A stretch of DNA of 62,557 nt, the filler included, from Bonamia ostreae (taxonomy: Eukaryota): the NCBI GenBank assembly GCA_040357525.1. It is 30 parts of 30 records of this genome, joined end to end, with 100 filler letters (N's around TTAATTAATTAA, not from the genome) between each part and the next. Parts side by side here need not be neighbours in the genome. Positions count along the whole stretch, not along the records: positions 1 to 2,000 come from JBDODL010001134.1; positions 2,101 to 4,099 come from JBDODL010001135.1; positions 4,200 to 6,198 come from JBDODL010001136.1; positions 6,299 to 8,296 come from JBDODL010001137.1; positions 8,397 to 10,393 come from JBDODL010001138.1; positions 10,494 to 12,490 come from JBDODL010001139.1; positions 12,591 to 14,587 come from JBDODL010001140.1; positions 14,688 to 16,684 come from JBDODL010001141.1; 22 more parts are not named here. One strand, written 5' to 3'. This document shows, piece after piece, positions 1 through 62,557 of the stretch; positions within the stretch are counted from its first letter, which is position 1; the number at the start of each line of letters is the position of its first letter. The notes under the pieces were generated by a model. The model ran no database searches. It was not told the origin of the DNA and was given only the letters and a program-made list of their open reading frames with translations. Both the position numbers and the translations under genes were made by a program.

Positions 1-323
1 TCGTCAATGCCATCTTCGCGATGAACTGGATGATAAGATCTGCAGAATATGCAAAATCCATTTGAAGTATAAGCCATTAAAGGACTTTCTTCAAATACAG
101 TTTCGCCGATGTAAAAATCCTTTTTCGATTTCAAGCTGACGCCGCCGAAAGGATCGCTTATTATGTCTACAACGTTTTCCAGATCTTTATCAAGTAAAGT
201 CGATTTTAAGTCTTTAATTCTTTTTTCTAGTTTTAAATATTCTTTCTCGTCGATAAAGTTCGAAGAAGTCGAACTTTTTTCAACGACAAAATTATCGTTG
301 CTGTTATTAAAGACTTCGACCAT
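1..323 (-). CDS. 5' part of SET-domain (SMYD-like) protein
   Basis: Manual translation from ATG 323 is open to the window edge: ...DPFGGVSLKSKKDFYIGETVFEESPLMAY..CIFC. This resembles the SET N-terminal G-x-x-L-x-A-x-x-D-(I/F)-x-x-G-E-x-(I/V)-x-x-E-x-P motif followed by CxxC. Confidence 0.55.
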   Translation of the reverse strand, partial: MVEVFNNSNDNFVVEKSSTSSNFIDEKEYLKLEKRIKDLKSTLLDKDLENVVDIISDPFGGVSLKSKKDFYIGETVFEESPLMAYTSNGFCIFCRSYHPVHREDGID

Positions 324-448
324 TTTGACAAATTACTAAATTCGATAAATTATTTTATTCAAATTGTAATAAAATGGCGCTTGCAATGTTTTCACAACTT
401 TAATAATTTTCCCATTTTTTGCGAAAACAAACTAAATTTTAATAATAA

Positions 449-1883
449 ATGGAAGTTAGAGCCAGCAAAGGTTCGATAAACGATTTTGCTGCGATAATAA
501 TGCCGTTTGAGGATGAAAACGGCCTTTATCCGCTTTGCACAAAAAGATCAAAATCTTTTTTGTCAATTGTAAATAAACCGATTTTGGAATATCAAATCGA
601 ATATTTGTTGAATTTCAAATTTAACCGTTCAGCTTTTTAATTAAAATCATTTTTGATAAATATTTTTATTTTCATTCATTTTAACGACAAAATCGATTTT
701 TTATTTTCATTCATTTTAACGACAAAATCGATAAAATTGTATTTTAAAATTTGTTTTGAAGAAATTGCAGTAGTCGTCAAGAAAGACGAATATAGCGCGT
801 TTGAACGCATTTGCACCAAATTTGTTGGCGACGCCAACATTATTTATTTGCCATTCGACGATTTTGAAAACATGAACACATTCGAAATTTTAAAAAAAGC
901 CGCTGAAACGTATTTTAACGTAAAATTTAACACTTAAAATTTTGATCAAAGAACAATTTTCTGGTCCTCGACGGGAATTTGTTGACCGATTTCGACGTAA
1001 ATTTGCTCTTCGAATTCCATATTTTGCGCAACTCCAAATTTACGGCTGTTTTTAATCAGCCAAAACAAGAAAACAAGATAAAAGACGGTTCAAAAACGAA
1101 CATTAAATGTTCCGAAATTATTGCTGTGCCAAAATATGAGCAAGAACACATCGTTTTTTCAAAGTTCGTCGATAAAAATGCAAAATTCGAAGGTATCGAT
1201 ATCGACAAAGATGTCATCGAAAAGTTTGAAAATTAGAAAAACTTTGAAAATTTATTAACTGCAAAAACGGCGTTTCTAATTACAAAAAGCTAAATTTTAT
1301 TTGTCTAAAAAGCTAAATTTTAAGACACGCGTCATTGTCGGTATTTTCGGCACTGAAAAATATTAATTTGTACTGCGTTTCTTCGGAATTTTTTTCGTCG
1401 GCGAAAACCGATTTAAATGGCGGGAAAATGGCCAAATCGCTTATTCCCCTTTTTCTTAATCTTGAAAATGTCGATTGCCACTTATTTAAAATAACAGATT
1501 CAGAAGTTGTCTGCAGAAATATCGAAAATCCTCAAATTTTCAAAGAAACTAATTTTGAATTCGTTTTTTGATTTGAATTTATTATTTTCTCAGCAACAAA
1601 ATTTTATTAAAATTTAGTCGAAATTGGCCCGGAATTTGAAAAAATTGCCTTGGAGTTTAAACTTAGACGATGAATATCAGAGCGAAATTACAAAATCGAA
1701 CAATTCGTCAAAAGTTTTTTTTTTAAATTTTAGTTTGGGAAAGATTGTGTTTTCGAAGAACCGATAAAAATGGGGTCGAATTGCATTTTCAAAAAATGTG
1801 TTGTTGGAGCGCATTGTTTTTTGGGCGATAGCGTAAAAATAATCAATTCTGTTATAATGGACCATGTTACGATTAAAAATAAG
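449..1883 (+). CDS. EIF2B3: Translation initiation factor eIF2B gamma subunit, 3' truncated, at least 6 exons
   Basis: Nucleotidyltransferase-like N-terminus (KSFLSIVNKPILEYQIEYL) and C-terminal left-handed beta-helix (GSNCIFKKCVVGAHCFLGDSVKIINSVIMDHVTI). GT-AG introns 627-761, 920-951, 1224-1324, 1563-1617 and 1714-1733 restore one frame. Confidence 0.8.
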
Positions 1884-2000
1884 TTTTTTTTTAATTTTTT
1901 GCAGATTTTTTTTTAATATTGATCAAATTGGAATTTGAAAAGTCGAAAAAATAAATTTAAATTCGAAAAAGAGTAGAAAATAAATTAATGTAAATTCGAA

Positions 2001-2100
2001 NNNNNNNNNNNNNNNNNNNNNNNNNNNNNNNNNNNNNNNNNNNNTTAATTAATTAANNNNNNNNNNNNNNNNNNNNNNNNNNNNNNNNNNNNNNNNNNNN
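2001..2100. other. Artificial contig spacer (44 N + TTAATTAATTAA + 44 N); first of 29 copies recurring every ~2.1 kb
   Basis: Identical 100-nt cassette with stops in all six frames; flanking contigs decrease monotonically in length. Confidence 0.99.
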
Positions 2101-2419
2101 AATCAATCTGAGGTGTGGATCACACACCTTTTCGTAACAAATGATAAGTATTTGGAAGCTATGTATAGGGAATACTAAATTTATATCCGCCCCTGTGTAG
2201 CAATTGCACTTTGAAGAACAACAACTATATTACAGCCTATAGAGTTCAGTATCAAATCCACGTCTTGAACAGTTTAAATGAATAAGCATAAATCGTCCTA
2301 CATAGCTATTCGTCAATATATTTATAACTTGCCGCCTAATAATCAACTGGCGGCTGTAAGATAAGCTAGCCTATGTCTTATATCGAATACAGGGGCAATT
2401 TTGTTTTTGTGTTGACTGC

Positions 2420-2855
2420 CCAAAATTTTAGCCATGTTTATAACTTTTAAATGGTTAGGGCTCTCATACTTCATATGCGTATTCCTTTTGACAATGCCAT
2501 TTCTTTTGTACGAAAGGTTTTTTTACTTTGTGACCTTGTCGTATGGCTAGTTTTATAAAACAATGAATTTGACAAAATATCCTGGATTAGATAAGGTAGG
2601 GAGTTCATATCTTGTCTATAGATGCCTTATGTCAGATACCATGATCATTGTCCATGTGACCTGACATTGAAATTTGACTCAAATTTCACAATCTAACATT
2701 TCCTCGTGACTTTAATGGTGTGTGACATGGCTTTCCTATTTCATATGTGCATTCTTATGATAAAGGCTCTCGTTTGGTACCAAATTGTTTGACCTCGATC
2801 TCGAAATGTTTCTTTCTTTCACCGTAGTCATAGTGTTTCACAAATACACCTTGTT
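2420..2855. repeat. Degenerate bivalve-type Helentron/satellite-like repeat (host-type DNA)
   Basis: Recurrent blocks such as ttcatatgYgYattcYt and gtgacct(t)g, ending ...gtttcacaaatacaccttgtt. Resembles oyster Cg170/HindIII-like repeats from memory; not searched. Confidence 0.5.
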
Positions 2856-5239
2856 TGCTAACTGGCATCAGAAGCTTAGCATGTACATAAATGTAAAAAT
2901 GTACATATATTACCTAAATCTACATAGATTATCTAAATTCACTTAGATTACCTAAAGCTACATAGATTACCTGTTCTTAATGGGTTTAGATAGACATTTT
3001 CATTGTATATAAGACGCCTCTTTGTCCGTCATCTTACTTCAGCATATATTGATGTTGAGGATATTATTTCATAAATTTCCAATGCATGTTTGTAACTATG
3101 TCAAAGATATAAATTATGTTGAACATTGGAGTATAATGAAGTTTTTGAATAGAGTTATGATATTTCGAAATAAAGTTGCTGTACCAATCCAAACAACTCC
3201 AATATAAATTGCAAAATCAATATGTTAGTTGTATTTTTATCATTCTTGACTTTTATTGTGGATTTGTCTGAATTCATATACGTCAAAATTTCGAATGAGA
3301 TAACACATTTGCTGATAAAATATGAAACTACGCATGCCCCGAGTCTCAATCAAGCATAAATAGGCTTGTCATGAATCTTTACTTCATTATTCGCTGAAGT
3401 TGCACTCGACAAAAGTATTCATCTCTCTCATGACCATGACTGTACCTTAGCAATTGAAAGGTAACTTGCTTTATATCATTATCTACAAACACAATTGTTA
3501 AAGTGTACTAATGTATCGTTGGATCAATAGATGATAATGTAAAGCATTGTAAAGTGTGTAAACAAAATACACTTCCTTGAAATATATAACCTAAATTGGT
3601 AACCAAGCGTTGGGGATGCTCACGGGTATGTTTATGCACCTGTAAATGCGAAATCGCTAAATCGGACACGATCGGCAAAGTGGATTGTTTTTCTCTGTAT
3701 ATTTTGAACTTGAGGTAAGAAATAAATTTCAATTCCTTATTTTTCAGGACTCTCTCGACCTTAGCGATTTTGTAACAACTTTTAATTGTTCTCTATATGT
3801 TTTTACATTTACATTTTTCTCATAAATATTTTCTTTCTGTTTCTATTCTTTTTTTTTTTCCGTGAATATTTCCACCTAAAAGTAGTATGCGAATAATATT
3901 CAAGTGAAATACAGTACTTTACTTTATGAAAATGAACATTTCAAATATAAAAGTCAATATTCATGGTCGTAATGAAGCAATTGCTGTAATGTTAGGGTAT
4001 GTATAACGATTTGATTTGTACATCTCTCGAAAATCTATGCAATAGTATAAGCCACCACAATAATAAACAATTCATTGTCAAAATAGCAGAATGTTTGTTN
4101 NNNNNNNNNNNNNNNNNNNNNNNNNNNNNNNNNNNNNNNNNNNTTAATTAATTAANNNNNNNNNNNNNNNNNNNNNNNNNNNNNNNNNNNNNNNNNNNNA
4201 CATTATTGACGATTTATATGGGGTAAAACAATTTTCTGGCGATTTGATTAATTCAAAGAAAAGAACATAGCAATACAATTTGCCCAGTGACAATGAAATA
4301 TCCATAACAAAATCACTCTAAGGATCAACATACTGTAGGTTAGCTGCATTTTGTAGTCCCATTCCCTAATCAGGGACAATATATTCTGGATATATTGTAA
4401 TGAATATGTGTATTTTATCCCTGTATTGAGAGTCCAACTTCTAAATTGCAGCGGTTAAATGAAATGGTTTGAATTCCAAGGATTTTCACATTTAGATAGA
4501 CTAAATGACGTTTAGTTTTAAATATAAAGGATTTCTCTGTTTCTTTTGTTTAAGCAAGTAGAATGATTCTACACCTTTTTACATTTTCCATTTCAAACAC
4601 TTCTTACTGAACCTATACCATTCTTACTTATTAATAAAGAGGATTGCTATATGTTGAAAGGATAAATTGAACTTCAAGTGTTATCCATAGAGCAATGGGA
4701 GAAAGATGTTTTCTCTTGCGAATTATTCGTATTGACACCATTCCGATTTGACGAGACATAAAATATAGATAGAAATAGATTTATAAACGAAAAATAATAA
4801 ACTAATTATTGAAGAGCAGTAAATATTTGCACGCATGAATTTACACATTTTTTTCTTTTTTGAAGGTCATTTGATATACATTGTACACAATATTCACTTA
4901 TCGATAGTACAGAATGGTTTTTACTACAAATGCCTGAGTAGAGAAGGGCAATGATAGGTTACCGTATTTTCTCTTAGTCAAGATTTTAATTTATGTATCG
5001 TTATGGCCAGAACATTGTCTGCCTGTATAGACAAACATTGATTTTTCAGCAAATTTTCAGTAAAGTCGAACTAAAGGGATGTGTTAAAGAGTATATCCAA
5101 AGAAGATTCACTTTTCCCGACAAATAGTTTACCACATATCATGTAGAATAAAATTCATACTGTAAAAACAACATTTATTACAATGAGTTGTCAGTATCTT
5201 ATCCATAGATGTTAGAACCACTCCACTTATTGCATTTCT

Positions 5240-5405
5240 ATGTCTTACATGCTAGAATCACACCCATTGTGTTCTAGCGAGTGTTCAGTATCTTGCATGC
5301 TATAATCACACCCAGTGTGTTATAGCAAGTTTTCAGTTTCGTACATGCTAGAATCACACCCATTGTGTTCTAGAGAGTTTTCAGTATTCCATATGCTATA
5401 ATCAT
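5240..5405. repeat. ~48-bp degenerate tandem repeat (host-type DNA)
   Basis: Unit atgctaRaatcacacccaKtgtgttMtagcRagtKttcagt seen at least three times, with decayed copies nearby. Confidence 0.8.
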
Positions 5406-5529
5406 TCCTTAGGTGTTCCATTGATTTACTCTAGGATAGGAGTTAACATACATGTATGGTACAATCGCTACCCTGATGTTTCAGTGCCTTTTACGTATTC
5501 TGTATGTTAGAATATCTAGGGCGGTGCTA

Positions 5530-5605
5530 CATTCACTTCTAAATGTCAAGCATTTGACGAAGGGGCAATTATTGCCTATGGTTACGTCTTGAATTTGATG
5601 TGGGA
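5530..5605. mobile_element. Degenerate mollusc-type SINE fragment; related fragment near 33955-34035
   Basis: cattcacttctaaatgtcaagcatttgacgaagggg resembles cattcagttctgatgtcagtctcatagcgaatggg in another contig; SINE assignment is from recall of oyster repeats. Confidence 0.4.
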
Positions 5606-6298
5606 CCCAAATAAAAGACCCCACCCCCCGTTTACTCTGTGTTCCAGTGAGTTTTCAGTATTGTTTAAATCGCTATCTACATGTTCCATTGAGTTAGTAT
5701 TTTACATGTTAGAAACACTCCCCAGGTGTGTCAGTGAGTTTTCAGTTTCACCCGTTACGACGATAGGATCGAGACATTCTGAAATGCGAATTTCAAAAGA
5801 TATTGAACTAGTTCCTATTTTTGGATTTGAGACAATATACGCATTGCCTTTTCATGGTCTCGTAAGGAAGAAATTAATCTGATTCGCGGTGACAGTGATC
5901 TTGTCAGCTTTATGACAACGACTCTAAGCATTCAGCCTCTGTTTAAAATGAATATTGTTCGAAATATCTTCCAAAGTTGTAAATAGCAGGTCTACTTGTT
6001 AAAAAAATGTAATGAATAATAAGAAACACCCACAATCGCGGAATACAGCCACGAGAGGACCTAAATTACTAAAGCATGTATTGCGATTGTATATATATCT
6101 CGATATAAGATTTTTACAAAAGTTGGTCAACATAAATCATGTATCTTTTTAATGAAGAAGACTATATATTTAATGAAAATCAAGTTACAAGAATGAAANN
6201 NNNNNNNNNNNNNNNNNNNNNNNNNNNNNNNNNNNNNNNNNNTTAATTAATTAANNNNNNNNNNNNNNNNNNNNNNNNNNNNNNNNNNNNNNNNNNNN

Positions 6299-7852
6299 AA
6301 TTCCAAAATCTAACAATCTAAAAATTCCTCAAATCTAGTAAACGATAATTGGACTTATTTCTTTGGCAAGCAAAGATCAGTTTTAATAAACTTCATTTCT
6401 TCAATACCAAATGTTCTGATATCTCTCTTTGTTCCCGGTCTAATAAAAAACTTCAAAGCAGTGACAATCCATTCAGTAAACGTTGCAGTTCAATTGATAT
6501 CTTGTTTTTGTTTCATTTTGGCTGTTTATGTTATAAAGATGCCTTTTTTCATCGCAAATGATCCCTCTTCATCGAATCTTGGCTTCGTTATAGTTGGTTG
6601 CTTTAATTGCTAATTCAAAAAAATGATTAAATTATTTTTATAAAACAGTTGTTTCATTAATGATTTCATCTGCATTTTTCGCCATTTCGCAAACGATGTT
6701 CTATGCGTTTTTAATATTATTGAAATTTAACGTTGAAAACGAACTTTAACAAAAGATATTTTGCAGAATATTCAAACCAAGCAGTTCAGATTGAAATAAC
6801 GGGAATGGCGGCACCAAATGTTCTCTTTGCTCTATATTCTTTGCTTATTAAAAACCAAATTACAAATTTTCAAAAACGGCAAATTTGCTATTTTTTGTTC
6901 CCGATCGTTCTTCATTTTGCCGCATTGTTCATATTCTTTATTCATTCTTCCCCAAAACCACAGAAAGTTATTATTCTTTATTCAAACTATTCTTTGTTAC
7001 TCGAAATTTTAACAAATGTAAAGAGAGACGCAAACGTAAATAAACCACTTCAGAAGAAATCGCTTCGAATTTTCTATAAAGCAGTTTTAAACAAAAAATG
7101 GAAACTAATCTTATTAAACGCGTGTTAATATTTAGCCAATTTATCTGTAACTAAAATAAAAATAAAAAATTGATTTAACAAACATTTTTCAAAGCACTTT
7201 ATTATTCCACGTTTTTGGTTTATCCGTCTATAATGATGAACATTAAACCTTCAAACGCTAAAATCGGTGACAACTGGGGGTTAGTGCTTCTTTTTCTGTA
7301 TGGTGTTTCAGAACTTGCTGCCCGGATCATCAACGCTGCAGATTTTGATTTTGTTAAAAAAATATTTTCAGAACGAAATGTTTTAATGTTTTTTGTTACC
7401 GCAAGAAAAATATTTTATTCAAAGATTCCAAAACTAATTGATGTTTTGAGGCAAGAACTAAATATTTTAATAAAAAGAATGGGATCGATAAGATTCTTAT
7501 TTGTTTTGATACCAATAGCAACATATATGGCTTCAGAAGGACTGTTTTATTTTCCGTCACCAGTTCTCGACGTTATTAATTGCGCTTTTTATTTATTCTA
7601 CGGATTGTCTCATGGATTACTGTTATTCAATTTTTATTACCAAATTTTTTTTAAAAAATCTAAAATTTTAATATTTCTTCTGATAAACTACTTTTTTGAT
7701 AAAATAGAGGAAATAATATTGCCGTGTATATGTGCAACGAATTGGAAGAAGTGGGTGAGATCAAAATCGCAAGTAGCTATTTTTCCTTTTCGTTGGTCTG
7801 CAGTTGCTCCTTAGGATTGTTGAGCAGCTACCTCATTATTAAAATAGTGTAA
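6299..7852 (+). CDS. Equilibrative nucleoside transporter (ENT/SLC29), 5' truncated, multi-exon
   Basis: Multiple TM segments with VYPSIM, YGVSELAAR, RFLFVLIP, YGLSHGLL. Splicing 7388-7477 and 7622-7707 gives an ENT-like C-terminus ...GEIKIASSYFSFSLVCSCSLGLLSSYLIIKIV*. Confidence 0.7.
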
Positions 7853-7860
7853 CCTTTATC

Positions 7861-8121
7861 TTATACTAAATGTTTTAAAATACAAATTCTTTGCCTCTCT
7901 AACCGCTTGAACACAAATTCTAACCTTACAAGTTCAACGATTATGTTACAAATTTCCATTGCGGAATCTGAGTCGCATTTGAGTAAATCTTCTAATTTGC
8001 ACATCACTAAAGTTTTTGGGTCTTTCCAATTTTTTTCTTTAATAGATTCTGGAGGTAACATTGAAATTGTATATCCTTCTAGCAAATCGGCGTTTAACAT
8101 ATAATGGCAATAAGAAAACAT
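7861..8121 (-). CDS. Terminal exon of an unknown protein, convergent with the ENT gene
   Basis: 86-codon ORF with protein-like composition in a gene-dense contig; no family recognised. Confidence 0.4.
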   Translation of the reverse strand: MFSYCHYMLNADLLEGYTISMLPPESIKEKNWKDPKTLVMCKLEDLLKCDSDSAMEICNIIVELVRLEFVFKRLERQRICILKHLV

Positions 8122-8842
8122 ATGCTCATTTGATCACCTACCTGTGACAATGAGTAAGATAACAACTCAGTGGAACAAAACAAGGAAACATATTTGGAGA
8201 TGGACAACTATTATTTGAACGATTTTTCACGTATCAAAATACAACCTCGATTAAATTTTTATTAGTCAATTTTTCTTTAATGTTTAACTTGTTTTCNNNN
8301 NNNNNNNNNNNNNNNNNNNNNNNNNNNNNNNNNNNNNNNNTTAATTAATTAANNNNNNNNNNNNNNNNNNNNNNNNNNNNNNNNNNNNNNNNNNNNCACC
8401 ATCTATTTACACTGCATTTTTCTTTAAGATATCACCAATCATTCATTCTTTAGCATAAAAAATCCTTGTACTCAGACACCACCCCACCCCTGAAATTAGC
8501 TTTAAATTGAAGAATTCAAATCCCACTTATATTTTCGATATACTTATAATTATACATGCTTATAAGGAATGAATGTTAGATAGATCTTTGTCCTACTATA
8601 CAAGTGTTATACTCTGCATTCCTGGAAAAATTCTGGATTTGTCCCTGTAGGGGCTTCGTATATACATGTATCAAAACTACTGACCTGGGTGGAAAGTGGC
8701 AATTTAACTAATATTCTGTTTTTGTTTTTGACGATTTATTTTGTTTTACTTGATTTGATACTCGTATACAAGATCCCAGGATCCGAGCCAGTACTCATTA
8801 CATGGCTGAGAATACAGTACTCGTAATTGTAATGGAAAACCA

Positions 8843-9788
8843 AGGACGCGCTTGATTTGTCTACACCGACAAAACAATGTATACATTTTCTAGATAAAAT
8901 GCAAAGGTGTTTTCTTTTTCAAAATTCAAAATGGTTCTCGCATGGTGTGGCGGAAAATTTGCAGATTTTCTCCTGTATTCTGTAAAGTACATACGGCGAT
9001 ACTTCGAGTGTATTGTTTTAGGTCATTTACAAGATATTTCAAAGAACAAATGAAAACGATTGATATAATTTCTACGACCATCAAAATCAAATTGGCGCCA
9101 ATAATCGGCATATATCTTGGGGTATGGCTTGGTATTTTTTTTTAGATGAATGTAGGTATTTAGAAATGCAAATCAAAATGTATGTTTATATTTTCTAAAA
9201 ATCTTTAATTCAAGACAATGCACATTACACACAATTAATTAGTTTTTGTACTTTTTTGCATAAAAGGATAATACCAGTTTACTGTAAGATAGTCGTAAAG
9301 AATAAAATTTAATCGTATAATGTAAACGAATCATATATTTCGAACAATCATCAAAAACACGTTTGGTGTCATACATCAGATGTATATAGGCATTTATAAA
9401 AGCACATTAAAAATCAAAATACTTTTTAATTAATGAAAATGCTTAAATCATAGACAATGGAGGATACTAGCAATATTTGTTTGCATTAAAATTGTTAACG
9501 CTTTTAAATGTTTAGGCTCCAAGTTAGTTGGGTTGGAATACAGTTATTGAAGTTTTTAGAAATAAAAATAAACACTTTAAAAGATTTATTTCATTTGTCC
9601 AGAGTTAATTTCTCAGGATGTGTTTTAGAAAAGTAAAAGAAAATGAATGAAATGATATGTTATAAAAATAAAGAAGTTTTGATATTTATATGCTAGAATA
9701 TTCACATTGAATATACTACACTACACCAATTTGCACGAAAATCAACTATACTGGGTGTACAACGGTGTAGACAAACTAAGTGCGTCCT
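8843..9788. mobile_element. Non-autonomous DNA transposon (MITE-like) with 26-bp imperfect terminal inverted repeats
   Basis: 8843-8868 aggacgcgcttgatttgtctacaccg versus reverse complement of 9763-9788 aggacgcacttagtttgtctacaccg (23/26 identical); no transposase inside. Confidence 0.7.
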
Positions 9789-10529
9789 ATGTATGATAGA
9801 CTCTACATATATCTAACTTAACGGAATTCCAAACATCCTTATATGTAACAGATTTGTTATTTTTAATGACCATGTTTACTCATGGCTTTTAACGATATTG
9901 GTGATTCTGAATATTAGATGGGAAAACATTTGTATATGTAAATATAATATCTCTCCGAAATCGTCGACATTGAGGGCATCAAACGTACATGTATACGCCT
10001 CAATACTTTTAAAAAGATTTCCCCATAACACTTCCATGAAGTCCCGAACTCCCATACATGCTTTACAGAAGAACCAAATTATTCAATACATGCAAATTTT
10101 GTCATTTCTAGAAAACGGTCCTGATGCAAATATGATATGAATAAAATGAAAACCAATCACTAAGGGATGGGATTATTATATTGTTGGTCTGGAGATATGA
10201 CCACCCTTCCCCAAGGGGATGAATAATCACTCTATAGCCAGTTTTCCGTGGTAGGTATAAGAATATAATCCAAATCAAACACGCAGGGGGAATACTCACT
10301 ATTGTTATTGGGGGTGGGGGGGCACTAAGTAGCCAGTTTGTGCTTCTTTTTTGTGTTTTAAAAGATAGATATATTATATCTAGATCTAATATANNNNNNN
10401 NNNNNNNNNNNNNNNNNNNNNNNNNNNNNNNNNNNNNTTAATTAATTAANNNNNNNNNNNNNNNNNNNNNNNNNNNNNNNNNNNNNNNNNNNNAATTGAT
10501 CACTTTTCGTTCTCTCCACCTTTCCTCTG

Positions 10530-11170
10530 TATGTAATTCTTTGATTTCCAATTGTGGCCCACTCTAACCCGAGGACCATGGTTTGAGCACAGTGCGTAAT
10601 GAGAATTGCTTTCTTTATTTGAGCATGTAAAATTTTGATCCTTTCTTGTAACCGCATCCTACCACCGAAGATTATGATTTGAACAAACCTGGATCTTAAT
10701 TATGTCAGAAAGTTTTTTTGTTTTTTTTTTATATTTCAAAATCTTTGGCACGGTGGTTATTGAAAAGAAGATTTAAATGATTTTCCTTATATGATTGTTT
10801 ATAAAGTTTTAATTCCCTACTATGGCTCTATCATATTCTGGGGGTTATGAAACGATAAAGCATGGATTTGCACTGTGTAGGGAAGCTTTCATACAAATTT
10901 CAATTGAATTAGCTCAATGCTTCTTGGGAAGAGTTGCGAAAGTTACCTCTGTATGCTTTGCTCCCCTATTTATCAACGACGCCACGCCATTGTGATTTTG
11001 TTGATTATATCCCATTTCGAAAGGAGCAAGGACCATCATTTGAAGATATTTGAGTCTTCTTGACCAATAAATGATTTGTATTAAGTTTGATGCAAATTGG
11101 GACAGTGATTCAGGGGAAGATAGAATATTAAATATCTACAAACCGAGAGGTATACAGACGAAAGGCGATC
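10530..11170. repeat. Degenerate ~165-bp-unit Helitron-associated satellite-like repeat (host-type DNA)
   Basis: Three or four decayed units (tgtggccc..accc..atg..ttga...tgtcagaaag / tgtagggaagctttcat...cttgggaaga); oyster-type by recall. Confidence 0.55.
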
Positions 11171-12002
11171 AAATTTCATTGCATTGTATATGTACCACAC
11201 ACGTGTCAATACTCAAATCAATCTATTGTTTATCGCACACATATGTGATCTTAGTATGAAAATTGCGTAATGTGGGAAATTTCCAGGATGTTTCTTTTAT
11301 TTTCACCATGGTCACAGGGAAGGCAATACTTAGTGAATAGCTCTTATTGGAAAACGGAATAGTTCAATTGTTTTAGTGGTATGTTTCAGGGTCTGTACCT
11401 TTCCTAAAATAGGAGACCTTGTCAGTAATAGGATGATATATCGGCTGTGTATATAGGTACAAACTGTATAGATAAATAAACGGTGTCTATCGTATCATTA
11501 ACCACATGATGAGATTTTAAAATGATCCGTAACATAATTTGTACATAGTTGACCTTATTTCTATTATCTCGAAATACTAAACATTACTTATGAGTTCAAC
11601 CGTCGACTGCAATGATTCTAACGTTTTGTATTAGTATATTAGTGGCTGGCATTTCATCGTATGAATTCGGTGAGTGCATCTTTTTTTTCTTTCCATCATT
11701 GTTGCTTATTTGTTATTCTAAAAAGTGACCTGATGTACCTCACTATCAACATTTGTTCCACAAACATTAATTATGACCTTAGGACTAAAAAGCAACACGT
11801 TTTGCAATTGCTGACATAGGCTCAAATTCAAAATAGAATTGGTTGAATACCATGCCAGGCGATGGGCTAAATATTAGAAGGAAAAAATCGATACCTTGTC
11901 AAAGTGATTAAAACGTATAAGATGATATCAAAATTTAGCATAAAACTAATCAAACAATTGTGCGTACCATCTATTCTATGTTAGACTGGAGCTAACGAGC
12001 AG

Positions 12003-12240
12003 AGATCAATCTCATAATTCCTATGCATACAGAATATAAAATTACGAGGAGGGAAAATACGACCCCTGAACATACTCGAGGTGGGATCAGGTACCTAGAA
12101 GGATTAGGCATACCCTGTCAACCGCCCAAACCCACCACCAGCCCTATATCTTCTTCAAGTAATCAGCGTAATGCGTAGTCAACATCAGAGTGTAAAGAAT
12201 GATATAACAATTGATTTGAAACAGGTAAATTACAAGAACG
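12003..12240. repeat. Dispersed host-type repeat; inverted partial copy at ~31262-31317
   Basis: gaggtgggatcaggtacctagaaggattaggcataccctgtcaaccg loosely matches the reverse complement of tgaccggtctacggaagatgct...actcctatacaactcaacccacctc. Confidence 0.5.
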
Positions 12241-12590
12241 GTTTCACCAGGTTTGAATTTCTGTTTCTGACCCATCTTTGATTTTCTTCTGCAACATCGA
12301 TTTGCTTGCCAGTAGCCTATCTCGAGTTAAAAGCTGAACATACACAGAACACCCTCTTGTGTATCAAATAAATTGAGAGAAGAACGCTAGTTTTACTTTT
12401 TGACTTTTCCTTCAGAAATTTGAAAGTATAACCAGACTGTATGACCAGAGACTTACTGAATCTAAGATATTCTGATATGCTTCATGTGTANNNNNNNNNN
12501 NNNNNNNNNNNNNNNNNNNNNNNNNNNNNNNNNNTTAATTAATTAANNNNNNNNNNNNNNNNNNNNNNNNNNNNNNNNNNNNNNNNNNNN

Positions 12591-13619
12591 CCACAAACGA
12601 ACTTTTGACGCAATTAGACGGTTTCAAAGAAAACGACAAAATCGTCGTCATCGGATCGACCAACATGTTCAAAATTTTACTTTTTAAGGCGACAAATGAT
12701 CGACAAAACTCTCCTCCGCTCTGGCCGCTTCGACCGCTCCGTCTACGTCCCCCTCCCCGAACTCAAAGCACGCAAACAAATGCTCCACCTCTACTCAGCA
12801 GGAGTCCAAACCGATGAATCCGTCGACTTTGACAGAATCGCCATCGACTGCGTCCTCAGCTCCGGAGCAGACATCGCGAACATTGTCAACACCGCCAAAA
12901 TCTCCGCCGCCAAGAACGACCGCACCGTTCTCTCCGCCAAAGACTTCGAAGCAGCCGTGCTCGACGTTTCCAACGGCGTGGAACGACAATCGCTTCAACT
13001 TGGTGCGCCGGCGCGGCGTGCGCTCGCCATCAGCGAATCCGCTTGCGCTCTCGTTTCACTGCTAACAAAGTCCTCCTCACGCGAACTGAGGCGCATTTCC
13101 ATCGTCCCGCGTGGCCTCGAGCTCAGCTCCTCGCGCAGCGTGCCTTCTAGCGAAGACGCGATGGTCTCTCAGAGCGTGGAGCAGTTGTTGGCGCGGATCG
13201 ACGCCGACATCGCGGGGCAGATCGGGCAGGAGCTGCTGCTGGGGAAAAGTCGGATCATGTCGGATTCGAAGACGCGTTGCGAGCGGGCGACCAAGTTGGC
13301 GCGTTCGATGAGCGCGGAGCTGGGGATGGGGAAGCGTCTCGGCTTTGCGGCGAGCATGTTCGCCAACGAGAACGTTGATTGGCGGACGCCATATTTGCCA
13401 GCGCAGACTCGGAGCGCGATCGATGAGGATGCGGTGGAGAGATTGAAAGAGGCGGAGGAGCGAGTCTTAAGATTGCTGAGGAGGAACAAGTCTCGTCTGC
13501 TGGCGTTGAGCGAGGAGTTGTTGGTGAGGGAGAGTTTGGGGAGGAAGGAGATTGAGAGAGTTGTTGAAGAGGTGCCCGAAGATGATTTTGAGGTGAAGAC
13601 GACAAATAAAATTGATTAA
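12591..13619 (+). CDS. FtsH/YME1-family AAA ATPase with degenerate M41 peptidase domain, 5' truncated
   Basis: NELLTQLDGF...IVVIGSTN and SRH LLRSGRFDR joined by a 22-nt intron 12667-12688; SGADIANIVN lid; ISIVPRG. HEXXH is replaced by SESAC. Confidence 0.9.
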
Positions 13620-13670
13620 AAATTTGGCTTTTTTATTTTTAGTGGTTAATTTTAAATTTAGCTTTTTTTA

Positions 13671-14144
13671 ATGTGTCTGCACATTCATTTTCGAGTTTTT
13701 GGGAAGGTTCAAAGTTTTTTGGTCAAATAGTTTCTTCAAAAGTTTGTAAAAAAATTGAATTTTTAAATTTGCAAAAAAAGGCAATTTGTAATTTTTTTAA
13801 AGAAGTGTTTTTTCGAAAATCGACTGTTGAAAAAGCGCGTTCATTGGAGATCGTCGGTTACGTTCGGAATTTGAAAGATGGATCGGTGCAAGGAGAAGCT
13901 TTCGGAAAAGAAAATGAAATTTCGATTTTGTTTTTTAAAAAATTGATTTTAAAATTTCGGAAAATGATTTTTTTAATCAATTTCAAAAAGTAAAAATTGG
14001 TTAGAAAACGAAGGTTCGCCCGATTCAAAAATTGAAAGAGTTTGTTACGAGTTTTGTCGAAAAGTTGATGGAAAGTACAAATTTGACCAATTCTATTTAA
14101 GAAAAATAAATGGCCAAGGTCAAATAAGAGATATTGTTGTGTAA
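13671..14144 (+). CDS. ACYP: Acylphosphatase, 3 exons, complete
   Basis: Spliced (13714-13802, 13930-13990): MCLHIHFRVFGKVQKVFFRKSTVEKARSLEIVGYVRNLKDGSVQGEAFG...WLENEGSPDSKIERV; catalytic Arg and Asn present. Confidence 0.9.
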
Positions 14145-14419
14145 ATGGAAAATTTGAAATTTTTTTGTTAATAAAATCATCTTTTGCGAGAACTGCTTTT
14201 TTCGAAGATTTATTGTCTTATTTATCTAAAAAATTTGATCTAAAAACATTTTTATCTAATTTAATGTTTTTAAATTGTTAAATCATTTTTTACAATTTTA
14301 TGTTTTTTAATCTAAAAATTTTTAAAATCTGTTTTTGCAAAATTTTCTAAAATAAATTTAAAATCGCAATCTGAAAAAAATTAAAAAATTGTAAAAATTT
14401 GAAAAAAATCGCAATCTGT

Positions 14420-14587
14420 TTATACAAAATCACTTATATTTAAAGAGACTTTGCCAAATTTGTTTCTATGCTCTTTTTGCTTGTCATTCGACTTTTTCTC
14501 GTCATTTTTTCCTGTCAAATTTTTTCCAAAAATCGACTTTTTCTCGTCATTTTTTCCTGTCAAATTTTTTCCAAAAATCGACTTTTT
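14420..14587 (-). CDS. Possible 3' end of an unknown gene with a 14-aa (42-bp) tandem repeat
   Basis: Open frame KKSIFGKNLTGKNDE KKSIFGKNLTGKNDE KKSNDKQKEHRNKFGKVSLNISDFV*; repeat length is a multiple of 3. Confidence 0.4.
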   Translation of the reverse strand, partial: KKSIFGKNLTGKNDEKKSIFGKNLTGKNDEKKSNDKQKEHRNKFGKVSLNISDFV

Positions 14588-14918
14588 NNNNNNNNNNNNN
14601 NNNNNNNNNNNNNNNNNNNNNNNNNNNNNNNTTAATTAATTAANNNNNNNNNNNNNNNNNNNNNNNNNNNNNNNNNNNNNNNNNNNNGATTTTTGAATAA
14701 ATTTTTTTATTGATTTTTTTATGGAAGAAATTTTTATCGAATAAATTATTTATCGATTTTAAAATAAAATTTTAAAGAAATTATTTTATTTGTTTTTATA
14801 GAAATTTTTTATCGGAAAATTTTTTGTCGATTTTAACAATAGTTTTTTATCGATTTTTTACAATAATTTTCCGACAATTTTTTACAAAACCAACAATTTC
14901 GCTATAAAAATCAAAACC

Positions 14919-15633
14919 CTTTTTTAAGAGCTTTGAAAATATCCCATTCGTTTCTCACAATAATCTGTTCAAGATTCTGAACGCTAATCGCGTTTTTTCC
15001 ATCATCGAAAATCCGCAAGTGCTTTTCTTCGTCGGATAATAAATCGATCAATTCTTCGTTGTAAAGTTCCAGAAAAGACACTCGAATCGAGTGCTCTATT
15101 TTCTTCGATTTTAGTTCTCCGTAAATTGATTTCACGGCACGAGGGATTATCCCGGCGTTTCTTCCAAGTAATTCATTCGCTAAATTTAAAAAAATTACAA
15201 TTTAATGCCAAATTATAATCGATTTCTCCTTCGATTGTAAATGTCTTTCCGGTGCCAGTTTGGCCGTAAGCAAAAATTGTACAGTTGAATCCTTCGATCA
15301 CTTCTCTTATTATCGGTGTCACAGTTTTTTCAAACAACTTTAAAAAATTTTTGATTTTGATAAGAAAAGAAAATTTTGATTTTGAGAAGAAAAATTGTTT
15401 TTTTTCGATTTTAAGGTGAAAACGTATTCTTGTTCTGTAAATTCGTCGTAAACGCGATCAAAATTAAATTTTTTGACAGTGGAACTAAGACTGATTCTTT
15501 TTTCAATTTGATTAATTGTAATTTCCTTTTCGTTATTTTGGAGTTTTAAGCTTTTGGACTTTAATCTTTCAAATTGCATTTCAGGTCTTATTCTTACAAC
15601 AACATTAACATTGTGTTGTATTTTGTTCTTCAT
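14919..15633 (-). CDS. KIF11: Kinesin-5 (BimC/Eg5) motor domain, 3' truncated
   Basis: [40 protein letters not shown] (P-loop), [23 protein letters not shown]; introns 15338-15423 and 15180-15198. Confidence 0.9.
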
Positions 15634-15728
15634 TGTGCAGTGATTATAACAGTTTGCAAGCCGGACTTTCAAATTATATTAGGAATTTTATGTTTTAAAG
15701 CTGTTTATACAAAAGCTAAAATATTGAA

Positions 15729-16684
15729 ATGGCTTCTGAAAATAAAAATAAAGTTGAATTGGAAAATTCCACGTTGGAGAAAATGCTGTTGAAGACCAAA
15801 TTTGATAAAATTGAAAATTTGATCAAGATTCGCCAAAATAGTCTAAATTTTAAATTTTAGAACACAATTCGATGTTGCACGATAAATATAATTTTTGGGA
15901 AGAAAAGATTAAAGAAATAATCGAAAACTTTGAAAATGTAAAAAATAAAATAAAACTAGAACAAACTGCGATTCTCAAAATAAAAGTTGTTATAGCCAAA
16001 ATTTAGGGAATGCTGTCTAAAGCAGAAGAGCAAAATAAAAAATTAAAACATTTAAAAAATAATATTCCGGACGATTTTTCTGATATTAAACAAAAAGTCA
16101 TTAAAGTTTTTAATGTTCAAATTTTCGTAGAAAAAAGCTTTAAAATCGGATAAAAAGTCCAAAATGTCTAAAAATTCCGCGCCAATTAAAGAACCGAATC
16201 CGACAATTAAAGAAACTGCTAATTTTAAAATACAAAAAATTAATGAAGAAGAATTTAAAAAAGTGCCAAAGTTTTCAATTAAAAAAATTGTTTTCGCAAA
16301 AATTTTTTCTATTTTATAAAATTGTTTTCGCAAATAAAAATCTTTTCAATTTTTGAACTGGAAAAGTTATATGAGAAGCAATTTAACAATGGAAAGGATT
16401 AATAATGCGATAACTGAAGCAGAAGAAACTTTATCACGAAAATACAATCTGCTTCAATGCTCTGAAAAGAAACTTGGAAAAAGAGAAATAACTGTAAGAA
16501 AAAGCTATTTGGAGCAAGAAAACAAGGACACAAAAGGTCATCGCTTCTTCATGGGAAGCGACTTAAAAAACGCTGTTTATTTAAGCGTCACATCTTCATC
16601 CGGTTAATTTTGCAATAATTTTGTTTTCCAGGAATAAGCTTTAAAACATTAATATATGGATAATCACTATAAATGAAAAAGCTT
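15729..16684 (+). CDS. SKA1: Spindle and kinetochore-associated protein 1, multi-exon, 3' end uncertain
   Basis: Spliced INEEEFKKVPNYMRSNLTMERINNAI...KYNLL...EQENKDTKGHRFFMGSDLK matches the recalled SKA1 microtubule-binding domain (EF..VP.YMK.RLT...IN...KY..L...ETKDTKG..F..E.DIK); N-terminal coiled coil; 20-nt intron 15841-15860. Confidence 0.8.
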
Positions 16685-16784
16685 NNNNNNNNNNNNNNNN
16701 NNNNNNNNNNNNNNNNNNNNNNNNNNNNTTAATTAATTAANNNNNNNNNNNNNNNNNNNNNNNNNNNNNNNNNNNNNNNNNNNN

Positions 16785-17481
16785 ATTGTTTTGTTACGCG
16801 CTTAGTCAAATCTGTGATGTTTTCGATGGAATGGCTGCACGAAATTTTTCTCAGTGTTTTTAAACATTTTTTGATTAAGATGATTTGATTAAACAGAATT
16901 AAAATTGCAATCAATTATGTGTAAAGGCTCTCGGTTTGGAGCTGTTTTGGATATGTTAACTGATCGCATATCAAATCTCGTTTTGTATTTTGCGCTGTCC
17001 GAATTTACTCCTGTTTTTATGTTTTCTGTAGCTGCGATCGATATCGCTAGTCATTGGATTCAAATGTACAGGTTAGACATAACTTGGTAACTTAAAATCA
17101 TCAATTTTTTGCTGTTTTAGATATTTTCCAATTTTTATAATATTTTCCGATCTATTGCATTTTTGTTTTTATTTACTTTATTTGCAAAAAAGCAAATTGC
17201 TGCACGGCCAAGCAACTCACAAACAAGCAAGAAATATTGTACTATCCCTTTATTACAAAAAACGTCTTTTGATGGGATTTCTCTGTGTTGGCGCTGAAGT
17301 GCACATGATTTCTAAACTGATTTTTTTAAAAACAGATTCCAAAAATTTGGCATTTGTCGCTAATTTTTTGTCTAATTTAACATTTATTGTTTTTATAGCA
17401 AAAACGTTTGTTAATTTGATACAGTTGATAGAAAGTTGTTCAGATATTGCTGAATTTGATCGAAAAGATAACAAGCAATAA
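16785..17481 (+). CDS. CDIPT: Phosphatidylinositol synthase, 5' truncated
   Basis: CDP-alcohol phosphotransferase motif DVFDGMAAR..QCSRFGAVLDMLTDR across intron 16856-16926; DIASHWIQMY. Confidence 0.9.
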
Positions 17482-17536
17482 ATTTTGGATGATTTTTGTA
17501 ATTTTAACAAAAAATGATGAACTTACACAAAAAATG

Positions 17537-18757
17537 TTATAGAATATTTATTGTCTGAGAAGAAACTAAAAAATTTTCTTTGAATGTCAAAATTGTTGCA
17601 AATCGACCACTGCCACAGCAAACAACAGATTTTGCCATTTTTGATTCATTTTCAAATCTTTTTTCATCACATTCGACAAATTTGTAAATCGCATCCGCAT
17701 CTTTGCAATCATAAATTTTCATCAAATCAGTTTCTACCATTTTCCAATAATATATTTCCCCCTTTTCTGTGCCCAAAATTATCTAATTGCAAAAATTGGA
17801 ATCAAAACATTGGAATCAATGAATTTTAGAGATGTTATCAAATTTTTCAGGTAGTTTGCTTTAACCAGAACTCGAGTTTTTGTGTGATATAATTGGATTG
17901 TTGAATTTGTACTTGATATAGCGACATATTCACCATTGTTGTCTATGTCCAAAGCTAAGATTTCTGATTCAAAAGAAGGCGTGTCTGTAACTACACCACT
18001 TGCCGAATCAATTCCGAAAATGTTTTTTTTGCTTTTGGTGTCTAAAAATTTTTATATTCAACCCCAAAATTTGAGCAAGCCGTCTAAACTCCCGCTAACC
18101 AAAACCGACGAATTTTCATGAACAAAATATTTTAATTGTAAAATATAATTAAAGTGCCCTGTTAAACTGTGAATTATCCTGTTTTCGTTCAAATCGTAAA
18201 TTTTGATGGCGTTTGAACCATCTGCTATGTACATTAAATGTTCCTTTATATATTTTTGAAAATAATTGAACATTTTCGTTTAAGGCAAAATCATTTATTT
18301 CAAACGGTTGAAAAATGTCGATTGTTTTTATTGGTCTAATGGAATTTTTTTGATTTTCATTTAAAGACTTGGCCATTGCTTTTAAATCGAATATTAGCAA
18401 TGATTTATCAGTGCCACTTTTTTAGATTTATATTTTTAATAAATGTTGAAATTTGGCACAAATAATTGTTGTAACTTTAAAATGAAAAGCCATATTTAAA
18501 AACGCGAAAAGACTGTTTAACTGAGTGCTAACCGTCAAACAGCGGACAGTCTCGTTGACGGATATTTTAAGAATCCTCTGCATGGTTAAATCGTCATCAT
18601 TTTTAGATAAAGAGAAAATTTGTATTTCTGATTCCTTTCTGTCTCCTCCAAAAATCAAAAATTTCTTTTTATTCAAAGTGACAGTGCAAATACAGAAAAC
18701 GGTGTTTTGATTAGAGTAGTTTATAGCATTCAAATTTTTGTAATGAGCTTTAAACAT
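17537..18757 (-). CDS. WD40-repeat protein, THOC6-like, multi-exon
   Basis: FEINDFALNENEHLMYIADG...YDL...SLTGHFNYI...VSGSLDGLLKFWD after removing introns 18244-18271 and 18042-18062; resembles the THO complex subunit 6 block by recall. Confidence 0.6.
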
Positions 18758-18895
18758 TTTGATGAAATTTAATGCTTTTTANNNNNNNNNNNNNNNNNNN
18801 NNNNNNNNNNNNNNNNNNNNNNNNNTTAATTAATTAANNNNNNNNNNNNNNNNNNNNNNNNNNNNNNNNNNNNNNNNNNNNGATAAAAGCGCTTT

Positions 18896-20395
18896 TCAAA
18901 TAAAATTTGCAAAACCGTCGCACTCTAAAATAATTTTCTTATTCTCCTTTTTAAGTCTGTCCGTTTCAACATCCGCCGTTTTTCGTAATTCTGCAAAACG
19001 TTTTATTTCTTTCTCAGACTTTCTGCAAAACTCGTCCATTTTTTCAACTTTGACATTCGCTTTTTTCTTTTCATTTTCAACTTCGCCGATTTTCCTTTTC
19101 AACACAACGTTTTCCATTTCTAATTTTTTTCTGTTCTTCTTTTCGTTATTTAGCGCTTCATTTATTTTGGCGATTTTGTCTTCGTTTTCTATATTGGTCT
19201 CTTCCAGTTCGTTTTTGATGTTGAGGAAATCGAACGATTTTTCTTTTTCGATTTTAATTCTTTCCTCCATTTTTTTCAAATCGATTTCTTTCTTGTCCAA
19301 ATCCATTTTCGTTTCATCGCTTTTTTTCGAAATGGCCGCCATTTTTTCTTCAAAAACTTTTCTTTCTTTTTCCAAATTTTCTTCGATTTGTGTTTTGGTT
19401 TCCGCCATTTTTGCGCGTTCCAACTCAAATTTTTTCAATTTTAATTCGGTTTCTCTAAATTCGGTCTCCATTTTTTTGATTTTCGAAATCAGTTTTTTTT
19501 CGATTTTCGACTTTTGGTCGATTAGATTTGTGCTCGTGTCCGTAACGCGTTTGAGCTCATCTGAAAATCTATCGACGCGATTTTGAAGTTCTTCGTTTTC
19601 TGTTTTGTATTTGCTCTCGTTTTTCGATGCGATTTTCGCTTCATTTTTAGATTTTTCATATAATCTGATCAAGTCCGAAAACTTTTCCTTTTGTTCGGAG
19701 ATTTCTTTTTCGGAGTTTGAGCATTTCAAAGATAGATTTTTTATTTGATTTTGGAGATTTTCGTTCTTTTTGGATAAAATTTCATTTTGTTCGTTTTTCG
19801 CCAATTTTTCCGAAATGTCGTTCGCCAATTTTTTTATTTTTTCTAATTCTTTCTGATCAAGAATATCATCGTCGTCGCCAAAGATATCGTTGGGACCACC
19901 AAAATCTTCTTTTTCGCCCAAAAACTTTTTTTCGCCGGAAATGGCTTCGGCGATTTTTTTGAGCAATTTTTCAAAAATTTGCGTTTTGTCGCTCAAATTT
20001 TTGTTTTCGGAATTCGGCAAAAAACCGTTTTTTGAGTTCAGAAAAGCAACGTCTTCCGATGGAATCGGCTTCTTGCACTGCGGACAAATCATGTCGCTTT
20101 GGTTTGAAGAGTATCGGTGGTAACAAGAAATGTGGCAATGGTTGTAACAACAGAAAACTCTTTTAAAATCGGGAGAATCAAAGTCGATTTTTTTGTTGCA
20201 AATGGCGCATTCCGGCGGATACTTGTAATCTGGATTTTCTCCCGATTCGCTTAGAACACACTTTTTCGTTATTGCCATTTTTTCGAAAACCTGTTTGTGG
20301 TATATTTCGAGACAAGGCGGTGTTTTGCACACAAATCTGTCTTCAGTGCAACAGTAAATTTCTAGTTTCCCTGAGCAAGTTTCGCAATCGTCCAT
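18896..20395 (-). CDS. Cys-rich/RING-finger plus long coiled-coil protein, probably 3' truncated
   Basis: N-terminal CxxC..CC..C..C..H cluster, RING-like CAIC...CCYNHCHISC...CPQC, then ~300 aa E/K heptad-rich region. Confidence 0.75.
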   Translation of the reverse strand: MDDCETCSGKLEIYCCTEDRFVCKTPPCLEIYHKQVFEKMAITKKCVLSESGENPDYKYPPECAICNKKIDFDSPDFKRVFCCYNHCHISCYHRYSSNQSDMICPQCKKPIPSEDVAFLNSKNGFLPNSENKNLSDKTQIFEKLLKKIAEAISGEKKFLGEKEDFGGPNDIFGDDDDILDQKELEKIKKLANDISEKLAKNEQNEILSKKNENLQNQIKNLSLKCSNSEKEISEQKEKFSDLIRLYEKSKNEAKIASKNESKYKTENEELQNRVDRFSDELKRVTDTSTNLIDQKSKIEKKLISKIKKMETEFRETELKLKKFELERAKMAETKTQIEENLEKERKVFEEKMAAISKKSDETKMDLDKKEIDLKKMEERIKIEKEKSFDFLNIKNELEETNIENEDKIAKINEALNNEKKNRKKLEMENVVLKRKIGEVENEKKKANVKVEKMDEFCRKSEKEIKRFAELRKTADVETDRLKKENKKIILECDGFANFI

Positions 20396-20567
20396 AAAGT
20401 GTGAGCTTAAATTTTTTTAATAGGGTTTGAAATAATTGTTATGTGTATTTATATCGGAACGTGCTAATAAAGGTGTTGGCTAAATATTTTGTTAGCGCAT
20501 CGCGTTAATATAAATTGCGAGGAGAACTAAAAAAGCAAACTTAGCTTTCGACAAAACTTTCTGGTCG

Positions 20568-20838
20568 ATGTTGTTCTGTCCAACATGCTCGAACATGTTG
20601 TTGTTAGAGCTTTTCAGCGAAAAGTTGAACCAATTTTAAATATGATAAAAAAGACAAAACCCCGAAAAGTTGATCCGGACTTTCTCAAAGCCGTTTTACC
20701 GTTATTTTTGCCAGACATGCGCTTATGTCTGCAAAATAGACAAACCGGTTATATTTGAAGTCCCGTTAAAGAAGAAATCGGTCGATGATGTTTTGGGCGG
20801 AAAAGATGCGTGGAAAAACGCCCAACAAGCACTTCAAG
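20568..20838 (+). CDS. POLR3K: RNA polymerase III subunit RPC11, 3' truncated
   Basis: MLFCPTCSNMLLLE...YFCQTCAY...KKSVDDVLGGKDAWKN; 30-nt intron 20624-20653. Confidence 0.92.
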
Positions 20839-20977
20839 GTTTTATCCAGCTCCAAATTTAGCAATTTTTTTGTTTTANNNNNNNNNNNNNNNNNNNNNNN
20901 NNNNNNNNNNNNNNNNNNNNNTTAATTAATTAANNNNNNNNNNNNNNNNNNNNNNNNNNNNNNNNNNNNNNNNNNNN

Positions 20978-21538
20978 CTAAGAGGTGTTAACAGGGGTAG
21001 TTTTATTACTGTGAGAAGTGTGCACAACACCAGAATAGAGATACTTTGGCGAGATTTATTTGAAGGAGTGTTATGCATATTCTACAACCTCTTTCATAGT
21101 TTAGAAAATGAAGATCTCTTAGATCCTGCAGATGAGATTGATATAGGTTGTTTGCATCTTGTTTTTCTGCCAAAAATAAACAAAATGTTGGAATTACTCC
21201 AAAACATGTGGAACAATCACAAGTTACGAACAGAGAGAAACAGATCACCTCTTCAATTGTTCATGATGGGATTACAAACTGTTGGTAACACTACCATATT
21301 GGGAAAAGAATACTTCGAAAACTTTGATGAAATTTCAGCTTCATCCTATGATATTGATGGAGAGGAAGAAAATGACCAACTTGACGAAGAAGAAGAGAAT
21401 ATTGTAGTTCCTCCAACACTTCATGATCAGCAACAATTTCAAGAAATATTGAATAGTATAAATACTGAAGATGTAGGATTGTGGAACGAGGAAGTGTACA
21501 TATCATTAAGAAACCACGTAAAAAGTACTTTGTCATGA
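20978..21538 (+). mobile_element. C-terminal part of a DDE integrase-core protein of the eukaryotic IS481/IS3-like type (host-type DNA)
   Basis: RGSFITVRSVHNTRIEILWRD (family motif G-x-S-V-H-N-x-R-I-E-R-L-W-R-D), LHLVFLP, WNNHKLRTERNRSPLQLF; intronless. Confidence 0.7.
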
Positions 21539-22108
21539 AAACTATATTCATGTACCAGTTACATGTATTTAGATTCATTTTAGGATGCATCATAAATATG
21601 TGTACATGTAGCATTTGTAGTCTTATAAAAAAAAATCATATTGTTACTTTATACATGGAAATTTTCGCCATTATCACAAGTTGTCCAAATAAAAACGGGG
21701 CGAATTCAATGGAAACTGCATATTGTCTTTAAATTGCAACTGTGATTGGGCAAATTTAAAATGGAGCAAAATTGTTCTAAAAGTGTGAAAGGGCAAAAAT
21801 AACATGGAATGAGCATTTAATTCTTCAACATACAGCTGAACTTATGCATCTTGAACACTGATATCTCAAATACCATGGGTACATGCATGTCAAAGTGATT
21901 TGGAAATCTCAGACAATTTTAAAATATTTTACCCTCCACATTTTGAACCACTGGATACCGGAAAATTTTCTCTTGGTCCCATCAAGTTTGAGATAATGAG
22001 GTTCATATACCTATAACTCCATGATTCTTGCACCAAAAAATGATACATTAACAGTAAATTGACTAAACACTGTTTGAATGGATTTTGCTCAATAACAGTC
22101 AATAAATG

Positions 22109-22217
22109 TCACTCTGTGGTCTAACATGAACTATTTTTGGACTAAATTAAAAAAAAGTCGAACATTTCCAATGTTTTACTGAGCAGTCAAAAAAGTTTAT
22201 GTTAGACCACAGAGTGA
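22109..22217. repeat. ~33-bp inverted repeat with ~40-bp spacer
   Basis: tcactctgtggtctaacatgaactatttttggact ... agtcaaaaaagtttatgttagaccacagagtga. Confidence 0.85.
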
Positions 22218-23971
22218 GATACTGGACCTGGCAATGAGATATTGGACCGCTTACGTCACATTGTGGGCAGGATTAGCTATATCTTATTTGCATGTGTTGG
22301 TGTTATATAAATCTTGAGTTAGATTTATACAAGAAACAATTTTTAAAGGTATAACAATCTGCTTTAGTGTAGAGAGCATCCTTAACAGCCGCAGCTCCAA
22401 CAATGTTAGCTTTGTGATACAAGAACAGGAAAACACCTTCACATTTGGTGCATGTAAAAGGATACCAAGAGATTTTGCTTTTGCTGGGAATGAATCTCAG
22501 CTAGTAAAACAATCTAGTGTTATATTGATCAAGTTATATGTTAATCTAAAGCGAAATATAGTACATGTAGGAATGCGAAACATCTCCAAAAGCCACAAAT
22601 ACATCTGTACATGTATAATTATCAAAGTTGTAATAAAGAAAACAGTACATTGAAAATGACCAACAAAATATTTATTGAAGTAACATTAAATGACTAGTAA
22701 TTTAACAGTTTAATGAAAGTCCAAACTAGACCAATTCACAATAAAAGGCATAATGATATGCCCGTCGGGCATTGTGTTCGAATTTCTGTGAAAATAGTTT
22801 GATAATATTTTATACCTTATTGCCACTGGTTTGGAGTCCTACATCAATAAAAGTTTTTTTAAAAGCTGAACACGACTCATAAAAGCCTAGTTTGCCATAT
22901 TTCTCTTTGTATGGCTATTTCAGAGAAAACTTGTATGGCTATTTCAAAGTCGTATTTAGCCGAAATATTATNNNNNNNNNNNNNNNNNNNNNNNNNNNNN
23001 NNNNNNNNNNNNNNNTTAATTAATTAANNNNNNNNNNNNNNNNNNNNNNNNNNNNNNNNNNNNNNNNNNNNAGCATCAATCAACGGGGAACCAGTTTAGC
23101 ATAAGATTAGTCCAAAAGGGGTTCCTATGGAAGACGTTCAAATGTAACAAAAAGGAATATTGAAAAATACAAAAACTTTATATTGAAAAATACAAATAAT
23201 AATTGAATCTCTCCACCTGTCTCATGAGAGATACATTGTATAGCAATATACGTTGAGAAATACTATTTTCTTTACTAACATGGCAGACGTAGCTCTTACC
23301 GAAGCAATATTTAACATTAGAGTTATACAAACTTCTTGAAGAAAATGAATTGAGTAACGTTACATCTCTTCCAATGATATTTTTGTAAATCTTTTTATTG
23401 ACCACAAGTTCAAAGTCCGAATAAAATTGGATGGAAAACAACATATCTTCTTTTTTGTAACTTCCACTTCCAGTACTATCAAAAAGTAGTAATAATGCCT
23501 TAGTATCCCAACACATTAAATAATGATGTGAATGTATAACTTAATACCGGAGCCCGGTATAATTGAGGTACGGTGACCTTAAGTTCCGGAAATTACGGGT
23601 TCCAGTCGGCAGCTCAGCAATCTAAACATTTTTTGTCCTTTTTGCAGGACTACTTATCTTTTGATCCCCTATAAAATGAATTGAAATACTACACAGATTT
23701 ACTCATCCGTTCAAGTACACATACATTCCATTCATATTCCCGTATTTCTATCAATAGTAGTACTCACTCAATTGTGACAATTTAATCAAACCACTAGCTT
23801 CCCTTTGATCTCAATAACTCAATATTTGTTAGGTAGGCATTTTAATAATTTAACCTTAAAGGGGGACTATAACGGACGTTGTACACCATTTAGGATAATG
23901 GTTACTTCCTTCCTTTGATTTCAATATATCATTATCTTAATGAGCAGAATTAGCATGAATAAAATTACTTT

Positions 23972-24680
23972 TTACTTAAACAGGTAAGAGGTATTGGTCA
24001 GATTTACTACAGTGGATACCTTTTCATTGTCTAAATATTTTAACAAATATTTTGACGATGCTTTGTCCATGTAACTTCTACATCCGTAAACTGGACATGG
24101 AACTACATGCTGAATGCAATCTTCACAGGAAGTGTGGCCACATATCTTCATATGAAAATCCAACTATAGATGGATGAAAGTGTTATATAATCATTTTTTC
24201 ATATGTACATATCGTACACATTTGCTATAGCTGTGACTGAGTCAATGATCGTGTTTTTTCTAGTTTGATTTCATTGAAAGCATCTGTAGCAATATTAAAT
24301 TGGTTTATATAGTTTTGAACGTTTGAGATGCTGATTACTTAACTTACGTTCTTTTTGCAGCAGATTTCACATCGTTCTTTACGTCTCTGTAATTGAAATA
24401 TAAATTATATTGAGGATTATTTTTCATGAAAGACAAATTAACTCATTAGTTAAATATGACGTTCAAATGAATGTTCAATACCGAACTTAATGGTGTCTCC
24501 GAGTTTCTCTTTCCTTGGGAAATACCAACGTTATTGCAATGTAACATTGGACATAACAAAATGGTTGTGGATTCCAAACTGGTGTGCAGGCATAATTCGC
24601 AAATTATATGTCCACAGTTTACCTCTTCAAATATAGCCTTCAAGTTTAAAAAAAGCAAACAATAGCATTTAGGTAGTACT
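23972..24680 (-). pseudogene. Disrupted, apparently intronless gene with two RING-finger-like motifs
   Basis: CYC...CGHIICELC...CPMLHC and CTIC / CGHTSCEDC...CPVYGC, interrupted by stops and a frameshift. Confidence 0.45.
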
Positions 24681-25187
24681 ATTATTCCACATTAGTTTTA
24701 TTTGCTATAACGATCAACTACATCAATGAAATTTGCGTAGAAATGTTTCATCGTACATGTATCCAATCTGTATGTTTTTGTTTCATTTTGAAAATGCCTA
24801 TATATTGATGATACCCTATCTCAAAGACTATTATATCAAACATGTAACTAGTTATCTAGCAGACAGCAGGAGGAACATAGCTACCCCCTAATAGTAACTA
24901 TTGAGTATTTGTCCACTTTCGTGTGTGAATTCGAAGAAAGTACTGGAATATTCGAACAGTTATATTTTCAAAAAATCCATGTATTTGATTTAACATTTAT
25001 TTTTCAATTTCCAATAGTTAACATTACAGGGGTTTCAACAGTTGCGTTTAGCGTCAGCATTTCNNNNNNNNNNNNNNNNNNNNNNNNNNNNNNNNNNNNN
25101 NNNNNNNTTAATTAATTAANNNNNNNNNNNNNNNNNNNNNNNNNNNNNNNNNNNNNNNNNNNNAACAAACCCATTAACAAAATGGCA

Positions 25188-26124
25188 TTAAAACAAAAGA
25201 ATCGAAAAAAATGGCATCAAAACGAGAAAAATTTTAGCGACGAAATTTAAATAAAAAACGATATCAGATCGAAAATCGCTAACTCGTTTTCGAACGAGAA
25301 AACGACTTCTCGTCGAATCAAAAAAGGATTTCCGCGGTTTTTTGCGACTCCATCCGATAAAACTTCTACCGTACGCCCAACCATCCGAGTCAGTTAAATT
25401 CGGAATGACTTTGGGATGCCATTCTTCGACCCATTCCCAGTTTTCTTCGAGATTGTTGTTTTTCCACGGAACGCGTTTGGTCAAATCGGTGAAGTGACTC
25501 GGATCACGAGGAAGAAAAGGTTTCGACCATTTTGAAAAATAAAGTCGTTGGTTTTCTATTCTTGGTTCTATTATCGTGAAAGAGTTGTTTTCTCTTATTA
25601 TTGAACATAATATTAAAAATTGTCTTCTTAATTTTTGAATATTTGTTGTTATAAGAAATTTGTTTTAAAATTTGCCTTTTTTAAAAAGTTGTCATTTTAT
25701 GAAATTTGCCCTTTTTGAAAAGTTGTCATTTAAAAAGTTGTCTTTTTGTAAAATTTGTTTTAAAATTTGCCATTATTTGAAAGTTGTCATTATTGAAATT
25801 AATTTTAAAAATTGCTATTTTTGAAAAGTTGTCATTATTGAAAATTTGTTGTTTTATGAAATTTGTTTTAAAATTTGTCATTTTTTGAAAGTAGTCATTT
25901 TATAAAATTTTCAATTAAATATAGCAAAACTCTTTTCGCCAGCGCTCCCAAAGAACGGAATCGTTTTTGTTTTGCACAAACGCGGAAAGAATAAGAGGAT
26001 TCTCTTCTGTAGAGACGAGGAGAGAATAGTCGATGGAGAAGTTCATAATTAAGGAAAATATGTCGAAAATTTCAGCTATTCCGAAAGGCACTATTGCAGA
26101 AAACCAATCGAACTTATATACCAT
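25188..26124 (-). CDS. Membrane protein with dysferlin (DysF) domain, ends uncertain
   Basis: ENQRLYFSKWSKPFLPRDPSHFTD...WEWVEEW...TDSDGWAYG...RSRFLVRKR is a DysF signature; upstream hydrophobic exon; repeat-filled intron between. Confidence 0.7.
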
Positions 26125-26317
26125 AAATTGGCCCTAAAAGTAAACTTGGGCAGTGTTTTTAGGAAAGTTAAAGCTAATTTGTGGCGAAAATGGTTTGATT
26201 TGTTAAATAACATTCTACATATTTAAAATATTTTTAATTAATTTTCGCCATATAATTAATAAGCTTTTGAGCTTTGGATTATTTTATATAATAAATTGCT
26301 AAATAAGTTTATTGTAA

Positions 26318-27038
26318 ATGGCTCATTTTAAGGGAAGCGAAGAGGATTTTAACAGAGAAAGGGAAGGAATGAATATTCGAATGAGACAACAATTCGAATT
26401 TGAAGAAATCAAAAAGAAACTGAAAGAAGAATCGAACAGAGGATTGGTCACGCTCAGTTTAGAACTTTAAAAATTTAGATCAGCAGTTTTCGAAAGCAGA
26501 TCTCACTTCGGTCGACAACTTTAAGTCGGAAACAATCGGTTTGGTTTCCGCGGACGAATTTAGGCGAAAAAGAAAAAAATTGCTCCAAAATAATCAATCC
26601 GAAAAAAAGTTTTGCAAAAAAATTTAATCGATTGAGGCAAAATTTAATAATTTTCAGAATAGATGAAAAGAAAACAAATTTCAAAAACAAAATCGAGGAA
26701 GAAAACAGGTTGCTGAAAAACAAGATTAAAAACACTTTGTCGTTCGATCCTTTTCAAAGTGAAGACGAACCCACCGCAACAAACAGCAAAAAACTAAATT
26801 TCAAAAAGAAAAAATCGCTAAAAAATCCAAATGTGGATACTAGTTTTCTTCCCGACAAGTTTTTTATTTTTTTTAATTTGTAAACTCGAAAATATTTAGG
26901 GAAAGAGATAAAAGGGATGCCGAATTGAGATCGAAATTAAAAAGAAAGTGGATCGAGAAACAAGAATTGATTAAAAATGAAAAAATTGAAATTATTTATG
27001 TCTATTGGGATGGATCCGGCCATAGGAAAAAAATAACT
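26318..27038 (+). CDS. FAM50A: FAM50/XAP5 spliceosome-associated protein, 3' truncated
   Basis: MAHFKG..., ETIGLVS, KNPNVDTSFLPD, EKIEIIYVYWDGSGHR; 22-nt intron 26457-26478. Confidence 0.92.
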
Positions 27039-30000
27039 GTTATTTTTTGCTAAATTTTATTATTTTTGCAAATTGGAAAACAAAACTTTTTGTAATTTTG
27101 TTATTTTTGCAAATTGGAAACAAAACTTTTTGTAATTTTGTTATTTTTGCAAATTNNNNNNNNNNNNNNNNNNNNNNNNNNNNNNNNNNNNNNNNNNNNT
27201 TAATTAATTAANNNNNNNNNNNNNNNNNNNNNNNNNNNNNNNNNNNNNNNNNNNNAGTCTTCATTCTCCCCCGCCGCTCTAGCGCCTCTAGCAGTAGTGA
27301 GTGCCGCACTTTTTCTCATGAAAATAAAATGCTCAAAAATATTTACTAATAAAAACACATCCATTAACAGTGATGAAATATTAGAATGGACAACTAATCA
27401 ATCACCACGCAGCACCGCATGCAAAAAGCACATCAATTAAAAACCCCTAAAACGACTTACTTTTATCATGGGGAATAAGGTACTTGCTATCAAAAAATAA
27501 ATAAAAATGGATGTATGTGTGTATTTTTTTTTTTATTTTTTTTTTGTTGGTTTATTTAGTAATTAATACATCTACTAAATTCCTGAAATATTCGAATTCG
27601 AAACTTTTATATTTTCTATGATGTTAAAACTGTGATATACCTGCATTGTCCCCCGAACTCCCCCATAACAGTATAAAACGCTTCTCCACTGAACATAGCT
27701 GGGGAATGTGTGTTAATTAATAATAATTACATGCGGTGAGAATTATTTATTTTACTCCCATAAACATCAATTTAGTATCCATTTTCATCCTTGTTAAAAC
27801 GAAGTTTGTTTGTCGCAACCCTAACATTTATATCATTCAAATATTGCTTACTAAAGTATATGTGTACGTGTGGTATGCCGTTTCAATGTATTTATTTTTT
27901 CCCCTAAAATTACTGAACTTTCAGCTGAACGTATAGAACTTATACCAAAAAAAAAAAAAAAAATATGAAAAAATGAAAAATGAATGTCTTGGTTGAAGCA
28001 TGAAGTAATTTTTGCATTGTTTGATCTTACAAATTGGTCCCATTGTTTAATACATGTAACATGGCCTCTTTATACAAACAATTTAGATAAGTATCCTTCA
28101 ATTAGGCATTCCTACTGAAGGACGATATTTCGGGGTATACATAGGGAATATTGGCTTGCATGATTTCATTAATTTTTTTAATTTTTTTTTTACATTTCCC
28201 TACTTTACACATATAAGACTGATGAATAATTTCATTTAATAACAGTTTCTGTTAACTTCATTTTCGATCCTAATTCTGCTTGAAATCCCATGCACTTTAT
28301 ACTTTGAATGATCATCTTCAGCTTCAAAACCGATGTTAGAATACATGCTCGCATTACAGGACTGAACAAGCCATATAACTTTCCAACAACATATTCTACA
28401 CGAAAACCATGTGAACATTCCATGCGAAAATCATGCATCTTTCTCTTCATCTTCTTTTCATATAACAGTTTACATGAAATTCATGTGAATTTCATAAAAG
28501 AATTATGTGAGCTACTTTCTCTCTGTAATAACATGAGAAGACAGGTCGTTTGAATAAATCTAGATTTGAGTGATGAGTATCGGTGCCTCTTACAATGTTT
28601 TTATATCAATCAAGACCATTCTCTTTACACTTGCATACATGTATTATCGAACTTTAGGAAATGTTGCAGAGTGGTCGCTTAATTTTGTGAGATTCAAAAA
28701 CTTTGTTTACATTTAGAATTTTAAAAAAAATGAAACTAAGTATGTGTGTGGGTACGATGTGGTGTTGTTTTTCATTTTTCCCGCACCGATTCTTTGATTT
28801 TCTAGGTACTTTAAATGTCGATATCATGATGGGAACGAAAATTAACCCCCATGAACATTACTGATTTTATACCATATAGTATTAAGGATTGTTAATTTCT
28901 TTTTAAATTAATGCGACATGGGTGTGTTACAGCAAACTGCAAATGTTTGTTGTACATTTATCGATTAATCAATTGACATTGATCAATGTTCTGTACCTTC
29001 ATCTTTTATTGTCATAGTGACAAAAACAAATTGGTACATTGTCAACCAATGACTGTACACTATCTGTTTAGCTTGATATATTGATTATTCAGTAATTATT
29101 ATCACATAAAAAATTACGTTTCCCAAGGCTCTCCCCTTATGCAAGTACAACGTTATGTAGATGTTAAAAATCATGGTCAAATCTGTTGTTGTTTTATAGG
29201 CATGACTTTAACGAATATATCCCAAATATTCCTGGAATGGACATATNNNNNNNNNNNNNNNNNNNNNNNNNNNNNNNNNNNNNNNNNNNNTTAATTAATT
29301 AANNNNNNNNNNNNNNNNNNNNNNNNNNNNNNNNNNNNNNNNNNNNCTGATTTCTATGTGAAACTGTACTTACAAGATATTCGATAATTGACATGACTCA
29401 TGAACTCTGCTTTGATTCAACATGGGCATTAATAGAACTAACCTCTATTCCAGCAAAATATGGTAGGCTTCTTTTCGACATCGGACCTGGTATACCTTTA
29501 TAGACACGTGTTACTCGGACAGCGCAAGAAATCTGTCAAAGAAAATAATTAGTTTCAATCAAAATTTCTTAAATTGTACGAAAATTATTTCTAAAAAGAG
29601 AACAATGTCGTTTATCAGAGTAGATTTATATATAGATCATTAGAATGTAAGCATCAAATTACAAGGAATTAATGTTTATATAGTCATGAAAATATACTGA
29701 AGGACTTTGTAAACGCAACGAATCTTTATTCCAAATACTTTGTGTTAGCATACTTTTTAAAATGTCTGTTTTGCAAACTTCACTTATTTTACATCTTGTT
29801 TGTTTTAAATTCATAACCTTTATAGAATTGCATTTATTATTGCATGCAATTTCTGGGGAATATTCAAAACATATTTAAAAGTAAAGGCGAGTGTTGTAGT
29901 GAAAAAACAAAACAAATCCTGCTGGTTACCAAAAATGCAAAACATATTAAAAAATAATATAACGTGTTTCAACAATGAAATGCAAAATTAAGACATCGTT

Positions 30001-31549
30001 ATGCTGCAAACGGGTGTTAATCAGCGGGAGACACTAAGCCGTTTTGATGTGTATCAGTATACAGAAAGCTGTTTGTTGCGACAGTATCATTAGAAATGAT
30101 AAATAAATGATCACCGAAGATTTAGTCGACTGTTTGAGAAGGCGTCAGGATAACAAATGTACGTAAGGCAACATTACTTTACGGGTGCTTCACCTACGAC
30201 ACAAACATTTTGACGNNNNNNNNNNGAGAGTCCCGCTACAAAAGGTGATACAGAATGCAATAGACTAGACGGACGTTAAACTAAGCCAAAACTGAACATA
30301 AGTCTTGTTCGTTGACATGTCTAGATTTAACATCAGTAATGCTGCTGGCGAAGCGCGGGATTACGGTCATATACATCAACACAATGCCAACAGTTTTTTG
30401 TACGTGACAGACCGACGCAGCAGAGGGTTACGATTAACATAACATTTCGCTCGCAGGTTTTCATTTAGAAAGAAATCTAAAAAGCCAGAGGACATACAAG
30501 TAGCATTCTTCAGCCTGTGTTAGTGGTACAAATACAAGACAATGAATAAATTAAATTTTCAGCAGGAGAATGAATTCACAGATGTGGCAAGATTGACTCA
30601 AAATGCCTTTGAAACCAACGGCATAAACTATAATGTTTATACATTTTACCCGATCGAACAGTTGTGAGATACGTTAGGTAGATATCCCCAAATTCACCAC
30701 TCTCAGCCTCATACTCAGCAAGAACTTTGAAGGACATTGATGGACGAATAACAGAACATGTCATAAGGATCATTTGAAGTATCTGTTGGTCAATGACACA
30801 TCGACCACTCGCCATCATTAAAGCTACTGTTTCAAATGTCCTTTATATAATCCGATGAGACAACCACCTTCACTTCCATTTCATATGTAACTAATTAGTT
30901 AATAGCAATTATGTTTAAAATCAAAGGAAATTGGGCTTTTTCGTAAAAGCAGATATTATTTACTAAATTGATGAATTGAATGAACAACACGGAATTTATC
31001 TTGCATTGCATTTCTAAAGTCCATCAGCATATATGTTGGAAATATGAACTTACTAGGACAATGTTCTGGGACGAAAACTATTTGGTACGTCCAAATTGTG
31101 AACAAATAAATGACAACTCATCAAAAATATATTTTGAGTGAAAACATCAATCATAGATATAATACACATATAATTGTGTGAAATGCAATCTGACAAGTTA
31201 CATACCGAAAGACAGGCCGTACTTGTCACACTAATTTAAAATACGGATGACTACTTTTATCTGACCGGTCTACGGAAGATGCTCCTCCTCATACTCCTAT
31301 ACAACTCAACCCACCTCAAGAAAACATATGCTTCCTNNNNNNNNNNNNNNNNNNNNNNNNNNNNNNNNNNNNNNNNNNNNTTAATTAATTAANNNNNNNN
31401 NNNNNNNNNNNNNNNNNNNNNNNNNNNNNNNNNNNNTTTTAGCAAATTGTTTGATTTTTGCAAATGATATTATTAAAATAAATAAAAAAAGCCAAAAATA
31501 ATATATAAAAACAAAACTCCTTCCGATTAACTTAAGTAAAAATAAACTA

Positions 31550-32828
31550 ATGAATAACGATTCTACAAATTCGACAGAAGAAATTGTGCTATCGAAAATA
31601 GAAAATATGCAATTCGCTCTTAACGAATCAGATGAGAATTTAAATTTTAAACAGTTTGGAAAAAGAGAATCGACGGAAACAAACAATTCATCTTTGTCAT
31701 CTTCATTAATTTCAAACAGCAGTTTCAGCAGCAAAGAAAATCAAATCAGAAATACCAAATTCATTGAAAACAGAAACAATGAAGAGAAAATATCAAAATT
31801 TTCTAACAGTAGCAACAATGCTTGGAAAGAAGTTTCTGCAAAAAGACGTTTTAAAAGAGAAAATGAAGTAAGAAGAAGAAAAAGTGTTCTTTTCGCGAGA
31901 AAAAGCATTTCGCAGCGAAAAGTAGTCTCTATTCTGTTTTTGATAGTTTAAACTTGTTACCATTGTCCCAAGCTTATACATATCTCGGATTTATTAATAT
32001 ATCTTATTTATTTAAGTTATTTTTGTTTGTAATGGAGAATTTTTAATTGGTTAAATTTTTATACGATGTGAACTATCACGTCATTTGCGTCATTTTTTAA
32101 AATTTTAGTTCTTCAATTAGGTAAAATTATTTTGTTTAGCGAAAACTTATTTTCTGAGCACAATTTGGAACAAGACAATTATTTAAAATCGGTTGCTGAT
32201 GTCAATGGTTTTGTCCACGAAGAAGATGTTCGAAGTCATTATGCCCTTTCTTCCTATAATCTAAGCGGCGACACGTTGTGCAGAGTTAAATTTTAACGCC
32301 CAAAAATTATTTTCGAGAATTCCTTTGTTCAAATTTAAATTTTCAAGCTTGCAACAACAATGGGAAGTCTGCAAGTTGAAGGCTATTACATGAGAGCGAA
32401 GAATTACTGGTGGAAATATATTCGATATCCTCTCAATTACCAAGTTTCGAATCTAATCAAAACAGGAATACAGAATTTTGTGTCAACAAACAAATTTAAG
32501 GAATCGCCCAATTGAATACAACGAAAACAGTTTAATCAAAAAGTCAGAGGAATCTCAAGTCGGCTTTAGATCGATGCGATTTGCAAATTTTGTGCAAAAT
32601 CTATTCCCAAAAAAGCCAAAATTGCCATTGACAGTAAAAGTCGGGTTGAAGTCGACGACTGTTTTCGGAAACGATGGCAATGAGAAATCGAACAATGCAA
32701 AGAAATATGCGATCAAAATCGTTTCGTCGGAGGAATTAAAGGCGGAGCAAGAAAAAGTGCGCAGTAAAATCAGTAATCGCATTTTAGCGATGCGGGAGAA
32801 ACATAGAGCGCTTGGGCGGAAATTATAA
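31550..32828 (+). CDS. Unknown multi-exon protein (Ser/Asn-rich N-terminus, basic segments)
   Basis: Co-linear ORFs 31550-31951 and 32478-32828 with protein-like sequence and AT-rich intron-like gaps; no family recognised. Confidence 0.5.
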
Positions 32829-33164
32829 TTTTTGTGATTTTTGACAATTTTATTTTTGAGAATTTAAGTTGGTCTAAAAATTAACTAGAAATGATGTCTA
32901 GAAATGGTTAAAATGCTAAAACGACATATCTTAAATAAAGAAGCGTCGCCATATCCAAAAATGATGATTTTTTCTGTTGTAAAATTTTGACAAAAAATCG
33001 ATTTTTTGAATAAAAAAATTTTGAATAAAAATCAAACTTTTTTTGAACTAAAATATAAATGCGAATGAATGGAAATCTCAATGTTCAAAAAAAGACATTT
33101 TTGTATTAATTTTTGTTCTAAAAAAACTCAATTATTATATAACAAACGTCTATAAATTTTAGAA

Positions 33165-33377
33165 ATGTCGACTATTGAAAATGCGCTTCCTATAACAACT
33201 ATAAAAACTTTCTTTACTAGATTATCGAAAAACCACACAAAAAACTTTGTTGCGGAAATGTTTTTCGCATATCTCCTTCTCAAAGGTTTTGTTGGCGCTT
33301 GCATGGATTTGAGCACATTGCCGTTTATCAAAAACCACCTTAAAGTCAATGAAACGACTTACCAAATATACATAATG
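33165..33377 (+). CDS. First recognisable exon of a probable folate-biopterin (BT1/FBT) transporter
   Basis: FVAEMFFAYLLLKGFV...LPFIKNHLKVNETTYQ resembles the BT1-family N-terminus (LLKG...LP.F..L.....YQ) by recall. Confidence 0.5.
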
Positions 33378-35611
33378 GTCTATTTATAATTTTTCGAAAT
33401 TTAATTGTACAAAATCGCTTAATGNNNNNNNNNNNNNNNNNNNNNNNNNNNNNNNNNNNNNNNNNNNNTTAATTAATTAANNNNNNNNNNNNNNNNNNNN
33501 NNNNNNNNNNNNNNNNNNNNNNNNAGGGGGAGATAAGAGTAAGCGATTCGGGGACTTAGCTTGCGAAGGTGGTCTATATCTAGACACTGTAATGTTTGTG
33601 TTTGAAAGGTCTGAATGCAAAACTATAACGGTATTTGTGGGAAATACAGTGTGTTAACTGAAACTTGCAATGCTACAGAATACAAGAGTGGACTTTTTAT
33701 CACGAAGAATGTTGCTGATGGTGACGGCGCCCATTCTTTTATCGGTAAATGTCAGTTGAGAGAATTAACTACGTAATTCGAAAACATTTTCATAAGTTAA
33801 TCTTGGCGGATTATAAAAAATGTGGTTGACAATAAAAGCTTATGTATTCAGTTTTTGCTTGGTTCTTGCTTGTCGCCGATTTCAAGATTGCTCTACTCAT
33901 ATAATTGTTATATAACAGTAACGGTGTTTCCATGACCTAACATGTACAAAAGACGGGGGTCCTCCGTTTAAAAGGTAATGTCGGAAAGAATTGTGACATT
34001 CAGTTCTGATGTCAGTCTCATAGCGAATGGGACTGACATATGCCAAAGAGCGCTTCTACAATCGTGATGTGGCAAGGTCATCTCCTCGCTACGAAAGTTG
34101 GTGGTTTAATCTGTAGTATATTCCATTTTGCCGCCGATAGAATTGCCATTTACATTTTCCATCTTTGTTCCAAGATGCACCCAAAAGACAACACGTAAAA
34201 TGGAAAGAATCACTCAAGGTTATTTTATTACTTTCTTTTTACAGCTATATTGAAGTGCTTTAAAATGATATTTGACATTTTTCTATAATTGTTGCTTGAA
34301 TTACTCAAAGGGCCGATACCCTAAAAGCTGGAATTTTCCAAATATTCAAAGCCGTGAAAATACCTGGTATTTCATTATGTGTATTTGCTAGAAAACTCTT
34401 GAATTGTTTCAAATGTTGAATATATATCAGGTGCTATATTTGCCAAATTCGGTATTCTGCTTCTGTTTTCATGTTTAGCGGATTTTGTATAGGAGCTCAG
34501 ATGTATCTTCGTGGTTACAGCCAAACTGAGTAAAGTAGCATATATCCTGAATGATTTTAGACAAATTATTTGTTGTTATGTCTGGTTATTTGACAAAAGA
34601 TCACTATTTCTCAAGTAAGGGTTTTTATAGAAAACATCTTGTGACCAGACAAATATTTCGGTTTTTTTGTATTTCCCCCTTAGATTTGACTAACCCGGCA
34701 CTGTATGCCATATACTTTTTTATTCAAACTTGTGCTTAATGTTTCTGAAAGGAAAAACTTTACAGAAATAATCTTTTTGACTACACTTCCATTAAAATTT
34801 CAAAAATCTGATTAAGATGTCGTGTACTGCAACTAACTGAAGATACGAGAGAGAGGATTATGTGGAACTGTATTGAAACGATCTCTCTTTAAAAAAAATG
34901 ATTTTGTCTTCTCTGAAAACTGTATACTCTTCACTCCACAGTGACGAGGACTAACGGTTTATTCATGGGGTATTCATCAAGTAAATTGCACGAATAAAAT
35001 GCTGTCGATATTCTTTGAAAGTACCAGGAAACTTAATAGATGTATCTAAAATTATTGTGAATATCATTAGATATAAAACCTGCACAGATAATGAATTCTT
35101 ATAAGATAATACTTAACACTCACATATACAATTCAGAAGTTTTAAGTGTCTCTGTGTATAATAAATAGAAGTTGCATTTTGCACTTAATTCTTATATAAG
35201 ATATTTCCGATTACTCGATTACATGTCATATATATACCTACTTCAGTATCAAAGGTGATTAGGTAAAATTTGAGCTAAGCTATTCCGGATTTTTGGAAGG
35301 TAAAATAAGTAATCAGCCTCAACCAACGTTTAAAATTATAGAGGAGATTGAGTGAGTGACCATTGATGACGGAAATAAGGCAACTCTTATTGGAAAGGGG
35401 ATGTTAATCGTCAGTTACAAATAAAGAGAATTTCTTATTGCATAGGAGGCAAGCTGATTTTGACCACAGTCATAGAATAGATATTCGTCGTCAAAGATTA
35501 TATTTGTGTGCNNNNNNNNNNNNNNNNNNNNNNNNNNNNNNNNNNNNNNNNNNNNTTAATTAATTAANNNNNNNNNNNNNNNNNNNNNNNNNNNNNNNNN
35601 NNNNNNNNNNN

Positions 35612-36010
35612 GAAAAGAGGTTGAAGAAAAGATGTAGCGGAGGATTTTGATTAAATCTATATTTACTATAAAAAGTATGTGAACATTCTTTTAAATTTCA
35701 CGTTTTGTTAACCAAAATATAGTAACATTCAATGTTACAAATGTCAAAAATTTGGGCACACGTCTAAACAGCACGAATCTAAAAATTTAGGGAAAAAGTA
35801 ATCTTAAATGTGCTAATTGTGGTGAAAACCACAAATCTAATTCTTTTATTTGTAAAAAAATTATAATTTTACATAAAAATAAATGGGTTTCTGAATAAGT
35901 AGATGTTAACAAATTTAAAAAATTTGACAAAGAAGTTTTGACGAAAGCCAAAAGAAAATTAATATATATCTTTAAAAATAATAAAAATCGTAAAAATGAA
36001 ATACATCTGT
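35612..36010 (+). pseudogene. Decayed non-LTR retrotransposon ORF1 (gag-like zinc knuckles)
   Basis: IQCYKCQKFGHTSK then, after a frame break, KCANCGENHKSNSFIC. Confidence 0.75.
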
Positions 36011-37019
36011 AAATATGTCCTCCTCCAATGATGAGATACTTGCTAAGTCAGCAATTTATCCGCACAGAGTCATTGAAAAGGATGACAAAAAGTTTAAAAA
36101 TAATGTAAAACGTAAAAGTAAAAAAGTCAATGTTCAACCAAACATCGATTTAGAGTCTTTGTAAAAGATGATTTCCGAAAAATAATGACTCAAATTTCGA
36201 ATAAAATTGAACAGAGAAAATTTAAAATTATCAAAGACCCATTTAATAACTGTAACTTCTCCAAGATACTTTCTTCGCATTAAAAGCAATGTCTTGGAAC
36301 TCAATGAATCTTTTAAAAATATCAACGAGTTTAAACAATTTGTAAATTTTAATGGCATTGGTCAAAAACATAAAAATTGTCTGTTTCTGAAATGTAAAAT
36401 AACTTTTACTTTTAAAAAGTTTTATGACAAGGGTTCAATAAGTCAATGCGGGAAAGTAAATTTCCCAATTGTTTAAAAGGACCTCCATTCGTCCTCGAAA
36501 AGTCTTAAAAAGTTATTACTTAAAAAGCAATTTTTATCTTTTAATGAAAAGACTGCGAAATTTACAAATCTAAACACAAAATATTTTTTACTTTTGTAAA
36601 TACGTAAATGGTAAAAATGTTAATTTGATCTATTTTTAAAATAATAAAAATGATAAAGATTAAATAATAAAATGATAAACATTTAGCTAAAAATATTTTT
36701 AGAATTAACGATTTTAGTAACAAAAATATAAAAATTAAAATGTTGATTAATAGTGATGCCTTTTCCTGGAATCATGTTTTCAACTTGATAAAGAAAAGGC
36801 TCCGAAAATAAGATTTTTTGACTGATTGTACTATTACTGTATATGTAACATGTGAATGGTTGAGGCACCTGGATACAGATAAAAAATAAAAATAAACAAA
36901 AAATTAAAAAAATATTTTATAATAAAAATAAATGTTTTAGGTATTTTTTTTGAATATAAATTTTTATTTTTTTTTCGATATTTTTTAAAATTAGAAAATA
37001 TTTCAATACGTGACGATTT

Positions 37020-37480
37020 TTAATCGATCATACTCTTCTTCGCCATTTCTAAAACTCCTTTTTTAGTCTTAGAACCTCCTGTAAACCCAGTTGCATCTAA
37101 ACATTGTTGAAATTTAAAATAAAAACGTACGAAAATAGCGCCTTTTATTCCAGAAACTTTTTCTAGCTTTTCATTTGTTAAACCTCGCCATTCCGGTTTT
37201 AAAGGTTTTTTAGTTTTGAATGATAATTGTGATACAGCTGTTATTCTCCTTTTAATTTGGAAATTATTTGGGAAAAATTTGTAATAAAGATTTAAAATTA
37301 TCATTTGTAATGACCAAGCTTTCAGTTTATAAATGACATAAAAAATGTCAATATTTTCTTCGTCGAGTATTTCTCTCCAAAAACAAAATTTATCAAGCAC
37401 AATTATTTTTCCAGATTTGTCGTATTTAAATCGTTCAGAAATAGCTTTCAAGACGATTCTTCTTGCTGGAAGCAAGCACT
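37020..37480 (-). CDS. MYG1: MYG1 exonuclease, 5' truncated
   Basis: LPARRIV...RFKYDKSG...W[intron 37249-37314]RITAV...PLKPEWRGL..EKLEKVSGIKGAIFVH[intron 37097-37126]ATGFTGG..GVLEMA. Confidence 0.9.
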
Positions 37481-37733
37481 TTACAATTAAAATTGTTATA
37501 AAATTTTTGACAGTCCAAAAACAAAAATTAAAATTTTTAACAATTGATTTTTACAATTATCCAAAATAACATCTTTAAGAAATTTTATGCTTTCCTTANN
37601 NNNNNNNNNNNNNNNNNNNNNNNNNNNNNNNNNNNNNNNNNNTTAATTAATTAANNNNNNNNNNNNNNNNNNNNNNNNNNNNNNNNNNNNNNNNNNNNGC
37701 GAATCAAAATTTCTGAAATAATTTAAAGCAAAT

Positions 37734-39207
37734 TTAATCGCTGAACGGCTTATTCAGTTGTTCCAAATTTGTCAAAAAGTTGTGACATTTTTCTTCTATA
37801 GTTTCCAAACTTTCAAATATAAGTTTTTCCGGACTTTTTAATCCCAATGATTCGATCTCAACTTTTTTGAAATTTTTTTAATTTGAATTGTCAAAATATT
37901 TTTTGAATTTAAAGTACACAAAAAGTCGTTAGTACGACATTGCATTGAAATGTCGTCTCCTCCTTCAGAAAGACAATTTCTGCAAAGAGAACATTCGTCT
38001 TCATTTAAAAGAACGAGTTCGCTGTTTTTTATCCCGAAAATGTTTTTACAGCATTTTGCGATTTTTTCTGCGCGTTTTCCAGTGATCGGATTTTTAAAGA
38101 CGACTTTAGTTTTCATTCTGTAATGGGCGGTGCTGACATTTGAAAATTTTGCGTGATCTTTCGCAGTTCCCAATTGACAAAATGCTTCCAGTTTTATGCT
38201 CTTTTTATCGATCAAATTTTGCCGTTTTTATTATTTTTTACAATTTTCATATTTTCGTTTTTTAATAAATTTTACAAATTTTGTCGTTTTTATTATTTAT
38301 TTTCATATTTTCGTTTTTTTATTAAATTTTACAAATTTTGTCGTTTTTATTATTTTTTTACAATTTTCGTATTTTCGTTTTTTAATAAATTTTACAAATT
38401 TTGTCGTTTTTATTATTTTTTTACAATTTTCATATTTTCGTTTTTTAATAAATTTTACAAATTTTGCCGTTTTTATTATTTTTTACAATTTTCTATTTAA
38501 GTCAATTTTTATTTTAAAAAATAGCTACTTGACCAGGTCTTAGTTTAGCCAAAACAATGTCTTTAAACAGACATCCAACGCCATTTTCCCCAAACTTGTC
38601 CAACTGCTCTTTCTGTGGCACCCATTCCAGATCGCCCGAAAAAACAACATTTTTCTCGAATTTGTCTCCTTCCGCCAAAATGTCCAAATCCTCCACAGCA
38701 ACTCCTTTCTTCAGAGAACAAGTGACATCCAGCTTGAAAACTAGCGTGTTTTCGGAATCCATTTCTATTTTTTTTGATTTAACAATTGCTAAAATTTATT
38801 GTTCGTTTAACCGTCTCCTCTCTTCATCGGAACAAGTTTGCTTGTTTCCGCTTTAATAGGAACGAGGCCTAAACGATGGGACAAAATCTCATCGGAAATG
38901 ACGGAATCGTTGTAATATATTCCGACTTTTTCGATCGCTGCCGCTTTGGTCTAAATTTTAGAGTTTTTATTCGGAAAAATTTTGAAAGTGTAAAATGGAC
39001 ATCGTTCATTATAGTCCTTCTTAGCAAAATAGCGATGGCCGGATCAGCGTTGCGCAAATCAAATTCCAACGTGTTTTCGTCTAAACTTAAATTTGGTCTA
39101 AATTTTATTTGGATTTTATCCATCCAATTTTGGCCGTCGTCTTTGGCGGGAAATTGTGTTTTTGTCAAATGGCTGTTTTTGAGTTCGATTTTTACTTTGG
39201 TGGCCAT
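37734..39207 (-). CDS. POLR1C: RNA polymerase I/III subunit AC40 (RPC40), 5 exons, complete
   Basis: LEFDLRNADPAIAILLRR, NDSVISDEILSHRLGLVPI, DIVLAKLRPGQ, GTAKDHAKFS, CSLCRNC, FEIESLG. Confidence 0.93.
38214..38490. repeat. ~60-bp AT-rich tandem repeat inside RPC40 intron 38201-38528
   Basis: Unit ttttgYcgtttttattattttttacaattttcRtattttcgttttttaataaattttacaaa repeated about 4.5 times. Confidence 0.92.
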
Positions 39208-39809
39208 TCGAGCTAAATTTTTTTCAGTTTTTGGATTATTTAACGAAAAGCACAAAAGATAAATTTTATCAAGAAATGGCTAAAATGCTAAGACATATCT
39301 TTGAAAACGAAGCGCCATCATGGCGCAAAGGGTGAATTCGATCTTTACATCAGTTTGGAAACGACAACACCGAGATTCGAACCCACACATCATTTTTAAA
39401 ACTAATTCGAGCAAAAAAGCAACAGAAAATTCGATAACTAAAAAGCACTAAAAACGACATTAATAAATGATCGTGGAATAAAGAGCATACAATTTTGGAC
39501 ATTAATTTACCAAATGCATTGGAGTGTCATAAAACAAGACCATCCAATGTTGATTTTTGAAGTAAAATTGATAATATGCACAGATTGTTTTTCATGGAAA
39601 AAATTTTGCACAATTTCTTGTTTTGCTGGTGATTTATGGAAAGAGGATGTACTCATTGTCAATTTGCAGAATGTCAAAATAAACANNNNNNNNNNNNNNN
39701 NNNNNNNNNNNNNNNNNNNNNNNNNNNNNTTAATTAATTAANNNNNNNNNNNNNNNNNNNNNNNNNNNNNNNNNNNNNNNNNNNNAAGCAATAATTTTTT
39801 AATATTTGT

Positions 39810-40406
39810 TTAAATCGTCATGCTTTTTTCCACTTCTTTTTGCTCCTTATTTTTTTCCTTCTTAAAAGTATCTTTACCAACCGGAATAGCATACAAAAGC
39901 GCTGAGATAAAAAATAAAGATCCCCCGACAACGAAAAAATAAAAACCCTTTAATTTTTATCTAAAAACAATTTTAAATTTTGAGTATTTTGGAATGTAGC
40001 AATCCATATACAAAAGAAAAACACAAAGCACTGCTACCAATATTCCAACTTTAAATTTTAATTTAAAAACCGCTTATTCCGTTTAAAGAAACGGTTATAA
40101 CGAAAAACAACTTTTCCAATTTTGGGCAAAATTTGTTGAGCAATCCAATAATTGAGCTAGCGAGCAAAATCAAAATAACTGAATATTAAATAAAAAACAG
40201 ATATTTATCAAAATATAGCTAATTCCTCCACAAGAACTAAATTTATTGCGCAGACATATTTTACTGTGGATGCACGTTTTGCTCAGATATACTGTGATCT
40301 CTTCATTTTTTGTCCAAGTTAATAAAGTGCTTATAGCTATAAAAATTGTTGTTAGTAAGCCGGAAACGACATTGAAGAAAACTTTTAGAAACTCAATCAC
40401 TTTCAT
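39810..40406 (-). CDS. Small four-TM membrane protein (claudin/amastin-like topology), multi-exon
   Basis: N-terminal TM ending LTW, Cys-containing loop, three more hydrophobic segments, GFYFFVVGG, charged tail. Confidence 0.5.
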
Positions 40407-40783
40407 TTTTTTGAAATTTTAGCTTGTTGCTGTTTATTTGCTTGTTTCAAGTTTTATCTACGTTTAAATATTTAACACAAATCACTGACTGGTTTCTCGT
40501 AATTTGTTTTGTTAACCAGGGAGAACCATCCTCTTTGTTTGTCTTTTCAGACCGTTGCACCTTTTTTGGGAGAGGAAATCTGCACAAAACATTATCTGTG
40601 GGAAAATGATTAAGTTGTCTTGAGAGCCATTTTTATAAAAAAATTTAATGAGTTTTTTATTGCCATAAATTCCTTTAATTTTTGGTTTTCACCTTAATTC
40701 AATTTTCAAAAATTCAAATTTAGGAATTGAACTAATTAAACGAACACAAATTAGTTTAACAAATCGGCCTAATTTTAAAAATA

Positions 40784-41772
40784 ATGTCTTTTTCAAATTG
40801 CGCAAATTTAAAAAATATAGAATCTGAGAATTTTGAAGGGTTTAAATCAGAAAATAATCATTCCATTTTAAAATTTAATAAAATTTATGTTTTTAAAGAA
40901 GCGAGAAAAAATTGGAGATCAAAACAGAGGGGACCGATCTTCGACTTATTTCCAATAAAAAATGGGAGAAAATCTTGAGGATGGCCAAATGCCAAATTCT
41001 CTCACATGTCAGCAACGATTTTGTAGAAGCGTATATTTTGAGTGAAAGTGCTTTGTTTGTTTTCCAAAACAAAGTTTGGCTTTTTTGCTAAAATCTCTAA
41101 TTTGCAATTTTTTCGCTGAAAGCAAAATTATAAAAATAAAATCTATAGATGATATTAAAGACATGCGGGACAACGCCATTATTAATTTGCATTCCGTTAA
41201 TTTTGAAAACATTTTCACTAAACAAATCCCTTTTAGTTTATGTAATTTATTCTCATTCGTCATTTTTGTTCCCACAAAACCAACCATTTCCTCACAGGTT
41301 TAAACAATTTGCAAAAATTAATTGTCCTGAAAACCAAAATTTTCTGCTAGAAACATTAAATTTTCCAAAATTGCTTTACAAAAATTTAAGAAATTTTGAG
41401 AGCGAAAGAAAATTTTTGGAAAGATTTTTTAGCGGGAAAATTTTTGTAACCGACACGAAACAAGAACCGATTTTTTATTTATATTTTGCTCAAATTCGTC
41501 CATATTTTCCCAAAAACGAACAAACAGTTGAAATGGTAATGTTTAATCTTTCGAAAAATCTGGCTTATTTTTATAAAAACAATTTATTGTTTAAAAGTGA
41601 AAGTTTTTTGTTAAATAAAATTTATTTCTGGTTAAAAAATAACTTCACTTGAAGAATTGTTTGGATTTTTGGGAGAAGCCAAAATCGATTCATATCTTTT
41701 TTCGCCCTGCGGGTATTCTGAAAACTCAATTAAGGATAATAATTATTTGACACTACACGTTACGCCCGAAAA
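40784..41772 (+). CDS. AMD1: S-adenosylmethionine decarboxylase proenzyme, 3' truncated
   Basis: FEGSEKKLEI, YILSESALFV (E-S self-cleavage site), ILKTCGTT, QPFPHRNF, FSPCGYS, LHVTPE; four GTT-donor introns. Confidence 0.95.
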
Positions 41773-41973
41773 NNNNNNNNNNNNNNNNNNNNNNNNNNNN
41801 NNNNNNNNNNNNNNNNTTAATTAATTAANNNNNNNNNNNNNNNNNNNNNNNNNNNNNNNNNNNNNNNNNNNNTACGAAATATCGATAAATTTGCTTTTTG
41901 AACTACAAATTTACAAATTTCGATAAATTTGCTTTTTGAACTACAAATTTATAAAAAAAACGTTAAAAAACAG

Positions 41974-42685
41974 AGAAAAGGTCAACAAATAACATTGAAA
42001 CAGTCCTCTCAACAAAGAGAGCTGACCATCGCATTTGTAAAAAAGGGCCCAACAAATATAGCCGTCGGCACTTTCCATCTTGAAAGCCCCTTTAAAAACT
42101 ACAGAGCTGTTCATAACAGATTTTGCCAATTGAAACAAGTCTTCACCATTAAATTTTTTAAAACTTTTTTATTCAAAAATATCAAAAATTGCTTAAAAAC
42201 ATAAAAAAAAATGCTTTAAAACATAAAAAATTGCTTTAAAAACATAAAAAATTGCTTTAAAAATTAAATTTTACTGAAAAAGTGTTTCGAAATAATGAAC
42301 AAATTCCAAAATGGCATTTTAGCTGGCGATACAAATTGGAATAAAGAAAGTCTCAGAAAATATGGCGAGATTTGCAAACTCGACCAAAAATGGATCGATT
42401 GTTGGTCAATCGCCAATAAAAACAAAGGTCAATTTAAAAAAATTTCAAAAAACAGAAAAAGGATTTACTTATGACGGAATAAAAAACAAAACGGCGACAT
42501 CAAAATTTAGATCGAGATTGGACAGAATTTTTGCAAATTTTTCCGAAAAAAGAATTGACTCAATTTCGTTAATTGGAGAAAAGCCAATAAAAAACAAGTT
42601 TTTCGAAAGAAGAAAAGTTAAAACACAACTTTTCGCGAGCGATCATTTTGGAATTGTTTGTGAACTCAAAATGAGAATTGATTGA
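41974..42685 (+). CDS. TDP2: Tyrosyl-DNA phosphodiesterase 2-like EEP enzyme, 5' truncated
   Basis: TFHLES, AGDTN, WIDCW, GFTYDG, RLDR, ASDHFG; 28-nt intron 42428-42455. Confidence 0.85.
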
Positions 42686-42809
42686 AACTAAAATTATCTT
42701 TAACACAATTTTCCAAATTTAAATGTCATTAACAAAACTCCAATCCCGCCATTCCACTTTAAAATGTAATAAAAACAACCGAAATTTTAATTATTACCAA
42801 AAATATAAA

Positions 42810-43757
42810 ATGGGCGCAAATTTTTACATTATCGAAAGAGCCACCACTCTTTCCGCTTTTTCTGTCGTTTTCGTTTCTTTCATAATTTCCGTCGCGTACC
42901 GATTCAGTAAAGGCGGATGGCAAAACGTTTTAAGAAACGAATCCATCAAAGTATATTGTCGTTTCTTCGGAATGGCGTCATCTTTGTTTTTTCTGATCTG
43001 TCAAATTGATTATTTTTCGTTTTTCGGAATTTTTTCGCTGAAAATGGCGAGAATTCTGAGCAATTTTGCGTTTTCTGTTTTCGTTTTGATGTTTCTGGCG
43101 TGCGCAAATAAATTAATGGCGATTTATGTTGGGATTGTTTGTGATGAGCGGACAGGAAATAAAATTGGGAAATATCTTTGGCTGGATTTTGGAGTTTATT
43201 TTGTGCTTTTGGCAGTTTTCTACTTTTTTTGCAATTTTTCAAAATTGCCGTTTTTTTCTAACTTTTTTTATTCGATTTTTGTAGAAAAGTAAATTTCTAA
43301 AAAATAAATTTGGAAATTTTTTGATTCGAAAAAATAAAGATCGCATCAAATAGAATTTGGAGAGCGATTGTTAAACGGATTGTTTTTGGCGCTTTCCTTA
43401 TCCGTGATGATCTTCGTTTACATTAGAACGATAAAATTGATCAACATAAAAGTAGTGATCAAAATTTCAAATAATTGCAAAAAAGTGGAATGTAACGAAA
43501 TAATGAAAAATTTTAGAAATCTGATTTTTTTGTTAACTTTAACTCTTTTTTTCTTTTTGGCTTTGGTTATTATCAGATTTTCAGTTTTTATTTTTTGTGT
43601 TTTTAAAAATTTTAATTGAACAAATTTTTAGGTTTTTAATCCGTTTTCAAAAAATGTTTATTCGAAAGAAGACATTTTGTGGAATGAAGTTGAGGATTTT
43701 CTCGTGTTTGTGATTTGTGCTGTAGATTTGGCCGCTGTGAGCATATTTGCGTTTTAA
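42810..43757 (+). CDS. Orphan multipass (about 7 TM) membrane protein, 3 exons
   Basis: Successive hydrophobic segments over ORFs 42723-43292, 43368-43619 and a last exon ending TAA at 43757. Confidence 0.6.
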
Positions 43758-44181
43758 ATAATTCTATTTTGATATTTTTATGTAATTTTTTTTGTCCAAA
43801 TGGATTTAATCAAAATCCTCCGCTATTTCATTTTTTAACCTCTTTTCATAGTTGATTTNNNNNNNNNNNNNNNNNNNNNNNNNNNNNNNNNNNNNNNNNN
43901 NNTTAATTAATTAANNNNNNNNNNNNNNNNNNNNNNNNNNNNNNNNNNNNNNNNNNNNTTTTGTTTTCGTTTTTGTTGTAATTTGAATATTTTTGTTTTC
44001 AATTTTTGTTAAATTTTGAATAATTTTGTTTTCGTTTTTGTTGTAATTTGAATATTTTTTTTAAATTTTGAATATTTTTGTTTTCGTTTTTGTTTTAAAT
44101 ATTAAACAATCATCGCTTTTAATCAAAATAAACCATTTGAAACAACAATAAACAATCAATTTGATTAAACGTAATAATTAA

Positions 44182-45925
<1,744 letters not shown>

Positions 45926-46199
45926 ATAGATTATTTTTGCTGNNNNNNNNNNNNNNNNNNNNNNNNNNNNNNNNNNNNNNNNNNNNTTAATTAATTAANN
46001 NNNNNNNNNNNNNNNNNNNNNNNNNNNNNNNNNNNNNNNNNNAAACAACTCAAAAAATTAAAAAAAAGTTGATTAAAGAGTAAAATAAACTCATTGAAAT
46101 AAAATAAACTAGAAAAAAAATAAAAATAATAAAGAGTTAAACTCTGCGGGCCAATGAATTCATCAGTTGAGAGTTAAAAAAAATAAAAATTCTTTTTTC

Positions 46200-46470
46200 A
46201 AATGCATAAAAATAAATGGCGAAAAAGTGTTTGATAGTGATAAAATCACTAATGTCATTGTTGATTATTTTTCCAAGATATCGAAATATTAAAAATGGAA
46301 TCAATTTAAATGAATATTAAAATAATTTACTTAAGAAAATAAAAACCTGTAATAATTTTAGTAATAAATTTTAATAAAAATTTCTTTAAAAGAAATTTAT
46401 GAACAGATCAAATACCTCAATTAAAAAAAACTGTTGGATTTGATCGAATTGATCAAAAAATGTTTTTGAA
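46200..46470 (+). pseudogene. Decayed non-LTR retrotransposon ORF2 fragment (region preceding RT)
   Basis: INGEKVFDSDKITNVIVDYFSKI and SLKEIYEQIKYLN*/KTVGFDRIDQKMF parallel DEKISKKILKYFVNI and LNPKKSCGIDKIHTNMF in the LINE at 58514-60485. Confidence 0.6.
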
Positions 46471-46819
46471 TATGTTATACAAAAAATGTTTTCTATTGAT
46501 CAAATTAGCACAAAATTTAAATTTAATAGAATGAAATGTTTAAAAAGAATGTTATAAAAAATAAAAAATTATAATTTGAAAAGTTAATATAAAAAAATAA
46601 TTTTTCTTCTTTTTAAAAATAAATCGATATCTGTAAATTTCTTTTTAAAAAAAATAAAGGATTTGAAAACATATTTAAATTGTTTTTTCTGTTACGATCA
46701 TTTTACTTCAAAATGAACAAAATAGATTTTTTAGATAATTTAAATTTCGTCAGAATCAAAAGATGTTTTATGTAACCTTCAACGAAAAACTTAAATTTCT
46801 TACAAATAATCAATTTTAT

Positions 46820-47976
46820 TTATTCAACAAAACAATTCTCCAAATCAACCAAAAAATCCTCCGGCGCCACCATTTCCGTCGCGCCATACAAAACTCCGTC
46901 GCCCCCAAAACCGAATTCAGAAACCCCAAATTTGCCGTTCGCAAAATCTTCCAAATTCTGAAATTCGACATAACTCCCTCCACCGACTACAAAAACAATC
47001 ACTTTCTCGCGCCCAAACCTCGTTCCAAAACTTGTTCCAAAATTTTTTTCTTTCTCCAAAACTTGCGGATCGATCGTTGCAAAAGCGACTTTTTTGTTAT
47101 TCGAAATCGCTTTTTCGTCGTTTTCGCTAAAACTTAAAAAGCCGTTTTCCTTTCTCGCTGAAAGTCGGTTTGTTGTGATTTCGTCGACGATCCGAGAAAG
47201 CGGCGAGAGTTTGCTTGTCGGAAGCATGTTTTTGACTTCGGCGAAAATTTGCGCGCTTTTGTCGACGACGTTTTTCCAGAGATTTTCTGTGAGTTCCGTG
47301 GCTTTGCTGTTGATCATGTTAATTCCGCCCTTTCTGAAAAATTTTGATATAAAAGTGTTTTGGTCATTGTCATTTCCGTTTGTAATCGGATTTATCGGAT
47401 TTTCGGGTTTTGTTTTTAAGCTGTTTTTTTCCAATTTATTATTATCGTTATTGTTGTTTTCATTATCGTCGTCGATAAAAAGCAATTTTTTTATGGAAGA
47501 AATGGCTTTTCCGGATTTTGCTATTTCGTTTTGTTCTGTGATTTGTTTTTTGTTTTTGAGCCCTTCAAAATATATTTCTGCGATTTGTTCGAAGCTTTCG
47601 ATGTTTGTGGGGTTTTTGATGAGATATATTAGTAATAAGCGGAGTTTGTCGTTCGTTGTTGGCGTTTCTGAAGAAAGAAGTGATTTTGCTTTCTTTTTGA
47701 AAATTTTTAAATTTGAGGTAACTTTTAAATTCAATTTTTTTCCTTGGATCAAGTTTTCTTCGACCAAGAAGAATTCTGCTAAACGGCGCCGACTAAGTTT
47801 CTTCGAAAGAGCACTTGCCACTGCGGTATGTCGGTCGGTCAAAATTTTTTGTCTTTGGATTTTTGGCAAATCGGAAATGGTCTCCAATAAATTGGGATTC
47901 TGGGATCGGTTTTTTGGCTGCGAACGAAAATCTTCTTGAATTTTTCTGTAGTCGTTCACCATTTTGCTGACTGCGT
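46820..47976 (-). CDS. SLY1: Sec1/Munc18-family protein SLY1, 5' truncated
   Basis: LPKIQRQKILTDRHTAVASAL, NDKLRLLLIY, VIVFVVGGGSYVEFQNL, LYGATEMVAPEDFL. Confidence 0.9.
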
Positions 47977-48125
47977 CTATTTTTTAATTTAGTTTTTTGA
48001 ATTGATTGTTTTTCAGCAAAGCTTANNNNNNNNNNNNNNNNNNNNNNNNNNNNNNNNNNNNNNNNNNNNTTAATTAATTAANNNNNNNNNNNNNNNNNNN
48101 NNNNNNNNNNNNNNNNNNNNNNNNN

Positions 48126-50108
48126 TTTTTCGACGACGCAATTAGAATTTTGGTCTAAAACCATTTTTCCGAGGTCCAGCCAAAATCTCCAAACGACGCC
48201 AGGGCCGTGTTGCTTTTCGCTCAAGTGCTTATTTCGACCATTGTTTGTGCTGGGGATGACGAGAACTCTATTCAAATATTGTTTCAAGTATCGTTTTGCT
48301 GATTCTGTGATGTCTTCGACTTCTTCGTTTTCTTTGAAAACGGCGGCTTTTTTTAGGGTGAAGAAATATTTTCCGATTTGTTCCAAATTTTGTGTGTTTG
48401 GGGAATCCAAAGTCTTTTTTTCTGTCTTTGTGGAGACTAGTTTCAAAATGGAATGCAGTTCTGAGAAGCTTTGGACCAATTGGGAGATCAATTTAGAGGA
48501 TTTTTTTTCAGTTTTGAAGACTTTTTTCAGTATAAGCGCCTATTTTTTGATTAACTCAAACCAATTTTGCAAAATTGTTTTAATTTAATAAATTTTCTTT
48601 TGTAAATTTTTTATTGAAAGTTTCTTTTGCGAATTATTAGCGAAAATTGTTTTTCAAAATTATTAATAAAATTTTTCTTTTGTAAATTTTTGTTAAAATT
48701 GTTTTTCAAATTAGTAATATTTAGCGAAATAAAGACCACTTGTTCGGATAAATTTGCAATTCTTCCATTTGAAAGCGTTTTGTCAAAAGGGCAATAATAA
48801 AAGCCCCTCGCAATTCTATTCAATAATTGTACCCCTCTCAGTTTCGAACCCCTTTTTGCTCTAGAAACGTACCAAGCCAATGCATCATAAAGTCTCAAGA
48901 GATTTTCATCGATTTTTATCAAATCGCTACGGGTCGGAATCAAGGTGTTGAACATCCAGAAAGCCAATTCGATGTTCATGCCTTTTATGATTTTAAGTAA
49001 ACAATTGATTGCTTTCGAGTCGTCTATGCGCAGGTCGACGGGGTGGACTTTGAAAATGTACCCCCAATAATTGTTGTCGGCCGTGCTTCTGAAATGGTAG
49101 TAGCATTTGTTAGATTGCACAACAAATGATGAATAATTCTTCATTTTTGAATTCGTTAAATTCAAAATCGATATTAATGTGAACAAAAAGTTTTAAATGT
49201 CTGATTTTAGAATGACGGGACGATTTTATTTAGAAGTAAAGTTTGATAAAGAAAATAACATTTTTAATGGCAAAATAATATTAAAGAAAAATTAAAGTTT
49301 TTAATGACCAAAATTAACTTTTTTAATAAAGAAATAACATTTTTAATGACAATTAACATTTTCGATAAATATACACAAAATTTAAAAATTAACCCTGTTG
49401 ACGTACCCGTCTTTACCACCTCTGTTGCTAGACAACAACTGAGTCCTTTCCTCGTCAGCGTAGAACTTAAGAAAAGTCATCAAGTCACTGCTCAAACTGC
49501 ATCGCGAATCAAAAGTGATGTAAAGAGCCCGAGCTCCCGGAATGTGCAACTTCCCCTTTTTGTCTGCAAAGGCTTTGTACGGACAGCTCCCCGGCGAGCT
49601 TACTGAGATGGTCGGAATTGGATTGTTCGCCGCTTGAATAAAGTGCACAACGCATTCTTCCGAGATCAGTCTTCGCATCGTCAAACTGTCGTTTTCGCCA
49701 TTTTCACAGTACAAAACGCTGTTCGCCGCCAGAGCCAAATTTTCTTCGTCGTTGAAAATCTCTTTTGTGATTATTGGCGTCGATTTGGTTTCCGACGAAG
49801 CCTCGTTTTCGAAAATCTGCAGCAATTTTAGTCTAGTTTTTTCTAAAGCCGTTCTGGACTTTATATCAGATTGCGCGGAAACAGTCGATTTTTCTTTCGA
49901 TGACAGAGATTCTGCGCTGAGCAGTTTTAAGAGGCGAAGAAATTGTCTTTTTCCGCCAAATCGCTCGATTTGGAGATTTTTGTGATCGGGCCATTTTTCC
50001 AATTGTTTCAACATTGTTCTTCGAGTCTTTATTCATTGTTACCGATTAATTTCTACAAAGCACTTTATTTCATATTTGACGTTTTTTGGGGATTTTATTG
50101 TTACTGAT
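48126..50108 (-). CDS. Internal exons of a large protein with a CUB-like domain of the kind found in giant E3 ligases
   Basis: PY...GKLHIPGARALYITFDSRC...LKFY and YYHFRS...WGYIFKVHP; three long co-linear ORFs. Confidence 0.55.
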
Positions 50109-50208
50109 NNNNNNNNNNNNNNNNNNNNNNNNNNNNNNNNNNNNNNNNNNNNTTAATTAATTAANNNNNNNNNNNNNNNNNNNNNNNNNNNNNNNNNNNN
50201 NNNNNNNN

Positions 50209-51530
50209 GGCGATTCAAACACCTTCGATTTTAAGATATTCAAAATAACATTTTTACAAAAAACATTTTTCACTTTAAAAGTGGCATTAGATAAACTAAA
50301 AAACAAAGGTGGCAACAGCGCCTTAAAAATTTTTTGATCCCAACAAAAAAGATCGGAAAAATTTCTCGCCGCGATCGATGCTTTGTAGCGAACTTGGCTC
50401 CAGTTATCTCTCAGTCCAACATAAATCACGCCATTTTTCAACCCCAAAAACCCTAAAATTTCTGAAAATTCGGGCGAAGCATTTTGATCGTCGACAAAAC
50501 AAGAGCTGCAAACAGCAGAAACAAGATTCAAAACGGATTCTCTTACGAAACGATTTGAATGGCGCACTCCAATTTCGAAAACAACTTTGTAATCGATTTG
50601 TTGCGACTTGAGCTCGTTCAAAATGTTTTTCCGAGTAAAACATTTTGGGAAAAGTGCGCTTAAGAGATTTAAGTTTGTTTCAATAATTGATACGGATTTT
50701 TTGTTCTGTTTTTAAAATAATGTAACGTCGATTGCGTTTGCATCGAAGTTTTTTCTGATCAAATTTTTTTCTATTTGTTCGGAGATTTGTCTATAAAATT
50801 TTTTAGTTTAATTTTTAATATTTCTGTCTTTTGAAAATTTTCTTTTTCGAATATTTGTTTTTGGCAATTTTGGATTTTATCTGTTTAAAGACAAATTTTA
50901 ATTATTTTTGGCAATTTTGGATTTTATCTGTTTAAAGACGAATTTTAATTATTTTTGGTAATTTTTATCGGTTTAAAGACGAAATTTGAAAAATTTGAAA
51001 AATAAATTTTTTGACAATTTAAATAAATTTGAAAAATAAAAATATTGATTTTATAATTTAGAAATATAAACGGTTTCAAAATATTAAATGTCATTAATCT
51101 GTAATGTTTCGCATGTTTTTTGATGTATTTCAAAGTGCTCGATCTATTTAGAATTTTGTAAACAGTATTTAAAACTTAATATTGTTATTGTAACAATTTA
51201 AAATGGAGCATTTCAACATATTTCTATCAAAATCAATGTCTTTATTTGCAATTGCCTATTTAATAGAAAATTTGCATTTTAATTGAGATTTAGCTTTTTT
51301 GTATAAAAAACAGATGCCAAATTTAGAGAAATAAAAATGTCGTTATTTTTAGTTGTTTTAGATTTTTCAAATATAAATGATTTGATATAATCAAAGAAAT
51401 CGGACTTTTGGATATTATTAGATGTTTTTAATAAATTTTTTAGATTTTTTAATTTCTTTTTGATTTCTTGTCTGTTCAAACCGTCTGCATTAAAATATAG
51501 CTTTTTGATTAAAGCAGGAAGATCTGACAT
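50209..51530 (-). CDS. HEAT-repeat protein, 3' truncated, multi-exon
   Basis: GVRHSNRFVRES and GLRDNWSQVRYKASIA HEAT motifs; probable first exon MSDLPALIKK at 51530 (linkage inferred). Confidence 0.6.
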
Positions 51531-51814
51531 TTTAAAATTAGCACCAATATTATATGATTATTATATAATTATAATAAAAGAAAAGCTTGTTCGATAAAAA
51601 TAATATATTTAAATCGACTATGATAATATTTTCCTAATTTTAGACAATTGATTACTTTTTATTGCATGAAAAATTGTTTTGTATGTTATTATACACCAAA
51701 AATTTTAATAACAAAAAATCGCTAATTCTAAAATTCGGATTATATTCAGAAAAATTAGAACATTGCTAAAAATAAAAATTTAGCAAATTGGAAGTGTAAA
51801 ATTTGGAATAACTA

Positions 51815-52190
51815 ATGTACATAAAAGAAATAGTTTTGGATGGTTTTAAATCTTATGCGAATCGAACTGTTATTAGTGGCTTCGATCAAAATTTTAATGC
51901 CATCACTGGTCTCAATGGCAGTGGAAAATCAAACATTTTAGATTCCATTTGTTTTGTTTTGGGCATTTCTCAACTTCAAAATGTTTAAAATTCATTTTAT
52001 TTTACAACTTTTAATTTTTTAAATTTTTTTAATTTTATTAAAAAAATCGGACTTAATTTTAATATTCTTTTAAATTTTATTATCAAAAATCGAACTAAGT
52101 TTTAATATTTTCTAGTTTTTGGCAAAATTTTTGTGAAATTTAAAAGGTTCGTGTAAACAATCTACAAGAACTAGTCTATAAACAAGGACA
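51815..52190 (+). CDS. SMC2: Condensin subunit SMC2, first two exons
   Basis: [51 protein letters not shown]..[intron 51983-52146][14 protein letters not shown]; absent from the ORF track. Confidence 0.97.
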
Positions 52191-52479
52191 NNNNNNNNNN
52201 NNNNNNNNNNNNNNNNNNNNNNNNNNNNNNNNNNTTAATTAATTAANNNNNNNNNNNNNNNNNNNNNNNNNNNNNNNNNNNNNNNNNNNNAAAAAAAACA
52301 ATTTCTAAAAAACATTAAAAATAATTTCCAAAAAACATTATAAAAACAGAGATCAGCAAAAAAACATATAACGACTATATCGCAAAATCTTATAAAAAGT
52401 GCTCCTTTTTTATTAACAAATCCACATAACAACAACCTTTTCTCAAAATATACCACATTTAACTATAAAAAATTATTCA

Positions 52480-54249
52480 ATGGCTTTACACTCAAATCAC
52501 AAAATACTCACTCTCATTGCCAAAATAGCAATCCCGTTATCCGGCCTTTTCGGAATTTTATTTGCTGGTTTCTTTAAGCTCTTTCCTATTTTATCACTAA
52601 CTTTAAAATCGCAAGCTTCAAAAATTCCTAATTTGTAACTTTCAAAGCGTTTTCTTTCCTCGTCCTCCGCAAAGTGCGCATTTCCAAAAAAGGCGACTCT
52701 TTTTCGCCTCTTTCCGACAGCGACGGCGACGACGTCGAGTCGATTCCGAGCACCGAATATTTCAAGATCCAAGCGATCTACTCCAAAATCCAACAAGGCG
52801 CCTACTCCTTCATCCGGACGGAGTACATCCACTTCACTCCTTTCTTCCTCGTCTTCGCCGCGCTCCTCGTCTTCCTGATCGGCTCCACGAACGGGTTTCC
52901 TTCCAATAAATTCAGATATCTGTTCGCCTGCCTCTCGGGGATCTGCTTCATCCTCGGAGCGAGCACCTCGCTCATCTGCGGGGCGGTGGGGATGGCGATC
53001 GCCACCTACGGGAACGCGCGCACGACGATCAGCGCGCAGAGCAGTCTGGAGGCGGCCTTCCAAACCTCGTTCACCACGGCGCAGATCTTCGGGTTCCTGC
53101 TGCCCTCCGTCGGGCTCGTCAGCTTGTTCGCTTGTCTGGAGGCGGTGCGGGCCATCGTGGGGAACTACGAGACGGCCTGCCGCATCCTCGTCACCTACGC
53201 GCTCGGGGCCTCGGTGATGGGGCTGGGCTGCCGGATCTGCGGCGGAGTGTACACGAAGGCGTCGGACGTCGGGGCGGACCTGGTGGGGAAAACAGAGAAG
53301 AACCTGAAGGAGGACGACCCGCGAAACCCGGCGGTGATCGCTGACAACGTGGGCGACAACGTGGGCGACATCGCGGGGATGGGCGCCGACTTGTTCGGGT
53401 CCTTCGCGGAGGCGACGTGCGCCGCTCTGATCATCGTCTCGCGTTCGAAGACGTTGGGCAAGTTGGAGTTCTCGATCCTGCTGCCGCTGATGCTGATCGC
53501 GACCGCCGTCTTTGTGGCGATGGCGACTACCTTCGTCGCCACCAAACTTTGGAGGCCCAAAGTCGACAGTTTTTAATCCTAAAAAACGAAAAGGCGACGT
53601 CGAATGGTCCTTGAAGCTCCAAGTGCTCATCTTCTGCGTCTTCATGATCATCGCCGCGTTCCCCATCTGCATGGTCTTCCTCCCCTCCGAGTTCAACGTG
53701 GCCAAGGACGGAGCAGTCGAAAACATCTCCACCAACGTGAAGGCCTTCTACTGCGTCGCCATCGGGATCGCGGGAGGAGCGCTCGTCGGTTTGATCACCG
53801 AGTACTACACGAGCCACTCGTTCCGCCCGGTCCGCTCTCTCTCCGAGTCGGCCGAGACCGGCCCGGCCACTGTGATCATCACCGGGATCGCTCTCGGGTA
53901 CCAATCAGTGCTGCTGCCCATGTTCGTGCTGGGCATCATCATGTACATCGCGTTCAACTTTGGGGAGTACTTTGGGATCGTGATGATGGGGCAGGGGATG
54001 CTGTGCTGCGTGTTCACCTTCTTGTTGATCGACGCGATGGGGCCGGTGTGCGACAACGCGGGCGGGATCGCGGAGATGGCTGGGTTGGGCGAGGCGGTGC
54101 GCGATCGGACGGATGTTCTGGACGCGGCCGGGAACACGACTGCGGCGATCGGGAAAGGGTACGGTATTTCGCTAGCGTCGGTGGTCGGGATCGCGCTTCT
54201 GATCAGTTATAACCGGTTGAAGGATATCCAGAACGTGAACGTGTTCAAC
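52480..54249 (+). CDS. Membrane H+-translocating pyrophosphatase (V-PPase, K+-dependent type), 3' truncated
   Basis: GGVYTKASDVGADLVGK, EDDPRNPAVIADNVGDNVGD, TEYYT, DNAGGIAEM, LDAAGNTTAAIGKG; introns 52568-52647 and 53569-53593. Confidence 0.97.
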
Positions 54250-55055
54250 GTTTTTTTTAATTGTTNNNNNNNNNNNNNNNNNNNNNNNNNNNNNNNNNNN
54301 NNNNNNNNNTTAATTAATTAANNNNNNNNNNNNNNNNNNNNNNNNNNNNNNNNNNNNNNNNNNNNACATTAGTAGGTTACATAGCCAGAAACAGGATAAA
54401 GCAAATATCAGTGTATCACACGGAATGTCGCAGTCTGAGGGGGGGGGGGAGAAAATAATAAAATTACAGGAGGTTAAGGATTTAAACTATCATACCCATT
54501 CGGGGGAATTGATGCATGTGGTGAGAGGCCCCTCGTGGCGAAGGAAGATTGTAAAAATACCCAAAAGACATTAAACAGTGTAAAGGTCAATGTCAATAGT
54601 GTAAAGGAATTTCACTGTTTATTCACAAATGTAGATTCTTAAACATCACCTCCAGCTGGTGACGTTTCAATATCAGTAAGAATTCTCGATGAAACGTAAA
54701 ACAAACAAATAACCGAAGAAATATATGTATTTTGATGTGTAAAACATACAACAAAATATTCAAAAAAAGTAAATTGCTGTGGCAATAAGGTATACTACAA
54801 AACATAACTGAGACCCCATCCATGATTGTTTGTTGGATCAAAATACCTTCAACTAGTATTGAACTCCACTAACATAACCTAAGAATTATAAACACATATT
54901 TTTAGGGTTGTCAAACTTACTGAAATAGCATTGAATATTTAGGACCTGCAATACATAAAACGAAACTAAAATCTCCATGAAGTCTAATTTTAGAAGCATT
55001 CCGAGAACCAACACCTGTAAATAGCACGACATCTAAGGTAAACAGCATACGAAAT

Positions 55056-55352
55056 ATGGCTGGAAACAGTTGGATTTTAGTTGCAGCCATCGATTTTGGA
55101 ACGACTTACAGTGGCTATGCATTTTCATTCAAAGACAAACCAATGGACCTACAGTCTCCACAGACATGGTATGCTGGGACCACACAACTGGCGTCCTTGA
55201 AAACACCGACCTGTCTGCTGCTAAATGCGGACCAGACCTTTCAATCCTTTGGATATGAGGCCCAGAATAAGTATGCCACTCTAGCAGGCGACGATGCTCA
55301 CCACGATGTATATTTCTTTGAAAGATTCAAGATGTTTCTGCATCATTCAAAG
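55056..55352 (+). CDS. HSPA12: First coding exon of heat shock 70 kDa protein 12 (animal host-type)
   Basis: LVAAIDFGTTYSGYAFSF, SLKTPTCLLL, FGYEA, FERFKMFL; followed by a gtaaac donor and a long intron. Confidence 0.9.
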
Positions 55353-55491
55353 GTAAACTGAAATATTTGATTTGAATTGTCTCAATACATGTTTTTGGTT
55401 GCTTGGCACACACTGGACACTAATCATGTTAAAGTTGCTCCTTGGTATGTTTCTTTGTGACATAATTGATACTAGTTACAACAGAAATATC

Positions 55492-55640
55492 TATGTAGCG
55501 TAGTGTATTCACGTCTCACCGCTACGATCAGAGTTCGATTCTGATCAGCAGTAGTTGTATTGAGAGGGTATTGTAGTTACTTATGTAGTCAGAGACGTGA
55601 CTTTCCTTTGAGTACTTCGCTATTCTTGCATACCGATGAT
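55492..55640 (+). mobile_element. Degenerate tRNA-derived SINE in the HSPA12 intron
   Basis: A-box-like tagcgtagtg, B-box-like gagttcgattc, and a decayed core ttcctttgagtacttcg. Confidence 0.45.
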
Positions 55641-56496
55641 TCCTTCGCACCAATATGCTAGCTGACAAGAGGCAAGAGGCAATTTGAAATGTTGTAAAAC
55701 TTGGTAGTTAATAGAATTAAAATAACAAATTTTAAACCATTAATTTCGTTAAAAGGTTTGCTTGCTTTCGAGGGTACATGTATCCCCCATTGTTATGATT
55801 TTTAACTTTTTCTTGATAANNNNNNNNNNTGGGACAAAGGAGGCATAGGTTGTAAATTTCAGGACTCCTGCGGCCTTAGGAGTAAGGCAAACATTGGGAC
55901 TAATGATACTTTTAACATATATTCATTTGACTGATAAGGTTTGTGGGCCTCTTGTTAAATATAAATTACATCACGTAATTTCGAATGACAGCAGTGGCTT
56001 TGTTTATATTTTTCTAAAAGAAAATTATGTAAATATCCCCTCGAAGGCCACATTCAAATGCAAACTTTTTCAATTACGAGATCGTTCCCTGTTTCTGATA
56101 ATCAATTGTTAATTATCATTTTAACGGTAGCCCTTCTTTGTCCGATTGAACAAACAACGTTTTAAACTACATGTATTGCTTGTCAAGCAGTATATTCGCT
56201 AGTCCAGCGTGTGTTTCGCCTAGGTCTTGTTTCCTATTTATCCAACGGCCGTAGATCCCTTTGGTAACTTGTAGTTCGCGCCTGACTTTTATCTCGCTTT
56301 TTTTTGTTTTTTTCACCCTATATCTGGAGAGCACAAGTCNNNNNNNNNNNNNNNNNNNNNNNNNNNNNNNNNNNNNNNNNNNNTTAATTAATTAANNNNN
56401 NNNNNNNNNNNNNNNNNNNNNNNNNNNNNNNNNNNNNNNTTATAATTTCTAATCTCCAAATTTTAAAAATAGCCCTTGATTTTAAAATAGAACAAC

Positions 56497-57929
56497 CTGA
56501 GTCCACCAAAATTTGGTTAAGCGCGCTAGCTCGACTTTTAGAACGAACGAAAATAATAGCTTGATTGAAATCAAGCTGGTCGAAAAGGGAACAAAGTTTC
56601 TTTGTTTTCTCTTTTTCGTCAATGTGTTTGTAGTACTGGACAAGACCGTGCAACGTCAACGCCGCGTCGTTGTCAACAAATATTTCATGTGGCTGAATTT
56701 TTATAGTTTAATAAATTTTCAGTTTGAAATTTTTATTTTTTTCGCAATTTGGTAAAAACCTCTCGCGCAAATTTCTTGCAGACTTTTCTGACATCATCTT
56801 TGATAGTCGCTGAAAACATGAGCACTTGCTTTTCTCTCGGCGTTCGCTTGAAGATTTGTTGAACTGTGTATCGCATGTCGAGGGATTCAAGCATTTTGTC
56901 GCATTCGTCTAAAATGAATCTTTTCAGATTTGACAGATCCAGCGCTTGTCGTTCAACCAACGAAAGAACTCTTCCAGGAGTCCCGATGACAATCTGAGGG
57001 CGATCTTTGCTCAATTGTTCGATGTTCTTTATTTCCGGAATTCCTCCGAAAACTGCCATTTCCTAAAAAATTTTATCAAACTTTTTTCGTTTTTTGGCCA
57101 AATTTAATTTTTATCAATTTTTTAATAATTTTTACCAAATTTTGGATTATTTTTTCCGTTTTTATTCAAATTTTTAATTTTTCGATCAATTTTTTTTAAT
57201 TTTTAATTTTCGATGAATTTTTTTAATTTTTCGATCAATTTTTTTAATTTTTAATTTTCGATCAATTTTTTTAATTTTTAATAATTTTTTCAATTTTGAC
57301 CAAATTTTTAATTTTTTGATAAATTTTTCTGTTTTATTCAAATTTCTAATCAATTTTGACCAAATTTTTAATTTTTTGATTAATTTTTTCAATTTTATAA
57401 ATTTTTATCAAATTTAGTTTTTCGATTTAATTTCAATTTGAATCGGAAACTTTGACGGAAGGCAAATATTTTGAGAGACGGTTAAATTCCTGGCAGATTT
57501 GGAATGCGAGTTCTCGGCAATGACAAAGAACGAGCGTGTCGAGTTCTTTCGCGTTGGGATCGATTTGCTGCAAAACGGACAAGACGAAAACAGCCGTTTT
57601 GCCCATCCCCGATTTGGCCTGGCAAATCAAGTCTGTCCCGAAAGCTGAAACGGGGATGCATTCTTGTTGCACCTCTGAGGGGTGCTCGAAGCCACAGTCG
57701 CCGATGGCTCTCAGCAATTCCGGTTTCAAAAGAAAATCACGGAAGCCTGCTGCTTGTTTTCCTGCGTAGGAGCCCCTTTGAAGGTTTGGAAAAGCAACTT
57801 TGTTTGGATTTGGTTGTTGACCTCCTGTACTTCTTCAACGGGCTCTTCGTAATCTTCAAGAGGCTCTTTGTCGATATCGTAAGCGTTCTCGTTTGTGACT
57901 CCATTACTGGTTGCTTTCTTTCTAGGCAT
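56497..57929 (-). CDS. DDX39B: DECD-box RNA helicase UAP56/Sub2, 3' truncated
   Basis: [53 protein letters not shown]; introns 57776-57798, 57063-57450, 56693-56759. Confidence 0.97.
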
Positions 57930-58175
57930 GAGCTAAATCGAAATTAGTTAAATTTTAGACTTTTTGAAAATATTATGTGTAAAGTTGTTATGAGTAATTT
58001 GATATTTTTCGGTTTGATTTAGTGTTTTTATGTCCAAATTTAAAATGTGTTTTTTCGAGTTTTAGCTTTTAGAGTTTTAATGTGGTTTTGATTTTTTATC
58101 AATAAAACGAAAAATAGTTTGAATTTTGGTTCATTAAAAATTCGATAAGTGATTTTTGGAAAAATTTTAATGTCT

Positions 58176-58361
58176 TTATTTGAGATAGAGAATGTTTCCG
58201 TTTTTGTCGAAAAGCGTCGGGTTTATTAGCATGAACGATCTGCCATATGAGAGCATTGCAATGGGAGTGCCGAAGACACAGAACAGTATCCAGAATATCA
58301 GATTGGGCCACGGCTCTTTAATTAGTCCCCTCAAATATATTGTCAATCTTATCAACGGAAC
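58176..58361 (-). CDS. DGAT1: Last exon of diacylglycerol O-acyltransferase 1 (MBOAT)
   Basis: Manual translation VPLIRLTIYL...WPNLIFWILFCVFGTPIAMLSY matches the recalled DGAT1 C-terminus QVPL...GN.IFW..FC.FGQP...L.Y; the ORF track shows a different frame. Confidence 0.75.
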   Translation of the reverse strand, partial: VPLIRLTIYLRGLIKEPWPNLIFWILFCVFGTPIAMLSYGRSFMLINPTLFDKNGNILYLK

Positions 58362-58513
58362 CTTTTATTAATTAATGCAAATTTTACAAAAACTGCAAAT
58401 TTTACAATAACTGNNNNNNNNNNNNNNNNNNNNNNNNNNNNNNNNNNNNNNNNNNNNTTAATTAATTAANNNNNNNNNNNNNNNNNNNNNNNNNNNNNNN
58501 NNNNNNNNNNNNN

Positions 58514-60485
58514 ATGATGAAAAAATAAGCAAAAAGATTTTAAAATATTTCGTAAACATAGGCCTACAGACTTCAAAAAAAATTAAAATAAATGAGAAAT
58601 TAATGAATTTAAAAAGGAATATTTTACTCAAGAATTTAAAATTAAAATCACAAAAAAATAAAAAATGTAATGTAAAGTTAACTGAAAGTATAAATATAGA
58701 AAAGTTAAAAAACTTCATTGAAGAACTTAATCCAAAAAAATCCTGTGGTATAGATAAAATACATACAAACATGTTTAAATACAGTAAGGAAATTAGTTGT
58801 GTTTACTTAAATATATTATACGAAAAAATATTGAAAACTGAGTCACCAAAGTTATTTAATACGGGTCTTATAATTCCTGTACCGAAAGTTAATAAAGAAG
58901 TAATTGAATCAAAAAAAATAAGACCTATCTCAATCTTAAGTATATCAAGTAAAATATTAGAAAAAATAATATTAAATGAACTAAAATATTTCTTGAAAAT
59001 AAACAAAATTATATCAACAAATCAACATGGATTTGTTGAAAAAAGAAATACATACAACAATATAATAAATCTTCATGAAGAAGCTTTTGCAACATTTAAA
59101 AACAAAAGTAACATGATAATTGTTTTCTTAGATCTAGAAAAAGCTTATGATACAGTCAACCGTGAACTAATGTTTAAAATTCTAAAAAATATAGGATTAA
59201 ATGATGAAATGTTGAAGTATTTTAAAAACTTTTTAAATAAAAGATATGCTCATTTAAAATTTAATAATAAAATATCAAGAGAACAAAGTTTTCACTACGG
59301 CTTACCACAAGGTAGCCCATTATCCCCAGTGTTATTCAATATATACATTAACAGTGTGTTGGTAAACATCAATAATGTAACTATAAGGGCATATGCAGAT
59401 GATTTGTATATTTACTCTAAAAATAAAGATATTGATATTTTAATTAATACAATGAATACTGCAATAAAAATTCTGTCCAACAGAACAAATACATTAAATC
59501 TTAAATTTTCTGTGGAAAAAACAAAAGCTATGTTAATTTCAAACAGTGTAAAAATTTGTAAAAAAATTTATTTGTATAATAAAAAAATTGAGTTTGTTGA
59601 AAATATAAAATACCTCGGTATTGAATTTGATAACAGACTAAAGTTTGATTATCAAGTTGAAAACACACTTAAGAAATGTCGTAAAAGACTATATATATTA
59701 AAATATTTATCAAGTGAGATTAAAGGCGCAAAAAAATGTATATTAATTAACTGTTACAAATCATTCATAAGATCCATTATTGACTACTCGTTTCCAATAT
59801 TCTTGTCCTTAACAAAATCAAGGATAAAAAAGCTAGAAGGCTTTCAACATAAAGCATTAACATATTTATTGGGTATAAATAAAAGATCTAGTTACTTATG
59901 TCTAATAAACTCTATAAATATTTTAACAATTGAAAACAGAAATATAAAACTTTTGTTTAAATATGTTAACAAATTTAAAATTGATAAACCTAAATACGAA
60001 ATAATTGACACTTTTTACTGTAAAAACTCTCCATTAACTATGATTTTTGAAAAGCTGAAAGTTTTACACAAACCATATGAAATTAAAAGTATCAAAAAAG
60101 AACTGATTAAAAATCAATTATTAATCTTAAAAAATAAATATAATACTACTAACGAAAATGTAAAATTTTCTATTACCATTTTTAATGCTTGTGTAAGTAG
60201 CAACATCACAATATACAATAAAATTAAATGTCTCAGCAACAAGTCATTTACAAACATTCTAAAAACTTTATGTGGTTGCTTAAGTTTAAATTATTTTCTC
60301 TTTAATTTGAAAATTTCAAAAAAAGAGAAATGTGATACATGTAAATTCAGAGAAACAGTAAAACACTGTTTATTTTACTTTAAAAATTATGAGAATTTTA
60401 GGACTTTATCCTTAAATTCCAAAAAAATTAAATATAAGAAATTACAGCAGAACTTATTTTTTGATATGAAAACCCTAAATCAACT
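58514..60485 (+). mobile_element. Non-LTR retrotransposon (LINE) ORF2 reverse transcriptase, both ends truncated
   Basis: KSCGID, RPISIL..SKILEK, QHGF, FLDLEKAYD, GLPQGSPLSPVLFNIY, YADD, KYLGI, C-terminal CxxC..ET..H finger; uninterrupted for over 620 codons. Confidence 0.95.
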
Positions 60486-60892
60486 NNNNNNNNNNNNNNN
60501 NNNNNNNNNNNNNNNNNNNNNNNNNNNNNTTAATTAATTAANNNNNNNNNNNNNNNNNNNNNNNNNNNNNNNNNNNNNNNNNNNNTTTCACCCTAATCAG
60601 TACATTTTATATTACTCTTTTCTGTACAATTCTTTGATTAATGTTGTTTAGAACAGAATGTGATTGTTAAAAATCCCATTAAAGCATTTAAAAAGATTGT
60701 TCCTGGCAATGGTCCTACAACTAATGAAATTTTCATTGGATAGCGATTAAAAATCGTTAAACTAATAATTTGGGTTATCATTTGGATCAAAAATCGTTAA
60801 AAATCGTTAAAATCAGTTAAATAATCATCGAAGATGATTTGGAGAATTTTGAACAAATCTAATTAAAATTGGTAATCGATTTATTGATTTAA

Positions 60893-61732
60893 CTACGCAC
60901 TGTGTAAAGAAATCCATAAACGATAAGATAAACCACCAAGAAATCCACTGGTTACGAGACTGCCAGCAAACAAAGAAACTGTACCCATTTGAATAAATGA
61001 CACTGTGTGTAATTGACCAAGATAATCCATTCTTTTGATGCAAGTGACAACATAATCTGGTTTTCCGTCTTTGCAATAAACAGCAGTTGCTGAAATTGCG
61101 GCTGCCGTGTTATTTACGAATGAGTCGTCTCCACAAGCCACAACAAAAGGACCTTTACCTATTACAGCTTTTTGGCCTGACGGCATCGTGAATACGTTTT
61201 CAGTTGGTCCTAGCAGTGTAGCATCCTTGGGAATCTTATAAAGACACATTTCTTTCGTAAAATCGGCTACAATAGTGGGGTAATCGTAATCGCACACGCC
61301 ATTTGAATCAACGTATGCATTCAATTTTATTCCTTTTCCTTTCGAACCTTCCGAGCACGCTTTTATTATAGTTGTTACAAAGTTAAGTCACAAACAAACA
61401 ATGTTTCTATAACAATTTTTATTGCGATTTTTTAAAATTCGTTAAAACAAATTGTTCCTTTGTTAAAAACAGTTTATAGTAGTCATATCCCAGTTGCCAT
61501 TTTCGTGACAATTAAAATACCCTGATTTGAAAAGCGATCCAATAGCTTGGATTACTAAAAAATCCTTGACCGCAGTCAATTGATATCTTCCTGGACTATA
61601 GGTTTTATCGTGTATAACTGGTTGAGTCGCAGATTTTCTGACTTCAATGCCATCTTGCGGCTTTGGGCCATTTTTTGAACAAGCTTGCGAGATAAAAATT
61701 AAATAAGAGAGAATAACGAAATTGAAGTTCAT
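60893..61732 (-). CDS. Predicted secreted/surface protein with Cys-bounded repeats and hydrophobic C-terminus, 2 exons
   Basis: Signal peptide MNFNFVILSYLIFISQA; intron 61360-61470 joins the two ORFs in frame; ends ...SLFAGSLVTSGFLGGLSYRLWISLHSA*. Confidence 0.65.
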
Positions 61733-61901
61733 TTTCGGTTTGTTGTAGATTGTGTGTTTTTTATAAAAAATTGTAATAAATTTTTTTGCAACCCGATTTT
61801 CATTAATAAATATACCACAGAATTTGTTTTTAACATGTTCAGATTTTGACCATATTTCGTAGTCTAAAAACAATAATTTAGCTTTGTAACTAAAAACGGG
61901 A

Positions 61902-62516
61902 ATGCAGCGATTTTTGGAAATAACAGTTTGTGGCGAAGACGGTGGCAATAGCGATTTTTATAAATTATCAGAAGAAACGTCCGTCCTGAAATTAAAGCAG
62001 AACGTTGAGTTAAAAGTAATTTTTGTGTCTTTTGCCAAAAATTTTTTGTAACAATAAACATTTTGAAGACCGGAATAAAAGTAAAAAATCTAAAATACAA
62101 AGGCAAAAAATTGCCATTTAACAAAAATTCCAAATTGTCTTCTTTAAAAATGGAAGCTAGTGATGTTATAATCGCAGATTTTGATATGACGATAACGAAA
62201 AAACTCATTGAAGACAGTGTGCCGAAGGAATACTTTTTTGAACCAGAAAAATTTAAAAATTTTGTTAAAGGAAATCCGACATTGATGTCACATCTCATAA
62301 AAGTAAATATTCCGTTTATAACAGGAAAACAGTGTGTTGGCTGAAGCAGTGATGTCAGACGACCACGAGTTTCTAAGAGACGCTCTTTCTGAATATTCGG
62401 TTAAAATAAGACAAAACTATATTCTCGAGAAAAACAAAAATAACCAAAAAGCGATTGAGAGCACAATTCAACAGAACAATATTCGAGAAAACATGGAGAG
62501 CGCATTAGAACATGCG
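61902..62516 (+). CDS. DDI1: DNA damage-inducible protein DDI1 (UBL plus helical domain), 3' truncated
   Basis: Ubiquitin-like N-terminus, PEKFKNFVKGNPTLMSHLIKENSVLAEAV, and IQQNNIRENMESALEHA preceding the retropepsin domain; introns 62016-62068 and 62303-62324. Confidence 0.8.
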
Positions 62517-62557
62517 GTTTTTTGCAGATTTCAAACAATATTTTTGCAAATTTTGTA

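Follow-up and report, generated by a model that had tools for sequence, protein, structure and literature searches.

Splice signals usually follow the GTRAG...YAG pattern, with the strongest U1 contacts made by the G at -1 and the G at +5; the Entamoeba acceptor is reported as UAG, and the donors of chlorarachniophyte nucleomorphs and heterotrich ciliates are of the GTA type. The closest precedent for the protist introns described here is Entamoeba, for which Roy & Bowser (10.1101/2022.06.08.495308) give GUUUGU donors in 87.9-89.5% of introns (GUUUGN in 96.9-98.5%) and a U1 recognition sequence, AACAAAC, that pairs with GUUUGUU donors, ACAAAC replacing ACUUAC. Entamoeba resembles our protist in having U rather than a purine at +3, a U bias at +4, short AT-rich introns, donors unable to pair with canonical U1 and acceptors that are mostly not CAG. 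The protist differs in having a looser code without +5G and with AAG acceptors in addition: Entamoeba is strict and keeps +5G, whereas in the protist +5G occurs in 3 of 42 introns, GTT alone is frequent (33/42), and AAG, unlike in Entamoeba, dominates the acceptors (26/42). The lineages also appear to differ, the protist being bivalve-associated with Plasmodiophora as its best named protist match. In Saccharomycotina, Giardia and Trichomonas the preferred donor, GUAUGU, likewise departs from U1 complementarity, but according to the same source (10.1101/2022.06.08.495308) +4 alone is changed and +3A and +5G are kept, whereas the protist has changed +3 and lost +5G; those lineages are intron-poor with strict motifs, whereas the protist has many introns (42 in about 38 kb).

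The window, that is, the whole stretch of 62,557 nucleotides analysed here, consists of 30 contigs (about 2 kb each) separated by 100-base linkers, of which 19 belong to the AT-rich protist and 11 to a second, bivalve-like organism. Bivalve-like animal DNA has been co-assembled with that of the protist. The original prediction had extended its splice pattern over positions 449-62516; the pattern holds in the 19 protist contigs and is not applicable to the other 11. From the protist contigs we curated a small set of 42 introns, 19-606 nt long. The search admitted only introns bounded by GT and AG and was therefore blind to all other types. Two introns were placed by RNA joints (one of them also with Pfam continuity), and 5 by tools alone, through continuity of Pfam or PDB matches. 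A further 22 rely on conserved motifs as we judged them, and the remaining 13 on frame restoration only. RNA-like contigs of run X1 were matched to one contig only (56440-58413), and RNA support includes no intron of 19-32 nt.

Analysis of the donors revealed T at +3 in 33 introns, A in 7, C in 2 and G in none, in agreement with the prediction that about three quarters would begin GTT, a few GTA or GTC, and none GTG; the scarcity of +5G was also correctly foreseen. GTTTTT is the commonest donor hexamer (14/42), T makes up 79, 55, 50 and 60% of positions +3 to +6, and the last exon base (-1) is G in 7 introns. Local composition had been set as the test of the +3 preference. The observed GTT count lies above all three backgrounds: the next base after all GT dinucleotides in the protist contigs (T in 47.8%, n=3111; binomial p=4e-5), the next base after GT inside introns (44.7%, n=103; p=8e-6), and intron interiors (37.6% T, 43.2% A; p=7e-8). 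At the same position A stands at its background rate (17% vs 15.5%) and G is absent (background 14.6%). Because T exceeds background in introns whose interiors are richer in A, with +3A at background and +3G missing, +3U is preferred and is not a by-product of composition.

At the other end, the expected abundance of aaag and ttag was recovered: AAAG closes 19 of the 42 introns (background 22.3%, p=8e-4) and TTAG 12 (8.4%, p=1e-4), with TAAG in 4, GAAG in 3, TCAG and ACAG in 2 each, and ATAG in none. Position -3 is A in 26, T in 12, C in 4 and G in 0, the A share (62%) exceeding the 42.5% of AAG among all NAG (p=0.009). The claim that A runs replace the polypyrimidine tract held in part: such a tract is absent from the 42 introns (pyrimidines 52% at -20..-5 vs 47% elsewhere in the intron), but short T runs often directly precede the AAAG or TAG at the intron end. 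A branch-point motif was looked for in the curated introns and not found, and G+C is below that of the flanks in all 42 (0.195 vs 0.369). The median fit to CAG|GTAAGT is 4 of 9 positions, 2 of them the fixed GT, and 31 of the 42 introns match at 2-4; with +3G never used, A favoured over T or C at -3 and no polypyrimidine tract, the divergent splice-site code first proposed from the sequence stands.

Introns are removed from RNA at the covered sites. On contig 56440-58413 two introns are exact and loose RNA ends fit one further GTT donor, at 56496, and one AAAAG acceptor, at 58362, all on the minus strand in or next to a UAP56/Sub2-like DEAD-box gene. Intron 2 of this gene (57063..57450, 388 nt, GTTTCC..TTTTAG) matches the RNA joint 57061->57450, with ends CT..AC on the plus strand, and the DEAD profile runs to 71 before the intron and continues from 78 after it. 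Intron 3 (56693..56759, 67 nt, GTTTTT..TTCAG) matches the joint 56692->56760, whose shorter side has 179 letters. Intron 4 opens with GTTGTT (56440..56496, the rest off the contig); five RNA contigs have their loose end at 56496, and the loose letters beyond it keep the reading frame. The RNA-supported donors are GTT in all three cases. The acceptor (..ATAAAAG, 58362..58413) belongs to the gene upstream, whose last exon runs 58361->58179: an RNA contig matches 58223-58361, its next 178 letters are unlike the genome, and a minus-strand AG lies at 58363-58362. UAP56-like intron 1 (57776..57798, 23 nt, GTTGCT..CAAAG), outside RNA cover, was placed by frame restoration; its removal joins ..QIQTK to a further 14 residues, a region compared with what we take to be the human UAP56 sequence.

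Homology is continuous to the residue at two junctions, both with AAG acceptors. For kinesin intron 1 (15338..15423, minus strand, 86 nt, GTTTTC..TAAAG), exon 1 has 70 residues, the 69th of which aligns to position 56 of the Kinesin profile, and the match in exon 2 begins at 58. RPAC1 intron 3 (38201..38528, minus strand, 328 nt, GTAGCT..AAAAAG) is filled with a tandem repeat; the end of exon 3 falls on residue 207 of 7aoc_C and residue 2 of exon 4 aligns to 209, with like continuity in 4c2m_C and 7a6h_C. Kinesin intron 2 (15180..15198, minus strand, 19 nt, GTAATT..TTTAG) uses the sole GT available, at a loop insertion where the profile passes from 95 to 98. The other RPAC1 introns, also on the minus strand, restore the frame: intron 1 (38951..39000, 50 nt, GTCCAT..TTTAG), with spacing judged against yeast RPAC1 as we presume it to run; intron 2 (38789..38811, 23 nt, GTTAAA..TTTAG); and intron 4 (37862..37917, 56 nt, GTACTT..AAAAAG), the sole GT/AG pair that avoids stops, followed by an exon 5 with a weak alignment to RPAC1 residues 310-342.

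On the plus strand, an H+-pyrophosphatase gene contains intron 1 (52568..52647, 80 nt, GTTTCT..CAAAG; frame restoration), intron 2 (53569..53593, 25 nt, GTTTTT..AAAAG), which ends at the sole AG available and interrupts the H_PPase profile between 257 and 275 with 15 residues in between, and the GTTTTT donor of intron 3 (54250..54265), cut by the contig end, before which the last residues of the open frame, ..NVNVFN, bring the profile to position 471 of 645. The intron of an FtsH-like AAA protease (12667..12688, plus strand, 22 nt, GTTCAA..TTAAG) has profiles in both exons (AAA 86-109 in exon 1, AAA_lid_3 and Peptidase_M41 in exon 2), its exact spacing being judged against FtsH as we assume it to be. 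A SNF1/AMPK intron (45193..45526, plus strand, 334 nt, GTTTTT..TAAAG) links a Pkinase exon with an AdenylateSensor exon; the kinase exon, whose first residue aligns to profile position 64 of 263, is preceded by an intron end (..TTAAAG, 43959..44183, plus strand) with its donor off the contig. Frame is likewise restored on the plus strand in S-adenosylmethionine decarboxylase (41603..41654, 52 nt, GTTTTT..TGAAG; SAM_decarbox in both flanking exons), in acylphosphatase by introns 1 (13714..13802, 89 nt, GTTTTT..TAAAG) and 2 (13930..13990, 61 nt, GTTTTT..AAAAG), which flank an exon with Acylphosphatase profile 13-50, the next exon downstream having no profile match, and in an SMC2-like gene (51983..52146, 164 nt, GTTTAA..AAAAG; exon 1 is SMC_N profile 1-53). 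The four introns cited in the original prediction (H+-pyrophosphatase 2, UAP56-like 1, acylphosphatase 2 and SMC2-like) have the right coordinates and restore the frame.

Further plus-strand introns placed by frame restoration lie in an eIF2B-gamma/epsilon-like gene whose exon 1 carries NTP_transferase profile 13-45 (627..761, 135 nt, GTTCAG..TGAAG; 920..951, 32 nt, GTAAAA..CAAAG; 1224..1324, 101 nt, GTTTGA..TTAAG; 1563..1617, 55 nt, GTTTTT..TTTAG; and 1714..1733, 20 nt, GTTTTT..TTTAG, leading into an LbH_EIF2B/Hexapep exon) and in an XAP5-like gene (26457..26478, 22 nt, GTTTAG..TTTAG; 26609..26657, 49 nt, GTTTTG..TTCAG; 26859..26899, 41 nt, GTTTTT..TTTAG, the XAP5 profile beginning in the next exon). 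A minus-strand WD40 gene has introns 1 (18417..18503, 87 nt, GTTTTT..AAAAG), 2 (18244..18271, 28 nt, GTTCAA..TAAAG) and 4 (17783..17808, 26 nt, GTTTTG..ATTAG), which restore the frame, and 3 (18042..18062, 21 nt, GTTGAA..TTTAG), which splits a D codon, the upstream exon finishing (..KFW) at WD40 profile 38 of 39. The 13 introns placed by frame restoration only are, on the plus strand, those of an RPC11/RPB9-like gene (20624..20653, 30 nt, GTTGAA..AAAAG) and a membrane-protein gene (7124..7194, 71 nt, GTTAAT..CAAAG) and introns of 22 nt (62303..62324, GTAAAT..AACAG), 204 nt (31936..32139, GTTTTT..TTTAG), 19 nt (32482..32500, GTCAAC..TTAAG), 48 nt (43584..43631, GTTTTT..TTTAG) and 51 nt (43289..43339, GTAAAT..TAAAG), the last with an ambiguous donor, a motif-assisted run favouring 43250. 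On the minus strand they measure 337 nt (25594..25930, GTTTTG..ATAAG), 92 nt (37479..37570, GTTATT..TAAAG), 606 nt (50706..51311, GTTTTT..AACAG), 111 nt (61360..61470, GTTTTT..AAAAG) and, as weak cases, 503 nt (48347..48849, GTTCGA..AAAAG) and 321 nt (49086..49406, GTACGT..AGAAG, acceptor at 49086 or 49089).

The pattern could have arisen without real splicing if choosing frame-restoring GT..AG pairs in AT-rich DNA produced it. Backgrounds are high, no other GTN being as common as GTT and no other NAG as common as AAG. We also applied a gene finder, a dynamic-programming procedure scoring codon usage and GT..AG only; this splice-agnostic finder returned 43 introns, and GTT opened 31 (p=1e-3). 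Twelve of the 43 were wrong or unverifiable and left out of the curated set, and 9 of those 12 start with GTT. Set against this are the excesses of GTT, AAAG and TTAG over background, the three RNA-supported GTT donors, the residue-exact Pfam and PDB junctions, and the higher AT content of every intron relative to its flanks; such an artefact is largely refuted and, in our estimation, very improbable. We instead favour, tentatively, the reading that GTT...AAAG/TTAG is the protist's real, selected consensus, accompanied by relaxed spliceosomal recognition of donor and acceptor. The consensus has GUU and then U-rich +4..+6 at the 5' end, AAAG or UUAG at the 3' end, and no -1G, +5G or polypyrimidine tract. 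Since AA|GUUUUU pairs with the canonical U1 5' end hardly beyond GU, donor choice is probably independent of canonical U1 base pairing. It may be mainly U6, at a later step of assembly, that fixes the donor; its ACAGA box could pair with GUUUUU at 4 of the 5 positions +2..+6, +3U forming a G-U wobble; U6-favouring +3U/+4U donors have been argued for Entamoeba in one study (10.1101/2022.06.08.495308). Such pairing reaches 3-4 of 5 positions in 29 of the 42 introns, and with T at just 50-60% of +4..+6 the fit is to loose rather than strict pairing. The C:G pair at +5 is missing from the U6 pairing as well, which leaves the case for U6 no more than moderately stronger than that for U1. Helper proteins binding U-rich sequence might contribute, the short AT-rich intron body could be recognised as a unit, and the 3' end taken would be the AG after AA or UU, without pyrimidine-tract reading of the U2AF65 type. 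What we infer of U1, U6, U2AF and helpers is drawn from these cis signals; a search of the window for snRNAs at Rfam gathering scores and at E<=1 found none.

Altered U1/U6 or relaxed U1/U2AF recognition, as originally suggested, is reasonable by precedent. A compensatory U1 as in Entamoeba, with an A-rich 5' end pairing with GUUU(U) and recognition U1-driven but otherwise ordinary, is possible, although we think it unlikely. Entamoeba explains such donors by a changed U1 and not by relaxed recognition, Mastigamoeba is a second compensatory case (both from 10.1101/2022.06.08.495308), and the T bias over +3 to +6, with its many GTTTTT donors, is as expected if donors were selected to pair with consecutive A residues. 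The protist consensus is, however, far looser than that of Entamoeba, with little information at +4..+6, and 9 of the 42 donors are GTA or GTC, one of which (RPAC1 intron 3, GTA) is fixed exactly by PDB continuity. It also seems improbable that an ordinary spliceosome, with canonical U1, U2AF and SF1, tolerates poor donors under weak selection in a fast-evolving AT-rich genome, where U-rich tracts past the donor may recruit U1 via TIA-1/Nam8-like proteins. The very long AMPK branch (1.85 vs a median of 0.22) indicates that the protist is indeed fast-evolving, and -3 is largely 'anything but G', the A excess reaching p=0.009 only. Saccharomycotina, Giardia and Trichomonas keep canonical U1 with GUAUGU donors, according to the same source (10.1101/2022.06.08.495308), so altered cis signals alone are no proof of altered snRNAs. 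Yet composition predicts +3A at least as often as +3T, -1G and +5G are at or below background, and AAAG and TTAG are specifically enriched while ATAG is absent. The GTT starts and the AAAG or TTAG ends of most protist introns suggest that the splicing machinery of the protist reads them unusually.

Intron size offers a further comparison. In PMC10245619, Mikrocytos and Paramikrocytos have introns of 16-17 nt with conserved sequence and a reduced spliceosome, only U2, U4 and U6 snRNAs having been found, and introns of 18-21 nt in chlorarachniophyte nucleomorphs and 15-16 nt in heterotrich ciliates are cited; splicing-gene loss has been inferred early in Ascetosporea (PMC11069148). Mikrocytids, parasites of marine invertebrates, share with the protist a marine-invertebrate association, an AT-rich genome and very short introns, the reduced spliceosome being a mikrocytid feature, but their introns are fixed in length and conserved, whereas those of the protist span 19-606 nt and are not conserved in sequence. 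The nucleomorph and heterotrich introns, too, fall near the lower size limit, as do a third of the protist introns (14/42 at 19-32 nt), but within narrow ranges. In the protist, tiny and long introns coexist and have the GTT/WWAG signals in common.

We split the window at its linkers (N44, a 12-base sequence with stops in all frames, and N44 again, recurring every ~2.1 kb, for example at 2001-2100, 12491-12590, and 54266-54365), at every one of which genes are interrupted; adjacent contigs are unrelated. The resulting 30 contigs are ordered by size across the whole window, from 2000 down to 1972 bases, and the window, which is not one stretch of a chromosome, resembles a pseudomolecule built from small contigs. 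In nineteen of them, referred to here as the protist contigs (37,765 bases), the CpG observed/expected ratio exceeds 1 (1.07-2.22) and A4/T4 runs are numerous; the 11 remaining contigs have ratios of 0.41-0.94 and few such runs. Because two contig populations are present, the finding reported here is restricted to the 19 protist contigs.

Introns were predicted by a dynamic-programming gene finder whose score came from codon usage; any GT..AG segment of 15-700 nt was allowed for the same fixed cost, and splice signals were otherwise ignored. This splice-agnostic finder returned 43 introns (31 GTT, 8 GTA, 4 GTC, and 0 GTG). Curation by hand on three-frame displays dropped 12 of these and recovered 11 introns overlooked by the finder, mostly very short or inside GC-rich genes, resulting in 42 curated GT-AG introns. 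The dropped predictions were three introns antisense to the H+-pyrophosphatase gene, three AMPK mis-joins, two false 5' extensions of UAP56 and one of RPAC1, two introns in the tail of the WD40 contig, and one false acceptor downstream of the real donor at 56496. A motif-assisted version of the finder served as a guide and was kept out of the statistics. GT..AG ends were seen in two RNA joints and are an assumption for the other 40 of the 42 introns, which were sought under a GT-AG constraint. Apart from the junctions supported by RNA or by profile and structure continuity (below), 22 introns were assigned to homology through conserved motifs as we read them, and restoration of the reading frame is the sole support for 13 of the 42. 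For most exons of the eIF2B-like and XAP5-like genes and of the genes at 25188-26124 and 62150-62555, exon-by-exon Pfam searches were uninformative, so that the junctions there stand on frame restoration and on our reading.

The donor sites of these introns depart strongly from the usual pattern. At position +3 we counted 33 T, 7 A, 2 C, and no G, so that purines occupy +3 in 7 of 42 introns, all of them A. T also predominates at +4 (23/42) and +6 (25/42), G is found at +5 in 3 of 42 and at the last exon base (-1) in 7 of 42, and the 42 donors comprise 24 distinct hexamers (GTTTGT 0, GTTTGA 1). This agrees with the original prediction, which had placed about three quarters of introns at GTT, a minority at GTA or GTC, and none at GTG, with +5G rare; the four introns it had cited (53569-53593, 57776-57798, 13930-13990, and 51983-52146) were found at those positions, and all restore the frame. 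T at +3 does not simply follow local composition, the outcome named in advance as counting against the prediction: T is the next base after 47.8% of the 3111 GT dinucleotides in the protist contigs and, within introns, after 44.7% of 103, against which 33 of 42 is a clear excess (p=4e-5 and p=8e-6, respectively). In intron interiors A (43.2%) outnumbers T (37.6%), but A at +3 (17%) matches the GTA background of 15.5% and G is absent, against 14.6% expected (0/42; calculated by hand, 0.854^42 ~0.001). This argues that the purine preference at +3 is gone and that U is positively preferred.

The acceptors are similarly unusual. At position -3 we found A in 26, T in 12, C in 4, and G in none of the 42 introns (pyrimidine in 16/42), the G count comparing with a background of 20.6%. 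The last four bases are AAAG in 19, TTAG in 12, TAAG in 4, GAAG in 3, TCAG in 2, and ACAG in 2 introns, with no ATAG among the 42; the two predominant endings are those that had been predicted, and both exceed their backgrounds (AAAG 45% versus 22.3%, p=8e-4; TTAG 29% versus 8.4%, p=1e-4). The accompanying claim that a polypyrimidine tract is missing held in the usual sense of the term, with 52% pyrimidines at -20 to -5 versus 47% in the rest of the intron and a T maximum near the acceptor of just 50-57% (at -7 to -5), but needs qualifying, as the final AAAG or TAG often has a short run of T ahead of it. Intron lengths range from 19 to 606 nt (14 of 42 at most 32 nt), and G+C is lower in the intron than in its flanks in all 42 cases (0.195 versus 0.369), even where exons reach ~60% G+C. 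We found no branch-point motif, and no 5-mer was clearly enriched in the 42 introns; YTNAY occurs in 32 of 42, 6-78 nt from the 3' end and at no preferred distance, and AT-rich sequence yields motifs of this kind by chance. Together, these counts confirm the divergent splice-site code and show that it exceeds chance.

To support individual junctions, we used RNA and protein homology. A public sequencing run, here coded X1, contained one third of the sampled words of 51000-60400, and contigs from this run were aligned to one contig of the window, 56440-58413. These cover the predicted exons of the UAP56/Sub2-like gene, leave its 388-nt intron at zero depth, and contain the joints 56692->56760 and 57061->57450; read on the minus strand, both have GT..AG ends. 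Since these joints are exactly the introns read beforehand, run X1 behaves as RNA. In addition, five X1 contigs depart from the genome at 56496, and their letters beyond this point carry the reading frame on, as expected if a GTTGTT donor lies at this site. Another X1 contig breaks at 58361, beside ..AAAAG on the minus strand of the genome, thereby providing RNA support for one AAG-type acceptor; it covers 58179-58361 (minus strand), where a small, membrane-protein-like gene lying next to UAP56 on its upstream side has its terminal exon, and runs into an exon absent from this contig. X1 cover is lacking at 57826-58221 (UAP56 exon 1, adjoining a 23-nt intron), which is uninformative either way. 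No X1 contig spans the 23-nt intron itself, and the RNA support thus includes no intron of the 19-32 nt class. Pfam profiles continue across several junctions: exactly in the kinesin gene (an exon of 70 residues reaches profile position 56 at its residue 69, and the next exon starts from 58), within one residue in the DEAD domain (71 then 78, 7 residues between), and within two residues across the 25-nt intron of the H+-pyrophosphatase (257 then 275, 15 residues between). A WD40 exon ends at profile position 38 of 39. In RPAC1, the end of exon 3 corresponds to residue 207 of chain 7aoc_C and residue 2 of exon 4 to residue 209, and two other chains gave the same result. This continuity fixes the GTAGCT..AAAAAG intron to the residue, and therefore non-GTT donors and AAG acceptors are both real.

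Their GT-AG ends and their removal from RNA indicate that the introns are spliceosomal in kind. The set of 42 departs from the major (U2-type) class in its secondary features, namely a U1-complementary donor, a YAG acceptor, and a pyrimidine tract, and the median match to CAG/GTAAGT is 4 of 9 positions (2-4 of 9 in 31 of 42 donors, two being the fixed GT). Minor-class (U12-type) introns have an extended donor motif starting with GTATCC and a conserved branch site; none of the 42 begins with GTATCC, so this class does not suit them either. Nonconventional introns of the euglenid type were considered and rejected, as the ends are GT-AG and carry no end-pairing signal (mean pairing run 4.58 for an intron's own ends, 4.78 across introns, and 4.91 in the reversed control).

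The original prediction had attributed this code to a putative modified spliceosome, which we consider plausible. Rfam detected no snRNA in the window, either at gathering scores or at E<=1, where it returned three MIR1120/MIR5070-like matches in a host-like contig and one weak snoRNA-like match. Under established U1 rules, AA/GUUUUU would pair with canonical U1 only at -2, +1, +2, and +6. The ACAGA box of U6 pairs with donor positions +2 to +6, according to the available text of a study of Entamoeba (10.1101/2022.06.08.495308), and could pair with GUUUUU at four of these five positions, with +3U by wobble; 29 of our 42 donors pair at 3-4 of the five. With U reaching only 50-60% at +4 to +6 and 9 of 42 donors being GUA or GUC, we tentatively favor a proposal in which recognition is relaxed at both donor and acceptor. 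Reliance on U1 pairing would then be weak or nil, and donor choice would be aided by U6 and proteins. Introns may be defined through their short AT-rich bodies, and the 3' end would be an AG that follows AA or UU, with no need of a pyrimidine tract.

It is somewhat more doubtful that an A-rich U1 compensates for the donor, as it does in Entamoeba. Entamoeba is the nearest precedent and, in the available text of the same study, the clear case so far of +3U with a compensating U1: GUUUGU begins 87.9-89.5% of its introns, +7 U is also preferred, and U1 carries AACAAAC (10.1101/2022.06.08.495308). Our introns resemble these in preferring U at +3 and +4, but differ in their scarcity of +5G, in being far looser with no near-universal hexamer, and in the added A at -3. 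An ordinary spliceosome that tolerates drifted sites seems unlikely: lineages with GUAUGU donors do retain a canonical U1, as far as that text describes them (10.1101/2022.06.08.495308), but the A-rich intron interiors and the specific enrichment of AAAG and TTAG speak against pure drift. Least probable by a wide margin is an artefact of inference; GTT is also in excess in the splice-agnostic predictions (31/43, p=1e-3).

To our knowledge, nearly all studied eukaryotes have a purine at donor +3 and a pyrimidine at acceptor -3. Lineages that break these rules are natural experiments on which U1, U6, and U2AF contacts are dispensable and on whether targets and snRNAs evolve together. It is conceivable, if on balance improbable, that the donor shifted to +3U/+4U here independently of Archamoebae, which would make this protist the second such lineage, and that either U1 co-evolved (A-rich 5' end) or U1 pairing was abandoned with hundreds to thousands of introns kept; the protist might likewise be the first in which A is preferred at -3, which would mean that U2AF35 or step-2 factors read the 3' splice site differently. 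A second, looser +3U case, from a parasite that is unrelated, uncultured, and rich in introns, would reveal whether such lineages usually end in compensation or in relaxation. In practice, the genes of this protist, in which a third of introns are 19-32 nt long, will be mis-modelled by gene finders that learned GTRAG/YAG or that set the minimum intron above ~20 nt.

Of the parasites that infect marine invertebrates, mikrocytids are described, in the available text, as having conserved introns of 16-17 nt, with only U2, U4, and U6 found (PMC10245619), unlike the wide length range and diverse sequences seen here. The available text on Ascetosporea infers an early loss of splicing genes and describes paramyxid and Bonamia introns just as 'canonical' (PMC11069148). 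In the openly accessible main texts searched, we found no description of haplosporidian or paramyxid splice motifs. The protist itself is, by our inference and not as a result, a bivalve-associated, fast-evolving, possibly rhizarian parasite. Apart from itself, its SNF1/AMPK exon (44185-45192) matched no close relative among the proteins searched, the best named protist among the matches listed being Plasmodiophora brassicae (58%). A tree of 32 homologues, hand-picked out of 120 listed matches, gave no resolved placement of the window protein; it did place this protein on a branch of 1.85, about eight times the median of 0.22. The conserved eIF2B-like, XAP5-like, and RPAC1 genes barely reach Pfam significance exon by exon, and these weak scores and the AMPK branch indicate a very fast-evolving proteome.

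Several further traits of the protist contigs were observed. Their CpG excess, unusual in AT-rich genomes, is accompanied by recurrent TCGA/ATCGA-like words in non-coding DNA. The FtsH-like AAA protease (12591-13619), the H+-pyrophosphatase (52291-54265), and partly the AMPK gene have exons of 54-60% G+C in a ~30% G+C genome, and their introns remain AT-rich; these exons may reflect strong codon bias in some genes or a foreign origin. Tandem repeats of ~25-60 bases fill long introns and flanks at 38201-38528 and 57063-57450 (minus strand) and at 43959-44100; in RPAC1 intron 3 (38201-38528) the repeated unit is ...aaaacgacaaaatttgtaaaatttatt....

Ten contigs of low CpG ratio and few A/T runs (within 2101-6198, 8397-12490, 20978-25063, 27256-31336, 33525-35511, and 54366-56339) belong to the second organism and are probably DNA of the host, assembled together with that of the parasite. 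For the open reading frame at 54981-55358, every named relative is a bivalve protein (heat shock 70 kDa protein 12B-like of Saccostrea and Mytilus, and one Dreissena protein), with a best identity of 65%, and an integrase core domain is encoded at 20978-21535, on another of the 11 non-protist contigs. The MIR1120/MIR5070 matches lie at 22105-22221, on both strands of a host-like contig, at 33-35 bits versus gathering scores of 86-100; a MITE-like inverted repeat leaves just such a both-strand, sub-threshold pattern, which gives no grounds for calling a microRNA there. Finally, 58514-60485 (22% G+C, CpG observed/expected 0.50), the eleventh non-protist contig, is a retroelement of ambiguous owner organism, with a single unbroken 656-codon frame encoding a reverse transcriptase domain (RVT_1, E=2e-39).

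Follow-up and report, generated by a model that had tools for sequence, protein, structure and literature searches.

In unicellular fungi, the fourfold-degenerate sites of genes are biased towards C at the 5' end and towards G at the 3' end, a pattern whose cause was left unexplained when it was described (McLean and Tirosh 2011, PMC3315797). Strand asymmetries also mark human break hotspots, where C>N and A>N mutations are asymmetric except at the centre and C>G mutations peak off-centre (Hinch et al. 2023, PMC7615360); which strand is affected there we take from our own reading of one ambiguous sentence. In Arabidopsis, breaks have been located to promoters, terminators and introns that are AT-rich (Choi et al. 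2018, PMC5880243). These sources, and all others named below, are cited for those portions of their text that we consulted. The 5'-C/3'-G gene skew has been without a settled cause since 2011.

Here we describe a compositional halo around non-coding gaps in Bonamia ostreae, a parasite of oysters. Like the fungal skew, it biases the coding strand to C at the 5' end and to G at the 3' end, a bias that covers both fourfold sites and the choice of amino acids and reaches into the flanks (PMC3315797). However, the fungal skew is taken to be anchored on the start and end of transcription, whereas in B. ostreae long internal introns act as anchors too and gene ends with very short spacers show little skew. 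Likewise, AT skew is flat along fungal genes but flips in B. ostreae (T-A of -0.16 to -0.17 within 50 nt), where the signal, unlike the fungal pattern as given in the consulted text, also peaks at a fixed distance and hence reverses in short blocks (PMC3315797). The halo is without two defining features of the fungal gene-end pattern, namely start/end anchoring and a flat AT skew. B. ostreae is a natural experiment in this respect: with introns of 20 nt, others of 40-400 nt and spacers of every size, its genome separates gene ends, splice sites and gaps from one another. We found no earlier description of skew in Bonamia, nor of a halo that is anchored on gaps at a fixed distance, sets in above a certain gap length and reverses in short blocks, in the literature searched, whose coverage is incomplete; the consulted parts of PMC5638367, PMC3941110 and PMC10030826 contain nothing describing such a gap-anchored halo.

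The window, that is, the whole stretch of 62,557 nt analysed here, joins 30 unrelated contigs of ~2 kb from the B. ostreae assembly (10.3 Mb, 7503 contigs) through 29 artificial linkers of 100 nt, one of which, without strand, occupies 12491..12590. The genes for FtsH, V-PPase, SLY1 and UAP56 each lie on a different contig of the window. According to their CpG observed/expected ratio (o/e), 14 of the 30 contigs are CpG-rich (at least 1.3) and 10 are CpG-poor (<0.9); the latter may be host DNA. Outside the window, a gene on another contig has 99% identity to a protein recorded under the name Bonamia ostreae, while a search for homologues of AMPK brought up no close relative. A Pfam search matched six of eight window proteins and confirmed the FtsH-type, Sec1, H-PPase, kinase and DEAD-box assignments. 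For the genome-wide analyses, we used the 100 longest contigs with at most 10 kb of each (872,801 nt, or ~873 kb of the 10.3 Mb) and excluded one, L073 (CpG o/e 0.94), which left 99 loci.

Genes were predicted with a self-trained model, of which the 594 of 865 above threshold were used and the 271 scoring <15 were left out. The introns predicted in this way have a modal length of 20 nt, a value obtained from a flat length prior, with GTT donors in ~90% and the acceptors AAG, TAG or CAG. RNA served to check introns in a 10-kb locus, those of the window being predicted. In this locus, spliced contigs of run X4 contain 20 introns, of which the model matches 16, places one 3 nt off and misses 3; among the predicted introns within RNA cover, 16 of 19 were confirmed, including all eight of those >40 nt. 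The locus is unbroken in one DNA run, with 12 differing letters, and two further runs cover parts of it; the run with the unbroken locus may be the source of the assembled DNA. Site-level p values take sites as independent, and kernel bootstraps resample contigs.

Across the genome, silent sites are G/T-rich where a strand nears a longer AT-rich non-coding gap and A/C-rich where it leaves one, in either gene direction. This can be seen independently of any gene model as an antisymmetric covariance between GC and G-C in 93 of the 99 long contigs (85 of 99 for the T-A version), and in 12 of the 14 CpG-rich contigs of the window as against 2 of the 10 CpG-poor ones. The right half is richer in G/T in 326 of 466 coding blocks of at least 400 nt, both on the plus strand (141/217) and on the minus strand (185/249), and in 81 of the 104 such blocks that are bounded by introns on both sides. 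Plain open reading frames of at least 250 codons (n=134) shift from -0.18 to +0.20 in fourfold G-C. A smaller G-C shift of -0.06 is found at codon positions 1 and 2. The coding strand has a C-rich 5' end and a G-rich 3' end (fourfold sites near starts 1001G/1327C, near stops 1379G/997C), while block cores show no sense-strand bias (G2345/C2268).

The first-pass annotation of the window had suggested a positional asymmetry of mutation or repair and named the trend at synonymous sites, with amino-acid composition controlled, as its check. The bias persists within every fourfold family: all eight agree, with odds ratios of 1.6-2.4 (pooled 1.92), and their direction is shared by 11 of 12 twofold families, in eight cases with p <0.05. 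Even the interiors of tiny introns shift likewise (G/C odds ratio 0.70, p 0.003; T/A 0.82, p 0.001), and their GC content tracks that of the local fourfold sites (rho 0.45). Since tiny introns thus behave like the surrounding codons, the cause acts on DNA irrespective of coding. A strand-symmetric asymmetry at the DNA level is accordingly upheld, as it survives control for codon family, appears on both strands and in tiny-intron interiors, and leaves block cores free of sense-strand bias.

The exon, which the same annotation had taken as the unit of the wave, does not hold up in this role; the anchor is the distance to a non-coding gap of more than ~40-60 nt. Nor do exons in general run from A/C to G/T, given that G/C takes the opposite course in blocks of 120-300 nt (836G/752C in the left half, 732G/913C in the right, p 4e-6). 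Beside introns, G-C is +0.002 at lengths of up to 28 nt, falls to ~-0.05 for 29-90 nt and lies between -0.08 and -0.13 for 91-400 nt, and genome-wide there is no reset at introns of at most 28 nt. Spacers behave in the same manner: those of up to 60 nt pool to -0.02 (472G/493C, summed), longer ones reach -0.06 to -0.15. The orientation of the adjoining genes matters little, with G-C values at 75-275 nt of -0.100 beside convergent, -0.105 beside divergent and -0.112 beside tandem spacers, and the odds ratio at introns (0.556) is close to that at starts and stops (0.545).

Read away from the gap, on the leaving strand, T-A is strongest in the first 50 nt (-0.16 to -0.17) and has returned to zero by 150 nt, while G-C is about zero at the edge, reaches -0.21 at 150-200 nt and is gone by ~450-500 nt. 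The G-C signal has its maximum 130-200 nt from the gap. For the strand that approaches the gap, the observed/expected ratios are 0.82 for C and 1.19 for G at 75-275 nt, and 0.89 for A at 0-75 nt. The spectrum is one of C down and G up, with a mild preference for a 5' pyrimidine and with a purine shift, which needs C/G transversions besides transitions.

The best-fitting kernel peaks 130-170 nt from the nearest gap and improves the log-likelihood by 132, compared with 94 for gene-relative and 61 for block-relative position. In a joint model, the gap kernel takes a weight of 0.33 (bootstrap 0.25-0.41) and a gene-end kernel one of 0.00 (-0.11 to 0.10); relative position within the block adds only 0.06 to the fixed kernel, a log-likelihood gain of 0.4. 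With the contributions of all gaps summed, the log-likelihood gain of 185.6 rises by only 4.8 units through a gene-long term, which nevertheless persists at 0.32 +/- 0.12. Each of the four gap classes gives a positive value in the 100-250 nt bin. As the G-C signal peaks 130-200 nt from a gap, coding blocks <300 nt should run the opposite way, and a kernel trained on long blocks indeed predicts this reversal out of sample (observed 0.12/0.04, predicted 0.14-0.17/0.06-0.07). The G-to-C reversal of these short blocks holds in 130 intron-bounded blocks, and also when 30 edge bases are removed. Every AT-rich non-coding gap of more than ~40-60 nt, intron or spacer alike, is shown to bear a mirror-image halo, and these halos add up, such that long coding blocks run from A/C to G/T whereas G/C takes the opposite course in blocks <300 nt. 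An exception is found next to introns of 41-119 nt: over the 40 nt nearest to them, the G/C sign is inverted (-0.27 +/- 0.07). AT-rich patches inside coding DNA, taken as anchors, yield +0.01 +/- 0.04 (46 patches), in a size range where gaps likewise give only ~-0.05.

Two other layouts were considered and rejected. A free-running wave with a wavelength of its own is at odds with the autocorrelation of block cores, which decays within ~300 nt and never recurs, and breaks or origins in the GC-rich centre of blocks are at odds with long blocks being flat mid-way and skewed near their edges.

The exon from which the wave was first described belongs to the FtsH gene on the plus strand. Its contig opens with a predicted upstream exon truncated by the contig start (12591..12666), followed by a predicted 22-nt intron (GTTCAA..TTAAG, 12667..12688); in this model the ATG at 12696, formerly taken as the start of FtsH, is an internal methionine. 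The last exon, predicted by the gene model and with Pfam matches to AAA_lid_3 and Peptidase_M41, comprises a C-rich limb (12689..13141, fourfold 54C/13G) and a G-rich limb that extends to the TAA stop (13142..13619, fourfold 43G/8C). Position 13142 is the best split, with 13G/54C before and 43G/8C after it. The C-then-G polarity reported for this gene is borne out: between the first and the last sixth of 12689-13616, fourfold sites change from C21/G0 to C2/G9 (rho 0.64, p 8e-15). Beyond the stop, an AT-rich plus-strand stretch with weakly predicted small exons (13620..14250) retains more G than C, with a GC skew of +0.26 to +0.42 in 150-nt windows. At 0.63, the difference within the FtsH exon exceeds that of all 98 coding blocks of 700-1200 nt elsewhere (maximum 0.47, median 0.085; 70 of 98 positive), and its gradient surpasses the average kernel in both length and strength. 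The polarity itself is real, and FtsH stands at its extreme.

Other genes named alongside FtsH follow the pattern to different degrees. In the V-PPase gene (plus strand), an exon after an 80-nt intron is C-rich (52648..52894, C23/G10); it is separated by a predicted in-frame 21-nt intron (52895..52915) from an exon with more G than C throughout and no trend (52916..53568). After a 25-nt intron (GTTTTT..AAAAG, 53569..53593), the final exon, truncated by the contig end (53594..54265), shows a strong C-to-G gradient (C18/G4 to C3/G21, p 3e-8). The C-then-G course claimed for both exons thus stands for the last one, while the former 'exon 2' is split by the predicted intron and trendless in its later part. 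As to the reset proposed at the 25-nt intron, there is a local G-to-C drop (Fisher p 0.005, picked post hoc), but it does not extend to a rule: a drop is found at 28 of 61 tiny introns in comparable GC-rich blocks, with a mean of 0.0, and a difference of 0.40 is reached by one of the 61. We treat the V-PPase reset as an exception genome-wide. The Sec1-family (SLY1) exon on the minus strand (46823..47962) has a gradient in the same sense, as had been noted, though a weaker one (keto trend p 0.005). The first exon of a supposed '7TM' gene on the plus strand (42810..43249) changes from C9/G4 to C0/G13 (p 8e-7), but the label '7TM' found no match in the Pfam search. In UAP56, by contrast, the exons are trendless.

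Inside the gaps, tracts of at least five T or A fall in the first halves of introns at 854/631 (T/A) and of spacers at 1532/1239, and with such tracts masked the A/T asymmetry amounts to +0.01 to +0.02, i.e. it sits in the homopolymer tracts. The T tracts precede the gap centre on its 5' side and the A tracts follow on its 3' side, as in nucleosome-free regions of the yeast type. The A/T part inside gaps may be a selected chromatin signal, with a cause that differs from that of the G/C part.

In a separate observation on L002-L101, the six-letter words most enriched in non-coding DNA are A/T tracts capped by GC or CG (TTTGCG/CGCAAA, TTTTGC, TTTTCG), and non-coding DNA there has a CpG o/e of 1.5 and a weak 10-nt AA/TT rhythm. 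In the coding blocks of the same contigs, fourfold GC increases with distance from the gap, being 0.41 at the edge and 0.59 past 700 nt; between blocks it ranges from <0.4 to >0.7.

The wave had also been invoked as the source of the GTTT...AAAG ends of introns. This does not agree with the distribution of these ends, as GTT donors make up 121 of 134 introns in skew-free cores and 671 of 746 near gaps, and AAG acceptors are equally frequent in both. Folding of tiny introns is absent among the 300 of 1014 that were folded (-0.39 vs -0.35 kcal/mol).

What could write such a halo? It looks like a mutational scar at the DNA level, and the best reading, which we hold tentatively and at somewhat below even chances, is that nicks or breaks in nucleosome-poor gaps are followed by 5'-to-3' excision and that the DNA thereby exposed mutates with a strand bias. 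The gaps would be nucleosome-poor DNA where nicks or breaks arise, be they meiotic and of Spo11 type or mitotic; 5'-to-3' excision would then take away the strand leaving the gap, and the strand with its 3' end toward the gap would stay single-stranded, lose C (to T and G) and A, and be copied with errors. Composition records a net bias only, from which we infer both the damaged strand and the direction of change. The mirror symmetry about the gap and its independence of gene direction support excision. The halo can be said to work like a resection footprint, by analogy with human hotspots, with which it shares mirror symmetry, a neutral centre, loss of C and A on the exposed strand and an off-centre C/G peak (PMC7615360); Arabidopsis break sites, which are AT-rich, nucleosome-poor and located in promoters, terminators and introns, are comparable with the gaps of B. 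ostreae (PMC5880243). The human data, however, are mutations measured at mapped breaks with a peak at 700-800 bp, whereas ours are the standing composition of thousands of sites with a peak ~150 nt from the gap edge (PMC7615360), and the length of the halo is about a quarter of that of the human break footprint.

Domain matches in the genome, all to partial genes, include the Spo11/Top6A toprim domain, Mnd1, the Rad51 family, a Y-family polymerase and a uracil-DNA glycosylase (UDG); the N-terminal domain of Spo11, TP6A_N, was not found in this search. DNA repair genes are over-represented among the gene losses of B. ostreae according to the consulted text of PMC11069148. Several results speak against excision, namely the surviving gene-long term, the inverted G/C sign in the 40 nt next to short introns, the short reach of the halo and an FtsH gradient that surpasses the average kernel. 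Furthermore, if breaks varied in strength from gap to gap, the two flanks of a gap should correlate, which is the reverse of what we see at low power: amplitude is not shared between them (rho -0.04, n=142; introns 0.10, n=60), a failed shared-flank test that sets the halo apart from break hotspots (PMC7615360), while the two ends of one coding block share it weakly (rho 0.18, p 0.04, n=134). We know of no sexual stage in B. ostreae, and meiosis, if rare, may not suffice as a source. Polymorphism on the 10-kb locus is too sparse to inform (35 unpolarised SNPs, 29 of them in coding blocks, with 13 C/T and 10 A/G pairs on the leaving strand).

An unlikely competitor replaces excision by transcription, in an extension of the idea of McLean and Tirosh: short transcripts would start in both directions from each nucleosome-poor gap, initiation would enrich the non-template strand in C and A over a few hundred bases, and antisense starts would give the 3' G skew. 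Short cryptic transcripts have a length scale that fits the halo. The gene-long residue and the weak correlation within blocks point to some gene-level factor, and the sign agrees with that of the skews in fungi, to C at the 5' and to G at the 3' end (PMC3315797). On this account, however, sense starts should far outnumber antisense ones, and yet the amplitude is the same whether the gap is a divergent spacer, a convergent spacer or a long intron; block cores carry no sense-strand bias, the link to GC4 as a crude proxy of expression is weak (rho 0.16, p 0.06), and C deamination on the displaced non-template strand should, by our reasoning, give the opposite sign. Replication, too, would be indifferent to the direction of transcription and dependent on gap length if it started at random in AT-rich gaps, with an error spectrum of its own over the first few hundred bases of the leading strand. 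In yeasts, the leading strand has been reported to be rich in C and A. But gaps occur every 0.3-1 kb, so each can only rarely be an origin; fork skew should track relative position between origins, which adds almost nothing (0.06, log-likelihood gain 0.4); the skew fades by ~450 nt and does not form long inter-origin domains; the short-block reversal is not expected; and deamination of the lagging template would presumably give the wrong sign. We therefore regard replication starts as very unlikely.

Selection could act on chromatin, on RNA or on codons. A chromatin code, in which T-then-A-tract gaps steer a remodeler and nearby silent sites are tuned to place the first nucleosomes, is improbable, if a little less so than replication starts. 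Its merits are the gap A/T asymmetry in homopolymer tracts, which has the order of the RSC-read poly(dT)-then-poly(dA) promoters of yeast, T tracts first and A tracts last (PMC4212969, PMC8347975), the capped A/T tracts among the top non-coding words, the weak 10-nt rhythm and a G/C peak about one nucleosome from the gap edge. The yeast order, however, is described for promoters in the consulted text, whereas B. ostreae has it in long introns and convergent spacers too, and such an arrangement leaves the G/C lobe in coding DNA unaccounted for (PMC4212969, PMC8347975). This lobe keeps one sign over ~450 nt where a nucleosome-symmetric pattern would oscillate, steps of nucleosome length are absent from the histograms of exon and block lengths (judged by eye), and a slippage bias could also produce the tracts. 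Selection on RNA or codons, be it for fold-back of mRNA or exons, for splice enhancers or for translation ramps, is highly improbable and, for the G/C halo, already largely refuted. Native exons are ~2% more stable than synonymous shuffles (p 0.006-0.009), long-range pairing slightly exceeds that of global shuffles (p 0.05), and splicing may have to do with the inverted sign over the 40 nt next to introns. Yet the excess of stability is alike with the gradient kept or destroyed (-2.24 vs -2.44 kcal/mol), long-range pairing does not exceed that of local shuffles (p 0.13), tiny-intron interiors shift, short blocks reverse and the pattern is mirror-symmetric in DNA. The fold-back of mRNA offered by the first-pass annotation fails in the same way, as keeping or destroying the gradient alters the folding energy by ~0.2 kcal/mol of -107 (59 of 272 exons folded). 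Least credible of all is an artefact of assembly, gene model or amino-acid composition. The assembly is fragmented and mixed, polarity occurs at contig ends and the gene models are our own; but the polarity is seen independently of any gene model, in plain long reading frames and within every fourfold family, the 10-kb locus is unbroken in one run (12 differing letters), and its eight predicted introns >40 nt within RNA cover are all spliced.

Returning to excision from nicks or breaks, its full form, in which gaps of more than ~50 nt, long introns included, undergo repeated nicking or breakage with one-strand excision over 150-450 nt that writes codon gradients and contributes to the GC domes of genes, is a proposal we consider rather unlikely as a whole. 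If it were true, DNA breaks and the length of excision could be read off the genome sequence of a parasite that cannot be cultured, and the 5'-C/3'-G skew seen in fungi and plants might be a scar of the same kind and not a product of transcription. Whatever the cause, it is the gap that wins as anchor, with a length threshold and a fixed reach, and the kernel can be tested on variant, chromatin and break maps elsewhere. Codon usage and some amino-acid choice in B. ostreae depend on exon layout, which affects analyses of codon bias and selection.

We also made several minor observations. On the minus strand of L105, one predicted reading frame (126-1871) combines a region that reads in translation as exonuclease III/APE1-like with a uracil-DNA glycosylase domain, possibly a fusion of two consecutive base-excision enzymes. 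In L020, a 94-nt intron (3521-3614) that is spliced in run X4 has a polymorphic donor, with AT..AG in the assembly and a G at 3521 (GT..AG) in run X2; it lies within a 3' UTR, and its transcript extends to 3714, overlapping the end of a gene on the opposite strand. Elsewhere in L020 (1208-1223), a poly(A) end lies ~12 nt past a predicted stop, which makes for a very short 3' UTR. A CpG-poor contig of the window carries a long minus-strand open reading frame (58514-60485) whose translation reads as non-LTR reverse transcriptase-like. L102:1-2932 is an AT-rich, rRNA-like contig of mitochondrial type and the sole SSU match in a stringent search. Finally, L017:8052-9779 (minus strand) encodes an asparagine synthetase, whose next relatives, at up to 60% identity, are mostly unnamed environmental proteins.

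Follow-up and report, generated by a model that had tools for sequence, protein, structure and literature searches.

Tiny introns of about 20 nucleotides beside long, repeat-rich introns in the oyster parasite Bonamia ostreae

Introduction

How is an intron of 19 nucleotides recognised in a genome in which other introns are several hundred nucleotides long? The question is raised by a kinesin-5 gene of Bonamia ostreae, a haplosporidian oyster parasite, in which a 19-nt segment bounded by GT and AG interrupts the coding frame. A first-pass annotation had listed ten such segments of 19–25 nt, had taken them for introns close to the known lower size limit, and had argued that a fixed-length ruler cannot explain their recognition.

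In the mikrocytids Mikrocytos mackini and Paramikrocytos canceri (class Ascetosporea) all of 224 introns measure 16–17 nt, and U2, U4 and U6 only are reported; nucleomorph introns have 18–21 nt and those of heterotrichs 15–16 nt (PMC10245619). The narrow ranges which had been assumed for Mikrocytos, nucleomorphs and ciliates are thus borne out, for the ciliates in heterotrichs. The mikrocytid paper explains its introns by a functional minimum plus a deletion bias (PMC10245619). For B. ostreae the Ascetosporea genome paper describes canonical introns, two per mRNA; its passages on introns contain no lengths for this species, and the word does not occur in the supplements searched (PMC11069148). 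We found no published description of Bonamia intron sizes, of its U1 or of repeat-expanded introns in a search that included PMC13746701, PMC9998036 and PMC13685798 and left subscription journals mostly outside.

Results

Source of the DNA

The window, i.e. the whole stretch of 62,557 nt, is a concatenation of 30 unrelated contigs, each about 2 kb long, with N spacers between them; therefore no feature spans a spacer. It was taken from an assembly (G000) of 7503 contigs and 10.3 Mb and is mostly B. ostreae; a UAP56 exon was 99% identical to a deposited B. ostreae protein (P0003). Gene identities were derived from Pfam and PDB matches. In about 11 of the 30 contigs CpG observed/expected was <0.9, and these differ in composition and have fewer A/T runs. 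They appear to be host DNA included in the parasite assembly; one of them encodes a mollusc-type HSP70-12 at 54981–55358, matching mollusc HSP70-12 clusters.

2101–6198, 8397–12490, 20978–25063, 27256–31336, 33525–35511, 54366–56339: low-CpG contigs of the window

Every intron cited by the first-pass annotation sits on parasite-type contigs. An Rfam scan across the window gave no match. On a contig with 22% GC an RVT_1 domain (E 1.9e-39) lies in a LINE-like open frame of 656 aa (58516–60483, plus strand).

Ten tiny introns

1714–1733, plus strand: 20-nt intron (GT..AG, gene model, frame; gene without Pfam match)
12667–12688, plus strand: 22-nt intron, FtsH/m-AAA protease (GT..AG, gene model, frame)
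15180–15198, minus strand: 19-nt intron, kinesin-5 (GT..AG, frame, Pfam Kinesin 55–95 then 98–184)
15841–15860, plus strand: 20-nt intron (GT..AG, frame; upstream of an SKA1 match at 16338–16604)
18042–18062, minus strand: 21-nt intron with in-frame stop, WD40 gene (GT..AG, gene model, frame)
26457–26478, plus strand: 22-nt intron (GT..AG, gene model, frame; gene without Pfam match)
44278–44298, plus strand: 21-nt in-frame intron, AMPK/SNF1 catalytic subunit (homology to human AMPK alpha)
53569–53593, plus strand: 25-nt intron, H+-pyrophosphatase (frame; Pfam H_PPase on both sides)
57776–57798, minus strand: 23-nt intron, UAP56/SUB2 (GT..AG, gene model, frame; also removed in P0003)
62303–62324, plus strand: 22-nt intron without a homopolymer run inside (GT..AG, gene model, frame; no Pfam match)

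All ten segments have GT..AG termini at these coordinates and lengths, and removal left the frame open on both sides in each. Retention introduced a stop within 1–50 codons in nine; the exception is the in-frame AMPK segment, and there retention creates an exact 7-residue insertion compared with human AMPK alpha. The Pfam H_PPase match runs from 22 to 257 and continues in a different frame from 266 to 472, and a match to a solved FtsH starts at the acceptor of its 22-nt intron. The WD40 match at 18042–18062 is weak and restricted to the 3' side. At this junction and those at 1714, 15841, 26457 and 62303 no family match crosses, and the evidence consists of frame and signals. A gene model (described below) recovered nine of the ten in its printed genes; 15841–15860, the weakest, was absent from the genes above its print threshold.

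In kinesin-5 the 19-nt segment was the only GT/GC..AG choice that restored the frame between two conserved anchors. The site is in what we take to be the loop 5 region. The spliced loop has 17 aa; in homologues it has 7–22 aa, with a mode of 14 (100 of 120 homologues measured). Might such segments be homopolymer assembly errors, or coding sequence that is retained? A single 1-nt homopolymer indel did open the frame in five of the eight cited segments whose length is not a multiple of three, 15180–15198 included. In kinesin-5, however, this reading produces a loop of 23 aa, outside all 100 homologues measured, and at 1714, 26457 and 62303 no such indel opens the frame. The exact AMPK insertion also argues against it.

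RNA contigs skip tiny and long introns in one gene

Transcripts were placed on L033 (G000:C25), a contig of the same genome outside the window, chosen because the gene model predicted introns of 18–20 and of >300 nt in one gene. Run X1 is presumed to be RNA, for which its GT..AG joints argue; the joints listed on L033 were GT..AG in 4/4 cases. Of run X2, 13 records could be placed there, and of X3 none. X1 contigs and one X2 row skip or omit segments of 18, 19, 20, 20, 21, 23, 25, 25, 28, 29, 31, 73, 73 and 323 nt. A loose contig end matched the exon beyond a further 20-nt intron, which brings the number to 15 introns of 18–323 nt; 14 of them start with GTT. Introns of 20, 73 and 323 nt are located in one gene. 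With GT..AG termini in 10/10 cited introns and removal from transcripts of the 15 on L033, these probably belong to the major (U2-type) spliceosomal class.

Among 25 gene-model predictions on L033, 12 were confirmed, three had a wrong boundary, three were unspliced in the contig covering them and seven had no listed row. Two typical-looking candidates, L033:9299–9317 (19 nt) and 9396–9415 (20 nt), were unspliced in the covering RNA contig, a point in favour of the assembly-error or coding reading; retention, an antisense UTR or a wrong prediction would each account for this. Against that reading, RNA contigs skip 12 segments of 18–31 nt at GT..AG, and the peak at 19–20 nt reported below disappears with false signals. 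For the class as a whole it is already contradicted, and we give it next to no credence. That the tiny introns of Bonamia are real, as had been claimed from restored frames and motifs, is well supported.

Two further features of L033 were noted. A single RNA contig covers two convergent genes at 3741–4880 and is spliced on both strands, which suggests overlapping 3' ends; and an 864-aa gene at 5353–8457 (plus strand) carries eight introns of 18–323 nt and, in a scan of two of its exons, did not match Pfam.

Long introns in the same genes

15338–15423, minus strand: 86-nt intron, kinesin-5 (gene model; spliced frame open from ATG)
14688–14917, minus strand: kinesin-5, probable third intron of 230 nt or more, rich in repeats (truncated by contig end)
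57063–57450, minus strand: 388-nt intron, UAP56, 80% tandem repeat (ungapped alignment, TRF)
56693–56759, minus strand: 67-nt intron, UAP56 (ungapped alignment across the junction)
38201–38528, minus strand: 328-nt intron, RPAC1, 87% tandem repeat (PDB homology, repeats, open frame)
38789–38811, minus strand: 23-nt intron, RPAC1 (sequence, open spliced frame)
38951–39000, minus strand: 50-nt intron, RPAC1 (gene model, open spliced frame)
37862–37917, minus strand: intron of about 56 nt, RPAC1 (sequence; the gene model gave another donor)
45193–45526, plus strand: 334-nt intron between AMPK kinase and adenylate-sensor exons (gene model; spliced frame open)
43959–44183, plus strand: probable AMPK intron, at least 225 nt, repeat-rich (cut by contig start)

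The alignment of the spliced UAP56 protein covers 274 aa with 62% identity and has no gap. The deposited model P0003 already removes the 23- and the 388-nt intron, therefore the feature is implicit in the public annotation; P0003 misses the intron at 56693–56759, reads into it and ends early inside. In RPAC1 the exons flanking the 328-nt intron match residues 137–207 and 207–258 of one solved RPAC1 chain; the intron consists largely of a 63-nt unit in 4.7 copies which are 90% alike. For the 23-nt RPAC1 intron an alternative acceptor in the same frame gives 47 nt, the choice of the gene model. The boundaries of the 334-nt AMPK intron are from the model, not from homology, with Pfam PF16579 downstream. 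At 43959–44183 the AMPK kinase match begins at profile position 64, and the segment contains a tandem repeat and a single AG, at its end. The probable third kinesin-5 intron has a GTTTT donor where the motor domain breaks off, and tandem repeats; its sole HAG, at nt 16, is not usable, and the skipping is in line with a floor of 18–19 nt.

The claim that genes with tiny introns also carry introns of 328–388 nt therefore stands for UAP56 (23/388 nt), RPAC1 (23/328 nt) and, by the gene model alone, AMPK (21/334 nt). It is probable for kinesin-5 and does not apply to FtsH, the V-PPase or the other fragments in view.

Tandem repeats were located at or near many contig ends (14488–14587, 14716–14870, 27044–27155, 41877–41955, 43959–44059, 52017–52111, 52294–52345 and 58376–58413), which suggests that the assembly breaks at repeat-expanded introns and spacers.

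Genome-wide length distribution

A genome-wide histogram had been proposed as a check. We applied a self-training gene model with a flat (1/length) length prior to up to 10 kb from each of the 60 longest contigs, 573 kb in all out of 10.3 Mb; its initial splice-site profile had been seeded with nine of the cited introns. Genes scoring <50, introns with a flanking exon <50 nt and 29 predictions at 12–17 nt, the noise level of the model, were dropped, which reduced 1008 raw predictions to 613 filtered and 584 used. Being ab initio, the model under-calls introns that have no stop and a length divisible by three. The 613 filtered predictions comprised the following lengths:

12–17 nt: 29
18 nt: 10
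19 nt: 55
20 nt: 77
21–25 nt: 116
26–50 nt: 109
51–100 nt: 91
101–200 nt: 76
>200 nt: 50

In these 573 kb the distribution thus has a floor at 18–19 nt, a mode at 20 nt, which is indeed near the known lower size limit, and a continuous tail; it is not two-peaked. At 19 and 20 nt the flat-prior model placed 54 and 77 of 587 introns; with false CT..AC signals it placed 2 and 7 of 301. Since the peak is gone with false signals it is not due to chance. A model-free count of GT..AG pairs by distance over the same 573 kb showed only a weak excess at 19, 20 and 22 nt and was not used.

Both introns ≤25 nt and introns ≥100 nt were present in 48 of 118 multi-intron genes. Among 59 predictions ≥170 nt, 11 were Pfam-collinear (eight tight, up to 699 nt in Rpb2, and three loose), two were false gene fusions and 46 were uninformative. 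The long tail is real and its size is uncertain, because missed exons and fusions inflate it and assembly breaks at repeats deflate it. Lengths do not keep within a range of 2–4 nt: they extend from 18 to 323 nt by RNA, to 328 and 388 nt by homology and to 699 nt by Pfam. Length correlated negatively with gene GC (rho -0.31, n = 584), long introns being in AT-richer genes, and lengths clustered weakly within genes (p 0.018). The shortest introns were carried by GC-rich genes; the H+-pyrophosphatase contig (52291–54265) has 54% GC versus 25–35% in most parasite contigs.

Donor, putative branch point and snRNAs

Donors had T at +3 in 83–91% and at +4 in 64–75% of the 584 predictions, in all length classes; G at +5 was found in 8–15%. 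This GTT(T) donor, like the tandem repeats which make up most of the long introns, had been missed in the first-pass annotation.

A model blind to all but four donor and three acceptor bases revealed an enriched A. It was at nt 12 in six of eight 18-mers, at nt 12/13 in 63/67% of 54 19-mers, at nt 13 in 83% of 77 20-mers, at nt 13–15 in 21-mers and at nt 13–16 in 22–23-mers. In predictions of 19–21 nt an A is found within -9..-7 in 98–100%. The interval in which the A occurs begins no closer than about 12 nt to the donor and ends no closer than 7 nt to the 3' end; it widens with length and blurs above 24 nt. On sequence grounds this A is a putative branch point. The two minima, about 12 nt from donor to A and about 7 nt from A to the end, add up to the floor of 18–19 nt. 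The A peak fades above 24 nt, and a fixed branch-to-AG module kept in long introns was rejected. A polypyrimidine tract was not seen; positions -3 and -4 of introns >23 nt are most often A. Of 221 short introns, just 13% had YTNAY at -8.

The single U1 match in G000 (C1288; L069:766–921, minus strand; E 3.5e-10) is on a parasite-type contig. With 47.4 bits it is below the Rfam cut-off of 69.5, and its 5' end is unmapped. The candidate keeps stem-loop I and an Sm-like site; in gapless register with the canonical ACUUAC it has CAAAAC, which in silico is complementary to a GUUUU donor. Predicted pairing of this arm averaged -2.7 compared with -1.9 kcal/mol for the canonical arm and was better for 60% of the 584 donors. 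A U2 candidate (L070:368–514, minus strand; G000:C951) has an intact core, retains GUAGUA and carries a 2-nt insertion before the branch-pairing motif; its score was weak (E 0.2). U6 was not found in G000: there were three weak Rfam matches, the best being a dispersed repeat of about 12 copies, and a core-motif search gave three matches compared with six in a control. This dispersed non-coding element (L071:1480–1620; about 50–130 nt, at least 12 copies in G000) has a weak U6 score. Pieces about 80% alike to a related copy are in the window at 32903–32967 and 39261–39307, one of them just upstream of RPAC1.

U1-70K, Slu7 and Prp18 are present on parasite-type contigs. In this analysis the loss of Slu7 and Prp18 had been predicted, a prediction which is rejected. 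RED, a short-intron activation factor (PMC6692369), had no match here or in anything searched, the genome being incomplete.

Structure of the long introns

Tandem repeats were present in 34 of 50 predictions >200 nt and covered 32% of their bases, compared with 11 of 27 intergenic stretches (6% of bases) and 36 of 250 dinucleotide shuffles. Of 13 long introns for which homology or RNA provided confirmation, 10 had them; the CARME long intron was excluded from the 13 because of a 20-position gap. Such repeats are frequent in intergenic DNA too and so reflect a mutational process of a general kind.

AG is depleted. Observed/expected was 0.25–0.32 in the last 22 nt, 0.53 mid-intron and 0.82 in intergenic DNA, and the sense strand was below the antisense strand in each of the four length bins. 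The long introns of RPAC1, UAP56 and L033 include stretches of 292, 248 and 253 nt, respectively, that lack AG. This bears on a reading in which a ruler of about 20 nt persists and long introns are removed stepwise, as recursive or nested mini-introns. Nested GTT..HAG pairs were indeed in excess in 126 long predictions (6.6 per length at 19–23 nt vs 4.6 at 30–60 nt), yet the excess is small and missed short exons could produce it too. AGGT was found six times in these introns compared with 14 on the antisense strand and 23 in shuffles, and next to the long AG-free stretches the RPAC1 intron has no internal GTT at all. Stepwise removal is very improbable.

Alternatively, long introns might fold such that their ends are brought as near to each other as in a tiny intron. 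Two of the 13 confirmed long introns folded better than shuffles (z -3.7 and -4.0); 11 did not (z -1.3 to +2.8), among them the 388-nt UAP56 and the 328-nt RPAC1 intron, whose repeats are direct and A- or T-skewed. We regard folding as improbable. Because AG|GT is depleted and 11/13 introns fold no better than shuffles, neither stepwise removal nor folding rescues a ruler. The initial argument that a fixed length cannot explain recognition is thus upheld by introns of 20, 73 and 323 nt in one gene by RNA, by AG-free stretches of 248–292 nt and by the scarcity of AG|GT. This shows a splicing machine with a minimum size and no fixed ruler.

Choice of the acceptor in long introns

How the acceptor of a long intron is chosen is a separate matter. 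A strict rule, the first AG after 19 nt, agreed with 92 of 109 introns at 26–50 nt but with just 4 of 50 >200 nt, and was rejected; only 4 of 50 introns >200 nt are without an internal HAG. A 3' profile trained on short introns ranked the true acceptor of long introns above just 57% of the internal AGs and put it on top in 37 of 109 (30 expected). The 328-nt RPAC1 intron bypasses an AG at nt 36, though a good branch motif precedes it.

These findings would suit two modes of recognition, intron definition for tiny and an exon-based definition for long introns, comparable to types A and B of Trichomonas: the acceptor is not picked by local 3' sequence, exons are GC-richer than introns (0.36 in flanking exons vs 0.21) and lengths cluster weakly within genes. 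On the other hand, lengths are continuous and do not form two peaks, long and short introns have similar donors (GTT 83% vs 91%), and no shortening of exons is seen next to long introns (median 172 vs 137 nt). Two modes are rather unlikely as a complete account; they are partly compatible with the two-minima explanation set out below and could supply the step of acceptor choice that it lacks. The acceptor of long introns may be chosen by the step from AU to GC at the exon, or NMD may clear errors. That internal AGs are skipped by virtue of the step from an AU-rich intron to a GC-richer exon is a guess.

Discussion

We consider it likely that major-spliceosome introns of Bonamia are recognised by two local minima, without a length ruler, and that the long ones have grown by tandem duplication. 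The CAAAAC arm of U1, if the candidate is functional, would bind the GUUU(U) donor. The branch A would be picked by U2 through its canonical GUAGUA; it would be loosely specified and no nearer to the donor than about 12 nt. An HAG would serve as acceptor, with at least about 7 nt between branch A and intron end. Together the two minima would set the floor of 18–19 nt and the mode of 20. With no upper cap, introns in AT-rich genes could grow to hundreds of bases by internal tandem duplication and would survive where the new sequence is AG-poor, most strongly in the last 22 nt. The direction of growth, from short to long, is our inference.

The coexistence of tiny and long introns is not without precedent, contrary to the first-pass annotation. 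In myxobolids median lengths are 22–27 nt and introns >100 nt are present as well (PMC13644364), just as introns <30 and >100 nt occur in the one genome of Bonamia. As described there, myxobolids and Dicyema share with Bonamia weak signals, little or no pyrimidine tract, a canonical U2 and an A before AG that shifts away with length. Their donor is GTa, in contrast to GTT(T) and the matching U1 candidate in Bonamia, and the main text of PMC13644364 makes no mention of repeat expansion as seen in the long introns of Bonamia. Trichomonas has 63–84 introns in classes of 23–28 and 50–196 nt with the branch site near AG (PMC12316389). Like Bonamia it handles tiny and longer introns in one genome; its two classes are discrete, however, and a conserved branch motif is fused to the 3' site, whereas in Bonamia lengths form a continuous range, the branch site is degenerate and a gene has many introns.

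In Stentor the branch A is at nt 10–11 (PMC9505925), a lariat loop comparable in size to the 12–13 nt suggested for Bonamia. Heterotrichs and nucleomorphs have narrow fixed ranges without a long tail; with them Bonamia has in common a mode of at most about 21 nt. As regards the donor, Entamoeba uses GUUUGU in 88–90% of introns with a co-evolved U1 arm ACAAAC, and such co-evolution is called rare (bioRxiv 10.1101/2022.06.08.495308). GUUU donors and a U1 arm altered to match, in Bonamia one in silico candidate, are common to both; Bonamia differs by its rare G at +5, the arm CAAAAC and far shorter introns. Mikrocytids and Bonamia share the class Ascetosporea, and both are reduced rhizarian parasites with GT-AG introns near the lower size limit. 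Unlike mikrocytids, Bonamia has many introns per gene, a floor of 18–19 nt, a tail to 699 nt, a U1 candidate and a retained U1-70K.

A wider reading is conceivable, and we put it forward tentatively, as one that may well not hold. The Bonamia spliceosome could have been re-tuned at three U1 pairing positions (GUUUU), with a 12-nt lariat loop and no upper ruler, and with long repeat-swollen introns defined by base composition instead of the sequence of the splice sites. Bonamia might then represent a living stage between the usual rhizarian intron and the fixed 16–17-nt introns of mikrocytids, and deletion bias and tandem duplication would together set intron length, in a balance measurable between isolates.

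For annotation of Bonamia genes the minimum intron should be set at 18 nt and the donor modelled as GTT; repeat-expanded introns also seem to be places where the assembly breaks. A U1 arm matched to GUUUU would add one more independent example of donors and U1 evolving together. Bonamia separates the steric minimum of the spliceosome from a fixed length, two properties that Stentor, Mikrocytos and nucleomorphs leave confounded. As one genome holds thousands of introns of 18 nt and more, a single RNA-seq or lariat data set would suffice to read off the minimal distances from donor to branch (about 12 nt) and from branch to end (about 7 nt), and the mikrocytid model of a floor plus deletion bias becomes testable in a relative.
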